Positions 1 to 64,000 of a stretch of DNA of 64,000 bases are shown here, one piece after another. Below the pieces are notes generated by a model, which had not been told where the DNA came from, searched no databases, and was given only the letters and a program-made list of their open reading frames with translations. How positions within the stretch are numbered: position 1 is the first letter of the stretch; each line of letters begins with the position of its first letter. The DNA comes from Mobula hypostoma (Eukaryota): positions 9,362,001 to 9,426,000 of the forward strand of contig NC_086108.1 of assembly GCF_963921235.1 (NCBI RefSeq). The letters are read 5' to 3'. The position numbers were made by a program, and so were the translations under genes.

Positions 1-29
1 ACATAATGCACGTAAAAGGACTTCCTGAG

Positions 30-445
30 ATCATTATCATCATCATTCTGTGCTGTGTTGTGTGACGTGGGCGATCATGGTCTTTCCGTGACCATGATTG
101 TTCTTGGCAAATCTTTCCACAGAAGTAGTTTGCCATTGCCTCCTTCTGGGCAGTGTCTTTACAAGACGGGTGACCCCCCCCCCGTAACCATTATCAGTGC
201 TCTTCAGAGACTGTCTGCCCCGCGTCAGTGGCCGCATAACAAGGGCTTGTGATATGCACCATCTGCTCATACGACCATCGCCACCCGCTCCTATAGCGCT
301 TAACATGACCCTGATTGGAGGGGGTGTTGTGTGTGGGGGGGCTAAGCAGGTGCTACACCTTGCCCAAGGGTGACCTGCAGGCTCGCGGAGTGAAGGAGTG
401 CCTTACACCTCCTTTAGTGGAGACATTCCTCCACCCTGCCATCCA
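30..445 (-). mobile_element. RTE-mobilised non-autonomous retroposon (SINE-like)
   Basis: The minus strand carries an RTE/BovB-like GGCAATGGCAAACTACTTC segment and a (GAT)n tail. Homologous copies lie at 7283-7690 (-) and 60217-60525 (+). Confidence 0.6.
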
Positions 446-572
446 CCTGAGAGTATATTTATTTAAAATTTAGATGCAAGACTATCATGAAATAAATGAA
501 GTTGAAGGCAAAAATCTGTAATGAATAAGAGATGGTAGATCCCTCTAACTTTGGGATGGGCCATTGGAATAA

Positions 573-1186
573 CACTGGACAACCATTTTTTTTCAGAAGT
601 ATTGCTTCCTTAGTAATTTTGTTTGTTTATGATAGACTTATTGAAGCTGAACACAAATATAATTTCAGACTGCTTGTACCACATAGGAGTTTGGAGAAAC
701 AAGAAGTTAACTTTTATTGTATATAATGTGTTTAATTGCATAATAGTGTTGACACTTTGTAATAGTTCAACTAAGCTAAAAATTTTTTGTTGATAATTTT
801 CATTTGTACTCAGTGTCTGAGGCTTCTCGTTTAAGTGTCAGCCAGCCTGATGATTCCAGTTACCCTGATACCATTTCTCCATGACTGCAATGTCCTGATG
901 AAACTTTTCACCATGCTCGTCACTGACAGCGCCAAGATTTGCAGGGAAGTCTAAATGGGAATGCAGAAAATGAATCTTCAGTGACAATTTGCACTTAAAG
1001 GTTTCAGATTGCATTGTAGGCAACACCTTTAAATGACTTGAATTATGAATTGACATAACAAATATAGGTGATTTCAAAAAATGGTGCATGATAGGGAAAT
1101 TTCATAGTGATTTTCATGATCAGCAGCCCAAAATTCATAAGAATCACGCAAAATTATTCAGGAAGCAAAATCCTTTTTGTCCAGTA
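573..1186 (-). mobile_element. Internally deleted Chapaev3-type (CMC) DNA transposon
   Basis: Ends CACTGGACAA...TTGTCCAGTA with TWA flanks (taa/tta). Minus-strand peptide SLKIHFLHSHLDFPANLGAVSDEHGEKFHQDIAVMEKWYQG, recalled as a Chapaev3 transposase C-terminus. Confidence 0.65.
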
Positions 1187-1195
1187 TTATTGCAC

Positions 1196-1480
1196 CATGA
1201 GTCAGCTTCTATAAAGCTCTGGTTTGACCACACTTGGAATATTGTGTTTAGTTCTGGTCGCCTCATTAATGGAAAGATGTGGAAGCTTTAGAGAGGATGC
1301 AGAGGAGATTTACCAGGATGCTGCCTGGATTAGAGGGCATGTCTTATGAGGAAAGGTTGAGTGAGTTTGGGCTTTTCTCTTTGGAATGAAAGAGGATGAG
1401 GGATGATTCGATAGAGGTATACAAAATGACTCAAGGCATTGATTGCTCCTTTTTCCCGGGGTGGAAATGGCTAATATGAA
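1196..1480 (+). mobile_element. Old CR1 LINE 3' fragment
   Basis: Degenerate RPHLEYCV.F.S / QRRFTRMLPGL segment of the CR1 RT C-terminus. Confidence 0.8.
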
Positions 1481-1481
1481 T

Positions 1482-4105
1482 CCCTCCATTGGTCAAGGTT
1501 GACCATGGATATTGCGCTCTATCTGTGTAGATACGCAAACCATGGCAGTACAATATGTAGAACAAGTCATTGCCCATGTAACAAGTTACCCCTCTCCGTG
1601 CATCTGATGAACCCAAAGGAATGGCAAAGACTGATACAGTTTGGCACCAGCAGTGTCAGAGGAGTTGCCAGTCAGTGTTGAACTCAAGGTAGGACTGCCT
1701 CAGGGACTCTAGCTTGAAATTTGTCCCTCAATGTTTACTCAAAGGTATTGTTGAAATTCCTAATTCATGATCATCAAACCCCCAAATCCACTCTCCCCGC
1801 ACAAAGAAAAGAACAAAACCAGAACGGATACACCAACCCCCAAATCCCTCATGCTGTACAAAGAAATGAGAAAAACGGAACAGGCACATCAACCCCCAAA
1901 TCTCACCTCCCGCACAAAAAAATGAACAAAAATGTAACAGACACATTGACCTTCGTATCCTCCTTCTCACAAAAAAAACAAACAAAACGGAGCAGGCACA
2001 TTGACCCTCATATCCTCCTCCCCACACAAAAAAAACAAACAAAACGGAGCAGGCACATTGACCCTCATATCCTCCTCCCCACACAAAAAAAAACAAATAA
2101 AATGGAGCAGGCATATTGACCCTCATATCCTCCTCCCCACACAAAAAAAACAAACAAAATGGAACAGGCACATTGACCCTCATATCCTCCTCCCCAGACA
2201 AAAAAAACAAACAAAACGGAGCAGGCACATTGACCCTCATATCCTCCTCCCCACACAAAAAAAAACAAATAAAATGGAGCAGGCATATTGACCCTCATAT
2301 CCTCCTCCCCACACAAAAAAAACAAACAAAACGGAGCAGGCACATTGACCCTCATATCCTCCTCCCCACACAAAAAAAACAAACAAAATGGAACAGGCAC
2401 ATTGACCCTCATATCCTCCTCCCCAGACAAAAAAAAACAAACAAAATGGAGCAGGCACATTGACCCTCATATCCTCCTCCCCACACAAAAAAAAACAAAC
2501 AAAATGGAGCAGGCACATTGACCCTCATATCCTCCTCCCCACACAAAAAAAAACAAATAAAATGGAGCAGGCATATTGACCCTCATATCCTCCTCCCCAC
2601 ACAAAAAAAACAAACAAAATGGAACAGGCACATTGACCCTCATATCCTCCTCCCCACACAAAAAAAAACAAACAAAATGGAGCAGGCACATTGACCCTCA
2701 TATCCTCCTCCCCACACAAAAAAAACAAACAAAACGGAGCAGGCACATTGACCCTCATATCCTCCTCCCCACACAAAAAAAACAAACAAAATGGAACAGG
2801 CACATTGACCCTCATATCCTCCTCCCCAGACAAAAAAAACAAACAAAACGGAGCAGGCACATTGACCCTCATATCCTCCTCCCCACACAAAAAAAAACAA
2901 ATAAAATGGAGCAGGCATATTGACCCTCATATCCTCCTCCCCACACAAAAAAAACAAACAAAACGGAGCAGGCACATTGACCCTCATATCCTCCTCCCCA
3001 CACAAAAAAAAACAAACAAAACGGAGCAGGCACATTGACCCTCATATCCTCCTCCCCACACAAAAAAAAACAAATAAAATGGAGCAGGCATATTGACCCT
3101 CATATCCTCCTCCCCACACAAAAAAAACAAACAAAACGGAGCAGGCACATTGACCCTCATATCCTCCTCCCCACACAAAAAAAACAAACAAAACGGAGCA
3201 GGCACATTGACCCTCATATCCTCCTCCCCACACAAAAAAAAACAAACAAAACGGAGCAGGCACATTGACCCTCATATCCTCCTCCCCACACAAAAAAAAA
3301 GAAAGATTGGGTGAGAAAAAAACAGCATATTATAAAGTATAAGACTGAAAAAAAAAGTTTATAGTCCAAGTCCACATCCAAAATGCAGTAAACCTGGGTA
3401 ACACTCTCCGGGCACAGCGGCAGGCTCTCCCCTCTCCGGTGCAGAGCGATCAAGTGGCAGGCAGCCGGCACTCACCCTCCACACTCACCTTGGTGTTTCA
3501 GTCTCCCTTAATGCTTTAATCTGTGAAATAAAACATCGGTTCACACCCCATCCTGCAGCCTGCCTGCTACGAAGTTCATTCACACTGCTTCTGCCTCCCA
3601 GAATCTTCTCGGAGACTGCAGAGTGCCAAACGATCTCCAAACTGTAAATGACAGGCTCCAACAGTTCCAGAATCACACCCAAGAAGAAAAAACAAATATA
3701 AAAGGCATAAAAGAAGTGAAATATATGGTTTCATGATCTACCCAGAAGATGTCAACCGAAGGAGCGTTGTATGCAGGCGCCATCTCTCCCAAAGGCTCTC
3801 CCCACGAGTGGGTATAGCAACAAGGCAGTGGAGGTTTGAGATCAGAATTTTCCTTCTCTTAGGTGTGCTGCCAACCACAGCTGATGAGCCCCATCTGCCT
3901 GAATCAATTGGTTTCAAGGTGCCAGTAACCTGCCTTTACCTGTCAGTAGAAACAGTTCTGCCGAGCTTGGTAGCTAAGCCACACGTAAAGCCCAGGAGCC
4001 GGACTTGGTTGTCAGAGGCTATTTGAAGCACATGCCTTTGGGAGCATTAAATAGAGAGTGGGAGCTTGTCCCCATTACTACCCCTGGCTACAACAACCTT
4101 CAAGA
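1482..4105. mobile_element. RTE-type short element split by a nested non-autonomous retroposon (about 1750-3790)
   Basis: 1482-1745 and 3790-4105 read as two halves of one repeat, with caaagg at both junctions. The insert is homologous to 9785-10210 and has an AGATGGCG 5' end on the minus strand (about 3785). Confidence 0.5.
1942..3300. repeat. Minisatellite, 57-58 bp unit, about 24 copies
   Basis: Unit TTGACCCTCATATCCTCCTCCCCACAC(A)8-9CAAACAAAACGGAGCAGGCACA starts at 2001, 2058, 2116, 2173 ... 3265. About three older degenerate units precede it from about 1770. Confidence 0.97.
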
Positions 4106-4225
4106 ACAGGTTTATATGCGAGCACATAAGGTTATTGAAGAAAGTGTAAGGAGGTAGATTTTTTAAAAAACACAAAGACATGGAATGCGCTCTCAGTGGA
4201 ACCGGTAGAGGCAAATACATTAGAA

Positions 4226-4306
4226 CAGGAATTCACAGCATTTTTTATGTCATGGACTCCCTACCATTAATCGAGGGGTCTATGGATCCCAGGTGAGGAA
4301 CCCCTG
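4226..4306. mobile_element. 81-bp hAT/Charlie-like MITE
   Basis: CAGG...CCCCTG ends with an 8-bp TSD cattagaa/cattagag. Related copies at 12512-12591 and, inverted, at 12968-13049. Confidence 0.65.
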
Positions 4307-4364
4307 CATTAGAGAGATTTAAAAGACTCACAGGTGGGCATATGGATAAAAGGAAGGTTAAGAT

Positions 4365-4850
4365 TGAACTTACTTACTTTCCATTACCCGGCTGGAGTTT
4401 ATGGCAGCAATGAAGGTTCTCCATCTCTGGTGGTGTTCAGAGCTTCCTTCACCATGTCAGTAGCTTCCTCTCGGTTTTCACTACTGTCAGTCATACAAGT
4501 CCGAGGTGGAGACTCAGGAAAACCATCACACTCAGATGTAGAAGGATTCTTCATTGCTGTTTCTGTAACAAATTTGTTTGACCAGTCAGGGTTGTTAGCC
4601 CTGAGCTGAACCCCCAACCCCGGACGACCAGTGGACTATTTATTCATTTCCATAGAGGCTGCAGGACCTGTTGAGTTTCTTCAGCATTTTGTGTATGTTG
4701 TGTCTTCCACCCTCTACCCACCACCTGGTTTGGCATGAGTGACCCTACCAAGAGCCAAAGCATAAAGCATTGACTCCAGCCAGTATAGCTCTCTGGGTCA
4801 TTGAGGTACACAAACCTACAAACCAGACATTATGGTTATCTTGGAAGATA
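4365..4850 (-). mobile_element. RTE (Rex3/Expander-like) non-autonomous element
   Basis: Leader with GGTAGGGTCACTCATGCCAAAC and a (TAAG)n tail. A second copy lies at 8270-8685. Confidence 0.55.
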
Positions 4851-5194
4851 CTGGCCTTAGAATGGAACATCATTGTGGGCTGAAAGTCCTCTTCTGTGCT
4901 ATGAGTCACAATCATACCCTAACTAATTTCTAACTCAGCATGCTTCAGGAGCAAGTCCCAGCTCCCTTCTGATGGCTACAACCCGTTTTTGCTCAGGAGA
5001 GTGAATGGACATAGCACGATTACTGCTTTGAAATGGCCTGGTATTATTTCTAAAGAGGCCTGAGTCATTTGAAGCAGATTCCTTCATCTGATACTTTCAT
5101 GGTGGACTTAACCTTTTCAAAATAATTAATGGAGTAATTGGTATTACATGAATTAATACACCACACTTTCCGACTTCACGTTACTTTCTTGCAG

Positions 5195-5270
5195 GCTGCT
5201 CTGGATATGTTGCTAATGAAGGATGCCAGGAGGGATCCTACACATCCTCTGGGAAATTACCACTATACAG
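5195..5270 (+). CDS. ZNF541: ZNF541-like coding exon (ELM2-SANT linker), AALDMLLMKDARRDPTHPLGNYHYT-G
   Basis: ttcttgcag acceptor and gtaaaa donor; 76 nt, phase 0 to 1. Matches the HPLxxYxYxG motif of the ZNF541/TRERF1/MIDEAS family. Upstream exons lie outside the window. Confidence 0.85.
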
Positions 5271-5369
5271 GTAAAATCACAATGACAAAAGTTTTAGCGC
5301 TAAAGTGGTCCACTGCTCCAGTGCTGATACAAAGAGGGTCATATACTTTGATAATATATATTTTTTATT

Positions 5370-5615
5370 TTATTGAGATACAGCGCAGAATAGGTCCTTC
5401 TGGCCCAGCAATCCCCCAATTTAACCCTAGCCTAATCATGGGACAGTTTACAATGACCAATTAACTTACCAACCAGTTGGTCTTTGGACTGTGAGAGGAA
5501 ACTGGAGCACCCGGAGAAAACTCACATGGTCACGTAAAACTCCTTACAGGCTGTGGTGGGAATCGAACTCTGTACTGTAAGGCATTGTGCTAACCACTAC
5601 GCTCCATGCCACCCC
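5370..5615 (-). mobile_element. tRNA-derived V-SINE (HE1-like)
   Basis: tRNA-like head GCGTAGTGGTTAGCAC...GTTCGATTCC and core CCGGGTGCTCCAGTTTCCTC. Other copies at about 7725-7985, 13825-14105, 14240-14505, 21170-21430, 21466-21700, 26490-26650, 35220-35475, 48590-48850, 49230-49490 and 63700-63900. Confidence 0.75.
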
Positions 5616-6064
5616 TATTTAATATCTAAAAAAAACTCTGGGAATTTAATTTGTTATGAGTCAGAGGTAGTAAGAGAAAAGCCTTCAACCTTCTGCTGAA
5701 AATAATTGATATTTTACTGAGGGACTGTTGGGAAGGTATAAGCATAAGCTGTGGTCCTTGTGCCAGAAGTGCCCTGTGGTTTCCCTTGGCCTAGTTCTTT
5801 GAAGGGAGGCTCTGCATTTGTACTGCATACAGAACCTGAGGTATCATAGTGCACAGACTCTCTGGGTCTGTCCCCTGCAACCATCCACCCCATGAAGGGT
5901 GTAGAGAAAAGGTTGGGAAGAGGATAGGAGATGGCAAGCGTTTGCTGATCAATAGTAAGGATTTTTTAAAAAAAGTAACCTACCTAGAAGAGCACAGATT
6001 TTTGTTCACTCTTTGACAGTAAACTCATTTGGTCAGACCAAATTTACTGAGTCAGAGAAGATCT

Positions 6065-6780
6065 CACCCCTTGGGTAACACTTCACCTACAAAATCTGCT
6101 GAGGTCATCTATTGTGTCCAATGTGCCTACTCTACATTGGTGAGACCCATTGTAAATTGGGGGACTGCTTCATCTATCACCTCCTCCAAAAGCGGAACTT
6201 CCCAGTGGCCAAACCTTTTAATTTCCGTCCCCTTTCCAGTTATGACATGTTTGTCCACGGCCTTTACTTGTGCCAGGATGGGGCCACCCTCGGGGTGGAG
6301 AAGCAACACCTTTTATTGAGGGCATGAATATCAATTTTTCCTTCCGATAAATAAAAATTCCCTCCCCTTCCCCCTTTCTATATTCCCTACTCTGTCCTCT
6401 TACCTCTTCTCACCTACCTATCACCTCCCTCTGGGTCCACTCCTCCGCTCCTTTCTCCTTTTTCCTGTTGTCCACTCTCCTCTCCTATCAGATTCCTTCT
6501 TCAGCCCTTTACCTTTCCCGCCCACCTGGCTTCATCTATCACCTTCTAACTATCCTCCTTCCCCTGGCCCCACATTTTTTTATTCTGGGGTCTTCCCCCT
6601 TCCTTCTCAGTCCTGAAGAAGGGTCTCAACCTGAAACGCTGACTGTTTATTCTGGGGTCTTCCCCCTTCCTTTCTCAGTCCTGAAGAAAGGTCTCAACCT
6701 GAAACGCTGACTGTTTATTCATTTCCATAGAGGCTGCTGGACCTGCTGAGTTCCTCCAGCATTTTATGTGTGTTGTCTTG
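6065..6780 (+). mobile_element. Penelope-like element 3' remnant (GIY-YIG C-terminus plus pseudo-LTR)
   Basis: Frameshifted VIYCVQC / LLYIGETHCKLGDCF GIY-YIG motifs, a pyrimidine-rich spacer, then a duplicated CTGAAGAAGGGTCTCAACCTGAAACG motif. Confidence 0.8.
6608..6713 (+). ncRNA. Tandem pair of degenerate minimal hammerhead-ribozyme motifs
   Basis: 6608-6645 and 6676-6713 read CAGTC-CTGAAGA-A-RGGT-CTCA-ACCT-GAAA-CGCT-GACTG. Stem I is CAGTC/GACTG and the core boxes are intact, but the cleavage triplet is mutated. Confidence 0.65.
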
Positions 6781-7282
6781 GGATTGGGTCCTGTTTAAAT
6801 GTCACTAAGAGTCTGTTTTTTTTTTGTATTTTGAAGGAGACAGTATGGTAACAGGCCCCTCCAGCCCAACGAGCTGTAAGAGTAAATTCTGTAAGTGAAT
6901 GTTGTACATGGGTTTAGTGCAGAATCTTGGCCACCACCCCCCCCCATACGCTAAAATGAAGTGTTGACAACTGTCTTAGCAACTGTTCTACTCAGCCATG
7001 ACAAACCAGTGAACAAAGACACCATGCACATCCTCTTTCTGGTAGATCTTCCACACTGCTTCTGATAAAAGTTTAATAGTGGATCAGAAAGGATGGGCTT
7101 TTTATCAAACTATGTGCAAGAACTCAAAAGGAAGAAACAGAGGAAAGGTGCACGTAAGGAATGCGCTGTGGAAGAGCCTGGTAGCTCATTCAGTAAAGCA
7201 TAAGACTTTTAATCTGCCGATTTGGAATTTGAGGATTAATTTTCTTATGGTCTTTTCTGGAGTTGAAAAGTTTTTGATTAGT

Positions 7283-7690
7283 CGTCATCATCATCATTAT
7301 GTGCCATGTCATTTGACATTGACGATCATGGTCTCATGACCATGATTGTTATTGACAAATTTTTCTACAGAAGTGGTTTGCCATTGCCTTCTTCTGGGCA
7401 GTGTCTTCACAAGATGAGTGATTCCCCCCCCCCCACCTAACCATCATCAATCCTCTTCAGATATTGTCTGCTTGGCATCAGCGGTCATATAACCAGGACT
7501 TGTGATGTGCACCAGCTGCTTATATGACCATCCCCACATTCTCCCATAGCTTCACGTGACTCTGATCAGTGGGGGGGGGAGGGGGGGGTGCTAAGCAGAT
7601 GCTACACCTTGCCCAAGGATAACCTGCAGGCTAGTGGAGGGAAGGAGTGCTTTACACATGCTTCGGTAGAGATATATCTCCACCCCGCCA
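7283..7690 (-). mobile_element. RTE-mobilised SINE-like element
   Basis: Homologous to 30-445. Confidence 0.6.
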
Positions 7691-8269
7691 CTTGATTAAG
7701 TATGGGCGTCAATGGTTATGGGGTAGGGCCACCATTGTAGCATGGCAGCGTGACGTTATTACAACTCAGGGCGTCAGAGTTCAATGTAAAGTTTGTATGT
7801 TCTTCTCATCACTGTATAGGTCTCCTCTGGGTGTTCCAGTTTCCTCCCACAGTACAAAGACATGTGGGTTAGTAAGTTAATTGGTCATTGTAAATTGTCC
7901 CATGATTAGGCTAGGGTTAAATCAGTGGGTTGATGGGCTGGAATGGCCTGTTCCCACGCCATACCTCTAAATGAACAAATAAGATGGGGTTGAGAGGGAT
8001 AATGGTATGATGAGGGCTGTGATGGAATGACAGAGCAGACTCGATGGACTGAATGGCCTAATTCTGCTCCTATGCCATACAGTAGTAGCAAAGTGAATCA
8101 GTTTGAGTGAGATTTTATGAGCACCTCAGATAGACTGATGATGCCAGTTCTCATAACAGTATGCAATAATTTATCCAGTATTCTAAAGGGGCGTGCACAA
8201 GAGGCAGCAGTCCAGTTCCACATGGCTATGGGGAGAAGACAGCACAACGGGGTCGAGAAAAGTATATAC

Positions 8270-8685
8270 AGCCCATTACGCCACTGGCATTTAGGACAGT
8301 AATGAAGGTCCTCTGTCTCTGGCGGTGTTCAGGGCTTCCTTCATTGTGTCAGTAGCTTCCCCTTGGTTTTCACTACTGTCAGTCACTTAAGTCCCGGGTG
8401 AAGACTCTAGAATACCATTGCACTCAGATGTAGAAGGACTTTTCATTGCTGTTTCCATAACAGTTTTGCTTTACCAGTCAGGGTTGTTAGCCCTGTGCTG
8501 AACCTCCGGACCTGAAGGACTGGTGGACCACTCTTAGTCTGGCCTCCATCCTTTGACCTGTTTGGCATGGGTGACCCTACTAAGAACCAAAGCACAAAGC
8601 CCTGACTCCAGCCAACATAGCTCCCCATGTCATTGAGACACACTAGCCTCCAAACTATGACAAGGTTGTGGTCCTCTTGGAGGAA
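8270..8685 (-). mobile_element. RTE (Rex3/Expander-like) non-autonomous element
   Basis: Homologous to 4365-4850. Confidence 0.55.
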
Positions 8686-8715
8686 TGGGGTTCAGAGTGA
8701 AAATAAATCGGCCAT

Positions 8716-9400
8716 AAATGGTAAGACTCTTGGCAGTGTAGAGGATCAGAGGGATCTTGGGGTCTGAGTCCATAGGACACTCAAAGCTGCTGCGCAGGTT
8801 GACTCATTGAGTTTAAGAGCCGAGAGGTAATGTTACAGCTATATAAGATCCTTGTCAGAATCCACTTAAAGTGGTTCAGTTCTGGTCATCTCACTACAAG
8901 AAGGATGTGGAAGCTATAGAAAGGGTGCAGAGGAGATTTACAAGGATGTTGCCTGGATTGGGGAGCATGCCTTATGAGAATAGGTTGAGTGAACTCAGCC
9001 TTTTTTCCTTGGAGCAACGGAGGATGAGAGGTGACCTGATAGAGGTGTATAAGATGATAAGAGGCATTGATCGTGTGGATAGTCAGAGGCTTTTTTCCAG
9101 GGCTGAAATGGCGAAAACAAGGAGATACAGTTTTAAGGTGGTTGGAAGTAGGTACAAAGGATATGTCGGGGTTAAGTTTTTTACGCAGAGAATAGTGAGA
9201 TGTGTGGAATGGGCTGCCAGTAACAGTGGTGGAGGCGGATATGATAGGGTCTTTTAAGAGACTCCTGGATAGGTACATGGAGCTTAGAAAAATAGAGGGC
9301 TGTGGGTAATCCTAGGTAATTTCTAAAGTAAGTACATGTTCGGCACAGCTTTGTGCGCCGAAGGGCTTGTATTGTGCTGTAGGCTTTCTAAGTTTCTATA
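8716..9400 (+). mobile_element. CR1 LINE 3' fragment
   Basis: ORF 8871-9257 VQFWSSHYKKDVEAIERVQRRFTRMLPG...RGDLIEVYK, followed by a TTTCTA-type tail. Confidence 0.85.
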
Positions 9401-9539
9401 ATCGAATGGTGGAGCAGGCTTGATAGGCTGAATGCCCAATTTTGCTCCTATGTCTTAAAGTCTTCACACCTGTTGCAGACTAGTTGTACATATAATTCTT
9501 GTGATGTTGTGAGTTTTTCAGCATGCATTTTCAATCTAG

Positions 9540-9628
9540 GGACTGAGAAGTGGACTGCAGCAGAGAAAAAGATGTTCAATAAAGCAATTTGCCTTCATAG
9601 GAAGGACTTCTTCCTGATGCAGAAGATG
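9540..9628 (+). CDS. ZNF541: ZNF541-like coding exon (SANT helices 1-2), G-TEKWTAAEKKMFNKAICLHRKDFFLMQKM
   Basis: tctag acceptor and gtaagt donor; 89 nt, phase 1 to 0, in frame with the neighbouring exons. SANT signature WT..E...F..A...H.KDF. Not in the ORF track. Confidence 0.9.
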
Positions 9629-9784
9629 GTAAGTGATAGGTAGCAGGTCCACGATTAAAAAGTTAAAAATTCTGTAACTTTGGCCAAAATAAGTGCTGTG
9701 TATAGTATTCTGAATCAGGTTTATGTTCACTGACATACATCATGCAATTTGGAATTTGTAGCTGCAGTACCGTGCAAGAAAAGG

Positions 9785-10210
9785 TTAAAATTCATTTATT
9801 ATCCAAGTGTACAACTCTGAAATTCTTCTCCAAATAGCTACAAAACCAAGAAATGAACGGCAGCACAATCATCAACCCCCAGATCACTTCTCTCCGCACA
9901 AAGAACGAACAAAAACGAAATAGGCATATCGACCTCCACATCCCCCTCCCTCACACCCAAAAAAACTGGGAAGGATTGGACAAAAAAACACGTAATATAA
10001 TAACTATAAGTCTGAGAAAAAAGTTTATGGTCCAAGTCCATGTCCAAAATGCAGAAAACTTGGATAACATTCTCCGGACACAGTGGCAGGCCTTTCCCTG
10101 TCCATAGCAGAGTGATCCCATCAGCAATCAAAAGGCTGTCTCCCCTCTCCATAGCAGAGCAATCCCATCAACGATGAACAGGCAGTCTCCCCTCTCCATA
10201 ACGGAGCATT
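9785..10210 (-). mobile_element. Non-autonomous retroposon of the family hosting the minisatellite
   Basis: Matches 3290-3430 and holds unexpanded minisatellite-like units, plus a 47-bp duplication at 10101-10200. Relatives at about 12020-12300, 17390-17740, 26655-27230, 29420-29850, 35810-36430 and 57100-57320. Confidence 0.6.
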
Positions 10211-10380
10211 TCATCAGTGTTGAAAAGGTTTGGCTTATTGTTTTCTCTGCACAGTGACATCCCAGCACTGCAGTACTCCCTGAGTAATTCCTGGGCAGAG
10301 AGCAGCCTGTCATAGATCTGGCTCCATTTTTATTCCTCTCCTTGTTTTTCATTATCCTCAATTGTGATCAGTACTGAATA

Positions 10381-11735
10381 CACTGGCAACAAATTTTTTC
10401 CAAAGTGTTCCTTCCTCAGAATTTTTTTGTTTATAATAGACCACTTGAAGCTGAACACAAACATAATTTCAGACTACTTGTATCACATAAGAATTTGGAG
10501 AAACAAGAAATTAACTTTTATTGAATATAGAAGAGAGTCAGAATCAGGTTTTTTATCACCGGCATGTGACATGAAATTTGTTAACTTAGCAGCAGCAGTT
10601 CAGTGCGATACATAATCCAGCAGAGAGAGAGAGAAAAAAAAAACATAAAACATAATAATAAAGAAACAAGTAAATCAATTACATGTATTGAATAAATTTT
10701 TTTAAATGTGCAAGAAACAGAAATATTGTATATTTTAAAAAAAGTGAGGTGGTGTCCAAAGCTTCAATGTCCATTTAGGAATTGGAAGAAGCTGTTCCTG
10801 AATCGCTAAGTGTGTGCCTTCAGGCTTCTGTATCTTCTAGCTGATGGTAATAGTGAGAAAAGGGTATATCCTGGGTGCTGGACGTCAATAATGGACGCTG
10901 CCTTTCTGAGACACTGCTCCCTAAAGATGTCCTGGGTATTCTGTAGGCTAGTGCCCAAGATGGAGCTGACTAGATTTACAACCTTCTGCAGCTTCTTTTG
11001 GTCCTGTGCAGTAGCCCCTCCATACCAGACAGTGATGCCGCCTGTCAGAATGCTCTCCACGATACAACTATAGAAGTTTTTGAGTGTATTTAATTGCATA
11101 ACAGTGCTGACGCTTTGCAGTAGTTCAACTAAGCTAAAAATGTTTTGTTGATGATTTTCATTTGTTCTCTGTCTGGGGCTTCTCTCTTAAGTGTCCAACA
11201 ATAATCAGCCAGCATTGATGGATTCCATTTGCCCTGACACCGTTTCTCCATGACCGCGATATCTTGGTGAAATCTTTCACCATACTTGTCACTGACAGCA
11301 CCAAAATTTGTAGGGAAGAAGTCTAAATGGGAGTGTAGAAAATGAATCTTTAGTGACATGTTGCACTTCATGGTTTTTTATGCTTGAAACATGTTGTCAA
11401 CCTGCTCCATGTAGTTTGATGTTCTGTAGTTGCCAAGAAAACTTTCAACAACATCCTTGAATGCCTTCCATACAATTTTCTCTGGTCCCATGAGAAGTTC
11501 TTTGAATTGCCTGTCATTGATGACCTGTTTGATTTGTGAACCAACAGAAACACCTTCCTTAATCTTGGCATCAGTTATTCTGACTTGAATTATGAATTGA
11601 AATAACAAATATAGGTGATTTTTAATAAAAATGGTGCGTGATAGGGAAATTTCATGGTGATTTTCATGATCAGCAGCACAAAAATCCATGATACACACAA
11701 AAGTATTCAGGAAGCAAAATATTTGTTGATCAGTG
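10381..11735 (-). mobile_element. Chapaev3-type DNA transposon derivative with a nested Rex1-like fragment (about 10530-11083)
   Basis: Ends CACTGGCAACAAA...TTTGTTGATCAGTG. Peptides AKIKEGVSVGSQIKQVINDRQF and MSLKIHFLHSHLDFFPTNFGAVSDKYGERFHQDI...MLADYCW. Colinear with 573-1186 on both sides of the insert. Confidence 0.7.
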
Positions 11736-13078
11736 TTATCAAAGTAATTTAAATATGGTCCTTCTGAATTCACATTGGTAATAAATCAGATTAGTGGTGC
11801 TGGGCAGATGGAAAATTGGGTGGAGTTTAATGGATGGAATTTAATTCCAATAAGTGTGAGGCGGTGCCTTTTAGGAATTTCGATAGGGGTAGGACATTTA
11901 CAGTAAATGGTAGGAATGCTAATGAACAGAGGCCCATGGTTCCCTTAAAGTGGTAGCACAGATCAATAGGGTGCTGAAGAAGGCATATGGCATTTTTATC
12001 TTCCTAGGTTAGGGTTAGAAAAGTTTTGATCGGGGTGGACGGGCTCTGCAGCCTGCAGTCAACAAATGACAGCGCGAGATTGAGCTGGACTGTTTCGATA
12101 ACTCTGCAGTTTGATGTTTTACATTCTGTGTTTTTTCATCTTTTTTTGCCTTTTGCACTGTTTTTGCACATTGGGGGTTTGATGTTTTCCTTTGAACAGG
12201 TTCCATGGTCTTCTTTGTTTCCTGGCTGTCTGTGGAAAGACCAATGTCAGGGTTGTATACTATACACGTACTTTGATAATAAATGTACATTGACTTTGAC
12301 ACTTGGATCACAGTGTAAGTTCTGGCCGCGCACAGGGGAAGGACATGAGTGCACTGGGCACTGGAGAGGGTGGAGAGGAGATTCTCTCTGATAAAAGCTG
12401 GGACACAAATTCACTAATTAGACCACACTTGGAGTACTGTTTACAGCTCTGGTCAGTACACAGTGGGAAGGATGTGAGTGTGTTTGAGAGAAAGGAGAGG
12501 AGATTCACTCACAAGGGTTTCCAACATTTTTAATTCTATGAACCCCTACCATTAACCGAGGGGTCTGTGGACCCCATGTTGGGAATCCCAGCACGAGAGT
12601 CTTGCCTGATTTGGGGGTCTAGCTGTGGGAAAGATTGAATTAAAGATAAGTTTTGTTTGTCTTATCAACATCAAATTAGGCTGGGTTTGTATTTTCTGGA
12701 GTGGTGGTGGGGTTGGTGTTCCCTATTACAGGCATGCAGAATTATAGGAGGCACTGATAGAGTAGATCAGAATCTTTTCCCCATGTTACATGGTAGAGGC
12801 ATCAAAAACACAAGAGCATGGGTTAATGTGAGAAGGGGATCTGAGGAGAAAGGTTTTTTTATACACTAAAAGTGGTTGATAGTAGGAACTTGAAGCCATA
12901 AGAGATGGTGGAGACAGAGGCAGTTACTATGTTTAAGCCACGTTTAGACAGGTACTTAGGCATAGAGCGGTGGTTCCCAACCTGGTGTTCACGGACTCCT
13001 TGCTTAATGGTATTGGTCCATGGCATTAAAAGAATGTTGGGAATGCCGAACATTGAAGGATATGGCCCTAGTGTGGGA

Positions 13079-13316
13079 TAGAAACATAGAAAATAGGTGC
13101 AGGAGTAGGCCATTCGGCCCTTCGAGCCTGCATCGCCATTCAGTATGATCATGGCTGATCATCCAACTCAGAACCCTGTACCAGCCTTCCCTCCATACCC
13201 CCGATCCCTTTAGCCACAAGGGCCATGTCTAACTCCCTCTTAAATATAACCAATGAATTGGCCTCAACTGTTTCCTGTGGCAGAGAATTCCACAGATTCA
13301 CCACTCTCTGTGTGAA
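13079..13316 (-). mobile_element. Young CR1 3' terminal fragment
   Basis: Near-identical reverse complement of about 24410-24655, with the (CATAGAAA) tail. Confidence 0.9.
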
Positions 13317-14798
13317 AAATGAGATACTGTGTGGATAATGAGATTATTATAGATGGGTGGAAAGGTGAAGATTGACATGGTGGGCTGGAGGGCCGATTTA
13401 TGTGTCCTCCGACTGTGCTGATCCTATCAATATTGACAAGATGAAAACCTCATGCCTAGGAGAGAGAATCTTCTCTGATTGATGAACACTAACAGTCCCT
13501 GCTGGCCCCACCACTAGTTTATTAAATTGCTAGTGTGAATTCTGTCTAGAACAGGATGCTGCAATCTAAAGTTTGCCTGGAAATTTGTTCCCAGAGAATA
13601 CATAATAGAGCAGCACTGTGTTGTGCCTCTGAAATTCATTTCATTAGCATTATGTTTAGACACTGGATGGGTCAGATGGCACATTCTATGGGTGACAGTT
13701 ATACTCAAAGCAGAGAGAGTGTGTCTTTGGCCACGAGCGCTATTCGGGCTGTGCTTCGCAATTATTCTTTCACTGGAAGCCCATAAAACTGAGAACATGC
13801 AACATGCATCTGTGTAAGATTTATCTATTTAGCGATATAGTGCAGAGTAGTCCCTTCTGGACCTTTGAGCCATGCTGCTCCAGCAATCCCCAACAAGCTC
13901 AATTAATCCTAAGCTAATCACAGGACAATTTACAATGACCAAATAACCTACCGGGTAGCTCCTTGGACTGTGGGAGGGAAACCGGAGCACCCAGGGAAAA
14001 CCCATGCATTCCACGGGGAGGACAACCAGGCTCCTACACAATGGCGTGGGAATTGAACTCTGAACTCTAGATTGCCTCAAGTTAAAATAGCATTGCACTA
14101 CACTCCCAGTGCAAGTCAACAGAGACTGCAAACCTGGAACAAAAACAGAACTCTGGAAGAACACTACGTCAAATAGCATCAAATAGAAGGCAAAATGTGT
14201 CAGTTAATGTTTCAGGTTGAGACCTTTCATCAGAAAGTGGGGCGGCGTGGTAGCGTAGCCATTAGCACAATGCTTAACAGTACAGAAAACAGGTTCAGTT
14301 CCTGCTGCTGCCTTCTCCCCATGACCGCATAGGTTCCCTCCGGGTGCTGTGGGTTCCTCCCTCAGTCCAAAGACGTACTGGTTGGTAGGTTAATTGGTCA
14401 TTGTAAATCGTCCCATGATTAAGCTAGGATTAAATCGGGGAATTGCTGGACTCAAAGGGCTGGAAGGGCCCTGTTCCACACTGTATCTCCATAAATAAAT
14501 AAATATATACAGTGCGAACATATGTACCAAGGTGCAACAAGAAAGATTACAGAGCCTCATCAGACCAACAACTAAAGTGACTGCCTTCCCAAGTAAGGAA
14601 ACTTATCCCGAGAATTTTGCCTTTGAGCCGTTTGTGGGAAGGAAAGTTTTGCATTTTATTTCAAAATCAGGTTTTGTTATCTCCAGCATGTGTCGTGAAA
14701 TTAACTTTCTTACTGAGGAAGACAGTCACGTTAGTTGTTGGTCTGATGCGGCTCTCTCAGTTTACTGAGAATTGCCTTCATGTTAAGATGTGATTTAC

Positions 14799-14817
14799 TG
14801 CTACCACCTAGTGCCCA
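14799..14817 (-). promoter_or_regulatory. Candidate CTCF site
   Basis: Minus strand TGGGCACTAGGTGGTAGCA resembles the CTCF core TGGCCACCAGGTGGCAGCA (16/19), in apparently non-repeat sequence. Confidence 0.4.
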
Positions 14818-15439
14818 AAGGGAGTAGCACTGAAGTGATGGGAACACAAGAGATTCTGCAGATACTGGAAATCCAGAGTAACACACACAGCATTTTTTGA
14901 AGTGATGGGAGTATCAGGAACTTACAGAGTGACTACATCTGTGAAATGTTGGGCTTGGAAGTATTGATAGTCTGCACACAAAACAGATTCAGATGTCATT
15001 TGGATTGCTGTATTCTTCCAATATGCCAGCTTTCTCATTCCAAGGGGTAGCGGGTTCTTAAATAAACTTTATTTCCTGACCTCTTTCCAATAACTGAAAG
15101 TTCCTGAATGAATCAGAATTGGGTTTACTATCAGTAATATATGTTGTGTTGTTTTGTGCAGCAGTACAAGACATTAAAAAGTCACAAAAATAAATAAGTA
15201 AATAGTACTTTACTTACTCGGGCCCTTATCTCCCCGAGGAGCACAGGCCATCAATGACCTCCCGTCTCCATCATGCTCAGGTCGATGGTATGGTTAGAGT
15301 TCTTCATCAAACTTCTGCCATCTATTGTATCCACTGTACAGGAGATTAGCCTCTACGGCTTCACCAGAGCCCTGGTGGCCAGCCTTGCCTGTTTCCACCT
15401 TTCATGACATTGAGTGGTGTCAGGTTGGACTTTAAGAGG

Positions 15440-18240
15440 CTTAATACTGCAAAAGAGGAATTGCAAGGTAGTGTTCATGGATTCATGGACCGTTCAGAAA
15501 TCTGATGGCAGAGGGGAAGATAATGATCCTAAAACATTGAGTGTGTGTCTTCAGGCTCCTGTATCTCTTCCCTGATGGTAGTAGTAAGAAGAGAGCATGC
15601 CCTGGATGGTGAAGGTCGTCTATGAAGGATGTTGCCTTCTTGAAGCATCCATATTGGTGGGAAGGGTAGTGCTGTGATGGAGATAGCTGAGTCTACAACC
15701 TCCTGCAGCTTTTCCAATGCCTTGCTTTGGAGCCTCAGTACCAGGTTTAATGTAACCAGTCAGAATGCTCTCTACCATACATCCATACAAATTTGTTAAG
15801 AGTCTTTGATAACGTACCAAATCTCCTCAAACTCCTAATCAAGTACAGTTGTGGCCTTTTTCGTGATTGCTTCAATGTGTTGGGCCCAGGATAGATCCTC
15901 TGAGGTGTTGATGCCCGGGAACTTAAAGCTGCGCACCCTGACCTCCCCTTCCTGAAGTCCAGAGTCAGTTCCTTGGTCTTGCTAACATTGAGTGTAAGGT
16001 TGTTGTTGTGACACCACTCAACCAGGTGATCTGTCTCAGTCCTGAAAGCATCTTCATCACCATCTGAGATTTTGCCAACAACTGGTGAATTTATTGATGC
16101 GTCTTTGAGCTGTCTAGCCACATAGTCATGAGCGTAGAGAGTGGTGCAGTGGACTAAGAACATGTCCTTGAGGTGCACTTGTATTGATTGTCAGCGAGGA
16201 GATGCTATCACCATATGTACTTACTGACAGTGGGATCCCGATGTTGAAGTCAAGTATCCAGTTGTAGACGGAGGTACAGAGGCCCAGGTTTTGAAGCTTA
16301 TCGATTATTATTGAGAGGATGATGGTGTTGAACACTGAGCTGTAATTGGTATCGCTGTTGTGTAGGTGGCCCAGAGCCAAGTGGAGTGCCAGTCAAAGTA
16401 CATGCTCTAATTGTAACAGGGTCCTGACAGAGATCACAGTCACCAGACACTGAGGATTCCCACAGAGAGAATTGTGTTATTCTTCCTTTCAGAGTGTGCA
16501 TAAAAGGTGTAGAGCTCATCGGAGACTGAAGTATCACAATCATTTATGTTGTTAGGTCTTACCTTATAGGAAATAATGACAAACAAACCCTGCTGCAGCC
16601 ATTGTACATCCATTGTATCTTTAACTTCACCTGGAATTGTCTTTTCGCTCTTACCTTAGCCTTTCATAGGTCGTATGCAGCGTTGTTCTGGTTCTGGATC
16701 ACCATCTTGAACCCACAGGCTCACCCTCAGCATACTGTTTATCCACAGCTTCTGATTTGGGTTTGTCCAGTATGTTCTCCAAAGTGCACACTTATCCACA
16801 CAGGTCTTGAGAAATTCAGTGACGACTGCAGCATATACATTCCAATCTAAAGATGAATCCTAAAATATGGTCCACTCCACTGATTCAAAGCAGTCCTGTA
16901 AGCATCCCTTCACCTCTCTTGACTATACATTCGCAGTCCCTCGCCACAGTCCTTAATCTCTACCTCTCTGTCAGGAGTAGAAGTTCAAGGGGGTCTATGA
17001 GTCCGTAACCACAAAATACTCTGCAGATGCTGGGGTCAAAGCAACACTCACAACACGCTGGAGGAACTCAGCAGGTCGGGCAGCATCCGTGGAAACGATC
17101 AGTCAACATTTCGGGCTGGAACCCTTTGTCAGGACTGAAGAGGGAAGGGGCAGAGGCCCTATAAAGAGGGTGGGAAGGAGAAAGCTGGTAGGTTCCAGGT
17201 GAAAAACCAGTAAGGGGAAAGATAAAGGGGTGGGGGAGGGGAAGCAGGGAGGTGACTGATCATTTCCACGGATGCTGCCCGACCTGCTGAGTTCCTCCCA
17301 CGTGTTGTGAGTGTCTATGAGTCCGTGATCTGCAACTGCACTCAAGTTGCGTTTCTTCACTGGGTTCCTGCTCTCGGAGCTCGCTGATATCTCCAGGAGA
17401 TATGGGATCTCCTGGAAAATGGGCGCTTCAGGGTGATCTCTCTCCCTCTCCCTGGTTAGTGTGAGAGAGAGCCTTTGGCATGCCGAACTGTTGGGTGAAC
17501 AGTGGTATTTGATGGTGCTAGATCATGGTCTCTTTGAGGGCTTTGCTGTTGCTTGCTTGCCAGGTGGTGGTGGAGGGTTGATGTTTTGCTGCTGCTTGTG
17601 CCTGGGAGGGAGTATTTGGGGTTCTAACATTTTCTTGTCATTCATTCCTTGGGGGTTGTTCCTTCTGTTTCATGGATGTCTGTAAAGAACAAGAATTACA
17701 GGTTGTATACTGTATACATTTTCTGAAATGAAATGGAACATTGAGGTGATTAGATTTGCCAAAGTGCCAAAGGATGGCATGTCACGCATTCTTGATGGTG
17801 GAATAACAGTGGTCAAGTGTGTTGGCTCTCCTGGTTCCACAAGTGATATGTTGGTGGTGGTTGGTTAGAGACTTCCTCAAGCTGACCTGGTTGAAATTCC
17901 CCGCAATGATAGGGAAAGCATCGGAGTGCACTGACACACGACTGCTAATCACAGAGCTGAGCTCCTCCAGCGCCAGCCTGACATTGACCAGGAGGATGGC
18001 TGAATAGAATAGACAACTCTTGACTGCCAGATGTTTGAGGTCGGGGGAGCAGGACTGTGTACCACAATGAGTTCATCATGAAGCAAATGCAGGCGCATCT
18101 GTGTTTGCCCAACTCTGTAGTCTGGTCCATGTGCTGGATGGTGAAGCACTTGGGCTGGAGTGCCATGTCAAGATGGAGTCAATAAGTGTAACTGCCCCAG
18201 TTTCTGTGACTAGAGTGTCCACAGTGTGCCAAGAGGTACA
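15440..18240 (-). mobile_element. Degenerate Rex1/Babar-like LINE (EN and RT remnants) with nested inserts
   Basis: Peptides LVEWCHNNNLTLNVSKTKELTLDFRKG, MVESILTGYI and an EN-like CICFMMNSLW. Interrupted at 17007-17312 and about 17390-17740. Confidence 0.7.
17007..17312 (-). mobile_element. 306-bp Penelope-derived insertion with inverted arms and a 14-bp TSD
   Basis: GTCTATGAGTCCGT at 16993-17006 and 17313-17326. Inverted repeat at about 17044-17105 / 17253-17314. Hammerhead-like motif at 17100-17137. Confidence 0.8.
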
Positions 18241-18479
18241 GATGCAGGGCAGAGAGCATTCTGACTGGTTGCATCACCACTCAGTATGGGGAATGCAATG
18301 TACAGGATGGATAAAAGCTCCGGAGGGTTATAGACTCAGCCATCAGAGGCACTAGCCTTCCCTCCCCACCATGAAGGACATCTTCAAGAGGAGGTGCCTC
18401 AGGGTGGCAGCCATCAGTAATGACCTTTGACCTCTGCTCTTACTGCCATCAGGGAGGATGTATGGGAGCATGACGATGC

Positions 18480-20200
18480 ACTGATTTAGAGGGCATGTGA
18501 TATCATGAGAGGCAAGATAAAACTTAGTTGTTTTCACTGGAGTGCCAGAGGCTGAAGGGAGATCTGATAGAGATTTACAAGATTGTGAGAGGCATAGATA
18601 GAGCAGACAGGGAGTATCTGTTTCGCAAAGTAAAAATGTCTAATACCAGAGGACATGCATTGACAGTAGATGGGGTAGGTTCAAAGAGAATGTGAGGGGC
18701 AAGTTTTTTTTACTCAGAGAGTGGTGGATGCCTGGAATGTGCTGCCTGGTATGATGGTAGAGGCAAATACATTAGAGGCTTTCTGGAGAGATTTGATAGG
18801 CACATTGATGTAAGAAAGATGGAGGGTTATGGACATTGTGTAGGTAGGAGAGAATAGTCTTTGGGTGTTTTGATTTGTGTTTTTTTAGTTGGCTTGGCAC
18901 AACATTGTTGGCTGAATAGCTGTTCCTGTGCTGTACTGTTCTATGTTCTGGTTCATGAACACTATTTTTGTTCTTTTTTCATTACTTAGAGACTGTTGTG
19001 CGTGAAAACCCCCATAGATCAGCAGTTTCTGAGATACTGAATCCACTCAACCTGGCCCAAACGATCATTCCATGGTCAAAGTCACAGATCACATTTCTTC
19101 CCCATTCTGATGTTTGGTCTGAAAAACCACTGAAACTCTTGACAATGTCTGCATGCTTTTATGCATTGAGTTGCTGCCATATGATTGGCTGATTAGATAT
19201 TTGTGTGAATGGGCATCTCATAAAGTGGCCACAGAGTGTACAGACTTATGTAAAATCACGAGGGGTGAAAGAACACTGTCCTTTTCCCCAGGCTGCAAGT
19301 CAAAGACTGAAGGGCAAAACTTTAAGGTGGGGTGGGAGGTTGAGGAATGTTTTCATCTGGAGTGTACCCACAGATGGAATGAGGTTAAGGGAGTTGAGAG
19401 AGGCTGAGGGGGGTATATTAGCAACATTTAAAAGAGACTTCAACATACACATGGATAGGAAAGGCTTAGAGCGATACAGGTCAAATATTGGCAAATACGA
19501 CAGGCTTGGGTCGGCATGGAGCAGAAGGGCTGAAGGGCCTTTATCTCTGGTGTGTGACACACAAAATGCTGGAGGAACTCAGCAGGTCAGACAGCATCTA
19601 CGGAACTGAACAAGCAGAAGAGATTCTGTAGATGCTGGAAATCCAGAGCAACACACACAAAAGTCAAGAGGTGATGTTGCAACTTTATAAAACTCTGGTT
19701 AGGCCGCATCTGCAGTATTGTGTATAGTTCTGGCTGCCCCACTATAGGAAGGATATTGAGACTTTGGAGATGGTGCAGAAGAGGTTTACCAGGATACTGC
19801 CTAGTTTAGAGGGCATGTGCTATCACAAGAGGCTCTGTTTTTTTCTCTGGAGTGCTAGAAGCTGAGGGAGATCTGATAGAGGTTAGAGGTTTATAGGATT
19901 ATGAGAGGCAGAGATAGAGTGGACAGGGAGTATCTGTTTCCCAGGGTTGAAATGTCTGTTACCAGAAGGCATGCATTGAAGGTGGGGGGGGGGGGGTAGG
20001 TTCGAGGGGGATGTGAGGGGTAAGTGTTTTTACTCGGAGTGGTGGATGCTGCATTGTGCTGCCTGGTATGGTGGTAGAGGCTTTTACAAGACATTTGGAT
20101 GTAAGGAAGATGGAGGGATTAGTGTTTGGGTGTTTTTGATTTGTTTTTTAGCTGGTTCGGCACAACATTGTTCATATGCTGTACTGTACTATGTTCTATG
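18480..20200 (+). mobile_element. Cluster of old CR1 3' fragments
   Basis: CR1 RT C-terminal remnants and TTCTATG tails at about 18480-18950, 19240-19550 and 19665-20200. Confidence 0.7.
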
Positions 20201-20399
20201 TTAATGACTGTTTTGGGAACAGCGTCTTCCTTTCTGTCACCAGATTTCTAAATGATCCACGAACACTGCCCCACTATTTTCCTCTCCTTTTTATTTATAT
20301 TTCTGACTGTAACCTTCAGTAAACTTTTATGTATTGCACTGTACTGCTAATACAAAACAACAACAAATAATAATATCATTCTGATTCTGAAATACAGAA

Positions 20400-21060
20400 C
20401 CTCCCTCCCTGCAAGTGGCCACGGCCAAAGTGCTACACCTGCTCATTCACCTCCATTCAGGCCCTTCCGGGTGGGCTCCCAGTGCGGCCTCCTCTACATT
20501 GCTGAGGCCCATCGTAAATTGGAGACTGCTTCATCGTGCACCTCCACTTCTTCCGTCATAAGTGGAACTTCCCAGTGGCCAAACATTTTAATTCTGATTC
20601 CCATTCCCGTTCTGACATGTCAGTCCATGGCCTCTTGTGCCAAGACAAGGCCTCCCTCAGGACGAGGAGCAACACCATATATTTTGTCTGAGTAGCTTTC
20701 AACCTGATGGCATGAATATTGATTTTTTTCCTTCCGCTAACTAAATTTCTCCTCCCTCACTCCTCTCTATTCCCCACTCTGGACTTTTACCTTTTCTCAC
20801 ATACAAATCACTTCCCCCTGTGCCCCTTCTCCTTCCCTTTCTCCTATGGTCCATTCTCCTCTCCTATCAGATTCCTTCCTCTCCAGCCCTTGATCTTTCC
20901 CACCCATCTGGCTTCACCTATCATATTCTGGCTAGCTTCACTCCACTCCATCTTTATTCAGGCATCTTCCCCCTTCCTTCTCAGTCCTGAGGAAAAGTCT
21001 CGGCCTGAATCATCGACTGTTTATTTCTTTCCATTGATGCTGCCTGACCTGTCTGTGCTG
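20400..21060 (+). mobile_element. Penelope-like element 3' remnant
   Basis: SQCGLLYIAEAHRKL GIY-YIG remnant and a hammerhead-like motif at 20982-21019. Confidence 0.75.
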
Positions 21061-21828
21061 TTTTAATTCTGCATCTAACAATTTTGAAAGAGGCAGTCAA
21101 GAAGTCCCTAATGGTGTTCAGATCAAGCAGAGAGTGTGGTCACTGATGCTCTGTGCGGACTGGCTGATGAGTGTTGTCGACGGGCGGTGCAATAGCACGC
21201 TTATTAAAGACCCTGTCTGACCCAACGTCTGGGTGGAGTTTGCAAGTTCCTGTGACTGCGGGGGTTTCCCCCAGGAGCTCTGGTTTCCTCCCACATCTAA
21301 AAGATGTGTGGGCTGCCCCTAATGTGAAGGTGGGGAAGAATCGGGGAGGAGTCGACAGGAAAGTGATTGAAGGGGATTACTGTGGAGTTAATGAAAATGG
21401 GTAGTTCACTGTAGACTGAAGGGTCTGCCTCCATGCCGGGTCTCTCTAAGACTAATTACAAGCTAGGGCGACACGGTAGTGTAGTGGTTAGCACAACGCT
21501 TTACAGTAAAGGCAATCCAGGTTCAATTCCCACTGCTGACTGTAAGGAGTTTGTATGTTCTCCCCATGGGTTTCCTCCAGTTGCTCCGAATTCCTCCCAC
21601 AGTCCAAAGACAAGCAGGTAAATTGTCCCGTGATTAGGCTGGGATTAAATTGGGAGATTTCTGAGTGGACCGGTTCTGTGCTGTATCTAAATAAATAAAC
21701 AAAGAAACAGATAATTAAATAAATAAACATTACATCAAGCCTTGATCTGAAGAACTAACACTTTTTATTTCAAAGTAATATTAAATGCTGATAAGTGATT
21801 TTAGGGGCAATTTTCTTCATCACCACCA

Positions 21829-24655
21829 TTGTTATTAATGATTATGATATAGTTGGGATCACAGAGACATGGCTCCAGGGTGACCAGGGATGGGAGCTCA
21901 ACGTTCAGAGATATTCAATATTCAGGAGGGATAGACATGAAGGAAGGGGAGGTGGGGTGGCGTTGCTGGTTAAAGAAGAGATTAACGCAATAGAAAGGAA
22001 AGACATAAGCCGGGAAGATGTGGAATCGATATGGGTAGAGCTGCGTAACACTAAGGGGCAGAAGACGCTGGTGGGAGTTGTGTACAGGCCACCTAACAGT
22101 AGTAGTGAGGTCGGAGATGGTATTAAACAGGAAATTAGAAATGTGTGCAATAAAGGAACAGCAGTTATAATGGGTGACTTCAATCTACATGTAGACTGGG
22201 TGAACCAAATTGGTAAAGGTGCTGAGGAAGAGGATTTCTTGGAATGTATGCGGGGTGGTTTTTTGAAACAACATGTCGAGGAACCAACTAGAGAGCAGGC
22301 TATTCTGGACTGGGTTTTGAGCAATGAGGAAGGGTTAATTAGCGATCTTGTCGAGAGAGGCCCCTTGGGTAAGAGTGACCATAATATGGTGGAATTCTTC
22401 ACTAAGATGGAGAGTGACATAGTTAATTCAGAAACAAAGGTTCTGAACTTAAAGAGGGGTAACTTTGAAGGTATGAGTCGTGAATTAGCTAAGATAGACT
22501 GGCAAATGACACTTAAAGGATTGACGGTGGATATGCAATGGCAAGCATTTAAAGGTTGCATGGATGAACTACAACAATTGTTCATCCCAGTTTGGCAAAA
22601 GAATAAATCAAGGAAGGTAGTGCACCCGTGGCTGACAAGAGAAATTAGGGATAGTATCAATTCCAAAGAAGAAGCATACAAATTAGCCAGAGAAAGTGGC
22701 TCACCTGAGGACTGGGAGAAATTCAGAGTTCGGCAGAGGAGGACAACGGGCTTAATTAGGAAGGAGAAAAAAGATTATGGGAGAAAACTGGCAGGGAACA
22801 TAAAAACGGACTGTAAAAGCTTTTATAGATATGTGAAAAGGAAAAGACTGGTAAAGACAAATGTAGGTCCCCTGCAGACAGAAACAGGTGAATTGATTAT
22901 GGGGAGCAAGGACATGGCAGACCAATTGAATAATTACTTTGGTTCTGTCTTCACTAAGGAGGACATAAATAATCTTCCAGAAATAGTAAGGGACAGAGGG
23001 TCCAGTGAGATGGAGGAACTGAGCGAAATACAAGTTAGTAGGGAAGTGGTATTAGGTAAATTGAAGGCAGATAAATCCCCAGGGCCAGATGGTCTGCATC
23101 CTAGAGTGCTTAAGGAAGTAGCCCAAGAAATAGTGGATGCATTAGTGATAATTTTTCAAAACTCATTAGATTCTGGACTAGTTCCTGAGGATTGGAGGGT
23201 GGCTAATGTAACCCCACTTTTTAAAAAAGGAGGGAGAGAGAAACTGGGGAATTATAGACCGGTTAGCCTAACGTCGGTGGTGGGGAAACTGCTGGAGTCA
23301 GTTATCAAGGATGTGATAACAGCACATTTGGAAAGCGGTGAAATGATCGGACAAAGTCAGCATGGATTTGTGAAAGGAAAATCATGTCTGACGAATCTCG
23401 TAGAATTTTTTGAGGATGTAACTAGTAGAGTGGATAGGGGAGAACCAGTGGATGTGGTATATTTGGATTTTCAAAAGGCTTTTGACAAGGTCCCACACAG
23501 GAGATTAGTGTGCAAACTTAAAGCACACGGTATTGGGGGTAAGGTATTGATGTGGATAAAGAATTGGTTAGCAGACAGGAAGCAAAGAGTGGGAATAAAC
23601 GGGACCTTTTCAGAATGGCAGGCGGTGACAAGTGGGGTACCGCAAGGCTCAGTGCTGGGACCCCAGTTGTTTACCAAATATATTAATGACTTGGATGAGG
23701 GAATTAAATGCAGCATCTCCAAGTTTGCGGATGACACGAAGCTGGGTGGCAGTGTTAGCAGTGAGGAGGATGCTAAGAGGATGCAGGGTGACTTGGATAG
23801 GTTGGGTGAGTGGGCAAATTCATGGCAGATGCAATTTAATGTGGATAAATGTGAAGTTATCCACTTTGGTGGCAAAAATAGGAAAACAGATTATTATCTG
23901 AATGGTGGCCGATTAGCAAAAGGGGAGGTGCAACGAGACCTGGGTGTCATACACCAGTCATTGAAAGTGGGCATGCAGGTACAGCAGGCGGTGAAAAAGG
24001 CGAATGGTATGCTGGCATTTATAGCGAGAGGATTCGAGTACAGGAGCAGGGAGGTACTACTGCAGTTGTACAAGGCCTTGGTGAGACCACACCTGGAGTA
24101 TTGTGTGCAGTTTTGGTCCCCTAATCTGAGGAAAGACATCTTTGCCATAGAGGGAGTACAAAGAAGGTTCACCAGATTGATTCCTGGGATGGCAGGACTT
24201 TCATATGAAGAAAGACTGGATGAACTGGGCTTGTACTCGGAATTTAGAAGATTGAGGGGGGATCTGATTGAAACGTATAAGATCCTAAAGGGATTGGACA
24301 GGCTAGATGCAGGAAGATTGTTCCCGATGTTGGGGAAGTCCAGAACGAGGGGTCACAGTTTGAGGATAGAGGGGAAGCCTTTTAGGACCGAGATTAGGAA
24401 AAACTTCTTCACACAGAGAGTGGTGAATCTGTGGAATTCTCTGCCACAGGAAACAGTTGAGGCCAGTTCATTGGCTATATTTAAGAGGGAGTTAGATATG
24501 GCCCTTGTGGCTACAGGGGTCAGGGGGTATGGAGGGAAGGCTGTGGCGGGGTTCTGAGTTGGATGATCAGCCATGATCATAATAAATGGCGGTGCAGGCT
24601 CGAAGGGCCGAATGGCCTACTCCTGCACCTATTTTCTATGTTTCTATGTTTCTAT
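21829..24655 (+). mobile_element. Young 5'-truncated CR1 LINE with an open ORF2 (APE endonuclease plus RT)
   Basis: ORF open to 24557 with GITETWL, MGDFN, SDH, YLDFQKAFDKV, GVPQGSVLGP and FADD. (TTTCTATG)n tail. Confidence 0.97.
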
Positions 24656-24798
24656 CTATTGCATAAATCAGGAAACGCAGTGTCTGAATTGGAAATATGG
24701 CCATTACTCTCTTATCTTCATCCCCAGATGGTTCATCAGAAAATCAGCCCTGCCGACAATCAAAGGTTTTTACATTCATGGAAATTGCTGTTTTACAG

Positions 24799-24957
24799 AT
24801 AAAGCACAAGACTGTGGCTCAGTGTGTAGAATATTACTACACCTGGAAGAAACAACTGAAGTTTGAATGGAAAAGGACACAGCTGCTTGAGGAAGAGGAG
24901 GAAGAGATAATGCGTGAAGCGGACGGTGCCGGAGATGGAAAAGAATTAAAAAATCTG
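24799..24957 (+). CDS. ZNF541: ZNF541-like coding exon (SANT helix 3 plus acidic tract), IKHKTVAQCVEYYYTWKKQLKFE...ELKNL
   Basis: ttttacag acceptor and gttaga donor; 159 nt, phase 0 to 0. KTVAQCVEYYY.WKK family signature. Confidence 0.9.
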
Positions 24958-25059
24958 GTTAGAAATACAGTTACTTACCTAGAAATGCTAGTGGGAGAGC
25001 TAGATCAACCTTCCAAACAAGCTGCTGGAATTAACATAGGAGGAGTGTTTGTTGTCTCT

Positions 25060-25610
25060 GGGCTTGAATTCCTAGAGTTTAGAAGAATGAGGTGGGATCT
25101 CATTCAAACCTACTGAATGTTGAAAAGCCTAGGCAGAGTGGATATATAGAGGGTTCAAAGATTACTGTCAAGAGTATACATGTACAATACATCTCTGCTA
25201 TTTGAAGATGTTTCCTACAGTGATGGAGTCTAGGACCAGAGGACACAGCTTCAGAATAGAGGAGAGGAGAAACTTCTTTAGCCAGAGAGTGGTGAATCTG
25301 TGGAATTTATTGCCACGGGCAGCTGTAGAGGACAAGTCATTGAGTATATTTAAAGCAGAGGTTGATAGATTCATTCAAAAGTACAGCACAGAAACAGGCC
25401 CTTCGGCCATCCAGCCATCCAGTTCGTGCCAAACCATTTAAACTGCCTGCTTGCATTTACCCAAACTATACCCAAGGTTCTTGGTTAGTCAGGGCATTAA
25501 AATTTACAGGGAGGAAGCAAGGGAATGGAGTTGAAAGGGATAATAAATCAGCCATGATGGCTTGATGGGCCAAACAACCTAATTTTACTCCCATGTCTTA
25601 TGGTCTAATT
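25060..25610 (+). mobile_element. Old CR1 3' fragment
   Basis: RRMRWDLIQTY and ESRTRGHSFRI...NFFSQRVVNLWN. Confidence 0.75.
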
Positions 25611-26095
25611 ATACCGAAGGTCAGTCAGCTCTTGGAAACAGGTTAGCAGTCCTGTGTGGACTCAGATTACTAGTCCTCAGCTAAAAAACAAAATGGATGC
25701 ATTTTCTATGTTTAAAAGCATCTTTAATTATAATTTCCAAAATGGTTCTTTTTGTCACAGTAGCACTGTCTGTGTAAACAACTTATCCCTCAATCTCCTG
25801 TGAAATTATCCCTTCTCACCTCAACTGGTATTAGACATTTCAAACCCTAGAGTCTCAACTTCATCTATGCCTCTCATAAGATTATAAAGTATCTTTAAAA
25901 TAATCTGATTTAAACAAGTAACTTGAAGGATGGTGTGTGTGTGGGACTGTCGGGATAGACCCTGTACTTTTCCAATTCCCACACATGAAAGTAGCTGTAG
26001 TGGTGTTGATAATTAGTGGTAATGTTGTTATCTGAAAAGCATAGACGGATTCTTTCACCTGTTTTTCCCACCCTCTGTCATTCTTTGGTTCACAG

Positions 26096-26262
26096 AACGT
26101 GAGTGTTTCCTCCCAGAGCACTGCGAACCGGGAAAATCTTAAGAAGAAGGTGATCCGAACCAAGTCCAGCTCCTCACCCTCCATTCACTGTCAGACAGGA
26201 GTCCTGCACAGGAGTGAAAACAATCTCAATATGTGCTATTACCCGTGTAAAGAATGCACCAA
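26096..26262 (+). CDS. ZNF541: ZNF541-like coding exon, NVSVSSQ...KSSSSPS...YYPCKECT-K (first half of C2H2 finger)
   Basis: Polypyrimidine tract and cacag acceptor, gtaggt donor; 167 nt, phase 0 to 2. Ends in CxxC. Confidence 0.85.
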
Positions 26263-27859
26263 GTAGGTTGAAGTGTGAGTGATGGATGGACAGTGCATGG
26301 CTTTAATCCATACAACAGATCTAATTTTATGACTAATTGTCGGATAAATAATTTCATTACAAACAAGCTTTCATGATCTCAGGAACGCCCTAAAATATTT
26401 TACAGTCATTGAAGTGATTCTGAAATGTGCTCACTATTAGAACAGCCAGTTTGTGTACAGCAACATTTCGCGTATATCCTTCTCTTCAGACGAGAACAGC
26501 ACAACTGACCTGGGTTCCATTCCCACTGCTGTCTGTAAGGAATTTGTACATTCTCTCTGTGAGTTTCCTCCAGGTGCTCTGGTTTCCACCCACATTCCGA
26601 TGACGTACAGGTCAGTAGGTTAATTGGTCATATGGGTGTAATTGGGCCTCTTAGAAAGATTCAAAGTATGTATGCAGTACACAACCCTGAGATTCATCTT
26701 CCCCACAGACAGCCATGAAACAAAACCATGGAACCCATTCAAAGAAAAACATCAAACCAACCCTCCACCGCGCAAAACAAAAACAAATATTGCCCAATAC
26801 TCAGACTCTGGCACCATCCTCCAACAGCATCGTGAGAGAGGGAGAGAGAGACCATTCAAATGCAGGGAGCTTCCTCTCTGAGCAGCAAGTGAGAGGCTGG
26901 TAGACGGTGCTGAACACCCGCTCGCATTCCACTCTCACCTCAGTGATTTCAGTCTTCCTCGATGCTTTGATTGGCTGCAAATGGAGTCAGTCACGAGCTC
27001 ACGCCCCGCCTCCAGGCTTCTTGGCCTCGAAGGCCACACAGTCCGCTCGAAACCTCACTGATGACCATTCAATCAAACACACAGCCAAAATGTCAATCTC
27101 AGGCTCCAATAGTAACGGAAACACATTTGAAAGAAAAAGAAGTGACAAAAGTAGTTTCATGGACCATTTGAAATACATCGCCCTTGGCCACATTATTCAC
27201 TGGCACCATCTTCATGCTGTAGTTAAATAAAATAACCCCCTCAGTTTGGGCCCCACTTCAACATATGGGCAACATTCTGTTTAATCTGTGCTCCAAAATG
27301 CTAGTATATGTTCACCCACTTCTCCACTTTTGTTCCCATCTGTTGCCACCTCTCACATCGCCCGCTTGCTGGAAGCTGCGAGTAAACATAGACCGGGAGG
27401 GAAATAACAGGTGTCCCATTGAGCACACCCCAGAGAACCTGCAAGAAACCTGGGCTCAGTTATTTGAACTTCCCAAGTTGGCTATAGGAACATGTCATCA
27501 ACCTCTTAGAGACTTGTGCAATTTCCTCTCCTCCCACCAGTACATTTTCTGGGAAATACTGAAGGCATTAACCTAACCCAGGAACCGAATGATCAGACTG
27601 GGCTCGGCCCAAAACATTGACTGTTTATTCCCCTCCATAGATGCTACCTGACCTGCTGAGTTTCTCCAGCACTTTGTGTCTGTGTGTGTTGCAAAGAATA
27701 AATTTGGTTCCGTATCCCTGAACTTGGCCCTTCTGCAGCAAATTGGTGAGGCCTTAGAGGTTTCAGGTTGGGGAACTGTGGTCCACTGTTCTCACTTCTA
27801 TTGCAAAGGTTGAGGAGAGATGAGTGGGACATCACATTACAGTTGTACATAAGCCTAGA

Positions 27860-28370
27860 TGAGGCAACTCTCAGACCGGAAGAGCAACACTTCATATTTC
27901 TGTCTGGGTAGCCTCCAACCTGATGGCATGAACATTGATTTCTCCAATTTCTGCTAATTTATCCCCTCTCTCCTGACCCCATTTGCTCTTTTTCCATTCC
28001 TCATTCTGGCTCTCCTCGCATGTCTTCTCTTCTCACCTCCCATCATCTCCTTCTGATTCCCTCTTCCTTCCCTTTCTCCCATGGTCCACTCTCATTTCCC
28101 ATCAGATTCTTTCTTCTTCAGCCCTTTACTGTCCAGCTTCTCACTTCCATCCACCCACCTTCCCCCTCACCTGGCTTTACCGATCACCTGCCAGTTTGTA
28201 CTCCTTTCCCTCCCCCTCACCTTTTTTATTCTGATGTCTTCTCCCTTTCCTTTCCAGTCCAGTCCTGACAAAAGGTCTCCGCTCAAAACAACAGGGGAGG
28301 GGGGAGCTTGCTGAGTTCCTTAAGCATTTTGCGTTGTTCTGGATTTCCAGCATCTGAAAGAATCTCTTAT
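27860..28370 (+). mobile_element. Penelope-like element 3' remnant
   Basis: LGSLQPDGMNIDFSNF-like terminus and a degenerate CAGTCCTGACAAAAGGTCTC motif. Confidence 0.7.
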
Positions 28371-29976
28371 GGTCCAAAGATGTTGTCTAGATTGGAGGTC
28401 TTAGTTATCAGGAGGGACAGGATACACTGTGTCTGCTTTCTCTGGAGTGAAGGAGGCTGAGAGGTGAAAATTATAAAACTATGAAAGGGTCAATGGTGTC
28501 TCTTCCCCAGGGTAGGGGAATCTAACATTAGTCCATGAGACCATAAGATATAGGAGCAGAATTCGGCTGTCTGACCCATCGAGTCTGCTCCATCATTTCA
28601 CCACAGCTGATCCAGTTTCCCTCTCAGCCCTAATCTCCCGCCTCTCCCCATATCCCTCAATACACTGACCAATCAAGAATCTTATCAAACTCTGCCTTAA
28701 ATATACATAAAGACGGCTACCACAGCTGCCTGTGGCAAAGAATTCCACAAATTCACCACTCTCTGGCTAAATTCTTCCTCATCTCCATTCTAAATGGACA
28801 CCCTCTATTCTGAGTGTTGTCATTATCATTTGGCATTTAGAAAGTTTGGACTAGCACTGTGTAATCAGTCTTCACACAAGCTTCATTGCAGTCTGTACTC
28901 CAGTGGGAATGCAGGTGAAAAACTCAGCCCCCTCTATACCCGTCCCCAACTACACAACCCCATGTAAAAGCACTGTGGCTGTCACACAGAATTTCTAAGC
29001 CCATATCTCCTTCCTGACGTGAATTCAGTACAACAATCAACAGTTGTTTCCTGACCTGAAAACTGGCTAATTAGGACTTTATTACAAGAGTGAAATGCTT
29101 TCCTCCACTGTCTGGTCCTTTACAATCTTCCTTTGGACGCAGATTGCACTAACAAAAGATCAAAAACACAGGTTGCCCCTGGAGAATGTTTCGGTGAGCG
29201 ACCTTGAACCAGTACCATTCTGCTGAAGATGTTGCCAAAGCTAGTGTAGTGAGGTCCAGGATTTCCAGTGAAGGACAATCAATGTATATTCATGTCAAGG
29301 AGGGATGTGGTCATGGGAATGGGAGGGGTGAGTGTTCAGCATTGTCCACCAGCTTCTTGCTTGCTGCTGCCGGAGAAGGTGTCTGCATGAGGTGGTTTTT
29401 TGCTTGATCATCCCAAGGGAAGTTCCCTGCTTTTGAGTTGTGTTTATAACTCGGCAGATGATGCCGGAACAAGGTTTAGTCCATGTGGATTGTAGTTTTG
29501 GACTATAATTCAGGTTTATGATGTGTTCTAGTTCTGTCACCTTTTTTGTCCCTACCCTTGGATGATTTTTGAACCAGGTGGCCCGTAGATAATGAACAGT
29601 GAGCTGAACTGTACTGAAATATGCCTTTTGATCTTGTGTTTTTATATTCTGTGTTTTTGATCTTTTGTTTTTTGCCGTCTGTGCAATTTTTTTTGCATAT
29701 GGTGGAGAGGGTGGGTTTGATGTTTGATGTTTTTCTTTGAACAGGTTGGTTCCATGGTTCCTCTTTGTTTCGTGACTGTGGGGAAGATGAATCGCAGGGT
29801 TGTATACTGCATACATACTTGTACCTTGTAAATGTACCTTGAATCTTGAAACCTGTTGTTTGATTGTGGGATGTAGGTAACACTGGCAAAAGTTCTAAGA
29901 TTCATTTATTATCAAAGCATGTATCCAAATACAACTTGAAATTTGTCTTCTCCAGATAGCCATGAAAATAATATGT

Positions 29977-30227
29977 TGTAGTCGCGTGCAAACACGCTAC
30001 TAGAGAAACACACAGAGGCAGAGAGAGCTGAACTCAGAATGCCTTTACTGATTCAAAATCATGCGTTTAAATCTCCCCTCCCATGGGCCCCTACGACCCG
30101 CGGGGCAGACGTGACATCAGACTGTCCCCGGAAGGTCCGCCCCGAGCGGGTAGTTCCAAACGCGCTACCGCGTGTCTGCCCGCAGCTCCCGATGGCGATT
30201 CGAGTCCCGCGTGTGCGGGCCGCCACA
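29977..30227 (-). repeat. 3' LTR (251 bp)
   Basis: Direct repeat of 33960-34211, adjacent to the polypurine tract. Confidence 0.95.
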
Positions 30228-30499
30228 CTACCCCCCTCCCCCCCCAGAAATGTCCATCGGGGGAGAGGAGCCCCCAGTCTGTGTGGCTTGCCTGGGTGGC
30301 CGGCGCGGTGCGGGTACCCTCACTGGTTGCCCAATGTCCAAGTGTGCTGGTTTGAGGCAGTCCACTGTAAAAGTCTCTTCCCAGCCCCCACCTCCACGGT
30401 ACACGTTCCGTTGTGCCGGATCACCTTGAAGGGTCCCTCGTACGGCCACTGTAGAGGTGACCTGTGCATGCCGTTGTGAATAAAAACATACTCACAGTC

Positions 30500-33229
30500 T
30501 CAGAGGTCTTTAGGAGTGAAGGATAGTGTGGGACCATGCCTGGAGGTCGGGACCAGTGCCAGGGTCCCGACCTTGTCCCACAGCCTCGTTAGCATCGCTG
30601 CTGGAGTTTCTTCTGAACCTTGGGCCTCTGGTACGAACTCGCCCGGGGGGGGGGGGGGCGCCGTAGACCAATTCCGCCGAGTGTTCAGGTCTTCCTCGGG
30701 GGCTGTGCAGATGCCCAGTAGGACCCAGGGAAGCTCATCTGTCCAGTTGGGGCCCCTGAGGTGTGCCATCAGGGCGGACTTGAGATGCCGGTGGAATCGC
30801 TCTACCAACCCGTTGGACTGGGGATGGTACGCTGTGGTGTGATGCAGCTGGATGCCCAGGAGCTGCGCCAGTGCTGTCCACAAACCAGACGTGAACTGCG
30901 CCCCTCGGTCGGAGGTGATGTCCGTTGGGAGGCCGAACCTGGCGATCCAGTTTGCAATGAGCGTCCTGGCGCAGGACTCAGTGGACGTGTCTGCGAGCGG
31001 TATGGCTTCCGGCCATCTGGTGAACCTGTCTACCATGGTAAAGATATACCTGGCGCCCCAGGGGACTGGCAGGGGGCCGACGATGTCCACGTGGATGTGT
31101 TGGAACCTCCTGTGCATCGGCTGGAACTGCTGGGGGGGAGCCTTCACGTGCTGCTGGACATTGGCGGACTGGCAGTATACGCAGGTCCTGGCGCAGTGTC
31201 CGACCTGTTTGCACAAACCGTGCCAGACGAATCTGTCCGCTATCAGCTTGATGGACGCCCGGATGGACGGGTGGGCCAGGTCCTGCAGCGTGTCGAACAC
31301 CCGGCGCCTCCATGCTGCTGGTACCACGGGTCGGGGTTTGCTGGTAGACACGTCGCACAGGAGTTGATCCGCCGCCAGGCCGATGGAGACGTCCTCCAGC
31401 TGGAGCCCCGAAACGGCGGTGCGGTAAGCCGGGATCTCGGTGTCCGACTGTTGTGCTTCTGCCAGTGCTACATAGTCTATTCCTGAGGACGATATGCCTA
31501 CTGAGTGGAGTCAGGGACGAGACTGTGTGTCGGTGACGACGTTGTTCTTCCCTGCGATGTGGCGGACGTCCGTGGTGAGTTCTGAAATAAAGGACAGCTG
31601 CCTCTGCTGCCGAGCCGACCATGGGTCCGATACCTTGGCCAGTGCGAAGGTGAGGGGCTTGTGGTCCGTATACACAGTGAACTCCCTTCCCTCGAGGAAG
31701 TACCGCAAACGCCGGACAGCCAGGTAGAGCGCTAGCAACTCTCTGTCGAAAGTGCTGTACTTCACCTCTGGTGGCCGTAGGTGCCGACTGTAGAAAGTGA
31801 GTAGTCGCCACTGGTCCTTGACAAGCTGCTCCAGGACTCTGCCCACTGCCGTGTCAGAAGCATCGACTGTGAGTGCCATGGGTACATCGACTCTCGGGTG
31901 CACTAGGAGGGCTGCCCTTGCCAGCACCTCCTTGGCCTGCTCGAACGCCTCCGTGGACTCCTCCCGTGCCACTTCCTTGGCCTTGCCGGCCATCAGGCTG
32001 AACAAGGGTCTCATGATGCGTGCCGCTGCCGGCACGAACCGATGATAAAAGTTGACCATCCCTGTGAACTCCTGCAGGCCCTTGACCGTGCTGGGCTTGG
32101 GGAACTGGCGGATGGCCTGGACCTTGTCCAGTAGGGGCACTTCACAATGTCGGTTGACTCTGTGGCCCACAAGACGATCTCTGTCAGCCCAAACTGGCAC
32201 TTCACTGAATTGATTGCCAGTCCATAGTTGCTCAGGCGTTGGCAGAGCTGGCGCAAATGTGCCACGTGCTCTTGGTGCGAACTGCTGGCCACCAGGATAT
32301 CGTCCAAGTAAGTGAAAACGAAATCCAGGCTGCGTCCCACCGAGTCCATGAGCCTTTGGAAAGTTTGGGCTGCATTCTGGAGACCGAAAGGCATCCTCAG
32401 GAATTCGAACAAGCCGAACGGGGTGATGAGGGGTCTTGGGCACGTCGCCGGGGTGCACTGGGATCTGATGGTATCCCCTGACCAGGTCGATCTTCGAGAA
32501 GGTGGTCGCTCCGTGCAGGTTCGCCGTGGAGTCCTGGATATGGGGTACCGGGTATCTGTCGGCGGTTGTGGCGTCGTTGAGCCTTCTGTAGTCTCAGCAG
32601 GGCCACGGGCAGTCTGAGCGGCGTACGATTCCCATCTCTTCCATCTTACGGAACTCCTCCTTGGCAAGGTGGAGCTTGTCGGGTGGGAGCCTGCGAGCTC
32701 GACGTGCAGCGGTGGCCCTTGCGTGGGGATGTGGTGCTGCACGCCGTGCTTGGAGTCGGCCGTGAAGAACTGTGGGGTGACTATGGAGGGGAATTCCGCC
32801 AACACCCTGGCGAATTCGTTACCCGAGAGGATCACGGAATCCAGGTGGAGGGCCAGTAGCTTGGCTTCTCGGAGCTGGAAAGTCTGGAACGTCTTGGCGT
32901 GGACCAAACGCTGGCCTTTTAGGTCGACCAGGAGGCAGCTGGCTCGTAGGAAATCTGCCCCTAGTAGTGGCTGTGACATCGCTGCCAACGTTAAAGTCCA
33001 AGTGAAATGGCTGGACCCGAAATGCAGTGAGATAGTTCACGGGCCGTACGTCTGAATACTGGTGCCATTTGTACCGGTGAGTTCGGGGCCTGGGACCGCG
33101 TTATGAGTGTCCATGTTTAAGGTGGGGGAGTACGCTGAGTTCGGCCCTGGTGTCTACCAGGAAGCGCCGCCCAGAGTGTTGGTCCCAGAAGTACAGGAGG
33201 CTGTCTTGGTAGCCAGCCATCGTAGCCAT
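30500..33229 (-). pseudogene. Gypsy pol, frameshifted (protease, RT, RNase H, integrase)
   Basis: FLVDT(R)A, MPFGLQNAAQTFQR, YLDD, TVDASD, DRELLA, YTDHKPL, HPSIRAS/CVYC, HVDIVGPLP, SDRGAQF and NGLVERFHR, spread over several frames. Confidence 0.92.
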
Positions 33230-33904
33230 TAACGACGGCTGGCCCTAGCATTTCCCGGAAAAGCACATGGTGGACGGCAGCAGCACGTGCCTGAGCCCCA
33301 TCTTTGGTGACAGAAACACCATTGTTCTGAACTTACATCTTTTTCCCCCGTGGGTCTTGACGGCTTCGGTTGCGGGGCCTGGGCTTTGGGGTGCGCGATC
33401 ATGGCTAGGCCAATGGAGGCTGCTCCACGTTGCTTGCTCTGCCAAAGGACGTCTGCTTTAGCCGCGACCCTGCCTGGGTCGCTGAAATCCTCAATTGCGA
33501 GGAGGAGGCGAATGTCCTCTGGCATTTGCTCGAGGAACAACTGTTCAAATAAAAGGCACGGCTTATGGCCGTCCATGAGCGCCAGCATATCATTCATGAG
33601 CTCGGATAGCGTGTGGTTGCCCGTGTGTAGGAGCCGCGCGGCGGTAGAGTCTGAAGGTACGGATCAGGAGCGCCTTAAGCTTAGTGTAGCTGTCCTCCGT
33701 TGGTGGCTGGTGTAGGAAGTCGATGATCCGGCCTGCCGTCTCCTGGTCGAGTGTGCTGACCACGTAGTAGTACCGCGTGGCGTCGGCTGTAACGTCTCCG
33801 ATATTGAACTGGGCCTCAGCCTGCTTGAACCAAACGTGGGGCTGAGTGGCCCAGAAAGTCGGGAGCTTCAGAGAGACCGCACTGTGCGAGTTGCTCGAAC
33901 TCAT
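33229..33904 (-). pseudogene. Gypsy gag, frameshifted, with a CHCC knuckle
   Basis: AVSLKLPTFWATQPHVWFKQAEAQF...; LFLEQMPEDIRLLL; CFCHQRWGSGTCCCRPPC. Confidence 0.9.
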
Positions 33905-33943
33905 GGCTGGTCACTGAGTCGCCGGCTCCAGATGCTGTCTGGA

Positions 33944-33958
33944 ACGTCGGGGTCACCA
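33944..33958 (-). other. Primer-binding site, tRNA-Trp type
   Basis: TGGTGACCCCGACGT, 1 nt after the 5' LTR. Matches the first 15 nt of the tRNA-Trp PBS of avian leukosis viruses (recalled). Confidence 0.85.
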
Positions 33959-33959
33959 A

Positions 33960-34211
33960 TGTAGTCGCACACAAACGCGCTACTAAAGAAACACACGGAG
34001 ACAGAGAGGACTGAACTCAGAATGCCTTTACTGATTCAAAATCGCACGCTTAAATCTCCCCTCCCATGGGCCCCTACGACCCGCGGGGCAGACGTGACAT
34101 CAGACTGTCCCCGGAAGATCTGCCCCGAGTGGGTAGTTTCCAAATGCACTACCGCGTGTCTGCCCGCAGCTCCCGATGGCGGTTCGAGTCTCACATATGC
34201 GGGCCGCCACA
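33960..34211 (-). repeat. 5' LTR (252 bp)
   Basis: Direct repeat of 29977-30227, followed by the PBS. Confidence 0.95.
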
Positions 34212-34524
34212 CCGTAAGTCGTTCAGAGAGAAACATCAAACCCACCACCCCCCCCATACAAAACAAACGGCAGCCTGATGATTGACCCCCTCCCCACACA
34301 AAACGGGACGGGGACATCGACCGTCAAACCTTCTTCCCCTCGCATGACAAAACAGAAAAGAAACGGCGGTTAAAGAAACACAGAATATAAAAAAGTCCAC
34401 CGTTCATAAACGTAGTAGTTCAATCCATAAACACAGAACCACAATATGACCAACATTCATCGAAAGAGAGGGACACCACACGAGGCAGACAGGCCTACCC
34501 ACTTGCCACAGCGAGCCACACAAC

Positions 34525-35010
34525 ATCCATAGAAGTGAATAAACAGTCGATGTTCTGGGCCCAGAACCTTCATCAGGACTGGAAAGGAAGGGGGAAGGTG
34601 CCAGAATAAGAAGGCGGGGCGGGGGGAGTGTGGAAGGAGGATGAGCTGGGAGGTGAAGCCTGGTGGGTGGGGGAGGGAGATGAAAATCTGGGAGGTGAGA
34701 GGTGGAAAAGGTAAAGGGCTGGAGAAGGATGAATCTGATAGGAGAGAAGAATGAAAAATTACTAGAAGCTGGAGAAATCGATATTCACGCCATCATGTTG
34801 GAGGCTACCTAGATGGAAAACCTTCAACCTGAGGGTGCCATCGTCATGACAGAAGAGGCCATGGACTGACATATTGGAATGGGAACGGGAATAGGAATTG
34901 AAATGGTTGGCCACTGGGAAATCCTGCTTTTTACACTGGAGCTTGATGAAATGGTCCCCCAATTTACATCAGGGCTCACCAATGTAGTGGAGGTCGCATT
35001 GGGAACAATG
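34525..35010 (-). mobile_element. Penelope-like element 3' remnant
   Basis: ORF 34762-34962 FPVANHFNS...LGSLQHDGVNIDFSSF and a hammerhead-like motif at 34544-34581. Confidence 0.8.
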
Positions 35011-36455
35011 TTAGAAGATTGTTGTTCATCTCATTAGTGATTTCTTGTTATTTTCATTACCAAAAACATTTTGAGACATTTTTACATGTAAATTGTTTTC
35101 AGACGAGAACCCATGCCAACATTAACAATGCACAGTACATCACTTACTAATTTTCCATCCAGTTCCAAAGTCGATTCACTCAATTTCAGGTATTTTAACA
35201 GTAGAATGAAGTATTACCAGTAATGTAGTGGTTAGCACAAAGCTTTAAAGTACCAGTGACCCAGGTTCAATTCCTGCCACTGCCTGTATGGAGTTTGGAT
35301 ATTCTCCCCACGACTGTTGGTTTCCTCTGGGTGCTCCAGTTTCTTCCCTCAGTCCAAAGACATACCAGTTGGTAGGTTAATTGGTCATTGTAAATTGTCT
35401 CATGATTAGGCTAGGGTTAAATCGGAGGTTGCTGGGTGAAGCAGTTCGAATGGCTGGAAGGGCCTGTTCCATAAAGGAAAAATACGATAGCTTTCTTTGC
35501 CATTTATTACATGACAGAAACAAACATACCTTTGTAAAATTTCTTAAAGAGTGTAAATGCTGCCCTGCTCATTACGTGGGATTTAAATTTCAAATCTGAA
35601 TCAAGGATAACACCCAGACTTGCTATTTCTGATGTTACAAGGGGAGCCAAGTCTCCAAGTTTATCTTGGCTTTGGCAAACTAAAAATATTTCAGTTTTAT
35701 CTTCATATAGTTTTAATTAAGTCCCTAATGCTAATTATACTGCTGCACATTTATATATCTGTAACATTTTGACAAACGAATGCTGAGTATTTGCACTGAC
35801 TGCTTCAGTGGTTCAAATTAATATCAGAATGTATACAATATACAACCTGAAATTCTTATTCTTCACAGACATCTACGAAACAGAAGAAACCCCAAAGAAT
35901 GACAGAAATCATCAGAATCCCAGTTCCTCCACACACAGCCAGCAGCAAAAGCATTAACTCTCCTTTTCCCCTTCCCCGTTTCAGCAAAAGCATAAACTCA
36001 CCTCATCACCCACCATACAAGTAATAGCAAAGCCCCCAGAGACAATATCTAGAGTCCTTCCACAGGCTCTCTCTCCCCCTCCCGAAGAGAGAGAGATATC
36101 GCTCCTGCCACAGAGAGAGGGGAGACCAGCAGCTGGCTGTTTCAGTGTTACAGTCTGCAGAATCACTTATTTCAACAGCAGCATACACTGCTGTCTCAAT
36201 GTTTCATTTTCACACCATGCTTCAGTCAGTGACACTGCTGAGGAATTGGGTCGTCCACAGGACTGCACCCCAAAGGCACACATCTTCCTGGCAGCTGCTG
36301 GAGATACTGAAAACGCTGAGCTGGGCTGCTCAGCGAGAACCTACCGCCAAAGAGAACTGCAGTGCAGTTATGGGTCATGAACTCTGACAGGTCCTCAGCC
36401 ACCTTGAAAAGGAAAGAAAGAACATTAAAAGAAAAGAGGTTAAACTGTATCACAG

Positions 36456-38126
36456 ATAGAAAATAGGTGCAGGAGTAGGCCATTTAGCCCTTCGAGCCTG
36501 CACCGTCATTTATTATGATCATGGCTGATCATCCAACTCAGAACCCTGCACCAGCCTTCCCTCCATACCCCCTGATCCCCATAGCCACAAGGGCCATATC
36601 TAACTCCCTCTTAAATATAGCCAATGAACTGGCCTCAACTGTTTCCTGTGGCAGAGAATTCCACAGATTCACCACTCTCTGTGTGAAGAAGTTTTTCCTA
36701 ATCTCAGTCCTAAAAGGCTTCCCCTTTATCCTCAAACTGTGACACCTCGTTCTGGACTTCCCCAGCATCGGGAACAATCTTCCTGCATCTAGCCTGTCCA
36801 ATCCCTTTAGGATTTTATACGTTTCAATCAGATACCCCCTCAATCTTCTAAATTCCAACGAGTACAAGCCCAGTTCATCCAGTCTTTCTTCATATGAAAG
36901 TCCTGCCATCCCAGGAATCAATCTGGTGAACCTTTTTTGTACTCCCTCTATGGCAAGGATGTCTTTCCTCAGATTAGGGGACCAAAACTGCACACAATAC
37001 TCCAGGTGTGGTCTCACCAAGGCCTTGTACAACTGCAGTAGTACCTCCCTGCTCCTGTACTCGAATCCTCTCGCTATAAATGCCAGCATACCATTCGCCT
37101 TTTTCACCGCCTGCTGTACCTGCATGCCCACTTTCAATGACTGGTGTATAATGACACCCAGGTCTCGTTGCACCTCCCCTTTTCCTAATCAGCCACCATT
37201 CAGATAATAATCTGTTTTCCTATTTTTGCCACCAAAGTGGCTAACTTCACATTTATCCACATTAAATTGCATCTGCCATGAATTTGCCCACTCACCCAAC
37301 CTATCCGAGTCACCCTGCATCCTCTTAGCATCCTCCTCACAGCTGACACTGCCACCCAGCTTCGTGTCATCCGCAAACTTGGAGCTGCTGCATTTAGTTC
37401 CCTCATCCAAGTCATTAATATATATTGTAAACAACTGGGGTCCCAGCACTGAGCCTTGCGGTACCCCACTTGTCACCGCCTGCCATTCTGAAAAGGTCCC
37501 GTTTATTCCCACTCTTTGCTTCCTGTCTGCTAACCAATTCTTTATCCACATCAATACCTTACCCCCAATACCGTGTGCTTTAAGTTTGCACACTAATCTC
37601 CTGTGTGGGACCTTGTCAAAAGCCTTTTGAAAATCCAAATATACCACATCCACTGGTTCTCCCCTATCCACTCTACTAGTTACATCCTCAAAAAATTCTA
37701 TGAGATTCGTCAGACATGATTTTCCTTTCACAAATCCATGCTGACTTTGTCCGATGATTTCACTGCTTTCCAAATGTGCTGTTATCACATCTTTGATAAC
37801 TGACTCCAGCAGTTTCCCCACCACCGACGTTAGGCTAACCGGTCTATAATTCCCCGGTTTCTCTCTCCCTCCTTTTTTAAAAAGTGGGGTTACATTAGCC
37901 ACCCTCCAATCCTCAGGAACTAGTCCAGAATCTAACGAGTTTTGAAAAATTATCACTAATGCATGCACTATTTCTTGGGCTACTTCCTTAAGCACTCTGG
38001 GATGCAGACCACCTGGCCCTGGGGATTTATCTGCCTTTAATCCCTTCAATTTACCTAACACCACTTCCCTACTAACATGTATTTCGCTCAGTTCCTCCAT
38101 CTCACTGGACCCTCTGTCCCCTACTA
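36456..38126 (-). mobile_element. Young 5'-truncated CR1 LINE (RT region, one nonsense change)
   Basis: ORFs 37189-38100 and 36538-37173 are nearly identical to 21829-24655. Inserted into a host repeat that resumes at about 38127. Confidence 0.95.
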
Positions 38127-38539
38127 CTTCAGATGAACTGGAAGTTGCCCTCTGGTGCCATCTGCTTGGTAAAATCTAATCAAATCTTACCCATTGAACC
38201 CTGTGTTGGGTGTGTATCTGGCAATGGATTGTAACACATTGGAATATCGCTCAGTCCTCAGGATGTCCCGTGGGAGTCAGTCTGTAGAGGGTAACTACAG
38301 AACTGGTGTTGGGCAGGATGGAGTGAGGCGTGTGACTGCTCCGAGACATGGGGTTCAGAGTGTCCCCTCAACAGTCCATTGAGTGCAAGTCACCTCTGGG
38401 GTCAGATCACTCAGATTCACTCTCTCTCATCAACATCTTGACAGTGAGAGAAGCTGCAGTCTTCCCCTTGTCTGCACAGCTCCATAAGGAGAAATCCAGT
38501 GGTGAGATTGGCTTTATTAGCATACAGTAAAATGTGCCA

Positions 38540-40530
38540 TTTACATCAAGTCAAATCAGTGCCGATTGTGCACGGCAGCTCACAATTCATAGCAGGAAAG
38601 GGCATGTCCTGGGTGATCAGGGTCCTTAATGATGGATGCCACCTTTTTGAAGCATTGCCTTCTGAAGATGTCCTCGATGCTGGGAAGTCTGGTGCCCATC
38701 TTGGAGCTGGCTGAATTTGCAACTTTCTGCAGCTTTTTCCAATCCTGTGCAGTGGCCCCTCCATACCAGATGATGATGCAACCAGTTAGAATACTCTCCA
38801 CAGTACATCTGTAGAAATTTGCTCGTTTTTGGTGACATACCAAACTTCCTCAAACTCCTAATGAAATTTAGCCACTAATCTGCCTTCTTTGTAATTGCAT
38901 CAGTATTTTGGCCCAAGATAGATTATCTGAGATGTTGATACCCAGGAACTTGAAGCTGCTTGCCCCTTCCACTGCCGCTGATCCCGCGATGAGGACTGGT
39001 ATGTGTTCCCTTGACTTCCTCTTCCTGAAGTCCACAATCAATTCTTTGTTCTTACAGACATCGAGTGCAAGGTTATTGAAACGGCTTCACTCATCCAGCT
39101 GATCTATCATGTTCCTGTACGCCTCCTCATCACTATCTGAGATTCTGCTTATAACAGTCGCATTATCAGCAAACTTAGGAAAGACATTTGAGCTGTGAGT
39201 AGTCACATAGTCATGCGTGTAGAGAGAGTAGAGCAGTGGGTATCGTACACATCCTTGACATGCGCCAATATTGATTGTCAGCAAGGAGATGTTATTTCCA
39301 ATCAACACTGACTGTGGTCTCCTAAATAGGAAGTCAAGGATCCGGTTGCAGAGGGAGGTTCAGAGGCCCAGGTTTTGAAGCTTTTTGCTTAGTACAGCAG
39401 CCTGGCATGGGTATTGCTATTGTCCAGGAGGTCCAAGGCCGAGTGGACAGCCTGTGAGACTGCATCCGTTCTAGACCTATTGTGGTGATAGAAAATTGCA
39501 GTGGGTCCAGGCCCTTGCTTAGATAGGCGTTGATTCTAGCATGATCAATATTTCTTCATCACCATAGATGTGAGTGCAACTGGACTATAGTCATTGAGGC
39601 AGCTCACCCTGCTCTTGGGCACTGTTATAACTGACGCCCTCTTGAAGCAGTTGAGAACTTCTGACTGTAGCAGTGAGAGACTGAGGATATCCTTGAACAC
39701 ACCTGCCAATTGATTAGCACGTTTCCCAAGCCCTACCACATACACCATCAGGGCTGACGACTTGCGAGGGTTCATCCTCTTGGAAAGACTTTCTGATGTC
39801 AGCCTCTGAGACAGAGATCACAGGGTCATCAGATGCTGTAGGGATTCGCACAGGTGTAGTTTTATTGTACCTTTCAAAGCGTGCATAAAAGGTGTTGAGC
39901 TCATCTAGAAATGAAGAATCACAGCCATTCACGATGTTACATTTTGCTTTGTAGGAAATAATGGCTTAAAAATACTGCCAGAGTTGATGTGCATCTGATC
40001 CCATCTTTAACTTCAATTGAAATTGCTTTCTCGCTGTTAAAATAGCCTTCTATAGGTCGTATCCGGACTTCTTGTATATTTCTGGATCATTGGTCTTGAA
40101 TGATCTCCTGGTTCATCCATGGCTTTTAATTTGGGTATGTCCAGTACGTTCTTAAGGCACACAATCATCCACACAGGTATTGATAAAGTCATTAACAACC
40201 GTAGCATATTCATTCAGATTCAAAAATGAATCCCTGAATATTGTCCAGTCCACTGACTCAAAGTCCTCCTCCACCTCCTTGACCATACTCTTGTCCTCAC
40301 TGCTGCTGCTTTGGTCTTTAGTCTCTGCCTATATGCCAAGTAGAAGTACAGGCAGGTGACTGGATTTTTCAAAATGTGCGCTTGGGATGGCACAGTAAGT
40401 GTTCTTGATAGTGGTCTAACAGTGGTCAAGTGTGTTGGTTTCTCTGGTTCCTTAGTGATATGTTGGTGATAAGTTGGTCAGAGACTTCCTCAAACTGGCC
40501 TGGTTGAAATCCTCCCGCAATGATCAGGCT
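38540..40530 (-). mobile_element. Degenerate Rex1/Babar-like LINE
   Basis: FYRCTVESILTGCIIIWYG, KFADNATV, CLNDYSPVALTS and FLDELNTFYARFE. Confidence 0.8.
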
Positions 40531-40998
40531 CCCCTCATAGTCCCCTTAAACATGTCACCTTTCACCCTTAATCCATGACCCCTGGTTGTAGTCCCACCCC
40601 AACCTCAGTGCAAAAAGCCTGCTTGCATTTACCCTATCTATACCCCTCATAATTTTGTATCTCACTATCAAGTCTCCCCGCAACCTTCTAAATTCCGGAA
40701 GTAAATCTATTTAATCTTATAACTCAGGTCCTCCAGACCCAGCAACATCCTTATAAATTTCCTCTGTACCCTATCTTATTTACACCTTTCCTGTTGGCAG
40801 GTGACCAAAACTACACAAAACACTCAAAATTAGGCCTCACCAACATCTTATAAAACTTCAACAAACATCCCAAAGTACTCAGTACTTTGATTTATGAAGG
40901 CCAGTGTGGCACAAGCTTTTTCATTCTGATTATTTTGATGTTGCGATAAACTAACAGCAACCCTGATGACACATGGATATTTATTCTGCCTATTTCAG

Positions 40999-41197
40999 AG
41001 TATTTGAAAAAGTGAAAAGTCGAAACGCCCACATGAAATGCCACAGACAACAAGAGGAACAAGAAAGGCAGGAGAAGATGAAACGATCAAGAATTCGGTT
41101 GAAAGTTGAGATAAAGGAGGAACCAGAGGAGGCGGTTGTAGTCTTCGACCCAAACAATCTGCCTGACATCACCAAACCATTGGGAGCTCACCACTAG
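40999..41197 (+). CDS. ZNF541: ZNF541-like terminal coding exon, K-VFEKVKSRNAHMKCHRQQEEQERQ...PLGAHH*
   Basis: tatttcag acceptor in phase 2 completes the finger CKECTKVFEKVKSRNAHMKCH. TAG stop at 41195-41197. Confidence 0.9.
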
Positions 41198-41211
41198 CTG
41201 GCAAAGGTAAA

Positions 41212-41400
41212 CCCAGGACAGTGGAGTGGTGTGGCACAGTTGCCTGTGCTGTACCTATAGAGACTGTGGACTGAAGATGTTCTTTGGGATATAAATATCT
41301 GCTTCCCCAGGACAGTGGAGTGATGTGGCACAGTTGCCTGTGCTGTTATAGAGACTATGGACTGAGGATGTTCTTTGGGATATAAATATCTGCTTCCAGG
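41212..41400 (+). repeat. Tandem duplication of about 94 bp just after the stop codon
   Basis: CCCAGGACAGTGGAGTG.TGTGGCACAGTTGCCTGTGCTGT...ATCTGCTTCC starting at 41212 and 41306. Confidence 0.9.
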
Positions 41401-43098
41401 TACTTTTAACTCAAAGTTAGGGATGACGTCCATTGTTGCTGAGTATTGATATATTGAGTCCAGACTGCACCAATGTCCTCAGCCCAACATGTTCCAACCA
41501 GTCTAGACACCAGAATTTAAAGTCAATTCTTTTACTCTTTTTAGTCAGAGGTACTGAGCACAAATCCAGCATTCCAGTTTAACCAGGCTAGAAAAATTCT
41601 TTACTTAGTTACCTCTGGTTTTGTAGTTTTTTAAAAACAAGTGTTTTTGACAGATTGCTGATATTGTCATTGTTTTACCTGTGGGTAATGAGAACTGCTG
41701 TTGTCACTCAATCGAACCTTTTAATAGAGTGTTTTAAGATTTTAAAAATTGTTGAAGTTTGAATTGTTTTAAACAGCAAGCGGGGCCTGGCCGGTGAAGG
41801 CACTCCCGCTGTCCCTCAACTTCTATATCACCTCAGACGTTTTTTAACCAAGGACAATCACAAAGATTCCTTGGCCAAATCGCTGTTGGGTTTTGCATGC
41901 TATTTTAAAGAGTATAAGGGTAGCCTAGCATGAGATCCGCCGTTAGCAGACGGATGGCCTCCGCGATATGCAACCAGCTAAAACCTCCTATACGTGAGGA
42001 ACAGTACAGCTGTGTGTATGTGTATAACAATAAACCAAGTGCGAACAAGGCAAAAATTGGAAACGGAGCATTTTAACTATTGATTTTACAGTGAGGAGCT
42101 TAAAAATATTGTGCTTACCTTCACGAAAGTCCACAGCATTCTGTCCTGTGGTTTCCTTACCTTCTGTTTAAGTCTGAGAAACTGTAGTTTCACTATAGCC
42201 TCACTATATAGAGGATTCACTGATTTACAGAGCCTACTAACCGTAGGAACGAGCCCCATCATCTAAATCTGAACTCACCTAAAAACACTTGAACAGTGAA
42301 AATCTGAAATTATATCAATCCAGCTGAAATTAGAACAAGTCAGCCTCTGACCATTAAATGTTGATGTGCATACCTCTGACACTAACCCTTTAGCTGTTGT
42401 CGAGACAGTGTGCAGATCCAGTGACCCTCCATTTAGGGGCACAGATTAGAGTTTCAGTACTCCACAGTGGCTCTAGGGCTAAAGTGACAAGACTGGAAAT
42501 GCATTGAGACACCAGAGCAGCTACACACACTCTCCAGCTCGTTTGATTGTAGAAAAATACAGATACCTGTTAAACAGGCTAAAAATCACCGGGTGCAGCA
42601 AGTATCAAACTTCAGTTCAAAAAGTCTTTGATCATAAATTCACCCAATAAACCACAGTTTCCTAACAGATTTAAAACTGTAAGTATGTTATGCACCAATC
42701 ATCTTACTTTTGTATTTGTACATTGTGTATAAATAACTGCAAAAGGTAATTCATCGGTTTCCAGAAACTTCCCGTGAGAATGGATTTTTTTTTTTCCTTT
42801 TTTGCCACTAAATTCAGCTTTCATTTTGTGAACGAGTGTTTGCACTGTGAGTTTGTACACTTACTTTGGAGAATTGTAATACAAAGGGAGTTGAGGTCTC
42901 TCTCTGATCCAGTTGATTACCTTGGTTCTGCCTCAAAGCAATGTGCAAGAGTTAAGAGCATTGACATGTTACAATTTTATAGTTGTTTTGTTTGTGGGTA
43001 AAAACACTTTAAAACAATCATTCACGTGAAAACCCACGGATGCTGTAAATCACAAAACCCTGGAGTTAACTTTCTTCCAAGGTGTGCAGGATTGTTTC

Positions 43099-43108
43099 AA
43101 TAAATAAA
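43099..43108 (+). terminator. Polyadenylation signal (overlapping AATAAA)
   Basis: AATAAATAAA followed by GTTGACTGTTTGGGAGTGTTGTG. Confidence 0.6.
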
Positions 43109-43189
43109 ATGTTGACTGTTTGGGAGTGTTGTGATTTATGAGTGTCTATACAACTGCTTCAAATCTCTACTACTGGATCCTCGTCTTCC

Positions 43190-44115
43190 TCACCAGGAGA
43201 CCAACATCTCCTCGCTGACGGTCAACACCAGTGTGCTGTACTCTCTAACACCCCCGACTGCATGGCTGTGCGAAGCTCAAACACCATCGATAAATTTGCT
43301 GATGACGCAACTATTGTTGGCAGAATTTCAGATAGCGACAAGGAAGCGTACAGGGGTGAGATTGATCAGCTGGCCGAGTAGTGTCACAACAACCTTGCAC
43401 TCAACGTCAGTAAGACCAAGGAATTGATTGTGACCGTCAGGAAGGGGAAGTTGAGGGAGCACATACCAGTCCTCATTCAGGGATCGGCAGTGGAAAGGGT
43501 GAGCAGTTTCCAGTTCCTGGGTGCCCACATCTCTGAAAATCTGTCCAGAGTCCAGCACATTGATGCAATTACAAAGAACACACATCAGTGGCTATAGTTC
43601 ATGCGGAGTTTGAGGAGACTTGGTATGTCACCAGACGTACATTTCTACAGATGTTTCATGGAGAGCATTCTAACTGACTGCATCACTGTCTGGTATGGAG
43701 GGGTCACTGCACAGGATCAGAAGAGGCTGTAGAAAGCTGTAAACGCAAGTATGCTCCATCTGCACAAGATACCCAGTATCCAGGACAAAACCCAAAAGTT
43801 AATGCCTCAAACGGACCCCTATCACCCAGGACGTTCCCTCTTCTCATTGCTACGGTTACCAAGGAGGTGCGAGGGCCTACAGACACACACTCAACGTTTC
43901 AGGTACAGCTTCTTCCCCTTTGCCATCAGATTTCTGAGTGGACACTGAACCCATGGACACCACCTCATTTCTCTCTTTTTTGCATTACTCATATTTATTT
44001 TTTTATATATATGTATAGTAATTTATATTTTATTATGCATTGCAATGTACTGCTGCCACAAAACAACAAATTTCATGCCCCATAGTATGCCAGTGACAGT
44101 AAATCGGATTCTGAA
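43190..44115 (+). mobile_element. Rex1/Babar-like LINE 3' fragment between the two gene ends
   Basis: KFADDATIVGRISDSDKEAYRGEIDQL, ESILT-type segment and a GATTCTGA tail. Confidence 0.8.
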
Positions 44116-44447
44116 ATGTCTTTTCACTCCTTGAAGAAAAACACTCAGCCTACTGAGGGGAAAACTCAGGTAGAGACACAAGAATACTCTGATCCAATCT
44201 CCCTCACATCTGGTGCCACCTCACCGGGGCCCCAATGGACTTTTCACCCATTAGCCAGAATGTAGCCACACTGCTGTCTGTAGCAAGGACTGAACAGTAA
44301 GGTCTGTAGAATTTCCCAATCCTCCTGTAGGACAGAGTTAAATTGGAGCTATATCCTGCTTCTAGGGAGGAACCTACAGCAAAAACAAGATACTACCCAG
44401 CCTCAGACTCCATTTTCTTATAATGAAAAGCCAACTCAATGAAACAG

Positions 44448-44470
44448 TTTAATATTAAAACATCTTTAAT
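44448..44470 (-). terminator. Candidate ERH polyadenylation signals (ATTAAA x2)
   Basis: TTTAAT on + at 44448 and 44465, about 620 nt past the ERH stop. Confidence 0.45.
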
Positions 44471-45084
44471 CTGCAAAAATCACAAATACAACCAGAGAAA
44501 GCAAGAATAAAGGTTACTGGATAAGGAGACCTTTGTCTGGCAGATACGCAGCATGTCCCTAAGGGAAGTTTCAGTGTTCTAGGAAGCGCGTCTAACCAAA
44601 ATGTCATTTCCTAACAACCACACTTAGCGTCGCGCTAAGGATATCACAGAAAAAAGTGTTTGCAAAACCACTAACAACGAGTTGTCCTGCATGCAAGAAA
44701 ACTGGACGTCTGAACAGATGACAGGCAAGTTTGTCAGGGTCCTTGCCAGGAAAAAAAGCATCAAAGGGTTCATATGACATTACTTGCATCTAGGATGCTA
44801 TTAAGAACATACAAGACTCTTCATTGCATTGAACACGGGTCTATCTTAAAACAGCAATGCATGATTTTTCTAAAAAAAAGAGCTAATGGATGGTGGTCGG
44901 GGGGGGGGAGACAGGGAAAAAATTCAAAATTATTTCTACAAAAATACCTCAGATCTCGAATCAGTGTACTTAGGTACAGCCGAGACCTGGAGAGGAACAT
45001 CTGTGAACTACAAAGAAAAAAGAACACAAATTGGTAGAACCGCTCTCTCCGAGCCAAGCATGGATCAGAAGAGACAGGCCAAAG

Positions 45085-45187
45085 TTATTTCCCTGCCTGC
45101 TGTGCCTGCCGGCGAAGCAGAATGTAGATCTTCTCCTTCAGCCAGTCCTTATTGTACGGCTGGTACGTCTGTGTGTCTGCTCGGTAA
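45085..45187 (-). CDS. ERH: ERH exon 4, V-YRADTQTYQPYNKDWLKEKIYILLRRQAQQAGK*
   Basis: ttccacag acceptor; 103 nt to the TAA stop. Confidence 0.97.
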
Positions 45188-46529
45188 CTGTGGAACAAAA
45201 CAAATACACTTAGTTTAATATGCTTCATCAGAATATCAACAGGAGCTTTGGTATCGAGTGTTGAAAAGCCCAAATAGAGTGGACGAGGAGAGGATATTCC
45301 CCATAGTGGGGGAGTCTAGGACCAGAGGGCACCGCCTCAGAATAAAGGGACATACATTTAGAAGAGAGATGGGACAGAACTTCTGTAGACAAAGGATGGT
45401 GAACCTTTGTAATTCATTGCTGCAGACAGTCTGGGTATATTTAAACCAAAGGTTAAGTTCTTCATTAGTAAGGGTGTCAAAGGTTACAGGAGAATGGGGC
45501 TCAGAGGGATAGTAAATCAGCCATGATGGAGCAGCAGAGCAGATTCAATGGGCTGAATGGCCTAATTCTGCTCTTATGACATTGTCTTAAACAGATACTA
45601 CACCTCAGCTTCCTCCTGATATCCCCACAATGACAGATGTTGATTCTTTGAGCAATTGAATTCACTGCCATGTGCCCACATGAAGTGAGACAGCAGTGGA
45701 TGACACAGAAGGCTTGGGTACCAGACCATGGGACTGAAGACCTGTCCTCCAGGAGAGGAACAACATATTCATGCACAGAAAGTGCCACACACTGATCATA
45801 AACAGGAGAGACTCTCAACACCCCAACAATGTTCAGGGATGTCACAGTACTGACTGGAAAATGACCAGCCACAAGGCTTGGACCAGGCAAGGAGCAGCAA
45901 GTGACTTGCCCCGAGAGAACAGGACAGAGCAGCCTCTGCGATCGGTATCCCACCCACCTGTAGAAAGTTAGGAACTCCGCCAGCTCCATCACAGGCTCTA
46001 GCCTCCTGAGGATTGAAGATACTTACAAAAGGTGGTGTCCATCATTAAGGACCCCATCACCCAGGCCATGCCCTCTTCTCATTGCTACCATCAGCGAGGA
46101 GGTACAGAAGTGTGAAGACACACACTGAACGATTCAGGAACAGCTTCTCCCCCTCTGCCATCCCATTTCTGAATGGGCAATGAACCCATGAGCACTACCT
46201 CGCTATTTTTTCTATTTCTATTTTTGCACTACTTAATATATACTTGGTATTGTAATTTATAGTTTTTTTTATTATGTGTTGCATTGTACTGCTTCTGCAT
46301 ACAACAAATTTCACGACGTATACCGCTGATATTAAAACTATATTTGATTCGTATTTAGGTTGGATGAATTCGGAATCTGGGTGAGCTTTTAAGCCTGATT
46401 CTTGCACTTGTGGGACCAGGCCTGGTCTGACAAACCTGCTCCCAACATTCCACCCAGCTGCTCGATTCAGCACCCCATTAACACCAGGAATTACTGGGAC
46501 TCAATTTAAAATGGATCCGATCAACACAT

Positions 46530-46885
46530 CGGGGGGGGGGGGTGATGTCTGAATAAAAAGGGAAAGGAGGCTGGCCAGGTGGGTGGGAAAGGTCAACAGC
46601 TGGAGAGGAAGGAATCTGATAGGAGAGTAGAGAAAAGGAAGGAGGAGGGACCCCAGGGGGAGGTGATAGGCAGGAGAGGGGAATAGAAGTGGTTGCAGGG
46701 TGGGGGGAATTTGTGATTTTTTTCACCAGGAGAAATCAATATTCATGCCATCAAGTTGGTGGGTACGCAGACAGAATACAAGGTGTTGCTCCTCCACCTG
46801 AGGGGGGCCTCATCTTGGCACAAGAGGCAGCTACGGACCCAGAACAGGAATGGGATTCAAAATTAAAATGTTTGGCCACTGAAAT
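46530..46885 (-). mobile_element. Penelope-like remnant flanked by a diverged direct repeat of about 75 bp
   Basis: Homologous to 34525-35010. Flanks 46451-46524 and 46888-46963 are similar to each other. Confidence 0.65.
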
Positions 46886-48051
46886 TGCACCACAGCTCCT
46901 CAATTCAGCATCCCATTAACACTGGGAATTATTAGGGGCTCAATTCAAACTGGATCTGACCAAACTGCTTTTCAGTGACTTTACACTCGCCAAGAAGCCC
47001 ATTCAGACCTGTACTGCTAGTAATCAGATCCACATCTTACAGTTAGAACGCCATACGCCTGCTCTCCGTTTGCTGCCTCTTTGATAAGTACTTAGCTAGC
47101 CCTACACTGGTAGACTAACTCCACAAACAGGTACAATGTATTCATAATCCATCAGTTAGTGGGGTTTGTATCCGGTGGCCTCAGGAAGCTGTGTTCAGAA
47201 TCAGGTTTAATTAAATAAGTTGTGCAAAAATAGCGAGGTAGTGTTCACGGGTTCGATGTCCATTCAGAAATCGGATGGCAGGGGGGGAAGAAGCTGTTCC
47301 TGAATCATTGAGCGTGCATCTTCTGTACCTCTTCCCTGATGGTTCAATGAGAACAGGGCATGACCTGGGTGATGGGGGTCCTTAATGATAGACACCGCCT
47401 TTTTGAGTCATCACTTCTTGAAGATGTCCTGGATACTATGGAGGTTAGTGCCCATGATGGAGCTACTCTCTGCAGCTTAATTCAATCCTGTGCAGTTGCC
47501 TCCCGCCCCCACCCCCAGACGGTGGTGCAGCAGTTAGAATGCTCTTCATGGCACATCTGTAGAAACTTGCGAATGTTTTGGGTGACAAAACAAATCTCAA
47601 GTTCTTAAAAGTAGCTTTGCCACTCCTGAGTAACGAGGTGAACGTTGGATAAATTTCACGTAAGACTTAAGTGTATAAAAATCCCAAATGAGCAGAGCCT
47701 CAAAGGCCAGCACAGAGGGGCGAAGCTGAAATACAGGAGGTGAATCTCTAACTCTAGTAGAAAATGCAAAGTCCTGAGGACCAAATGGAAGCAACGGACT
47801 TCCCTGGAGTGACAAGGCTAATGGTTAACCAAGGTATTGCAAAGGAATTCAAATAGAGATCGGCTGCAGGAGACAACAGACGCTGGAATCTGGAGCAACA
47901 AACAATCTGCAGGAGGAAGTCGGCAGGTCGAGCAGTGTCTGTAGGAGGAGAGGAATTGTCTTGTTTCAGGTGGAAATCCTGCATTAGGACTTGTCCCTCT
48001 GTTCGAGGGCTGAAAGACCTCTGCTGAGACACAACTGGCAACTGCACTTAC

Positions 48052-48172
48052 ACGAGACAGCTCAGGTCAGCAAGGTCGTCAATGAAGTCGAAGAGTTGGC
48101 TGATGTCGTATGTGATAGAGGGGCTGTTGGGGTTCATCCGTTTCAGATGCTCTTCAAACATTTTACAGACAC
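48052..48172 (-). CDS. ERH: ERH exon 3, [41 protein letters not shown]
   Basis: ccatag acceptor and gtaagt donor; 121 nt, phase 1 to 2. Not in the ORF track. Confidence 0.97.
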
Positions 48173-50259
48173 CTATGGACAAACAAACAAACACAAACTT
48201 AATGTATTTAACACCCAACTTGATGCAAAACCTTTAATGCACGAGCAATGGATGCAAGCTGAATTGCCTCCCCTCATGATGCATAACTTGGCACTCCCTC
48301 CCAGCTCATTACCTCCCTCAAAGGGGAAACAATCGGAGAAATCACGGCAGAAACAACAAAATGACTGAGGGACGTTATCAAATGAACTTTAAGTGATGCC
48401 AGGGCAAACGATGTTTGGTCTCAGGTCAATTGATTTAAACTCTTTATTGAGGATCCAACAGTAACTTCTTATTAGAGCTGGAAATATTCCGTTTGACAGG
48501 CAACAGATCTGAAAGGAAACATTTCCAATTGCAGACTTCCACAGCATGGAAACAGGCCCTGCTACCCAACTCATGCTTGCTGACTGCACTGTCCAGTGAG
48601 CTAGTCCCATCTGCCCACCTCTGGCCTATAGCCCTCGAGACAAAGCACAGAACCAGCTCTTCCAGCTGCACCACCCAGCAGCCTCCGATTTAATCCCAGC
48701 CTAATCACGGGACAATTTGCAGTGACCAATTAACCTACCAATCGGTACGTCTTTGGACTGTGGGAGGAAACTCTCACGGTCACGGGGAGAATGTACAGAC
48801 AGCAGTGAGAATTGAACCTGGGCTGCCTGTACTGTAAAGCTGTGCGCTCTCCACATGCCTCGAAACCTCTGCTCTCCATGTACATACCTACACGTTGCTA
48901 ATGCGCCCACCTCAACCCACTACTTCTGGCAGCTCATTCCAAATACGTGAATAAACTGCGAATATCCTTTAAATCTCTTGCCTCTGGTCGTAAACCTATG
49001 CCCCCTTTTCAGTTATCACCCTCTCCAAGTGCACTCACCAACAGCTTATACCAAAACTTCCCAACTTCTGTGCCCGATGTTATGACCGACAAAGGCCAGT
49101 GTCGCCTTCTTCACCTGCACTGGTTGGCAATCAGACTCCTTCTGACAGATGTTATCCAAAATAATACGGCTTTTTCCCAATTTCAAGGATTTCCAGCAGC
49201 CTTTGTTGCTCATTAAACAAGTAAGCGTGGGGTGGCACGGCAGCATAGTGGCTAGCACAAGGCTTTACAGTACCAGCATCCTGAGTTCAATTGCCCCCGC
49301 CGCCTGCATGGAGTTTGCACATTCTCCCCGTGACCGTGTGGGTTTTCCCCAACAGTCCAAACACACCAGTGATAGATTAATTGATCACTGTAAGTTGTCT
49401 TGTGATTAGGCTAGGATTAAATCAGGAGATTGCTGAGCGGTAAAGTTCAAAAAGCTTATTCCACGCTGTATCACACTAAATAAATAATCAGGATTTGACC
49501 ACACTCCAAACCTCACAGAGAGGTGAATACAAACAGCCTCAGCGGAGAAGCAGCATTGATGATTCTGCCTGGGAGATTCAGAGGCCTGCTGAGAGCCAAG
49601 AGAGGAATGGATGAGGGACTAGAGACCTCAGGAGTCTACTTGGGCTGAGCAGTTAATAACAAAGTAGAGGAGGTGTGAGAGGCAGCAGACACTGGGGTCT
49701 GGAGCAACAGACAATCTGCTGGATGAACCCAGCAGGTCGAGCAGCGTGTGTGGGTGAAAGGAATAGTTTCTGCTCCGGGACTATTTGCAGTGCTTCAAGG
49801 ATTTAAATAACTTGCCTCAGCACAGAACCTAAACTAACTTGGGACGTCTTAAAGTTACATATTATATAAACACGAGAAATTCTGTAGATGCTGGAAATCC
49901 ACAGCACACACAAAATGCTGGTGGAATTCAGCAGATCAGGCAGCATCTGTGGAGAGGAATAAACAGTCGACATGTCAGGCTGAGACCCTTCATCAGAACT
50001 CTCAAATGAAGGAGCTCATCCCAAAATGTCAACTCCTTTTTCCCTTTCCACAGATTCTGTCTATTCCCATTTCACTCCATTGCTCAACACACCGAGTTCC
50101 TCCAGCTGGTTGTCTGTCGGCCCAGAAATCTAAAACAGTGCCTGGGCTTAGGTGCAAGTTAGAAATGACCAGGTTGCCCCAACTCCCAGTTACAGCTCGG
50201 TAATGAAGCAGAGAATAATACACCTCACATTTCTGGTCAGATTAAGTGGAGTACTCTAC

Positions 50260-50347
50260 CTTCCATACACTCATTGACAGATTCATAGTCGGCATACGTC
50301 CTGCCTTCTGGTCGTTTTGTGGGCTGCACCAGCAGGATGGTGTGTGA
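50260..50347 (-). CDS. ERH: ERH exon 2, [30 protein letters not shown]
   Basis: cttttcag acceptor and gtagag donor; 88 nt, phase 0 to 1. Confidence 0.97.
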
Positions 50348-50454
50348 CTGAAAAGAGTGAGGCGATGAGTGTCTGAGTAATGGTCTGCTCAACTCCTCCG
50401 TCACCGATTCAGTATCCCTGGCCTCCACACCCCAATCTCCTCAGGTTGGCTAAG

Positions 50455-51105
50455 TCTCTTCTCCCCTCCCTCCCCCTACCTCTCCTCCTTCCTATCCATT
50501 CCACTTCTCCCTGTCCTTCACCCTCACCCACCAACCCCTCTCCCTCCCTCACTAACCCCTCTCCCACCCTAACCTCTCTATCCCCTCCCTCCTACCCCCA
50601 CTACCCCCTCTCCCTCCCTCCCCCACTACCCCCTCTCCCACCCTATCCCCTCCCCTCCCTCCCCCACTACCCCCTCCCTTCCTCCCCCACTAACCCCTCT
50701 CCCACCCTCCCCCACTAACCCCTCCCACCCTCCCCCACTAACCCCTCTCCCTCTCTCCCCCACCAACCCCTCTACCTCTCTCCCCCACCAGCCCCGCTCC
50801 CTCTCCCACCCTATCCCCTCCCCTCCCTCCCCCACCACCCCCTCTCCCTCTCCCACCCTATCCCCTCCCCTCCCTCCCCCACCACCCCCTCTCCCTCTCC
50901 CACCCTATCCCCTCCCCCACTACCCCCTCCCTCACCCTCCCTCCCCACCACCCCTCTCCCTCCCCCACCACCTCTCCCTCTCCCACCCTATCCCCTCCCC
51001 TCCCTCCCCCACTACCCCCTCTCACCCTCCCCCACTATCCCCTCTCCCTCCCTCACTACCTCCCTATCCCCTCCCCTCCCTCCCCCACTACCCCCTCTCA
51101 TTTCC
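50455..51105 (-). repeat. G-rich (minus strand) low-complexity tract in ERH intron 1
   Basis: Dozens of C3-C5 runs on +, with recurring units CCCTATCCCCTCCCCTCCCTCCCCCAC. Confidence 0.9.
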
Positions 51106-51387
51106 TTGCCCCACACACCCTCCCTACCGTCAGTGAATGCTCTATTTTTACGCTCTATTCTTGGTTGGTGCGGCTGTAAGGAAACCAAATTTCCCTCGGG
51201 ATTAATAAAGTATACCTATCTATCTATGCTACAGCAAAGCACCCTCTCCCTTCCCTCCATCGCACCCCACCACTCATCTGAACTGGAGGCCAAAGATCTG
51301 CAACACCCCGCATCCCTACACCTCCTCCTCCAACCCAGACCACCTCCGCCCTCTCTCCTCCCTCCTCCCAACAAAAACAACTTTCAC

Positions 51388-51390
51388 CAT
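51388..51390 (-). CDS. ERH: ERH exon 1 coding part (ATG only)
   Basis: aaaATG followed by a gtgaaa donor. Exons total 3+88+121+103 = 315 nt, i.e. 104 aa plus stop, the canonical ERH length. Confidence 0.85.
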
Positions 51391-51399
51391 TTTCCCCCA

Positions 51400-51525
51400 C
51401 GAGCCCCGTCCGGACAAGAAATGGAAACCGGAAAGCTGCTCCGCGCGACCTTCCACCCGGAACAGCAGTGACGTCACGCCGCGTCCTATCTCTCCGCGCC
51501 ACCCCTCGATGCGATTGGCTGAAAG
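51400..51525 (-). promoter_or_regulatory. CpG-rich ERH promoter with ETS, CRE and CCAAT motifs
   Basis: CCGGAA at 51428 and 51457, palindrome GTGACGTCAC at 51468-51477, AGCCAATCG on minus at 51512-51520. No TATA box seen. Confidence 0.75.
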
Positions 51526-51974
51526 TTCAGAGAAACTTTTCATTTTGTAAAAAACTTTGTTGGATGGAAACAGGAACCAACATCGGGGTTAATGTATACG
51601 TGACTGGGTCCAGTGTTCACCCGGCGGGTCGGTGTGCCTCGGACCAGGGCTGACGTTCACCCAGACCTCATCCGGCTCGTCGGGGGGGGGGGGGGGTCCG
51701 TACAGCTGCTAAGCAGCGGGGCAACGGTCCCCCGACCCACTCCAGTCAGTCTGCACCGTCACCGTACCTATCCACCGCTCTACCTTCCACAGTTCAGGTA
51801 GACAAGGCTACTCTGACTCACTGTAGAGATCTGGGAACCTACAGATCCGGAGGTGATACATCAACTGTCGATACTGTACTTGCAAACTGCTGGAAAGTCT
51901 CAGCGTGTCAGGCAGTTGTGGACGGAAATGCACAGTTGACTTCTCAGGCTGAGTGCTAACCGGAAGACCACAAT

Positions 51975-53220
51975 CTATGCGGATTGGTAATAACATCTCC
52001 TCTTCTCTGACGATCGACACTGGTGCACCTCAGGGGTGTGTGCTTAGCCCACTGCTCTACTCTCTCTATACCCATGACTGAGTGATTAGGCATAGCTCAA
52101 ATGCCATCTACAAATTTGCTGATGATACAGTCATTGTTGGTAGAATCTCAGGTGATGACGAGAGGCCGTACGGGGGTGAGATATGCCAACTAGTGCAGTG
52201 GTGTCGCAGCAACAACCTGGCACTCAACGTCAGTAAAATGAAAGAGCTGATTGTGGACTTCAGGAAGGTAAGACAATAGACAATAGGTGCAGGAGTAGGC
52301 CATTCAGCCCTTCCAGCCAGCACCACCATTCACTGTGATCATGGCTGATCATCCACAATCAGTACCCTTTTCCTACCTTCTCCCCATATCCCTTTGCTCC
52401 GCTACCTTTAAGAGCTCTATCTAACTCTTTTTTGAAAGAATCCAGAGAATTGGCCTCCACTGCCTTCTGAGGCAGAGCATTCCACAGAACCACAACCCTC
52501 TGTGTGAAAGAGATGAAGGAACACATGCCAATCCTCATAGAGGGATCAGAAGTGGAGAGAGTGAGCAGATTCAAGTTCCTGGGTGTCAAGATCTCTGAGG
52601 ATCTAACCTGGTCCCAACATATTGATGTCGTTATAAAGAAGGCAAGACAGCGGCTATACTTTATTAGGAGTACAAATATACTCAAAAACTTCTATAGATG
52701 TTCCTTGGAGAGCATTCTGACAGGCTGCATCACTGTCTGATGTGGAGGGGCTACTGCACAGGACCAAAAGAAGCTGCAGAAGGTTGTAAATTTAGTCGGC
52801 TCCATCTTGGGTACTCGCCTACAATGTACCCAGGACATCTTCAAGGAGCGGCATCTCAGAAGGGCAGCGTCTATTATTAAGGACCTCCAGCACCCAGCGC
52901 ATGCCCTTTTCTCACTGTTACCATCAGAGAGGAGATACAGAAGCCTGAAGGCACATACTCAGCGATTCAGGAACAGCTTCTTCCCCTCGGCCATCTGATT
53001 CGTAAATGGACATTGAACCCTTGGACACTACCTCACTTTTTAAAAAATATATAGTATATTTTTGCACAATTTTTAATCTATTCAATATATATATATTGTA
53101 TAAAGTATACTAAATAAGATTTATTTTTTTTCTAGATTATGTATTGCATTGAACTGCTGCTACTAAGTTAACAAATTTCACAACACATACTGGTGATATT
53201 AAACCTGATTCTGATTCTGT
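51975..53220 (+). mobile_element. Rex1/Babar-like LINE fragment with a nested CR1 3' end (about 52274-52507, -)
   Basis: KFADDTVIVGRIS...LALNVSKMKELIVDFRK resumes as MKEHMPILIEGSEVERV after the CR1 insert; (GATTCT)n tail. Confidence 0.85.
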
Positions 53221-53885
53221 TCATGTGGACTCTTGTCAAATCAGATCCTGATGGCAGCAGCAAGAAAAGAGCATGACCTGGCTGCTGGGTGGGAACCCTG
53301 ATGATGGCTGCTGTTTTCCTGCGATAGCACTCTGTGTGGATGTGCTTATTGCAAAGGGGTTTCCTGTGACGGACTGAGCCATATCCAGCACTTTTTGTAG
53401 GATTTCCCATTCTTGGGCATTAATGTTTCTACACCGGGCCGTGAGGCAACCAGTCAGAAAAGTCTCCACTGTACAGCTACAGAAGTTTATCAAAGTTTTA
53501 GATGGCATGCCGAATACCTTTCAGGATGAATGCAGCAGCCTGACTCTCCTGGGCGTTATTAATGAAGCAGCTGGGTTTTCTGGTACAGTTATCATTGCCT
53601 GTTTTTTAACCCCATAATTACTGCAACATAAAGTTACCAACCCAGAGCAAATTAGATAGTAACTGTTATACATCACTATAAATAAAGTAATTTTCTGCCC
53701 TACTCCTTTTCACAAGAACAATGAAATGATCACTGCTGGTCTATAAATGGGGCATCAGATAGCTAATTTAAAAGAGGCCCAAACCACGGTTGCAAGGGTG
53801 CGGTGATTGAAATCAAATTCGAGGCGGCCGGTCCGGGATTCATATTGGTCCTATGATTTTTTGGTATTCTTGCCAATCCTTTCTT

Positions 53886-56800
53886 ACATAGAAACATAGA
53901 AACATAGAAAATAGGTGCAGGAGTAGGCCATTCGGCCATTCGAGCCTGCACCGCCATTTATTATGATCATGGCTGATCATCCAACTCAGAACCCTGCACC
54001 AGCCTTCCCTCCATACCCCCTGATCCCCGTAGCCACAAGGGCCATATCTAACTCCCTCTTAAATATAGCCAATCAACCGGCCTCAACTGTTTCCTGTGGC
54101 AGAGAATTCCACAGATTCACCACTTTCTGTGTGAAGAAGTTTTTCCTAATCTCAGTCCTAAAAGGCTTCTCCGTTATCCTCAAACTGTGACCCCTCGTTC
54201 TGGACTTCCCCAACATCGAGAACAATCTTCCTGCATCTAGCCTGTCCAATCCCTTTAGGATCTTATACGTTTCAATCAGATCCCACCTCAATCTTCTAAA
54301 TTCCAACGAGTACAAGCCTAGTCGATCCAGTCTTTCTTCATATGAAAGTCCTGCCATCCCAGGAATCAATCTGGTGAACCTTCTTTGTACTCCCTCTATG
54401 GCAAGGATGTCTTTCCTCAGATTAGGGGACCAAAACTGGACACAATACTCCAGGTGTGGTCTCACCAAGGCGTTGTACAACTGCAGTAGTACCTCCCTGC
54501 TCCTGTACTCGAATCCTCTCGCTATAAATGCCAGCATACCATTCGCCTTTTTCACCGCCTGCTGTACCTGCATGCCCACTTTCAATGACTGGTGTATAAT
54601 GACACCCAGGTCTCGTTGCACCTCCCCTTTTCCTAATCGGCCACCATTCAGATAATAATCTGTTTTCCTATTTTTGCCACCAAAGTGGATAACTTCACAT
54701 TTATCCACATTAAATTGCATCTGCCATGAATTTGCCCACTCACCCAACCTATCCGAGTCACCCTGCATCCTCTTAGCATCCTCCTCACTGCTAGCACTGC
54801 CACCCAGCTTCGTGTCATCCGCAAACTTAGAGATGCTGCATTTAGTTCCCTCATCCAAGTCATTAATATATATTGTAAATAACTGGGGTCCCAGCAATGA
54901 GCCTTGCGGTACCCCACTAGTCACTGCCTGCCATTCTGAAAAGGTCCCGTTTATTCCCACTCTTTGCTTCCTGTCTGCTAACCAATTCTCCACCCACACC
55001 AATACCTTACTCCCAATACCGTGTGCTTTAAGTTTGCACACTAATCTCCTGTGTGGGACCTTGTCAAAAGCCTTCTGAAAATCCAAATATACCACATCCA
55101 CTGGTTCTCCCCTATCCACTCTACTAGTTACATCCTCAAAAAATTCTATGAGATTCGTCAGACATGATTTTCCTTTCACAAATTCATGCTGACTTTGTCC
55201 GATGATTTCACCGCTTTCCAAATGTGCTGTTATCACATCTTTGATAACTGACTCCAGCAGTTTCCCCACCACCGACATTAGGCTAACCGGTCTATAATTC
55301 CCCGGTTTCTCTCTCCCTCCATTTTTAAAAAGTGGGGTTACATTAGCCACCCTCCAATCCTCAGGAACTAGTCCAGAATCTAAAGAGTTTTGAAAAATTA
55401 TCATGAATGCATGCACTATTTCTTGGGCTACTTCTTTAAGCACTCTGGGATGCAGACCATCTGGCCCTGGGAATTTATCTGCCTTTAATCCCTTCAATTT
55501 ACCTAACACCACTTCCCTACTAACATGTATTTCGCTCAGTTCCTCCATCTCACTGGACCCTCTGTCCCCTACTATTTCTGGAAGATTATTTATGTCCTCC
55601 TTAGTGAAGACAGAACCAAAGTAATTATTCAATTGGTCTGCCATGTACTTGCTCCCCATAATCAATTCACCTGTTTCTGTCTGTAGGGGACCTACATTTG
55701 TCTTTACCAGTCTTTTCCTTTTTACATATCTATAAAAGCTTTTACGGTCAGTTTTTATGTTCCCTGCCAGTTTTCTCTCATAATCTTTTTTCCCCTTCCT
55801 AATTAAGCCCTTTGTCCTCCTCTGCTGAACTCTGAATTTTTCCCAGTCCTCAGGTGAGCCACTTTTTCTGGCTAATTTGTATGCTTCTTCTTTGGAATTG
55901 GTACTATCCCTAATTTCTCTTGTTAGCCACGGGTTCACTACCTTGCTTGATTTATTCTTTTGCCAAACTGGAATGAACAATTGTTGTAGTTCATCCATGC
56001 AATCTTTAAATGCTTGCCATTGCATATCCACTGTCAATCCTTTAAGTGTCATTTGCCAGTCTATCTCAGCTAATTCACGACTCATACCTTCAAAGTTACC
56101 CCTCTTTAAGTTCAGAACCTTTGTTTCTGAATTAACTATGTCGCTCTCCATCTTAATGAAGAATTCCACCATATTATGGTCACTCTCACCCAAGGGGCCT
56201 CTCACGACAAGATTGCTAATTAACCCTTCCTCATTGCTCAAAACCCAGTCTAGAATAGCCTGCTCTCTAGTTGGTTCCTCGACATGTTGGTTCAAAAAAC
56301 CATCCCGCATACATTCCAAGAAATCCTCTTCCTCAGCACCTTTACCAATTTGGTTCACCCAATCTACATGTAAATTGAAGTCACCCATTATAACTGCTGT
56401 TCCTTTATTGCACACATTTCTAATTTCCTGTTTACTACCATCTCCGACCTCACTACTACTGTTAGGTGGCCTGTACACAACTCCCACCAGCGTCTTCTGC
56501 CCCTTAGTGTTACGCAGCTCTACCCATATCGATTCCACATCTTCCCGGCTTATGTCCTTCCTTTCTATTGCGTTAATCTCATCTTTAACCAGCAACACCA
56601 CCCCACCTGCTTTTCTTTCATGTCTATCCCTCCTGAATATTGAATATCCCTGAACGTTGAGCTCCCATCCCTGGTCACCCTGGAGCCATGTCTCTGTGAT
56701 CCCAACTATATCATAATCATTAATAACAAGCTGCACTTTCAATTCATCCACCTTATTACGAATGCTCCTTGCATTGACACACAAAGCCTTCAGGCGCTCT

Positions 56801-57097
56801 TTTACAACTCTCTTAGCCCTTATACAATTATGTTGAAAAGTGGCCCTTCTTGATGCTTGCCCTGGATTTGTCGGCCTGCCACTTTTACTTTTCTCCTTAC
56901 TACTTTTTGCTTCTACCCTCACTTTACACCCCTCTGTCTCTCTGCACTGGTTCCCATCCCCCTGTTGTGAACTAACCTCCTCTCGCCTAGCCTCTTTAAT
57001 TTGATTCCCACCCCCCAACCATTCTAGTTTAAAGTCACCTCAGTAGCCCCCGCTAATCTCCCTGCCAGGATATTGGTCCCCCTAGGATTCAAGTGTT
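53886..57097 (-). mobile_element. Young CR1 LINE with the end of ORF1 and a near-complete ORF2
   Basis: ORF1 end HLNPRGTNILAGRLAGATEVTLN* (stop 57024-57026). ORF2 of 981 codons (EN+RT) stops about 30 aa early. (CATAGAAA)n tail. Confidence 0.97.
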
Positions 57098-57454
57098 ACC
57101 AATTGGAAGGCTGGGTTTTGGGGTTTGATGTTCTGATCTGTTAGTTTTTGTGCAAGGGAGAGGTTGGGTTTTGCGAGATTTTGCTTATTTTTCTTTTCAT
57201 GAAGGGGGAAGATTTATATCTTTGGTTCTATGGTTTTCTATTTTTCATGACTATCTGGAGAAGACAAATCTCAGAGGTGTATTCTGCATACATACTTTGA
57301 TAAAAAAAAATGAACCTTTGAAATCAGATCGCTGATAAATCAGACATATACAGTACTCAAAAAGGAAATTTTTTTCTCCAACTTCCCGGAATGCAGACCT
57401 CATGGACCGGACCATGACACCCTTCTCCCATGGGCTACTCTCTTCTCCTATTAT

Positions 57455-59556
57455 AACCATATAACAATTACAGCACGGAAACAGGCCATCTCAGCCCTTC
57501 TAGTCCATGCCGAACTCTTACCCTCACCTAGTCCCACCGACCTGCACTCAGCCCATAACCCTCCATTCCTTTCCTGTCCATATAGCTGTCCAATTTAACT
57601 TTAAACAACAACATCAAACCTGCCTCAACCACTTCTGCTGGAAGCTCGTTCCACACAGCTACCACTCTCTGAGTAAAGAAGTTCCCCCTCATGTTACCCC
57701 TAAACTTTTGCCCTTCAACTCTCATGTCCTCTTGTTTGAATCTCTCCCACTCTCAATCGAAAAAGCCTATCCACGTCAACTCTATCTATCCCCCTCATAA
57801 TTTTAAGTACCTCTATCAAGTCCCCCCTCAACCTTCTACGTTCCAAAGAATAAAGACCCAACTTGTTCAACCTTTTTCTGTAACTTAGGTGATGAAACCC
57901 AGGTAACATTCTAGTAAATCTTCTCTGTACTCTCTCTATTTTGTTGACATCTTTCCTATAATTCGGTGACCAAAACTGTACACAATACTCCAAATTTGGC
58001 CTCACCAATGCCTTGTACAATTTCAACATTACATCCCAACTCCTGTACTCAATGCTCTGATTTATAAAGGCCAGCATGCCGAAAGCTTTCTTCCCCACCC
58101 TATCCACATGAGAGTCGACATTCAGGGAACTATGCACCATTATTCCTAGATCCCTGTGTTCCACAGCATTCTTCACTGCCCTATCATTTACCATGCATGT
58201 CCTATTTTGATTAGTCCTACCAAAATGTAGCACCTCACATTTATCAGCATTAAACTCCATCTGCCATCTTTCAGCCCACTCTTCTAACTGGCCTAAATCT
58301 CTCTGCAAGCTTTGAAAACCTACTTCATTATCCACAACTCCACCTATCTTAGTATCATCTGCATACTTACCCATCCAATTTACCACCCCATCATCCAGAT
58401 CATTAATGTATATGACAAATAACATTGGACCCAGTACAGATCCCTGAGGCACACCACTAGTCACCGTCCTCCAAACTGACAAACAGTTATCCATCACCAC
58501 TCTCTAGCGTCTCCCATCCAGCCACTGCTGAATCCATTTTACTACTTCAATATTAATACCTAACGATTGAACCTTCCTAACCAACCTTCCATGTGGGACC
58601 TTGTCAAAGGCCTTACTGAAGTCCATATAGACAACATCCACTGCTTTACCCACGTCAACTTTCCTAGTAACCTCTTCAAAAAATTCAATAAGATTTGTCA
58701 AACATGACCTTCCACGCACAAATACATGTTAACTGTTCCTAATCAGGCCCTGTCTATCCAGATAATTATATATACCATCTCTAAGAATACTTTCCATCAA
58801 TGTACCCACCACTGACATCAAACTCACAGGCCGATAATTGCTAGATTTACTCTTAGAACCCTTTTTAAACAATGGAACATGAGCAATACGCCAATCTTCC
58901 GGCACCATCCCCGTTTCTAATGACATTTGAAATATTTCTGTCAGAGCCCCCGCTATTTCCACACTAACTTCCCTCAAGGTCCTTGGGAATAACCTGTCAG
59001 GACCCAGAGACTTATCCACTTTTATATTCCTTCAAAGTTCCAGTACCTCCTCTTCTTTAATCATCATAGTTTCCATAACTTCCCTACCTGTTTCCCTTAC
59101 CTTACACTATTCAATATCCTTCTCCTTAGTGAATACTGAAGAAAAGAAATTTTTCAGAATCCTCCCCCATCTCTTTTGGCTCCACACATAGCTGTCCACT
59201 CTGATTCTCTAAGGGACCAATTTTATCCCTCACTATCCTTTTGCTATTAATATAATTGTAGAAACCCTTGGGATTTATTTTCACCTTACTTGCCAAAGCA
59301 ACCTCATATCTTCTTTTAGCTTTTCTAATTTCTTTAAGATTTTTTTTACATTCTTTATATTCCTTGAGCACCTCATTTACTCCATTCTGCCTCTATTTAT
59401 TGTATATGTCTCTCTTTTTTTGAACCAAGTTTCCAGTATCCCTTGAAAACCATGGCTCTCTCAAACTTTTAACCTTTCCTTTCACCCTAACAGGAACATA
59501 AAGATTCTGTACCCTCAGAATTTCACCTTTAAATGAGCTCCATTTCTCTATTACAT
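57455..59556 (-). mobile_element. Older CR1 subfamily copy, frameshifted
   Basis: GVPQGSVLGP, YADD, YMDFSKAFDKV and SNYRPVSL across ORFs 57528-59371. Confidence 0.9.
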
Positions 59557-59559
59557 TCT

Positions 59560-59790
59560 TTCTACATATCAGATTCTTTCTTCTCCATCCCTTGACCTTT
59601 CCCACCCACCTGCCCTCACCAGCTAGCCTCTTTTCTTTCTCCCACCCCACCACTTTATTCAGGAGTCTTCCCCCTTCCATCTCTGTCCTGAAGAAGGGTC
59701 TCAGCCTGAAACTTTGACTGTTTATTCATTTCCATAGATGCTGCCTGACCTGCTGAGTTCCTCCGGCATTTTGTATGAGTTGCTCTTCCA
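59560..59790 (+). mobile_element. Penelope-derived pseudo-LTR fragment
   Basis: Hammerhead-like motif at 59683-59720. Confidence 0.7.
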
Positions 59791-60216
59791 GATTATGCAT
59801 TATTTTTAAACCCCAGTCGTCTTCTCCTCCACTTTTCCATACATCTTCAACTTCCTGAAGGAATCCGAAGCAGGTTTATTATCACTGACATATATACCAG
59901 GTGCCATGGAATCAGCAGTGCAATACATTAAAAACTAGAAATTACAATTAGAAATCTATATAAAAAGTAAATTAAATAATTAGTGTAAAAAGCACGTGAG
60001 TGAGTGAGGTAGTGTACATGGTTTCATTGTCCATTTAGGAATCTGGTGGCAGAAAGGAGAAGCTGTTCCTAAAATGTTGAATGTGTGCCTTCAGCCTCCT
60101 GTACCTCCTCTTGAATGGAAGAGGGCATGTCCTATGAGTACATAAACACACTGTTTATTTGTTGTTAATATTTATTATAATTCACTGCAAATTTTAGATA
60201 CTGTATTTCATTGTAT

Positions 60217-60525
60217 GGGTGACGGGGTGGAGATACATCTCTACCAAAGGAGGTGTAAGGTGATCCTTCCCTCCACTAGCCTGCAGGTCACCCTTGGGCA
60301 AGGACTAGCACCTGCTTAGTAGCACCCCTTCCCCGATTAGGGTCACTTGAAACCACGGGAGCAGGTGGTGGACGGTCGTATGAGCAGCCGGTGCATATCA
60401 CAAGTCCTGGTGAGGTGACCACTGACACCAGGTAGACAATCTCTGAAGGGTATTGATAATGACTGGGGTCACCCGTCTTGTAAAGACACTGCCCAGAAGA
60501 AGGCAAAGGCAAACCACTTCTGTAG
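60217..60525 (+). mobile_element. RTE-mobilised SINE-like element
   Basis: Reverse-complement homolog of 30-445. Confidence 0.6.
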
Positions 60526-60739
60526 TATGAGGTCAGGTGGGAATAGAACGTGAGGTCATGGGTTAGGGTGAAAGGTTTAAGGGGAATTTTTTCACTCACA
60601 GGGTGGTGAGAGTTGCCAGCGGTGGTGGATAAGGGTTTGATTTCAACTGTTCAGAGAAATGTTGATAGGTATGGGGGTAGGAGGGACATGGTGCGGGTTC
60701 AGTTCGATGGGACTAGCAGAGTAATAGTTCAGTGAAATA

Positions 60740-61225
60740 AGCCAAGATGAGGCCACCCTTAGGGCGCAGAGCAACATCTTCCGTCTTGGTGGCCTCCAGA
60801 CTGGTGGCATGAATATTCATTTCTCCTTCTGGTGGTAAAAAAATTCCCTCCCACTCCCTCTTTTTCTATCCCCCATTCTGGCCTCTTACCTCTTCTCACC
60901 TGCCTATCTATCGCTTCCTCCTGGTGCCCCTCCTCATTCCCTTTCTCTTATGGTTCATTCTCCTCTCCTATCCGATTCCTCCCTCTCTAGCCCTTTTCCT
61001 TTCCTACCCACCCAGCTTCACCTATCACCTTCCACCTAGCCTCCTTCCCCTCCCCCACCGTTTCGTTCTGGTGTCTTCCCCCTTCCTTCTCAGTCCTGAA
61101 GAAGTGTCTTGGCCAGAAACATCGACTGTATTCATTTCCATAGATACTGCCTGACTTGCTGAGTTCCTCCAACATTTTGTGTGTATTGCTTTGGATTTCC
61201 AGCATCTGCAGATTTTCTTGTGTTC
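60740..61225 (+). mobile_element. Penelope-like element 3' remnant
   Basis: Homologous to 6065-6780, with a hammerhead-like motif at 61091-61128. Confidence 0.75.
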
Positions 61226-64000
61226 ATAGTTCCGGACGGACTAGATGGGCCAAAGGGCCTGTTTCTGTGCTGTAGTTTTCTACGACATGACATGGTAACG
61301 TGAGGGAATTTATGGCAAAAGGGAGACCAGGAGGTCTGGAACAATAGGTTTATATTTGAAGCTAATAGGTTGATCAAAGGATATATGGAGGGACTTCATG
61401 TCATTACAGCATTTAAAATACAATGGAGGAATTAGGCCAACCAGTGCCTTGTGCCTCCTCTGCCTTTCAGCAGGACTATGGCCAACCTTTCCCACGGATG
61501 ATCCGAAGTCCGGTTGCGAGAAGGGTTGGGCACGGGGCTAGCTACTCCATCCCATAAAAACCCACAGTTACCAAAGCTCTGCAGACCTCATCCTTGCGAG
61601 AGGAAGGACCGGCTACACCTGGGGACAGCTTGAGAGACTGGTGTACGACAGAGGACTCCGGTGAGCTGCTGTTGGCAGTCTCTGCCCCAGTAGGGCTGGC
61701 GGACCTAAGCAAGATTGGTGGAGCTTTGACCTACACACCTCTTTGCTTCACCATTAGCAGAAGCAATGAAAGGTATGTGTACAACACTTGTTAGATCCCA
61801 ACCTGATGACTGTGTACAGATGGTTCTGTTGTAGTTACAGGAGAGGTGGAAAGGGCACAGAGATTTATGAGGATGTTACCAGGAGGCCAGAGAAATTGGC
61901 AGGACCTACTCTCCTTAGCCAAGCAGAAGGAGAGAGGAAATATTTTCTTATCCAGAGAGTGGTGGGAGGCTTGAATCTTTCATCACTGTACCTGGATGTG
62001 GGCTTGTATAGCTGTGATCTGCCGGCTGTGAGCCTCATCCACATTTTTCAGATCCAACTTCAATACTGCCTCGTTAGCTTCAAACGCTTTGGGACCTCTC
62101 AAAAGTCTTTCTTTAAATGACCTCAGCTGCAGCTGTTGAAGAACACCTGGCTGACCACGACACCCGTCTTTACAAGTACACCTGAGTGGATCTCCAGGCG
62201 TGGGAGACCTTGGACTGCGTCTGAAAATCACCTCTCAGAGTGTGACATTACACAAGGTCAAACAGATTCCAGATTGTTTAATGTCATTTCCAGTGCACAA
62301 GTGTAAAGGAGAACAAAATAATTGTTACTCCAGATCCGATGCAGCACAAAAGAAACACAATGAGATAACACACTAATAAAAAAACACAATAAATATAAAT
62401 GTATAAGATAGCTTATATACACAGATTGATTGTATGTCCATAAAGTGACACTAGGCACGGGAGTGTCTGTACATAAGGTGACTGAGAGAAAATGGTGTTC
62501 GGGAAGACTGTAATCAAAAGAGATGCAGGTACTGGAATCTGGAGCAAGGCTTGGCCCACTGGAGGAACTTGGATTCCCCTAGCGGATAGCCTGCTGCAAG
62601 TTCAAGCACCCTGTCCAGACGTTGACCTGGCTGGGCTTGAGCACACTGCAGCCGGTGGGATCTTCTTGTTTATCACAATAGCACACAACACCACAAAAGC
62701 GACCTCACTAGTTACAGGTGCAGCGAGACACCAACAGGAGACCCCGGTACTGTAAAAATGCAGCTTCTCACTGAGATTAATGCAAAGACTTTCACAGCGA
62801 AGGGCATCTTTTTCGCAACAAGATATTTTTCTGCGTCAGCAACTGAGATTTGAGCCACAGTGTTGCTCTGAGTCAGTGGGCTGCAGATTTGATCCAGCAG
62901 CTTGGCATCACCTACAGACCCACCCAGCCCTGGTGCAGTCCTGAGGGAATGCCACCCTGCCAGGGGAGGCCCTTAACCTTCACTCTCCAGAGCTGGTGGA
63001 AGTTCCCCAGGGCACCCTGGGTTGACACCTTAATCGCCATTACCGTAAGCTGATGATATGGCCCTTGCACACAGATTGGATTCAGCAAGTCCTCTGATGG
63101 TGATGATATGCAAAAGTTCACTTGCTCCAAAGTGTTTCAGGTGAAGCTGCTTTCTCCCGGCCTATCAGAATCACAACCCAATCCCCTTCCGTTCTATCAC
63201 CCTCTCCCCTGGAACTACTGACCACCTGCACGCACTCTCCCTACCCCTTCCCCCAGCAATCTCCCCTCCATCTGAAAAAGGGTCTCAGCTTGAAAAATCA
63301 GCTGTCCATGTTCCTCCACAGAAGCCATCCGACAGACTGAATTCCTCCAGGTTTCTGGGAGCTCAAAATGGGCAGGCTCCCCCCCACCCTCCCCACCAAT
63401 AAAATGGGACAGGCTCCCCCACTTCCCTCCACCCTCCCTACTAATAAGTCTGCTCCCCTCACACCTTCCCACTGCCCCCAATCTCTGCAGGATCCCACAC
63501 CCATCCTCTCTGCTGGAACACCACCTCATCTGCCTCTTCCTTGGGATCTTCTTTCCCCCGAGATCCCCGTTCTCCAGGCCAGCCATTCCGGGACCCCCGG
63601 TCATCGCCCCACTGAGCAGGGACCCTTGACCAACGGCTAACCATTCCAGGACCCTCAGTCACTGCCCCAGTCTCTCAGAATTTCTCCTCCTCCCCCCCCC
63701 GAACCCAACAAATGACCACAAATTGGGGAAACACAAGGGTACAACAGGGAGAGCGTTGCCACACAGTGCCAGAGACTGGAATTCAATATGGAGCGCACAT
63801 GTTCTCCCTGGGTGCTGGTGTGTGGGGTCCCCCATGCCTTCTGGCTTCCTGACAACATGCAGGGTTCAAGAATGGTCGTCCCTTCCCCCATGTGTGGGTC
63901 TGGGGTAGATTTTGGGCTCTGTGTGTGAATGGCTGGATGCCAGTCAGTACAGACTCTGTGAGCCTGGCTCCCTGCTGCTTCCCTCTCCGGGAGATGTCCG

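What the first reader, a model, noticed from the sequence alone, without database searches (positions are those of the whole stretch)
6608..61128. Dispersed minimal hammerhead-ribozyme family carried by Penelope-derived repeats
Seen: copies at 6608(+), 6676(+), 14201(-), 17100(-), 20982(+), 28260(+), 34544(-), 49964(-), 59683(+) and 61091(+) give the consensus CAGTC-CTGAWGA-A-GGGT-CTCR-GCCY-GAAA-CGTC-GACTG. This folds as a type I hammerhead: stem I CAGUC/GACUG, core CUGANGA plus an extra A, a 4-bp stem II, GAAA and a GUC cleavage triplet. Stem III is reduced to the palindrome ACGU, which can pair only in a dimer. Known: Penelope-like elements carry such minimal dimer-cleaving hammerheads. Inference: a very abundant ribozyme-bearing retroelement family in this genome. 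Every copy here departs from the consensus, and the copies sense to host introns (6608, 6676, 20982, 28260, 49964) all have core or cleavage-site changes. That could be CpG decay or selection against pre-mRNA cleavage.
Basis: partly seen in the sequence, partly recalled or inferred. Interest (0 to 1): 0.8.

Follow-up and report, generated by a model that had tools for sequence, protein, structure and literature searches.

The report
Decayed hammerhead ribozymes of Penelope retroelements
The ten sites are worn-out tail ends of a hugely abundant Penelope-like jumping gene, each carrying the small "dimer-type" hammerhead ribozyme motif already known from this class of elements, so the finding is correct but of a known kind.

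Summary
Nine of the ten motifs lie exactly at the stated coordinates; 28260 is a degenerate, truncated copy. The carrier is a Penelope-like element (PLE) of Neptune type. Five window copies are preceded by remnants of its GIY-YIG endonuclease. Full-length copies elsewhere in the same 3.48-Gb genome have a 1043-aa RT + CX4CxxC + GIY-YIG frame. They also have about 0.7-kb pseudo-LTRs, with the motif on each side, about 3.5 kb apart.

The family is enormous: 89,638 copies of the 33-nt core if only CpG-type changes are allowed, and 39,061 identical copies of the young master variant. The window copies belong to older subfamilies. Half of their changes (26 of 53 outside N7) are CpG transitions. All ten are damaged whatever their strand, so nothing here calls for selection against sense-intronic ribozymes, and ten copies give no power to test it.

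The motif fits the published minimal hammerhead of metazoan PLEs. Self-cleavage was not shown: there is no covariation inside this one family, no Rfam match, no usable RNA data, and no insertions starting at the cleavage site.

This is a new member of a known kind. The scan has met PLE hammerheads before in other genomes. Side observations: a 5'-end hot spot at the ribozyme's edge and frequent head-to-head pairs.

The parts
6115..6785 (+). PLE 3' fragment: GIY-YIG coding remnant 6115-6321, hammerhead motifs 6608-6645 and 6676-6713 (local 68-nt tandem duplication), tail to about 6785
   Evidence: TRF 6579-6720. The duplication junction occurs only 2 times in the genome.
14140..14238 (-). Short PLE tail fragment of another subfamily with a hammerhead-like motif at 14201-14238 (11 mismatches). 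Its 5' edge abuts a tRNA-derived SINE lying on the other strand.
17010..17184 (-). PLE tail fragment of a third subfamily, motif 17100-17137 (G8>A, C15.2>T, C17>T)
17253..17334 (+). Inverted tail-only fragment lying head to head with the 17100 copy
   Evidence: 86.9% over 84 nt to 17022-17105, opposite strand
20398..21051 (+). PLE 3' fragment: ORF remnant 20398-20726, motif 20982-21019, tail cut about 32 nt after the motif
27858..28374 (+). PLE 3' fragment: ORF remnant 27858-27951 and a degenerate, internally truncated motif near 28260-28290
34509..35010 (-). PLE 3' fragment: ORF remnant 35010-34777 (54% identity over 87 aa, E 1e-20), motif 34544-34581
49865..50012 (-). PLE tail fragment that starts at the 5' edge of the hammerhead; motif 49964-50001
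59539..59787 (+). PLE tail fragment, motif 59683-59720
60743..61228 (+). PLE 3' fragment: ORF remnant 60743-60826, motif 61091-61128 (no strict-core change, but helix II and the palindrome are damaged)
46574..46885 (-). PLE fragment (ORF end and 3' UTR) with no hammerhead found
4631..4717 (+). Tail-only PLE fragment. Similar fragments lie at 19557-19662(-), 27600-27692(+) and 14841-14889(-).

Best explanation
The ten sites are old, mutated 3'-terminal fragments of Neptune-type Penelope-like retrotransposons (PLEs).

Shown by sequence. [quoted passage not shown] The 38-nt motif lies about 300 nt after the stop codon and 61 nt (or about 100 nt, with the optional 'tail') before the element's 3' end. 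Because insertions form partial tandems (pseudo-LTRs), a second copy lies about 85 nt before the ORF, 3.5 kb upstream of the first. The motif is a minimal type I hammerhead: helix I xAGUC/GACUG, core CUGANGA, one unpaired A, helix II GGGU-CUCG-GCCY, GAAA, and ACGU-C in place of a closed helix III.

Inferred from published work on such motifs, not shown here. One copy alone cannot form helix III. Two copies, on two RNAs or in one more-than-unit transcript, pair their ACGU palindromes into a shared helix III. Each core then cuts after GUC, which trims PLE RNA out of longer transcripts.

After insertion the copies are dead DNA. The window copies have decayed mainly at the four CpGs of the motif.
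For: Exact sites and strands. PLE coding remnants upstream of 5 of the 10 sites.

Full-length copies L063 to L067 each have a 1043-aa open frame. A motif lies on both sides in 4 of 5: three match the CpG-tolerant pattern on both sides and one has G8>A upstream. In L066 only the downstream motif was found. Spacing is 3513-3517 nt, and the pseudo-LTR 2487-3198 equals 6004-6711 at 97-99% identity.

Pfam gives RVT_1 at E 6.2e-5 and GIY-YIG at E 0.0022, in that order; both are below the gathering scores. The sequence reads PCKRNKCYTC and VIY-CVRCSRCGL-LYIGET. The nearest Atlas clusters carry RVT_1, GIY-YIG and HTH_animal, scores 0.97-0.98.

The 5' ends vary (-2 to -1136) while the 3' ends are fixed, in 30 of 30 loci. 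There are two 3'-end classes about 40 nt apart. Head-to-head pairs: 11 (-,+) pairs within 2.2 kb against 1 (+,-) pair among the first 100 places.

Genome counts: 102,770, 89,638, 39,061 and 1,198; reversed controls are all 0.

The W and Y subfamilies differ at 4 of 38 motif positions, namely 2.5 (C/U opposite G), N7, a loop base and C17. Sequence from -60 to -10 is not alignable.

The architecture equals the published min-HHR alignment, for example Acropora Neptune and Nematostella. [quoted passage not shown]

CpG-type changes make up 26 of 53 non-N7 differences but fall on 8 of 37 positions.
Against: Cleavage was not shown.

- Within this genome's copies there is no significant covariation: 86.5% of cells are paired against 86.0% in shuffles, and 95 of 500 shuffles reach the observed value.
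- No Rfam hammerhead model matches, even for an intact copy at E up to 10.
- Nearest-neighbour energies do not favour the double hammerhead: -11.5 kcal/mol against -30.3 for the dimer MFE and -22.0 for two monomers. The master monomer prefers a GACG/CGUC helix that buries the cleavage site.
- Of 71 distinct young tails held, 0 to 1 starts at the predicted cleavage product end G1.1.
- The tail downstream is conserved about as well as the motif, so conservation alone does not single out the ribozyme.
- The master variant has U at 11.1 (G.U). This also occurs in published PLE hammerheads.
- Published work reports low in vitro activity for such motifs. For a lizard PLE, hammerhead mutants did not affect in vitro insertion and no RNA-seq ends lay at the cut site.
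Confidence: 0.78

Rival explanations
1. The motif is a hammerhead by descent, but in this family it is kept for another reason. It would be part of the conserved 3'-terminal module (motif plus tail hairpin) that the element's RT or endonuclease recognises, or a fold that marks an RNA end. It would cut little or not at all in vivo.
For: The tail is conserved between subfamilies about as well as the motif. No insertions start at the cut site (0 to 1 of 71). The predicted alternative GACG/CGUC helix and the weak double-hammerhead energy point the same way. There is a 5'-end hot spot at the motif's 5' edge. Frangieh et al. 2024 (passages) report that HHR mutants do not change in vitro insertion and that RT starts at internal tail sites.
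Against: Every strictly conserved core base is kept in the masters of all subfamilies, and the only core position that varies is N7, the free one. The same architecture recurs in PLEs of many phyla with different helices. Published dimers and PLE hammerheads do cut in vitro, though weakly.
Confidence: 0.17
2. Intact ribozymes are selected against when they lie sense in host introns, and that is why the sense copies in this window carry core or cleavage-site changes.
For: Of the other five, 17100 and 34544 have strict-core changes, 14201 and 59683 have only C17>U (still an allowed NUH), and 61091 has none. A 2026 preprint reports retrozymes depleted from introns in Xenopus (abstract and passages).
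Against: The comparison is 5 of 5 against 2 of 5, with 6608 and 6676 being one event, so it is not significant. All ten copies are disabled in some way: the palindrome or helix II is broken in 14201, 59683 and 61091. CpG decay accounts for 26 of 53 changes. In the older W subfamily, by my reading of the first 100 rows, only 9 keep CGTCG and none matches the whole consensus, so decay is the rule everywhere. Host genes and their strands were not verified: Pfam found no host domain in the candidate exon.
Confidence: 0.04
3. The dispersed copies are a separate non-autonomous element (retrozyme- or SINE-like hammerhead-plus-tail units) and not truncated PLEs.
For: Six of 30 hammerhead-selected loci begin 2 to 4 nt before CUGA and are only about 100 nt long. 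Two window copies (14201 and 49964) also start there.
Against: The other copies show a continuum of 5' ends reaching into the PLE ORF. No tandem arrays were seen, and the one tandem junction occurs twice in the genome. The short units are identical in sequence to the PLE's own 3' end.
Confidence: 0.05

Closest known systems
Minimal hammerheads (min-HHR) in the pseudo-LTRs of metazoan Penelope-like elements (Cervera and de la Pena 2014, PMC4209133)
   Same: Type I topology, a short helix I, CUGANGA followed by one unpaired nucleotide, GAAA, no closed helix III but a palindromic C-G at 15.2-16.2, GUC/GUU, one copy in each pseudo-LTR, and mostly solitary truncated copies across the genome. The supplementary alignment lists near-identical layouts, for example Acropora Neptune (CUGACGAA GGGC UAAC GCUC .. 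CGUC) and Nematostella.
   Different: Helix II here has only 4 bp plus a 4-nt loop; many published families have 6-8 bp. The copy number is far above the roughly 4,000 (coelacanth) and 9,000 (Xenopus) quoted there. The young master is nearly invariant (39,061 identical copies), unlike the 'extreme variability' described for most genomes.
Canonical endonuclease-positive PLEs of the Neptune/Nematis type (Arkhipova 2006; Craig et al. 2021, PMC8557442, passages)
   Same: A single ORF with RT then C-terminal GIY-YIG, cysteines between GIY and YIG, a CX2-5CxxC linker, partial-tandem pseudo-LTRs, heavy 5' truncation, adjacent inverted copies, and an optional tail of about 40 nt.
   Different: The clade was assigned from motifs only; no RT phylogeny was made here. 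The ORF hits Pfam RVT_1 and GIY-YIG only below their gathering scores.
Poseidon PLE of Anolis carolinensis (Frangieh et al. 2024, PMC11167929, passages)
   Same: A hammerhead sits next to the start of the unit. Two alternative 3' ends define the 'tail', which that paper explains by internal initiation of reverse transcription.
   Different: There the ORF starts inside the hammerhead and the cut site lies 26 bp after the start codon. Here the cut site lies upstream of the open frame.
Non-LTR retrozymes and canonical type I hammerheads (Rfam Hammerhead_1)
   Same: The same catalytic core and a weak or palindromic helix III that calls for dimers.
   Different: No closed helix III, no loop-loop tertiary contacts evident, no tandem arrays, and no Rfam match.

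Membership tests
PLE minimal hammerhead (min-HHR) | Catalytic boxes CUGANGA and GAAA, and an NUH cleavage triplet at the right spacing | tested here: met
   Met in the family masters: 39,061 exact copies of CTGACGA-A-GGGTCTCGGCCT-GAAA-CGTC-GACTG and 1,198 of the CTGAWGA...CCC variant. Not met in most window copies, which are mutated.
PLE minimal hammerhead (min-HHR) | [quoted passage not shown] | tested here: met
   An A follows CUGANGA in the consensus of 102 aligned copies. The hallmark is listed.
PLE minimal hammerhead (min-HHR) | G10.1-C11.1 base pair | tested here: inconclusive
   In 61 distinct sequences: GC 30, GU 24, AU 4, other 3. The young master has G.U. G.U also occurs in published PLE hammerheads.
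PLE minimal hammerhead (min-HHR) | No closed helix III; palindromic 15.2-16.2 (ACGU) that can pair only between two copies | tested here: met
   GAAA-CGTC is contiguous in the consensus.
PLE minimal hammerhead (min-HHR) | Helices I and II supported by compensatory changes | tested here: inconclusive
   Within this genome: 86.5% paired against 86.0% shuffled, 95 of 500 shuffles as high. Across species the published alignment shows different helices with the same layout, but I made no joint alignment.
PLE minimal hammerhead (min-HHR) | Location in both pseudo-LTRs of a PLE | tested here: met
   A motif lies on both sides of the ORF in 4 of 5 full-length loci, inside the direct repeats of L064.
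PLE minimal hammerhead (min-HHR) | Mg2+-dependent self-cleavage as a dimer | not testable with these tools
   No RNA run is on record as RNA and only contigs were available. Energy models do not favour the dimer.
Canonical EN+ Penelope-like element (Neptune type) | A single ORF with RT followed by a C-terminal GIY-YIG endonuclease | tested here: met
   RVT_1 at aa 582-697 (E 6.2e-5, 23.2 bits, below the cut-off of 29.6) and GIY-YIG at aa 946-1002 (E 0.0022, 18.7 bits, below 22.6). The Atlas neighbours carry the same domains. Both Pfam hits are sub-threshold, so this is met by order and motifs, not by score.
Canonical EN+ Penelope-like element (Neptune type) | CCHH motif with two cysteines between GIY and YIG, plus a CX2-5CxxC linker upstream | tested here: met
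   VIY-CVRCSRCGL-LYIGET and PCKRNKCYTC in the translation. The features are as quoted.
Canonical EN+ Penelope-like element (Neptune type) | Partial-tandem pseudo-LTRs, 5' truncation, an adjacent inverted copy, and a 30-40 bp optional tail | tested here: met
   11 head-to-head pairs against 1 convergent pair in 100 places; two 3'-end classes about 40 nt apart.
Canonical EN+ Penelope-like element (Neptune type) | RT groups with PLE RTs (sister to TERT) in a phylogeny | not tested
   No tree was made. phmmer against PDB chains gave 0 hits.
Rfam hammerhead families (type I/III models) | Score at or above the family's gathering threshold | tested here: not met
   No hammerhead hit in the window at gathering score or at E up to 10, nor on an intact copy, L064:6560-6700. 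This is expected, since these models include a closed helix III.
Non-LTR retrozyme | Tandem arrays of short hammerhead-bearing units | tested here: not met
   The only tandem in the window (68-nt period) has a junction found 2 times genome-wide, against 6,438 for the normal junction.

The most novel reading that the evidence does not exclude
In this family the ribozyme's 5' edge, not its cut site, is a preferred end of retro-copies. About 100-nt 'hammerhead plus tail' mini-insertions and head-to-head palindromes meet within a few bases of CUGA. This would mean that PLE template RNAs begin (by transcription start or processing) or reverse transcriptase switches strand at the folded hammerhead. 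The motif would then act as a structural boundary of the template, not only as a cutter. With tens of thousands of near-identical young copies and intact ORFs, this genome could settle what PLE hammerheads are for.
Probability: 0.2. Interest if true: 0.55.

Novelty: new member of a known kind. Interest (0 to 1): 0.28.

Why it matters
Hammerheads in Penelope-like elements have been known since 2014, but their role is still unsettled. They cut poorly in vitro, and in the one element reconstituted so far they were not needed for insertion. This genome offers an unusually clean system. It has a recently expanded family, with 39,061 identical copies of the core and several copies with an open 1043-aa frame, alongside older decayed subfamilies. 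RNA-end mapping and insertion-end statistics here could test directly whether the ribozyme cuts in vivo. For genome annotation, the result says that more than 10^5 small 'ribozyme' hits in this assembly are relics of one retroelement class, not independent functional RNAs.

Tried and rejected
- my first core-only pattern had the wrong spacer (14 instead of 13) and is uninformative.
- wrong coordinates, corrected. The 290-aa C-terminal piece alone then gave no Pfam family at E up to 0.01.
- a fuzzy regex missed most copies and was replaced by an ungapped scan.
- RNA evidence: no RNA holder is listed. All 23 runs are kept as contigs and their kind is guessed. Laying 4 of them showed only that related organisms hold the element; no starts or ends can be read from contigs.
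- SINE-borne hammerhead at 14201: rejected. The tRNA-like SINE lies on the other strand and merely abuts the fragment. ARAGORN finds no tRNA.
- Built-in tandem dimer (6608/6676): rejected.
- Insertions beginning at the cleavage site: not found.
- Lunse, Weinberg and Breaker 2017 (PMC5785218) is not held; I saw only its title in a reference list.
- phmmer against PDB: 0 hits.
- Host-gene strands: not resolved. The SANT-like ORF 24688-25116 gave no Pfam hit.
I then asked for counts only.
- Earlier notes of this scan on this genome: none.

Full report
OBSERVATION. I read all ten places and scanned the window without gaps using the 38-nt consensus. The tenth, 28260(+), is recognisably the same repeat but has lost the GAAA-CGTC-GACTG part. 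The reversed consensus found nothing in the 326 kb I held, against 108, 115 and 122 real hits at up to 8, 10 and 12 mismatches. The window's own genome is held as G000: 3.48 Gb, 200 contigs, with the window at C50:9362001-9426000. There the 25-nt core with up to one mismatch occurs 51,174 + 51,596 times, and its reversed control never. My first pattern used a wrong spacer and says nothing. Rfam reports no hammerhead in the window, at gathering score or at E up to 10.

WHAT CARRIES THE MOTIF. Self-comparison shows that each motif sits in a repeat, with up to about 450 nt upstream and about 140 nt downstream. I fetched 30 genomic loci with a CpG-intact motif. All 30 share a fixed 3' end, while their 5' ends range from -2 to -1136 relative to CUGA. 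That is the signature of a 5'-truncated retroelement.

The longest copies run into an ORF that ends about 300 nt before the motif. A search with that 290-aa piece gave 234,226 first-look candidates. All 135 that were scored had E values of 2e-170 or lower, and 5 of the 135 have a 1043-aa open frame. I fetched those five (L063 to L067).

- Each of the five has the 1043-aa frame.
- Four of the five have a motif on both sides of the ORF. In three, both motifs match the CpG-tolerant pattern; in one, the upstream motif has G8>A. In L066 only the downstream motif was found.
- The two motifs lie 3513-3517 nt apart.
- In L064 the stretch 2487-3198 repeats at 6004-6711 at 97-99% identity. This is a pseudo-LTR made by a partial tandem.

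Pfam sees RVT_1 (E 6.2e-5) and then GIY-YIG (E 0.0022), both below their gathering scores. The translation shows PCKRNKCYTC in the linker and VIY-CVRCSRCGL-LYIGET. These are the CX2-5CxxC motif and the cysteines between GIY and YIG. Craig et al. 2021 (PMC8557442, passages) give the cysteines between GIY and YIG as the mark of canonical PLE endonucleases, and the linker motif as the mark of Neptune/Nematis. The ESM Atlas neighbours (0.97-0.98) carry RVT_1, GIY-YIG and HTH_animal.

Further PLE traits are present.

- Among the first 100 places I count 11 minus-then-plus (head-to-head) pairs within 2.2 kb, five of them within 44 nt, against one plus-then-minus pair.
- The 3' ends fall into two classes, 61 nt and about 100 nt after the motif: roughly 30% and 60-65% of 72 copies.
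- The extra 40 nt equal the first 40 nt of the full-length unit. This matches the optional PLE 'tail', which Frangieh et al. 2024 (PMC11167929, passages) explain by two internal start sites of reverse transcription.

Inside the window itself, tblastn with the full-length ORF finds endonuclease remnants directly upstream of five of the ten sites. 'Penelope-derived repeats' is therefore correct.

ABUNDANCE AND SUBFAMILIES.

- 33-nt core allowing only CpG-type transitions and any N7: 44,757 + 44,881 = 89,638.
- Exact young master, CTGACGA-A-GGGTCTCGGCCT-GAAA-CGTC-GACTG: 39,061.
- CTGAWGA...GCCC variant with all CpGs intact: 1,198.
- Copies with intact boxes and the tail type seen in the window ('W'): 12,564.

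All reversed controls are 0. The window holds no young copy. Seven of its copies have the W tail, and 17100 and 14201 represent two further tail types.

The W and Y majority sequences differ at 4 of 38 motif positions: position 2.5 (C or U opposite G), N7, one loop base, and C17. The last two are CpG decay in W. The 100 nt downstream are also well conserved, and positions -60 to -10 are not.

DECAY AND THE SENSE/ANTISENSE IDEA. The nine ungapped window copies carry 59 differences from the consensus: 26 CpG-type transitions, 15 other transitions, 12 transversions and 6 at N7. CpG sites (8 of 37 positions) thus take 26 of 53 non-N7 changes, about 36% per site against 10% elsewhere.

All ten copies are disabled. 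Of the rest, 17100 (G8) and 34544 (G12, A13) have core changes. 14201 and 59683 have C17>U (still NUH) with a broken palindrome. 61091 has a damaged helix II and palindrome.

Five of five against two of five, with 6608 and 6676 being one event, is not significant. By my reading of the first 100 W-type rows, only 9 keep CGTCG and none equals the full consensus. Decay is therefore the rule for this old subfamily everywhere.

I could not verify the host genes: the one exon-like ORF gave no Pfam hit. A 2026 preprint (abstract and passages) reports depletion of retrozymes from introns in Xenopus. The idea is therefore reasonable in general, but this window cannot bear on it.

The 6608/6676 pair is a one-off duplication between two TTTATTC words. 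Its junction occurs twice in the genome, against 6,438 for the normal junction.

IS IT A RIBOZYME? By sequence it meets the published description of metazoan PLE minimal hammerheads (Cervera and de la Pena 2014; I read parts 1-2 of 4 of the main text). The shared features are:

- the CUGANGA and GAAA boxes;
- a short helix I;
- no closed helix III;
- a palindromic 15.2-16.2;
- GUC;
- a place in both pseudo-LTRs.

Their supplementary alignment (passages of file 2; file 1 could not be searched) lists the same layout with quite different helices in dozens of animals. It also shows G.U at 10.1-11.1 in several, as in the master here.

Tests that could have added support did not.

- In 61 distinct sequences of this genome, pairing is 86.5% against 86.0% in shuffles (95 of 500 as high), so there is no covariation signal. 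This is expected for one family of dead copies.
- Rfam models do not see even an intact copy.
- ViennaRNA gives the double hammerhead -11.5 kcal/mol, against -30.3 for the best dimer and -22.0 for two monomers. The master monomer prefers a GACG/CGUC helix that hides the cut site. Such models ignore tertiary contacts.
- Of 71 distinct young tails, 0 to 1 begins at the predicted 3' cleavage product.
- No RNA data were usable.

MECHANISM. Shown: the anatomy above. Inferred from the literature: two copies pair their ACGU palindromes into a common helix III, helix I forms between the copies, and each core cuts the other's GUC. This would release PLE RNA from longer or tandem transcripts. Reverse transcription then starts at one of two sites, 61 or about 100 nt downstream of the motif, which explains why the motif is copied into nearly every insertion. 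Cervera and de la Pena found low activity in vitro. Frangieh et al. found that hammerhead mutants did not change in vitro insertion and saw no RNA-seq ends at the cut site. What the ribozyme contributes in vivo is therefore open, here as elsewhere.

COMPARISON AND NOVELTY. This is a member of a known kind: the PLE minimal hammerhead on a Neptune-type PLE. What is particular is scale and youth. There are about 9 x 10^4 or more motif copies, against the roughly 4,000 and 9,000 quoted for coelacanth and Xenopus in 2014. There is also a nearly invariant master with open ORFs. My literature searches did not turn up a description of this family. The scan has met PLE hammerheads before, in other genomes.

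SIDE OBSERVATIONS. Six of the 30 hammerhead-selected loci begin 2 to 4 nt before CUGA, and 11 of 30 begin within 25 nt. Genome-wide, I extended the master 33-mer upstream in steps of 3 nt. The count falls 39,061 -> 35,322 -> 28,864 -> 26,387, which is a loss of 9.6%, 18.3% and 8.6%. The excess loss at -4 to -6 fits a 5'-end hot spot at -3. Several head-to-head pairs meet within the hammerhead's first bases. I have no tested explanation. An RNA 5' end, a block to reverse transcriptase, or strand switching at the folded motif are all possible.

Noticed in passing
G000 loci L004, L009, L013, L016, L022, L028 (position about 1497 of each oriented locus); window 14201 and 49964 copies: There is a 5'-end hot spot 2-4 nt upstream of CUGA, giving hammerhead-plus-tail insertions of about 100 nt: 6 of 30 loci. 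Genome-wide, extending the master 33-mer upstream in 3-nt steps loses 9.6%, 18.3% and 8.6% of copies.
   Followed up: partly
G000 C1, first 100 places; loci L001, L019, L022, L032; window 17022-17105(-) with 17253-17334(+): Head-to-head inverted pairs of PLE tails are common: 11 (-,+) pairs within 2.2 kb against 1 (+,-) pair. Several junctions lie inside or right at the hammerhead, and some form perfect palindromes.
   Followed up: partly
window 6740-6760, 59745-59765 and the same place in all subfamilies; L064:6675-6700: A conserved hairpin, TGCTG-N7/8-CAGCA, lies in the PLE tail about 30 nt after the hammerhead. It is kept between subfamilies whose loops differ, and is a candidate recognition element for the element's RT or endonuclease.
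   Followed up: no
L064:6605-6642 (master motif): With N7 = C, the core bases GACG are complementary to CGUC at the cleavage site. The predicted monomer MFE (-11.0 kcal/mol) uses this helix in place of the active fold.
   Followed up: partly
window 1872-3299: Tandem array with a 57/115-nt period, about 25 copies, 93-95% matches. It gives long spurious ORFs on both strands.
   Followed up: no
window 50521-51099: Degenerate C/T-rich repeat of about 47 nt, 12 copies, 76% matches. It reads as proline-rich ORFs.
   Followed up: no
window 21795-24557(+), 54073-57039(-), 36538-38175(-), 57715-58503(-): LINE copies with apurinic-type endonuclease and RT domains (RVT_1 E about 1e-32 to 1e-33 in three ORFs, 3e-13 in 57715-58503). 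The copy at 54073-57039 has a 988-aa open frame.
   Followed up: partly
window 30500-33663(-): LTR-retroelement pol region (integrase core, RNase H, RT by Pfam), split over several frames. Described only.
   Followed up: partly
window 5355-5615, 7800-7981, 13819-14020, 14240-14540, 35232-35471, 49337-49487: A tRNA-derived SINE family with at least six fragments in the window. One copy abuts the 14201 hammerhead fragment. A weak RAGATH-13 hit (E 0.92, 25.7 bits against a gathering score of 80) at 13842-13930 lies inside it and is probably chance.
   Followed up: partly
window 24688-25116(+): An ORF with a SANT-like stretch (KTVAQCVEYYYTWKK) might be a host exon on the + strand. There is no Pfam hit at E up to 0.001.
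   Followed up: partly
L064:2400-6800 laid with contigs of runs X1, X2, X5, X19: Several other coded organisms hold 36-63% of the element's sampled words, so close relatives of this PLE occur beyond this genome.
   Followed up: no

Follow-up and report, generated by a model that had tools for sequence, protein, structure and literature searches.

The window, a 64,000-nucleotide stretch of the Mobula hypostoma genome, contains an intact second ERH gene (ERH2), which we judge with a probability of about 0.8 to be an ohnolog of the early vertebrate genome duplications that elasmobranchs have retained and that acts as an ordinary ERH adaptor. A sequence-only reading of the window had proposed a whole-genome-duplication paralog kept in this lineage. 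That origin is supported, and we hold it to be very probable: paralogy of the surrounding blocks, introns shared with the other ray copy (ERH1), saturated synonymous sites and the identity of the protein across sharks, skates and rays together fit an ohnolog. On function, judging from the protein sequence, we lean towards ERH2 being an ordinary ERH with no new activity, possibly forming heterodimers with ERH1 and kept by dosage or shared expression.

The ERH2 gene in the window

ERH2 has four exons on the minus strand that encode 104 aa and are joined at canonical splice sites, exactly as first read. The features of this part of the window are as follows.

5195..41197, plus strand: ZNF541-like gene, 3' part (exons at about 5195-5272, 9539-9631, 24799-24957, 26096-26263 and 40997-41197)
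44448..45084, minus strand: ERH2 3' UTR, with ATTAAA at 44465-44470 and 44448-44453 (motif search; run contigs extend to 44469-44591)
45085..45187, minus strand: coding part of ERH2 exon 4, 103 nt, with L87, I93 and TAA (joint 45187>48052 in 4/4 runs)
48052..48172, minus strand: ERH2 exon 3, 121 nt, containing F36 (Pfam; splice joints in run contigs)
50260..50347, minus strand: ERH2 exon 2, 88 nt, residues 2-31 (Pfam; joint to exon 3 in 3/4 runs)
50455..51100, no strand: C-rich low-complexity repeat in ERH2 intron 1 (direct inspection; GC skew -0.49 over 50001-52000)
51000..52000, no strand: CpG-rich promoter region with ETS-like, CRE and CCAAT motifs (composition and motif matches)
51388..51390, minus strand: coding part of ERH2 exon 1 (ATG only), then a GT donor (spliced to exon 2 from these very bases in the Mobula RefSeq model P0025)

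The 315-nt coding sequence has no stop or frameshift within it, and all three introns are GT..AG. Exons 2 and 3 score above the curated cut-off of the Pfam ER profile (PF01133; 65.7 and 38.6 bits), exon 4 does so with its in-frame neighbours included (25.3 bits), and the length of 104 aa is within the ~100-110 aa of the family; by these profile matches the window gene belongs to the ERH family PF01133. The RefSeq annotation already has the gene, under the plain name 'ERH'. The promoter claimed in the sequence-only reading is present as a CpG-rich region (51,000-52,000; GC 0.54-0.59, CpG observed/expected 0.69-0.80) with putative ETS-like, CRE and CCAAT motifs, identified as sequence matches alone: CCGGAA at 51428 and 51457, a TGACGTCA palindrome at 51469 and CCAAT (minus strand) at 51514.

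Spliced forms of ERH2 were seen in all four runs examined, which are contigs from presumed RNA runs that carry no tissue labels. The exon 3-4 joint was present in 4/4 and the exon 2-3 joint in 3/4, the exon 1-2 joint lying outside the stretch covered by the run contigs. In run X6, 15/522 bases differed in the UTR vs 0/222 in the coding part (Fisher p=0.008). ERH2 showed none of the pseudogene or retrocopy signs looked for (broken frame, intron loss, relaxed selection).

Two ERH loci and their surroundings

The sequence-only reading had predicted another ERH locus next to SLC39A9, with Y36/I87/V93. It was found on contig C1, where it stands head-to-head with SLC39A9 at a distance of 0.6 Mb from MIDEAS. 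Two outcomes had been named in advance as fatal to the duplicate, namely that the window would hold the sole ERH locus of the genome or that its neighbour would prove to be MIDEAS; neither occurred, as ERH1 and MIDEAS are both on C1. Six of the seven matches in a Pfam search of the genome were the three long exons of ERH1 and ERH2, leaving two loci only; the seventh, on contig C5, was considered as ERH and rejected (tblastn E=2). SLC39A9 is absent near ERH2, as had been noted: none of 35 Zip-family matches lay on contig C50, which carries ERH2, and the first and last SLC39A9 exons of C1 had no match in the window at E<=1. The last part of the window, 52-64 kb, holds repeats and no SLC39A9 exon.

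The two copies have the same exon sizes (3/88/121/103 nt) and all three intron positions in common, the shared structure expected of a DNA-level duplicate, so ERH2 is no retrocopy. Their coding sequences differ at 69 of 315 nt, 60 of these at third positions (78% nucleotide identity), and 27 of 34 fourfold sites differ; pS is 0.98 (saturated) and pN 0.022, a saturation that gives a lower bound only on the age of the duplication. GC3 of the two copies is 0.64 vs 0.45, and their proteins are alike in 100/104 residues. An artefact, be it one ortholog that has moved, a haplotype left uncollapsed or a pseudogene, is contradicted by two loci on separate contigs with different neighbours and this nucleotide identity, as well as by the open frame, the splicing, the purifying selection and the occurrence of the same protein in other species. 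Our search found no support for such a reading, and we give it almost no credence.

The neighbour of ERH2 had been read as a ZNF541-like gene, tail-to-tail with ERH2, and not as MIDEAS; comparison of the SANT exons and the position of MIDEAS on C1 bear this out. Nineteen of 21 matches to the SANT exon of the window are named ZNF541 or ZNF541-like, the other two being hypothetical, and against human MIDEAS the C1 exon has 25/27 identical residues (47.3 bits) and the window exon 15/21 (28.7 bits). The ELM2 exon, which lies 13 kb before the window, does not separate the family members in the same comparison (window neighbour 50.5 bits, C22 46.7, C1 41.9). Five exons of the ZNF541-like gene fall in the window, ending in a TAG at 41195-41197, ~3.9 kb from the ERH2 stop. 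The two genes are convergent and have no common promoter.

Ten marker families had been picked beforehand from the human map, with subfamily names that are our assumption. Eight of them have a member in C50:3.0-9.4 Mb, eight on C1 and six in both, the paralogous-block pattern of a 1R/2R ohnolog; two families, reticulon and SLC8A, are missing from C50. The C50 block is ~0.2% of the genome, and its expectation would be 0.06 if loci were uniform, a rough figure because the block bounds were drawn after the matches were known. ERH and the ELM2-SANT gene are convergent on both C1 and C50. In the history that we favour, a block with ERH, an ELM2-SANT gene (MIDEAS/TRERF1/ZNF541), EHD, ACTN, NUMB, SIPA1L and OTX would have doubled in the early vertebrate genome duplications, one copy remaining beside SLC39A9 and MIDEAS (C1, human 14q24 type) and the other beside ZNF541, BICRA and EHD (C50, human 19q13 type).

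Protein differences, distribution and function

Y36F, I87L and V93I, the three substitutions first read, proved to be the sole differences of ERH2 from the ERH of the mouse PDB construct (P0040), and the PDB alignment agrees. ERH2 is identical to mammalian ERH in 101/104 residues and 97% identical to the solved structures. Among 197 ERH sequences examined, the triple F36/L87/I93 occurs in three, all elasmobranch, vs Y/I/V in 150, and the triple was not found among them in chimaera or any bony vertebrate; F36 alone occurs in one teleost sequence and I93 alone in four. The accompanying statement that ERH is single-copy and essentially invariant in bony vertebrates was too strong, given two ERH models in Caranx melampygus and the teleost F36 and I93 singles.

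Some bony fishes might also keep the 19q13-type copy without the marker residues, hidden among 'ERH' records, in which case the ohnolog would extend beyond elasmobranchs. The two Caranx melampygus gene models and three teleost models that fuse ERH to an upstream Kunitz-domain gene point this way, and a Y/I/V-type copy would be invisible to protein searches (15 of the 422 members of the main cluster are listed). However, the teleost genome duplication is a source of two gene copies and the simpler account of them. In the review of the family, moreover, human and zebrafish-type comparisons have one ERH and no two-copy vertebrate is named (PMC10605862), and we consider a hidden bony-fish copy unlikely.

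The exact 104-aa ERH2 protein is present on 18 contigs, the named ones from Chiloscyllium punctatum and Amblyraja radiata, and its core also in whale shark. XP_043536661.1 comes immediately after the C. plagiosum ZNF541-like XP_043536656-660, and three further shark ERH/ZNF541 accession pairs are 34, 68 and 134 numbers apart. Sharks and skates split ~286 My ago (PMC10115646), and since whale shark, bamboo shark and thorny skate all have records with the same core, ERH2 has been frozen for ~286 My. The duplication is older than the shark-ray split, as the core is found on both sides of it (whale and bamboo sharks; skate and ray) and the synonymous sites are saturated; the three conservative changes would have been fixed before that split, and none since. 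The SLC39A9-side copy varies, with A102S in three rays and D59G in a Y/I/V-type catshark protein.

Duplication of ERH alone, at the DNA level and as late as the stem of the elasmobranchs or chondrichthyans, with chance insertion beside ZNF541, would also explain why F36/L87/I93 is seen in elasmobranchs only and why the chimaera ERH records among those listed are Y/I/V; a few hundred million years suffice for synonymous saturation. The lack of the triple outside elasmobranchs (197 sequences) fits this history and loss elsewhere alike. Such an insertion would, however, have had to land by chance in the paralogous block, and in the same convergent orientation to the ELM2-SANT gene as on C1, which makes it very improbable beside the genome-duplication origin.

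Published contact residues are unaltered in ERH2: the dimer residues I5, L7, Q9, R17, Y19, D21, L70 and Y79 (list in PMC10605862), the DGCR8-groove residues L6, V8, P10, P14, T18, M35, R42, F60 and L64, the SAFB2-cleft residues E30, K34, E37, I50-D53, S55 and L95, and the further contacts H3, Q9, R17, D66, E37, H39, K41 and T51. ERH2 also has the invariant residues H3, L7, Q9, D66 and Y79 and the dimer-face residues of the same list, in which Y36 and I87 are among the highly conserved positions (PMC10605862). On a helical wheel, the basis for any presumed burial in place of coordinates, F36 (12 degrees) and L87 (15 degrees) are predicted to lie on the hydrophobic side and I93 (135 degrees) on the outer side. 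A single-sequence structure model of low pLDDT (64) predicts three helices and three strands that follow one another as expected, with beta2 not formed. The ERH fold is beta1-beta2-alpha1-alpha2-beta3-beta4-alpha3, and at 97% identity to solved structures ERH2 is expected to adopt it. From the conserved residues we infer that ERH2 dimerises and binds DGCR8, SAFB and CIZ1 in the nucleus; the sole ground for considering heterodimers with ERH1 plausible is the identity of the listed dimer residues.

As an ordinary adaptor, ERH2 would act in the nucleus as a small dimer bridging its partners 2:2, with DGCR8 in one groove and SAFB/CIZ1 in the helical cleft, and it may mix with ERH1 as heterodimers. 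Gene dosage could account for its retention, or a sharing of expression with ERH1 in which ERH2 uses a CpG-island promoter of its own, rather than a new protein activity.

With the same origin, ERH2 could instead have specialised, F36/L87/I93 retuning the helical face so that ERH2, or its heterodimers with ERH1, would choose other partners or be confined in action to one tissue, for example the germ line. The triple is confined to elasmobranchs (3/197 vs 150/197 Y/I/V); in sharks, skates and rays it is constant, whereas the copy beside SLC39A9 varies, and two of the three frozen changes are at highly conserved positions (Y36, I87), as would also be expected of a specialised paralog. F36 lies between M35 of the DGCR8 groove and E37 of the SAFB/CIZ1 cleft, L95 is only two positions away from I93, and C. 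elegans ERH-2 is a precedent (PMC10605862). Against this, positions 36, 87 and 93 are absent from the published contact lists, teleosts have F36 or I93 on its own, many substitutions are tolerated by ERH in cells, and ERH2 is spliced in 4/4 presumed RNA runs (tissues unlabelled). Germline specialisation, raised in the sequence-only reading, finds no support: an Erh promoter on Leri_38C, the corresponding skate microchromosome, serves as a loop bait in H3K4me3 HiChIP of embryonic fin, and the convergent ZNF541 does not have its promoter in common with ERH2. We regard specialisation as rather unlikely. The skate label 'Erh.1' was considered as a sign of a second copy and rejected, as every gene in the table has '.1'. 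More speculatively, two homodimers and an ERH1/ERH2 heterodimer might form a three-species ERH system in which the three changes, buried or beside the cleft, shift the choice between DGCR8 groove and SAFB/CIZ1 cleft, with ERH2 the main or only ERH in some skates. If a partner shift were true, ERH2 would be a natural separation-of-function allele of ERH.

Significance and comparison with known systems

ERH is described as single-copy in most genomes and near-invariant in vertebrates, the cause of this invariance being an open question (PMC10605862). ERH2 offers ready natural variants for binding and rescue tests of such a protein. On a small scale, it also lets one examine whether dosage drives the retention of adaptor genes after genome duplication. 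Because both copies are annotated 'enhancer of rudimentary homolog', shark and ray 'ERH' records, primers and orthology sets may mix two genes. In the titles and abstract openings of the literature searched we found no description of a vertebrate ERH paralog, and supplementary files gave no match in PMC10208646 (4 files) or in 12 of the 24 files of PMC8455134. In the little skate genome paper, 68 cases of differentially retained ohnologues are reported, 19 of them chondrichthyan-only; ERH is not named in its main text and may be on its list of cases (PMC10115646).

ERH2 is not a new kind of system, as ohnologs retained by cartilaginous fishes are a known class. Like the chondrichthyan-kept ohnologues described in that paper, ERH2 lies on a small paralogous chromosome block and is retained in sharks and rays (PMC10115646). 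It resembles vertebrate ERH (human 14q24.1; PDB 1W9G, 7CNC, 7X39 and 9RMV; PF01133) in 101/104 residues and in the listed dimer and partner contacts, and vertebrate ERH likewise has four exons and a 315-nt coding sequence (PMC10605862). Unlike vertebrate ERH, it has Y36F, I87L and V93I, adjoins ZNF541 with its own promoter instead of standing head-to-head with SLC39A9, and coexists with the canonical copy. Two-ERH genomes are also those of C. elegans, with ERH-2 (PETISCO/PICS), and of moss, with two ERH genes (PMC10605862); C. elegans ERH-1 and ERH-2 have 39% identity and ERH-2 its own partners (PMC10605862), whereas the ray pair is alike in 100/104 residues and of independent origin. Human ERHP1 and ERHP2 are extra ERH-like vertebrate loci too (PMC10605862), but unlike these pseudogenes, ray ERH2 still has introns, yields spliced forms and evolves under purifying selection.

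Two ERH genes in Mobula hypostoma

The sequence-only reading had claimed an intact four-exon ERH gene in the window. The window spans C50:9,362,001-9,426,000, and the gene's structure held. A 315-nt frame encodes 104 aa, with GT..AG introns joining all exons of this copy, here ERH2.

51388-51390, minus strand, ERH2 exon 1, coding part
50260-50347, minus strand, ERH2 exon 2
48052-48172, minus strand, ERH2 exon 3
45085-45187, minus strand, ERH2 exon 4, coding part

Y36F, I87L and V93I, as proposed, are its sole differences from the mouse PDB-construct sequence, and a CpG-rich stretch at 51.0-52.0 kb with ETS-like, CRE and CCAAT motifs would serve as the suggested promoter. An in-frame upstream ATG at 51543 (51391-51543, minus strand) gives the Mobula RefSeq model P0025 a 51-residue N-terminal extension; ERH2 records of other species are 104 aa long, without it. 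The window's ERH and its ZNF541-like SANT exon are identical to M. hypostoma proteins; since those records may derive from this genome or one very near to it, they are not independent support.

Four public runs, which we took to be RNA and which represent no more than four samples, two studies and two organism labels, supplied contigs that were aligned over 44300-50440, a stretch that excludes the exon 1-2 joint. In these presumed RNA contigs, the exon 3-4 joint appeared in four of four runs and the exon 2-3 joint in three of four, with the expected intron ends. One spliced contig of run X2 extends 657 bases past exon 2, and may mark the gene's 5' end or a transcript that overlaps it on the opposite strand. 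Run X6, which carries the second organism label, differs from the window at 15 of 522 UTR bases versus 0 of 222 in exons 3 and 4 (p=0.008).

Searching all 3.48 Gb of the genome with Pfam gave seven matches: three window exons, three exons on contig C1, and one on C5 that we rejected as not ERH. The C1 exons form the second locus that had been predicted beside SLC39A9 (ERH1; 101.57-101.59 Mb), with exon sizes equal to those of ERH2 and encoding Y36, I87, V93 and S102. Its ATG lies ~340 bases from that of the opposite-strand SLC39A9 first exon, and the last Zip exon of SLC39A9 is at C1:101.50 Mb. Between the coding sequences of ERH1 and ERH2, 69 of 315 bases are changed, 60 at third codon positions, as are 27 of 34 fourfold sites; pS is 0.98 and pN 0.022. 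With the shared exon sizes, these figures indicate that the duplication is old and was made in DNA, and that both copies have been under strong purifying selection.

The neighbouring gene and its paralogous blocks

The neighbour, with five exons on the plus strand and a stop at 41197, had been read as ZNF541-like, with MIDEAS as the alternative. Its SANT exon matched 21 proteins, all from cartilaginous fish, 19 named ZNF541 or ZNF541-like and two hypothetical. This exon counts against MIDEAS: the human protein was matched at 15 of 21 residues by the window SANT exon versus 25 of 27 by the related exon at C1:102.17 Mb. The window's neighbour ranked top against MIDEAS by its ELM2 exon, which is non-diagnostic within the family.

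Humans have three ELM2-SANT genes of MIDEAS/TRERF1/ZNF541 type, and the C22 member is, by its motif, probably TRERF1. A fourth, divergent ELM2 gene of this type (L018, C82:3.905-3.906 Mb, minus strand) is 41% identical to the ZNF541-like gene on the ELM2 exon and 66% on the next, and is possibly an ohnolog without human counterpart; C82 also carries actinin, reticulon, SLC8A and EHD members.

Within a ZNF541-like intron lies a GC-rich LTR-retrotransposon-like element (~29,900-33,700, minus strand) in several broken pieces, in which visual inspection picks out frames resembling reverse transcriptase, RNase H and integrase. A tandem repeat array spans ~1,700-3,050, and the strands are strongly skewed in composition over 2001-4000 (GC skew -0.37, AT skew 0.39). 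Four LINE-type elements are mutually close in sequence.

21795-24554, plus strand, LINE-type element, 920-codon open frame
36541-38175, minus strand, LINE-type element, long open frame
54076-57039, minus strand, LINE-type element, 988-codon open frame
57718-58503, minus strand, LINE-type element, long open frame

Ten marker families were picked from the gene content of human 14q24 and 19q13; their human positions, apart from those of OTX, and the subfamily names ACTN4, NUMBL, EHD2 and NAPA are our assumption. Human OTX2, CRX and OTX1 lie at 14q22.3, 19q13.32 and 2p15 (PMC2211742, in its accessible part).

Marker families on contigs C50 (which holds the window) and C1
SNAP: C50 3.0 Mb
OTX: C50 3.75 Mb; C1 55.9 Mb (farther off)
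NUMB: C50 4.28 Mb; C1 104.4 Mb
SIPA1L: C50 4.65 Mb; C1 87.9 Mb
Actinin: C50 6.9 Mb; C1 83.9 Mb
EHD: C50 9.02 Mb; C1 99.4 Mb
BICRA-type: C50 9.04 Mb
ELM2-SANT gene: C50 9.35 Mb; C1 102.2 Mb
SLC8A: C1 84.8 Mb; none found on C50 by genome search
Reticulon: C1 38.2 Mb (farther off); none found on C50 by genome search

Eight of the ten families fall in C50:3.0-9.4 Mb, eight on C1 and six in both; a uniform model, rough in that the block bounds were chosen after the matches, expects 0.06 in the C50 block. On both contigs ERH and the ELM2-SANT gene are convergent. Further members lie on C22, C2, C82 and C40. The last has SLC8A, MTA-type ELM2 and reticulon members at 12.4, 39.6 and 41.8 Mb; those families are absent from C50, and C40 may hold a split-off portion of this paralogous block. 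A second SLC39A9-like gene (L035, C2:122.403 Mb, minus strand), with a last exon that matches its C1 SLC39A9 counterpart at 60% identity across 75 residues, is likely another retained ohnolog of the same block, near the C2 EHD and SLC8A members; the accessible little skate supplement lists 'Slc39a9-2' (PMC10115646).

Distribution among other species

The exact 104-aa ERH2 protein has no fewer than four NCBI accessions and lies on 18 contigs; the species named are Chiloscyllium punctatum and Amblyraja radiata, and a whale shark record has the same core. In C. plagiosum the ZNF541-like accession numbers immediately precede one ERH2-type accession; in Carcharodon, Rhincodon and Scyliorhinus canicula they stand 34, 68 and 134 numbers from others, the ERH species being assigned by number range for three of the pairs. 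Whale shark ERH and ZNF541-like lie on contigs of equal size.

Among 197 ERH-type proteins (120 of 537 and 120 of 717 matches listed, plus cluster members), three carry F36/L87/I93, all elasmobranch, 150 carry Y36/I87/V93, and 33 are without the C-terminal part. As single changes, F36 is seen in Dallia and I93 in four teleosts. The listing covered 15 of the main cluster's 422 members, so restriction of the triplet to elasmobranchs is tentative.

In elasmobranchs the canonical-type copy is the varying one, with A102S in three rays and D59G in a Scyliorhinus torazame protein (C1:101,588,079-101,588,181; records P0011, P0031 and P0197). Among teleost records P0090, P0179, P0199 and P0081, three models join one Kunitz domain to an ERH part that starts at exon 2, probably by read-through from an upstream gene; Caranx melampygus has a pair of ERH models, which hints that some teleosts may have two erh loci.

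Function and standing of the second copy

ERH is a nuclear dimer with partners bound 2:2, and ERH2 keeps every contact residue named in the accessible text of PMC10605862, PMC7641749, bioRxiv 10.1101/2025.09.23.678008 and PMC3755989. In mammals ERH maintains H3K9me3 repression (PMC13526840, accessible part). Because the contact residues are unchanged, ERH2 would be interchangeable with ERH1 at known surfaces, could heterodimerise with it, and may have been kept through dosage or shared expression, a reading from sequence to which we give a probability of about 0.6. With helix limits drawn from a model of low confidence, a helical wheel places F36 and L87 on the hydrophobic sides of their helices and I93 on the outer side; that ERH2 has instead specialised at the protein level we consider unlikely.

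Germline specialisation, raised by the sequence-only reading, is a different matter, on which little skate bears. Hnrnpul1, Tbcb, B9d2, Itpkc, Clptm1 and Ccdc97 are, we presume, 19q13 genes. In the accessible supplement, Leri_38C carries these genes together with an 'Erh', and H3K4me3 HiChIP on embryonic pectoral fin has a loop with this 'Erh' as its bait (PMC10115646). If, as the gene content suggests, this 'Erh' is the skate ortholog of ERH2, its promoter is active in somatic tissue, which counts against germline restriction. The gene (Leri_38C:670,000-680,000) is named plain 'Erh', without the -1/-2 suffix of some other skate paralog pairs, and is the only ERH match in the part of the supplement searched.

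Automatic annotation already includes ERH2 and gives it the name of the canonical copy. We found no description of an elasmobranch ERH paralog in the literature searched, which covered few subscription journals and only some supplements; the accessible text of the ERH review mentions no sharks and names no organisms with two ERH genes beyond moss and C. elegans (PMC10605862). ERH is unnamed in the accessible main text of PMC10115646 and may be listed in its supplement, the searched part of which is without the case list. That study makes chondrichthyan-retained ohnologs a known class, with 68 differentially retained cases, 19 of them chondrichthyan-only. The second elasmobranch ERH gene is well supported as real and, as had been proposed, as another case of these retained cartilaginous-fish ohnologs.
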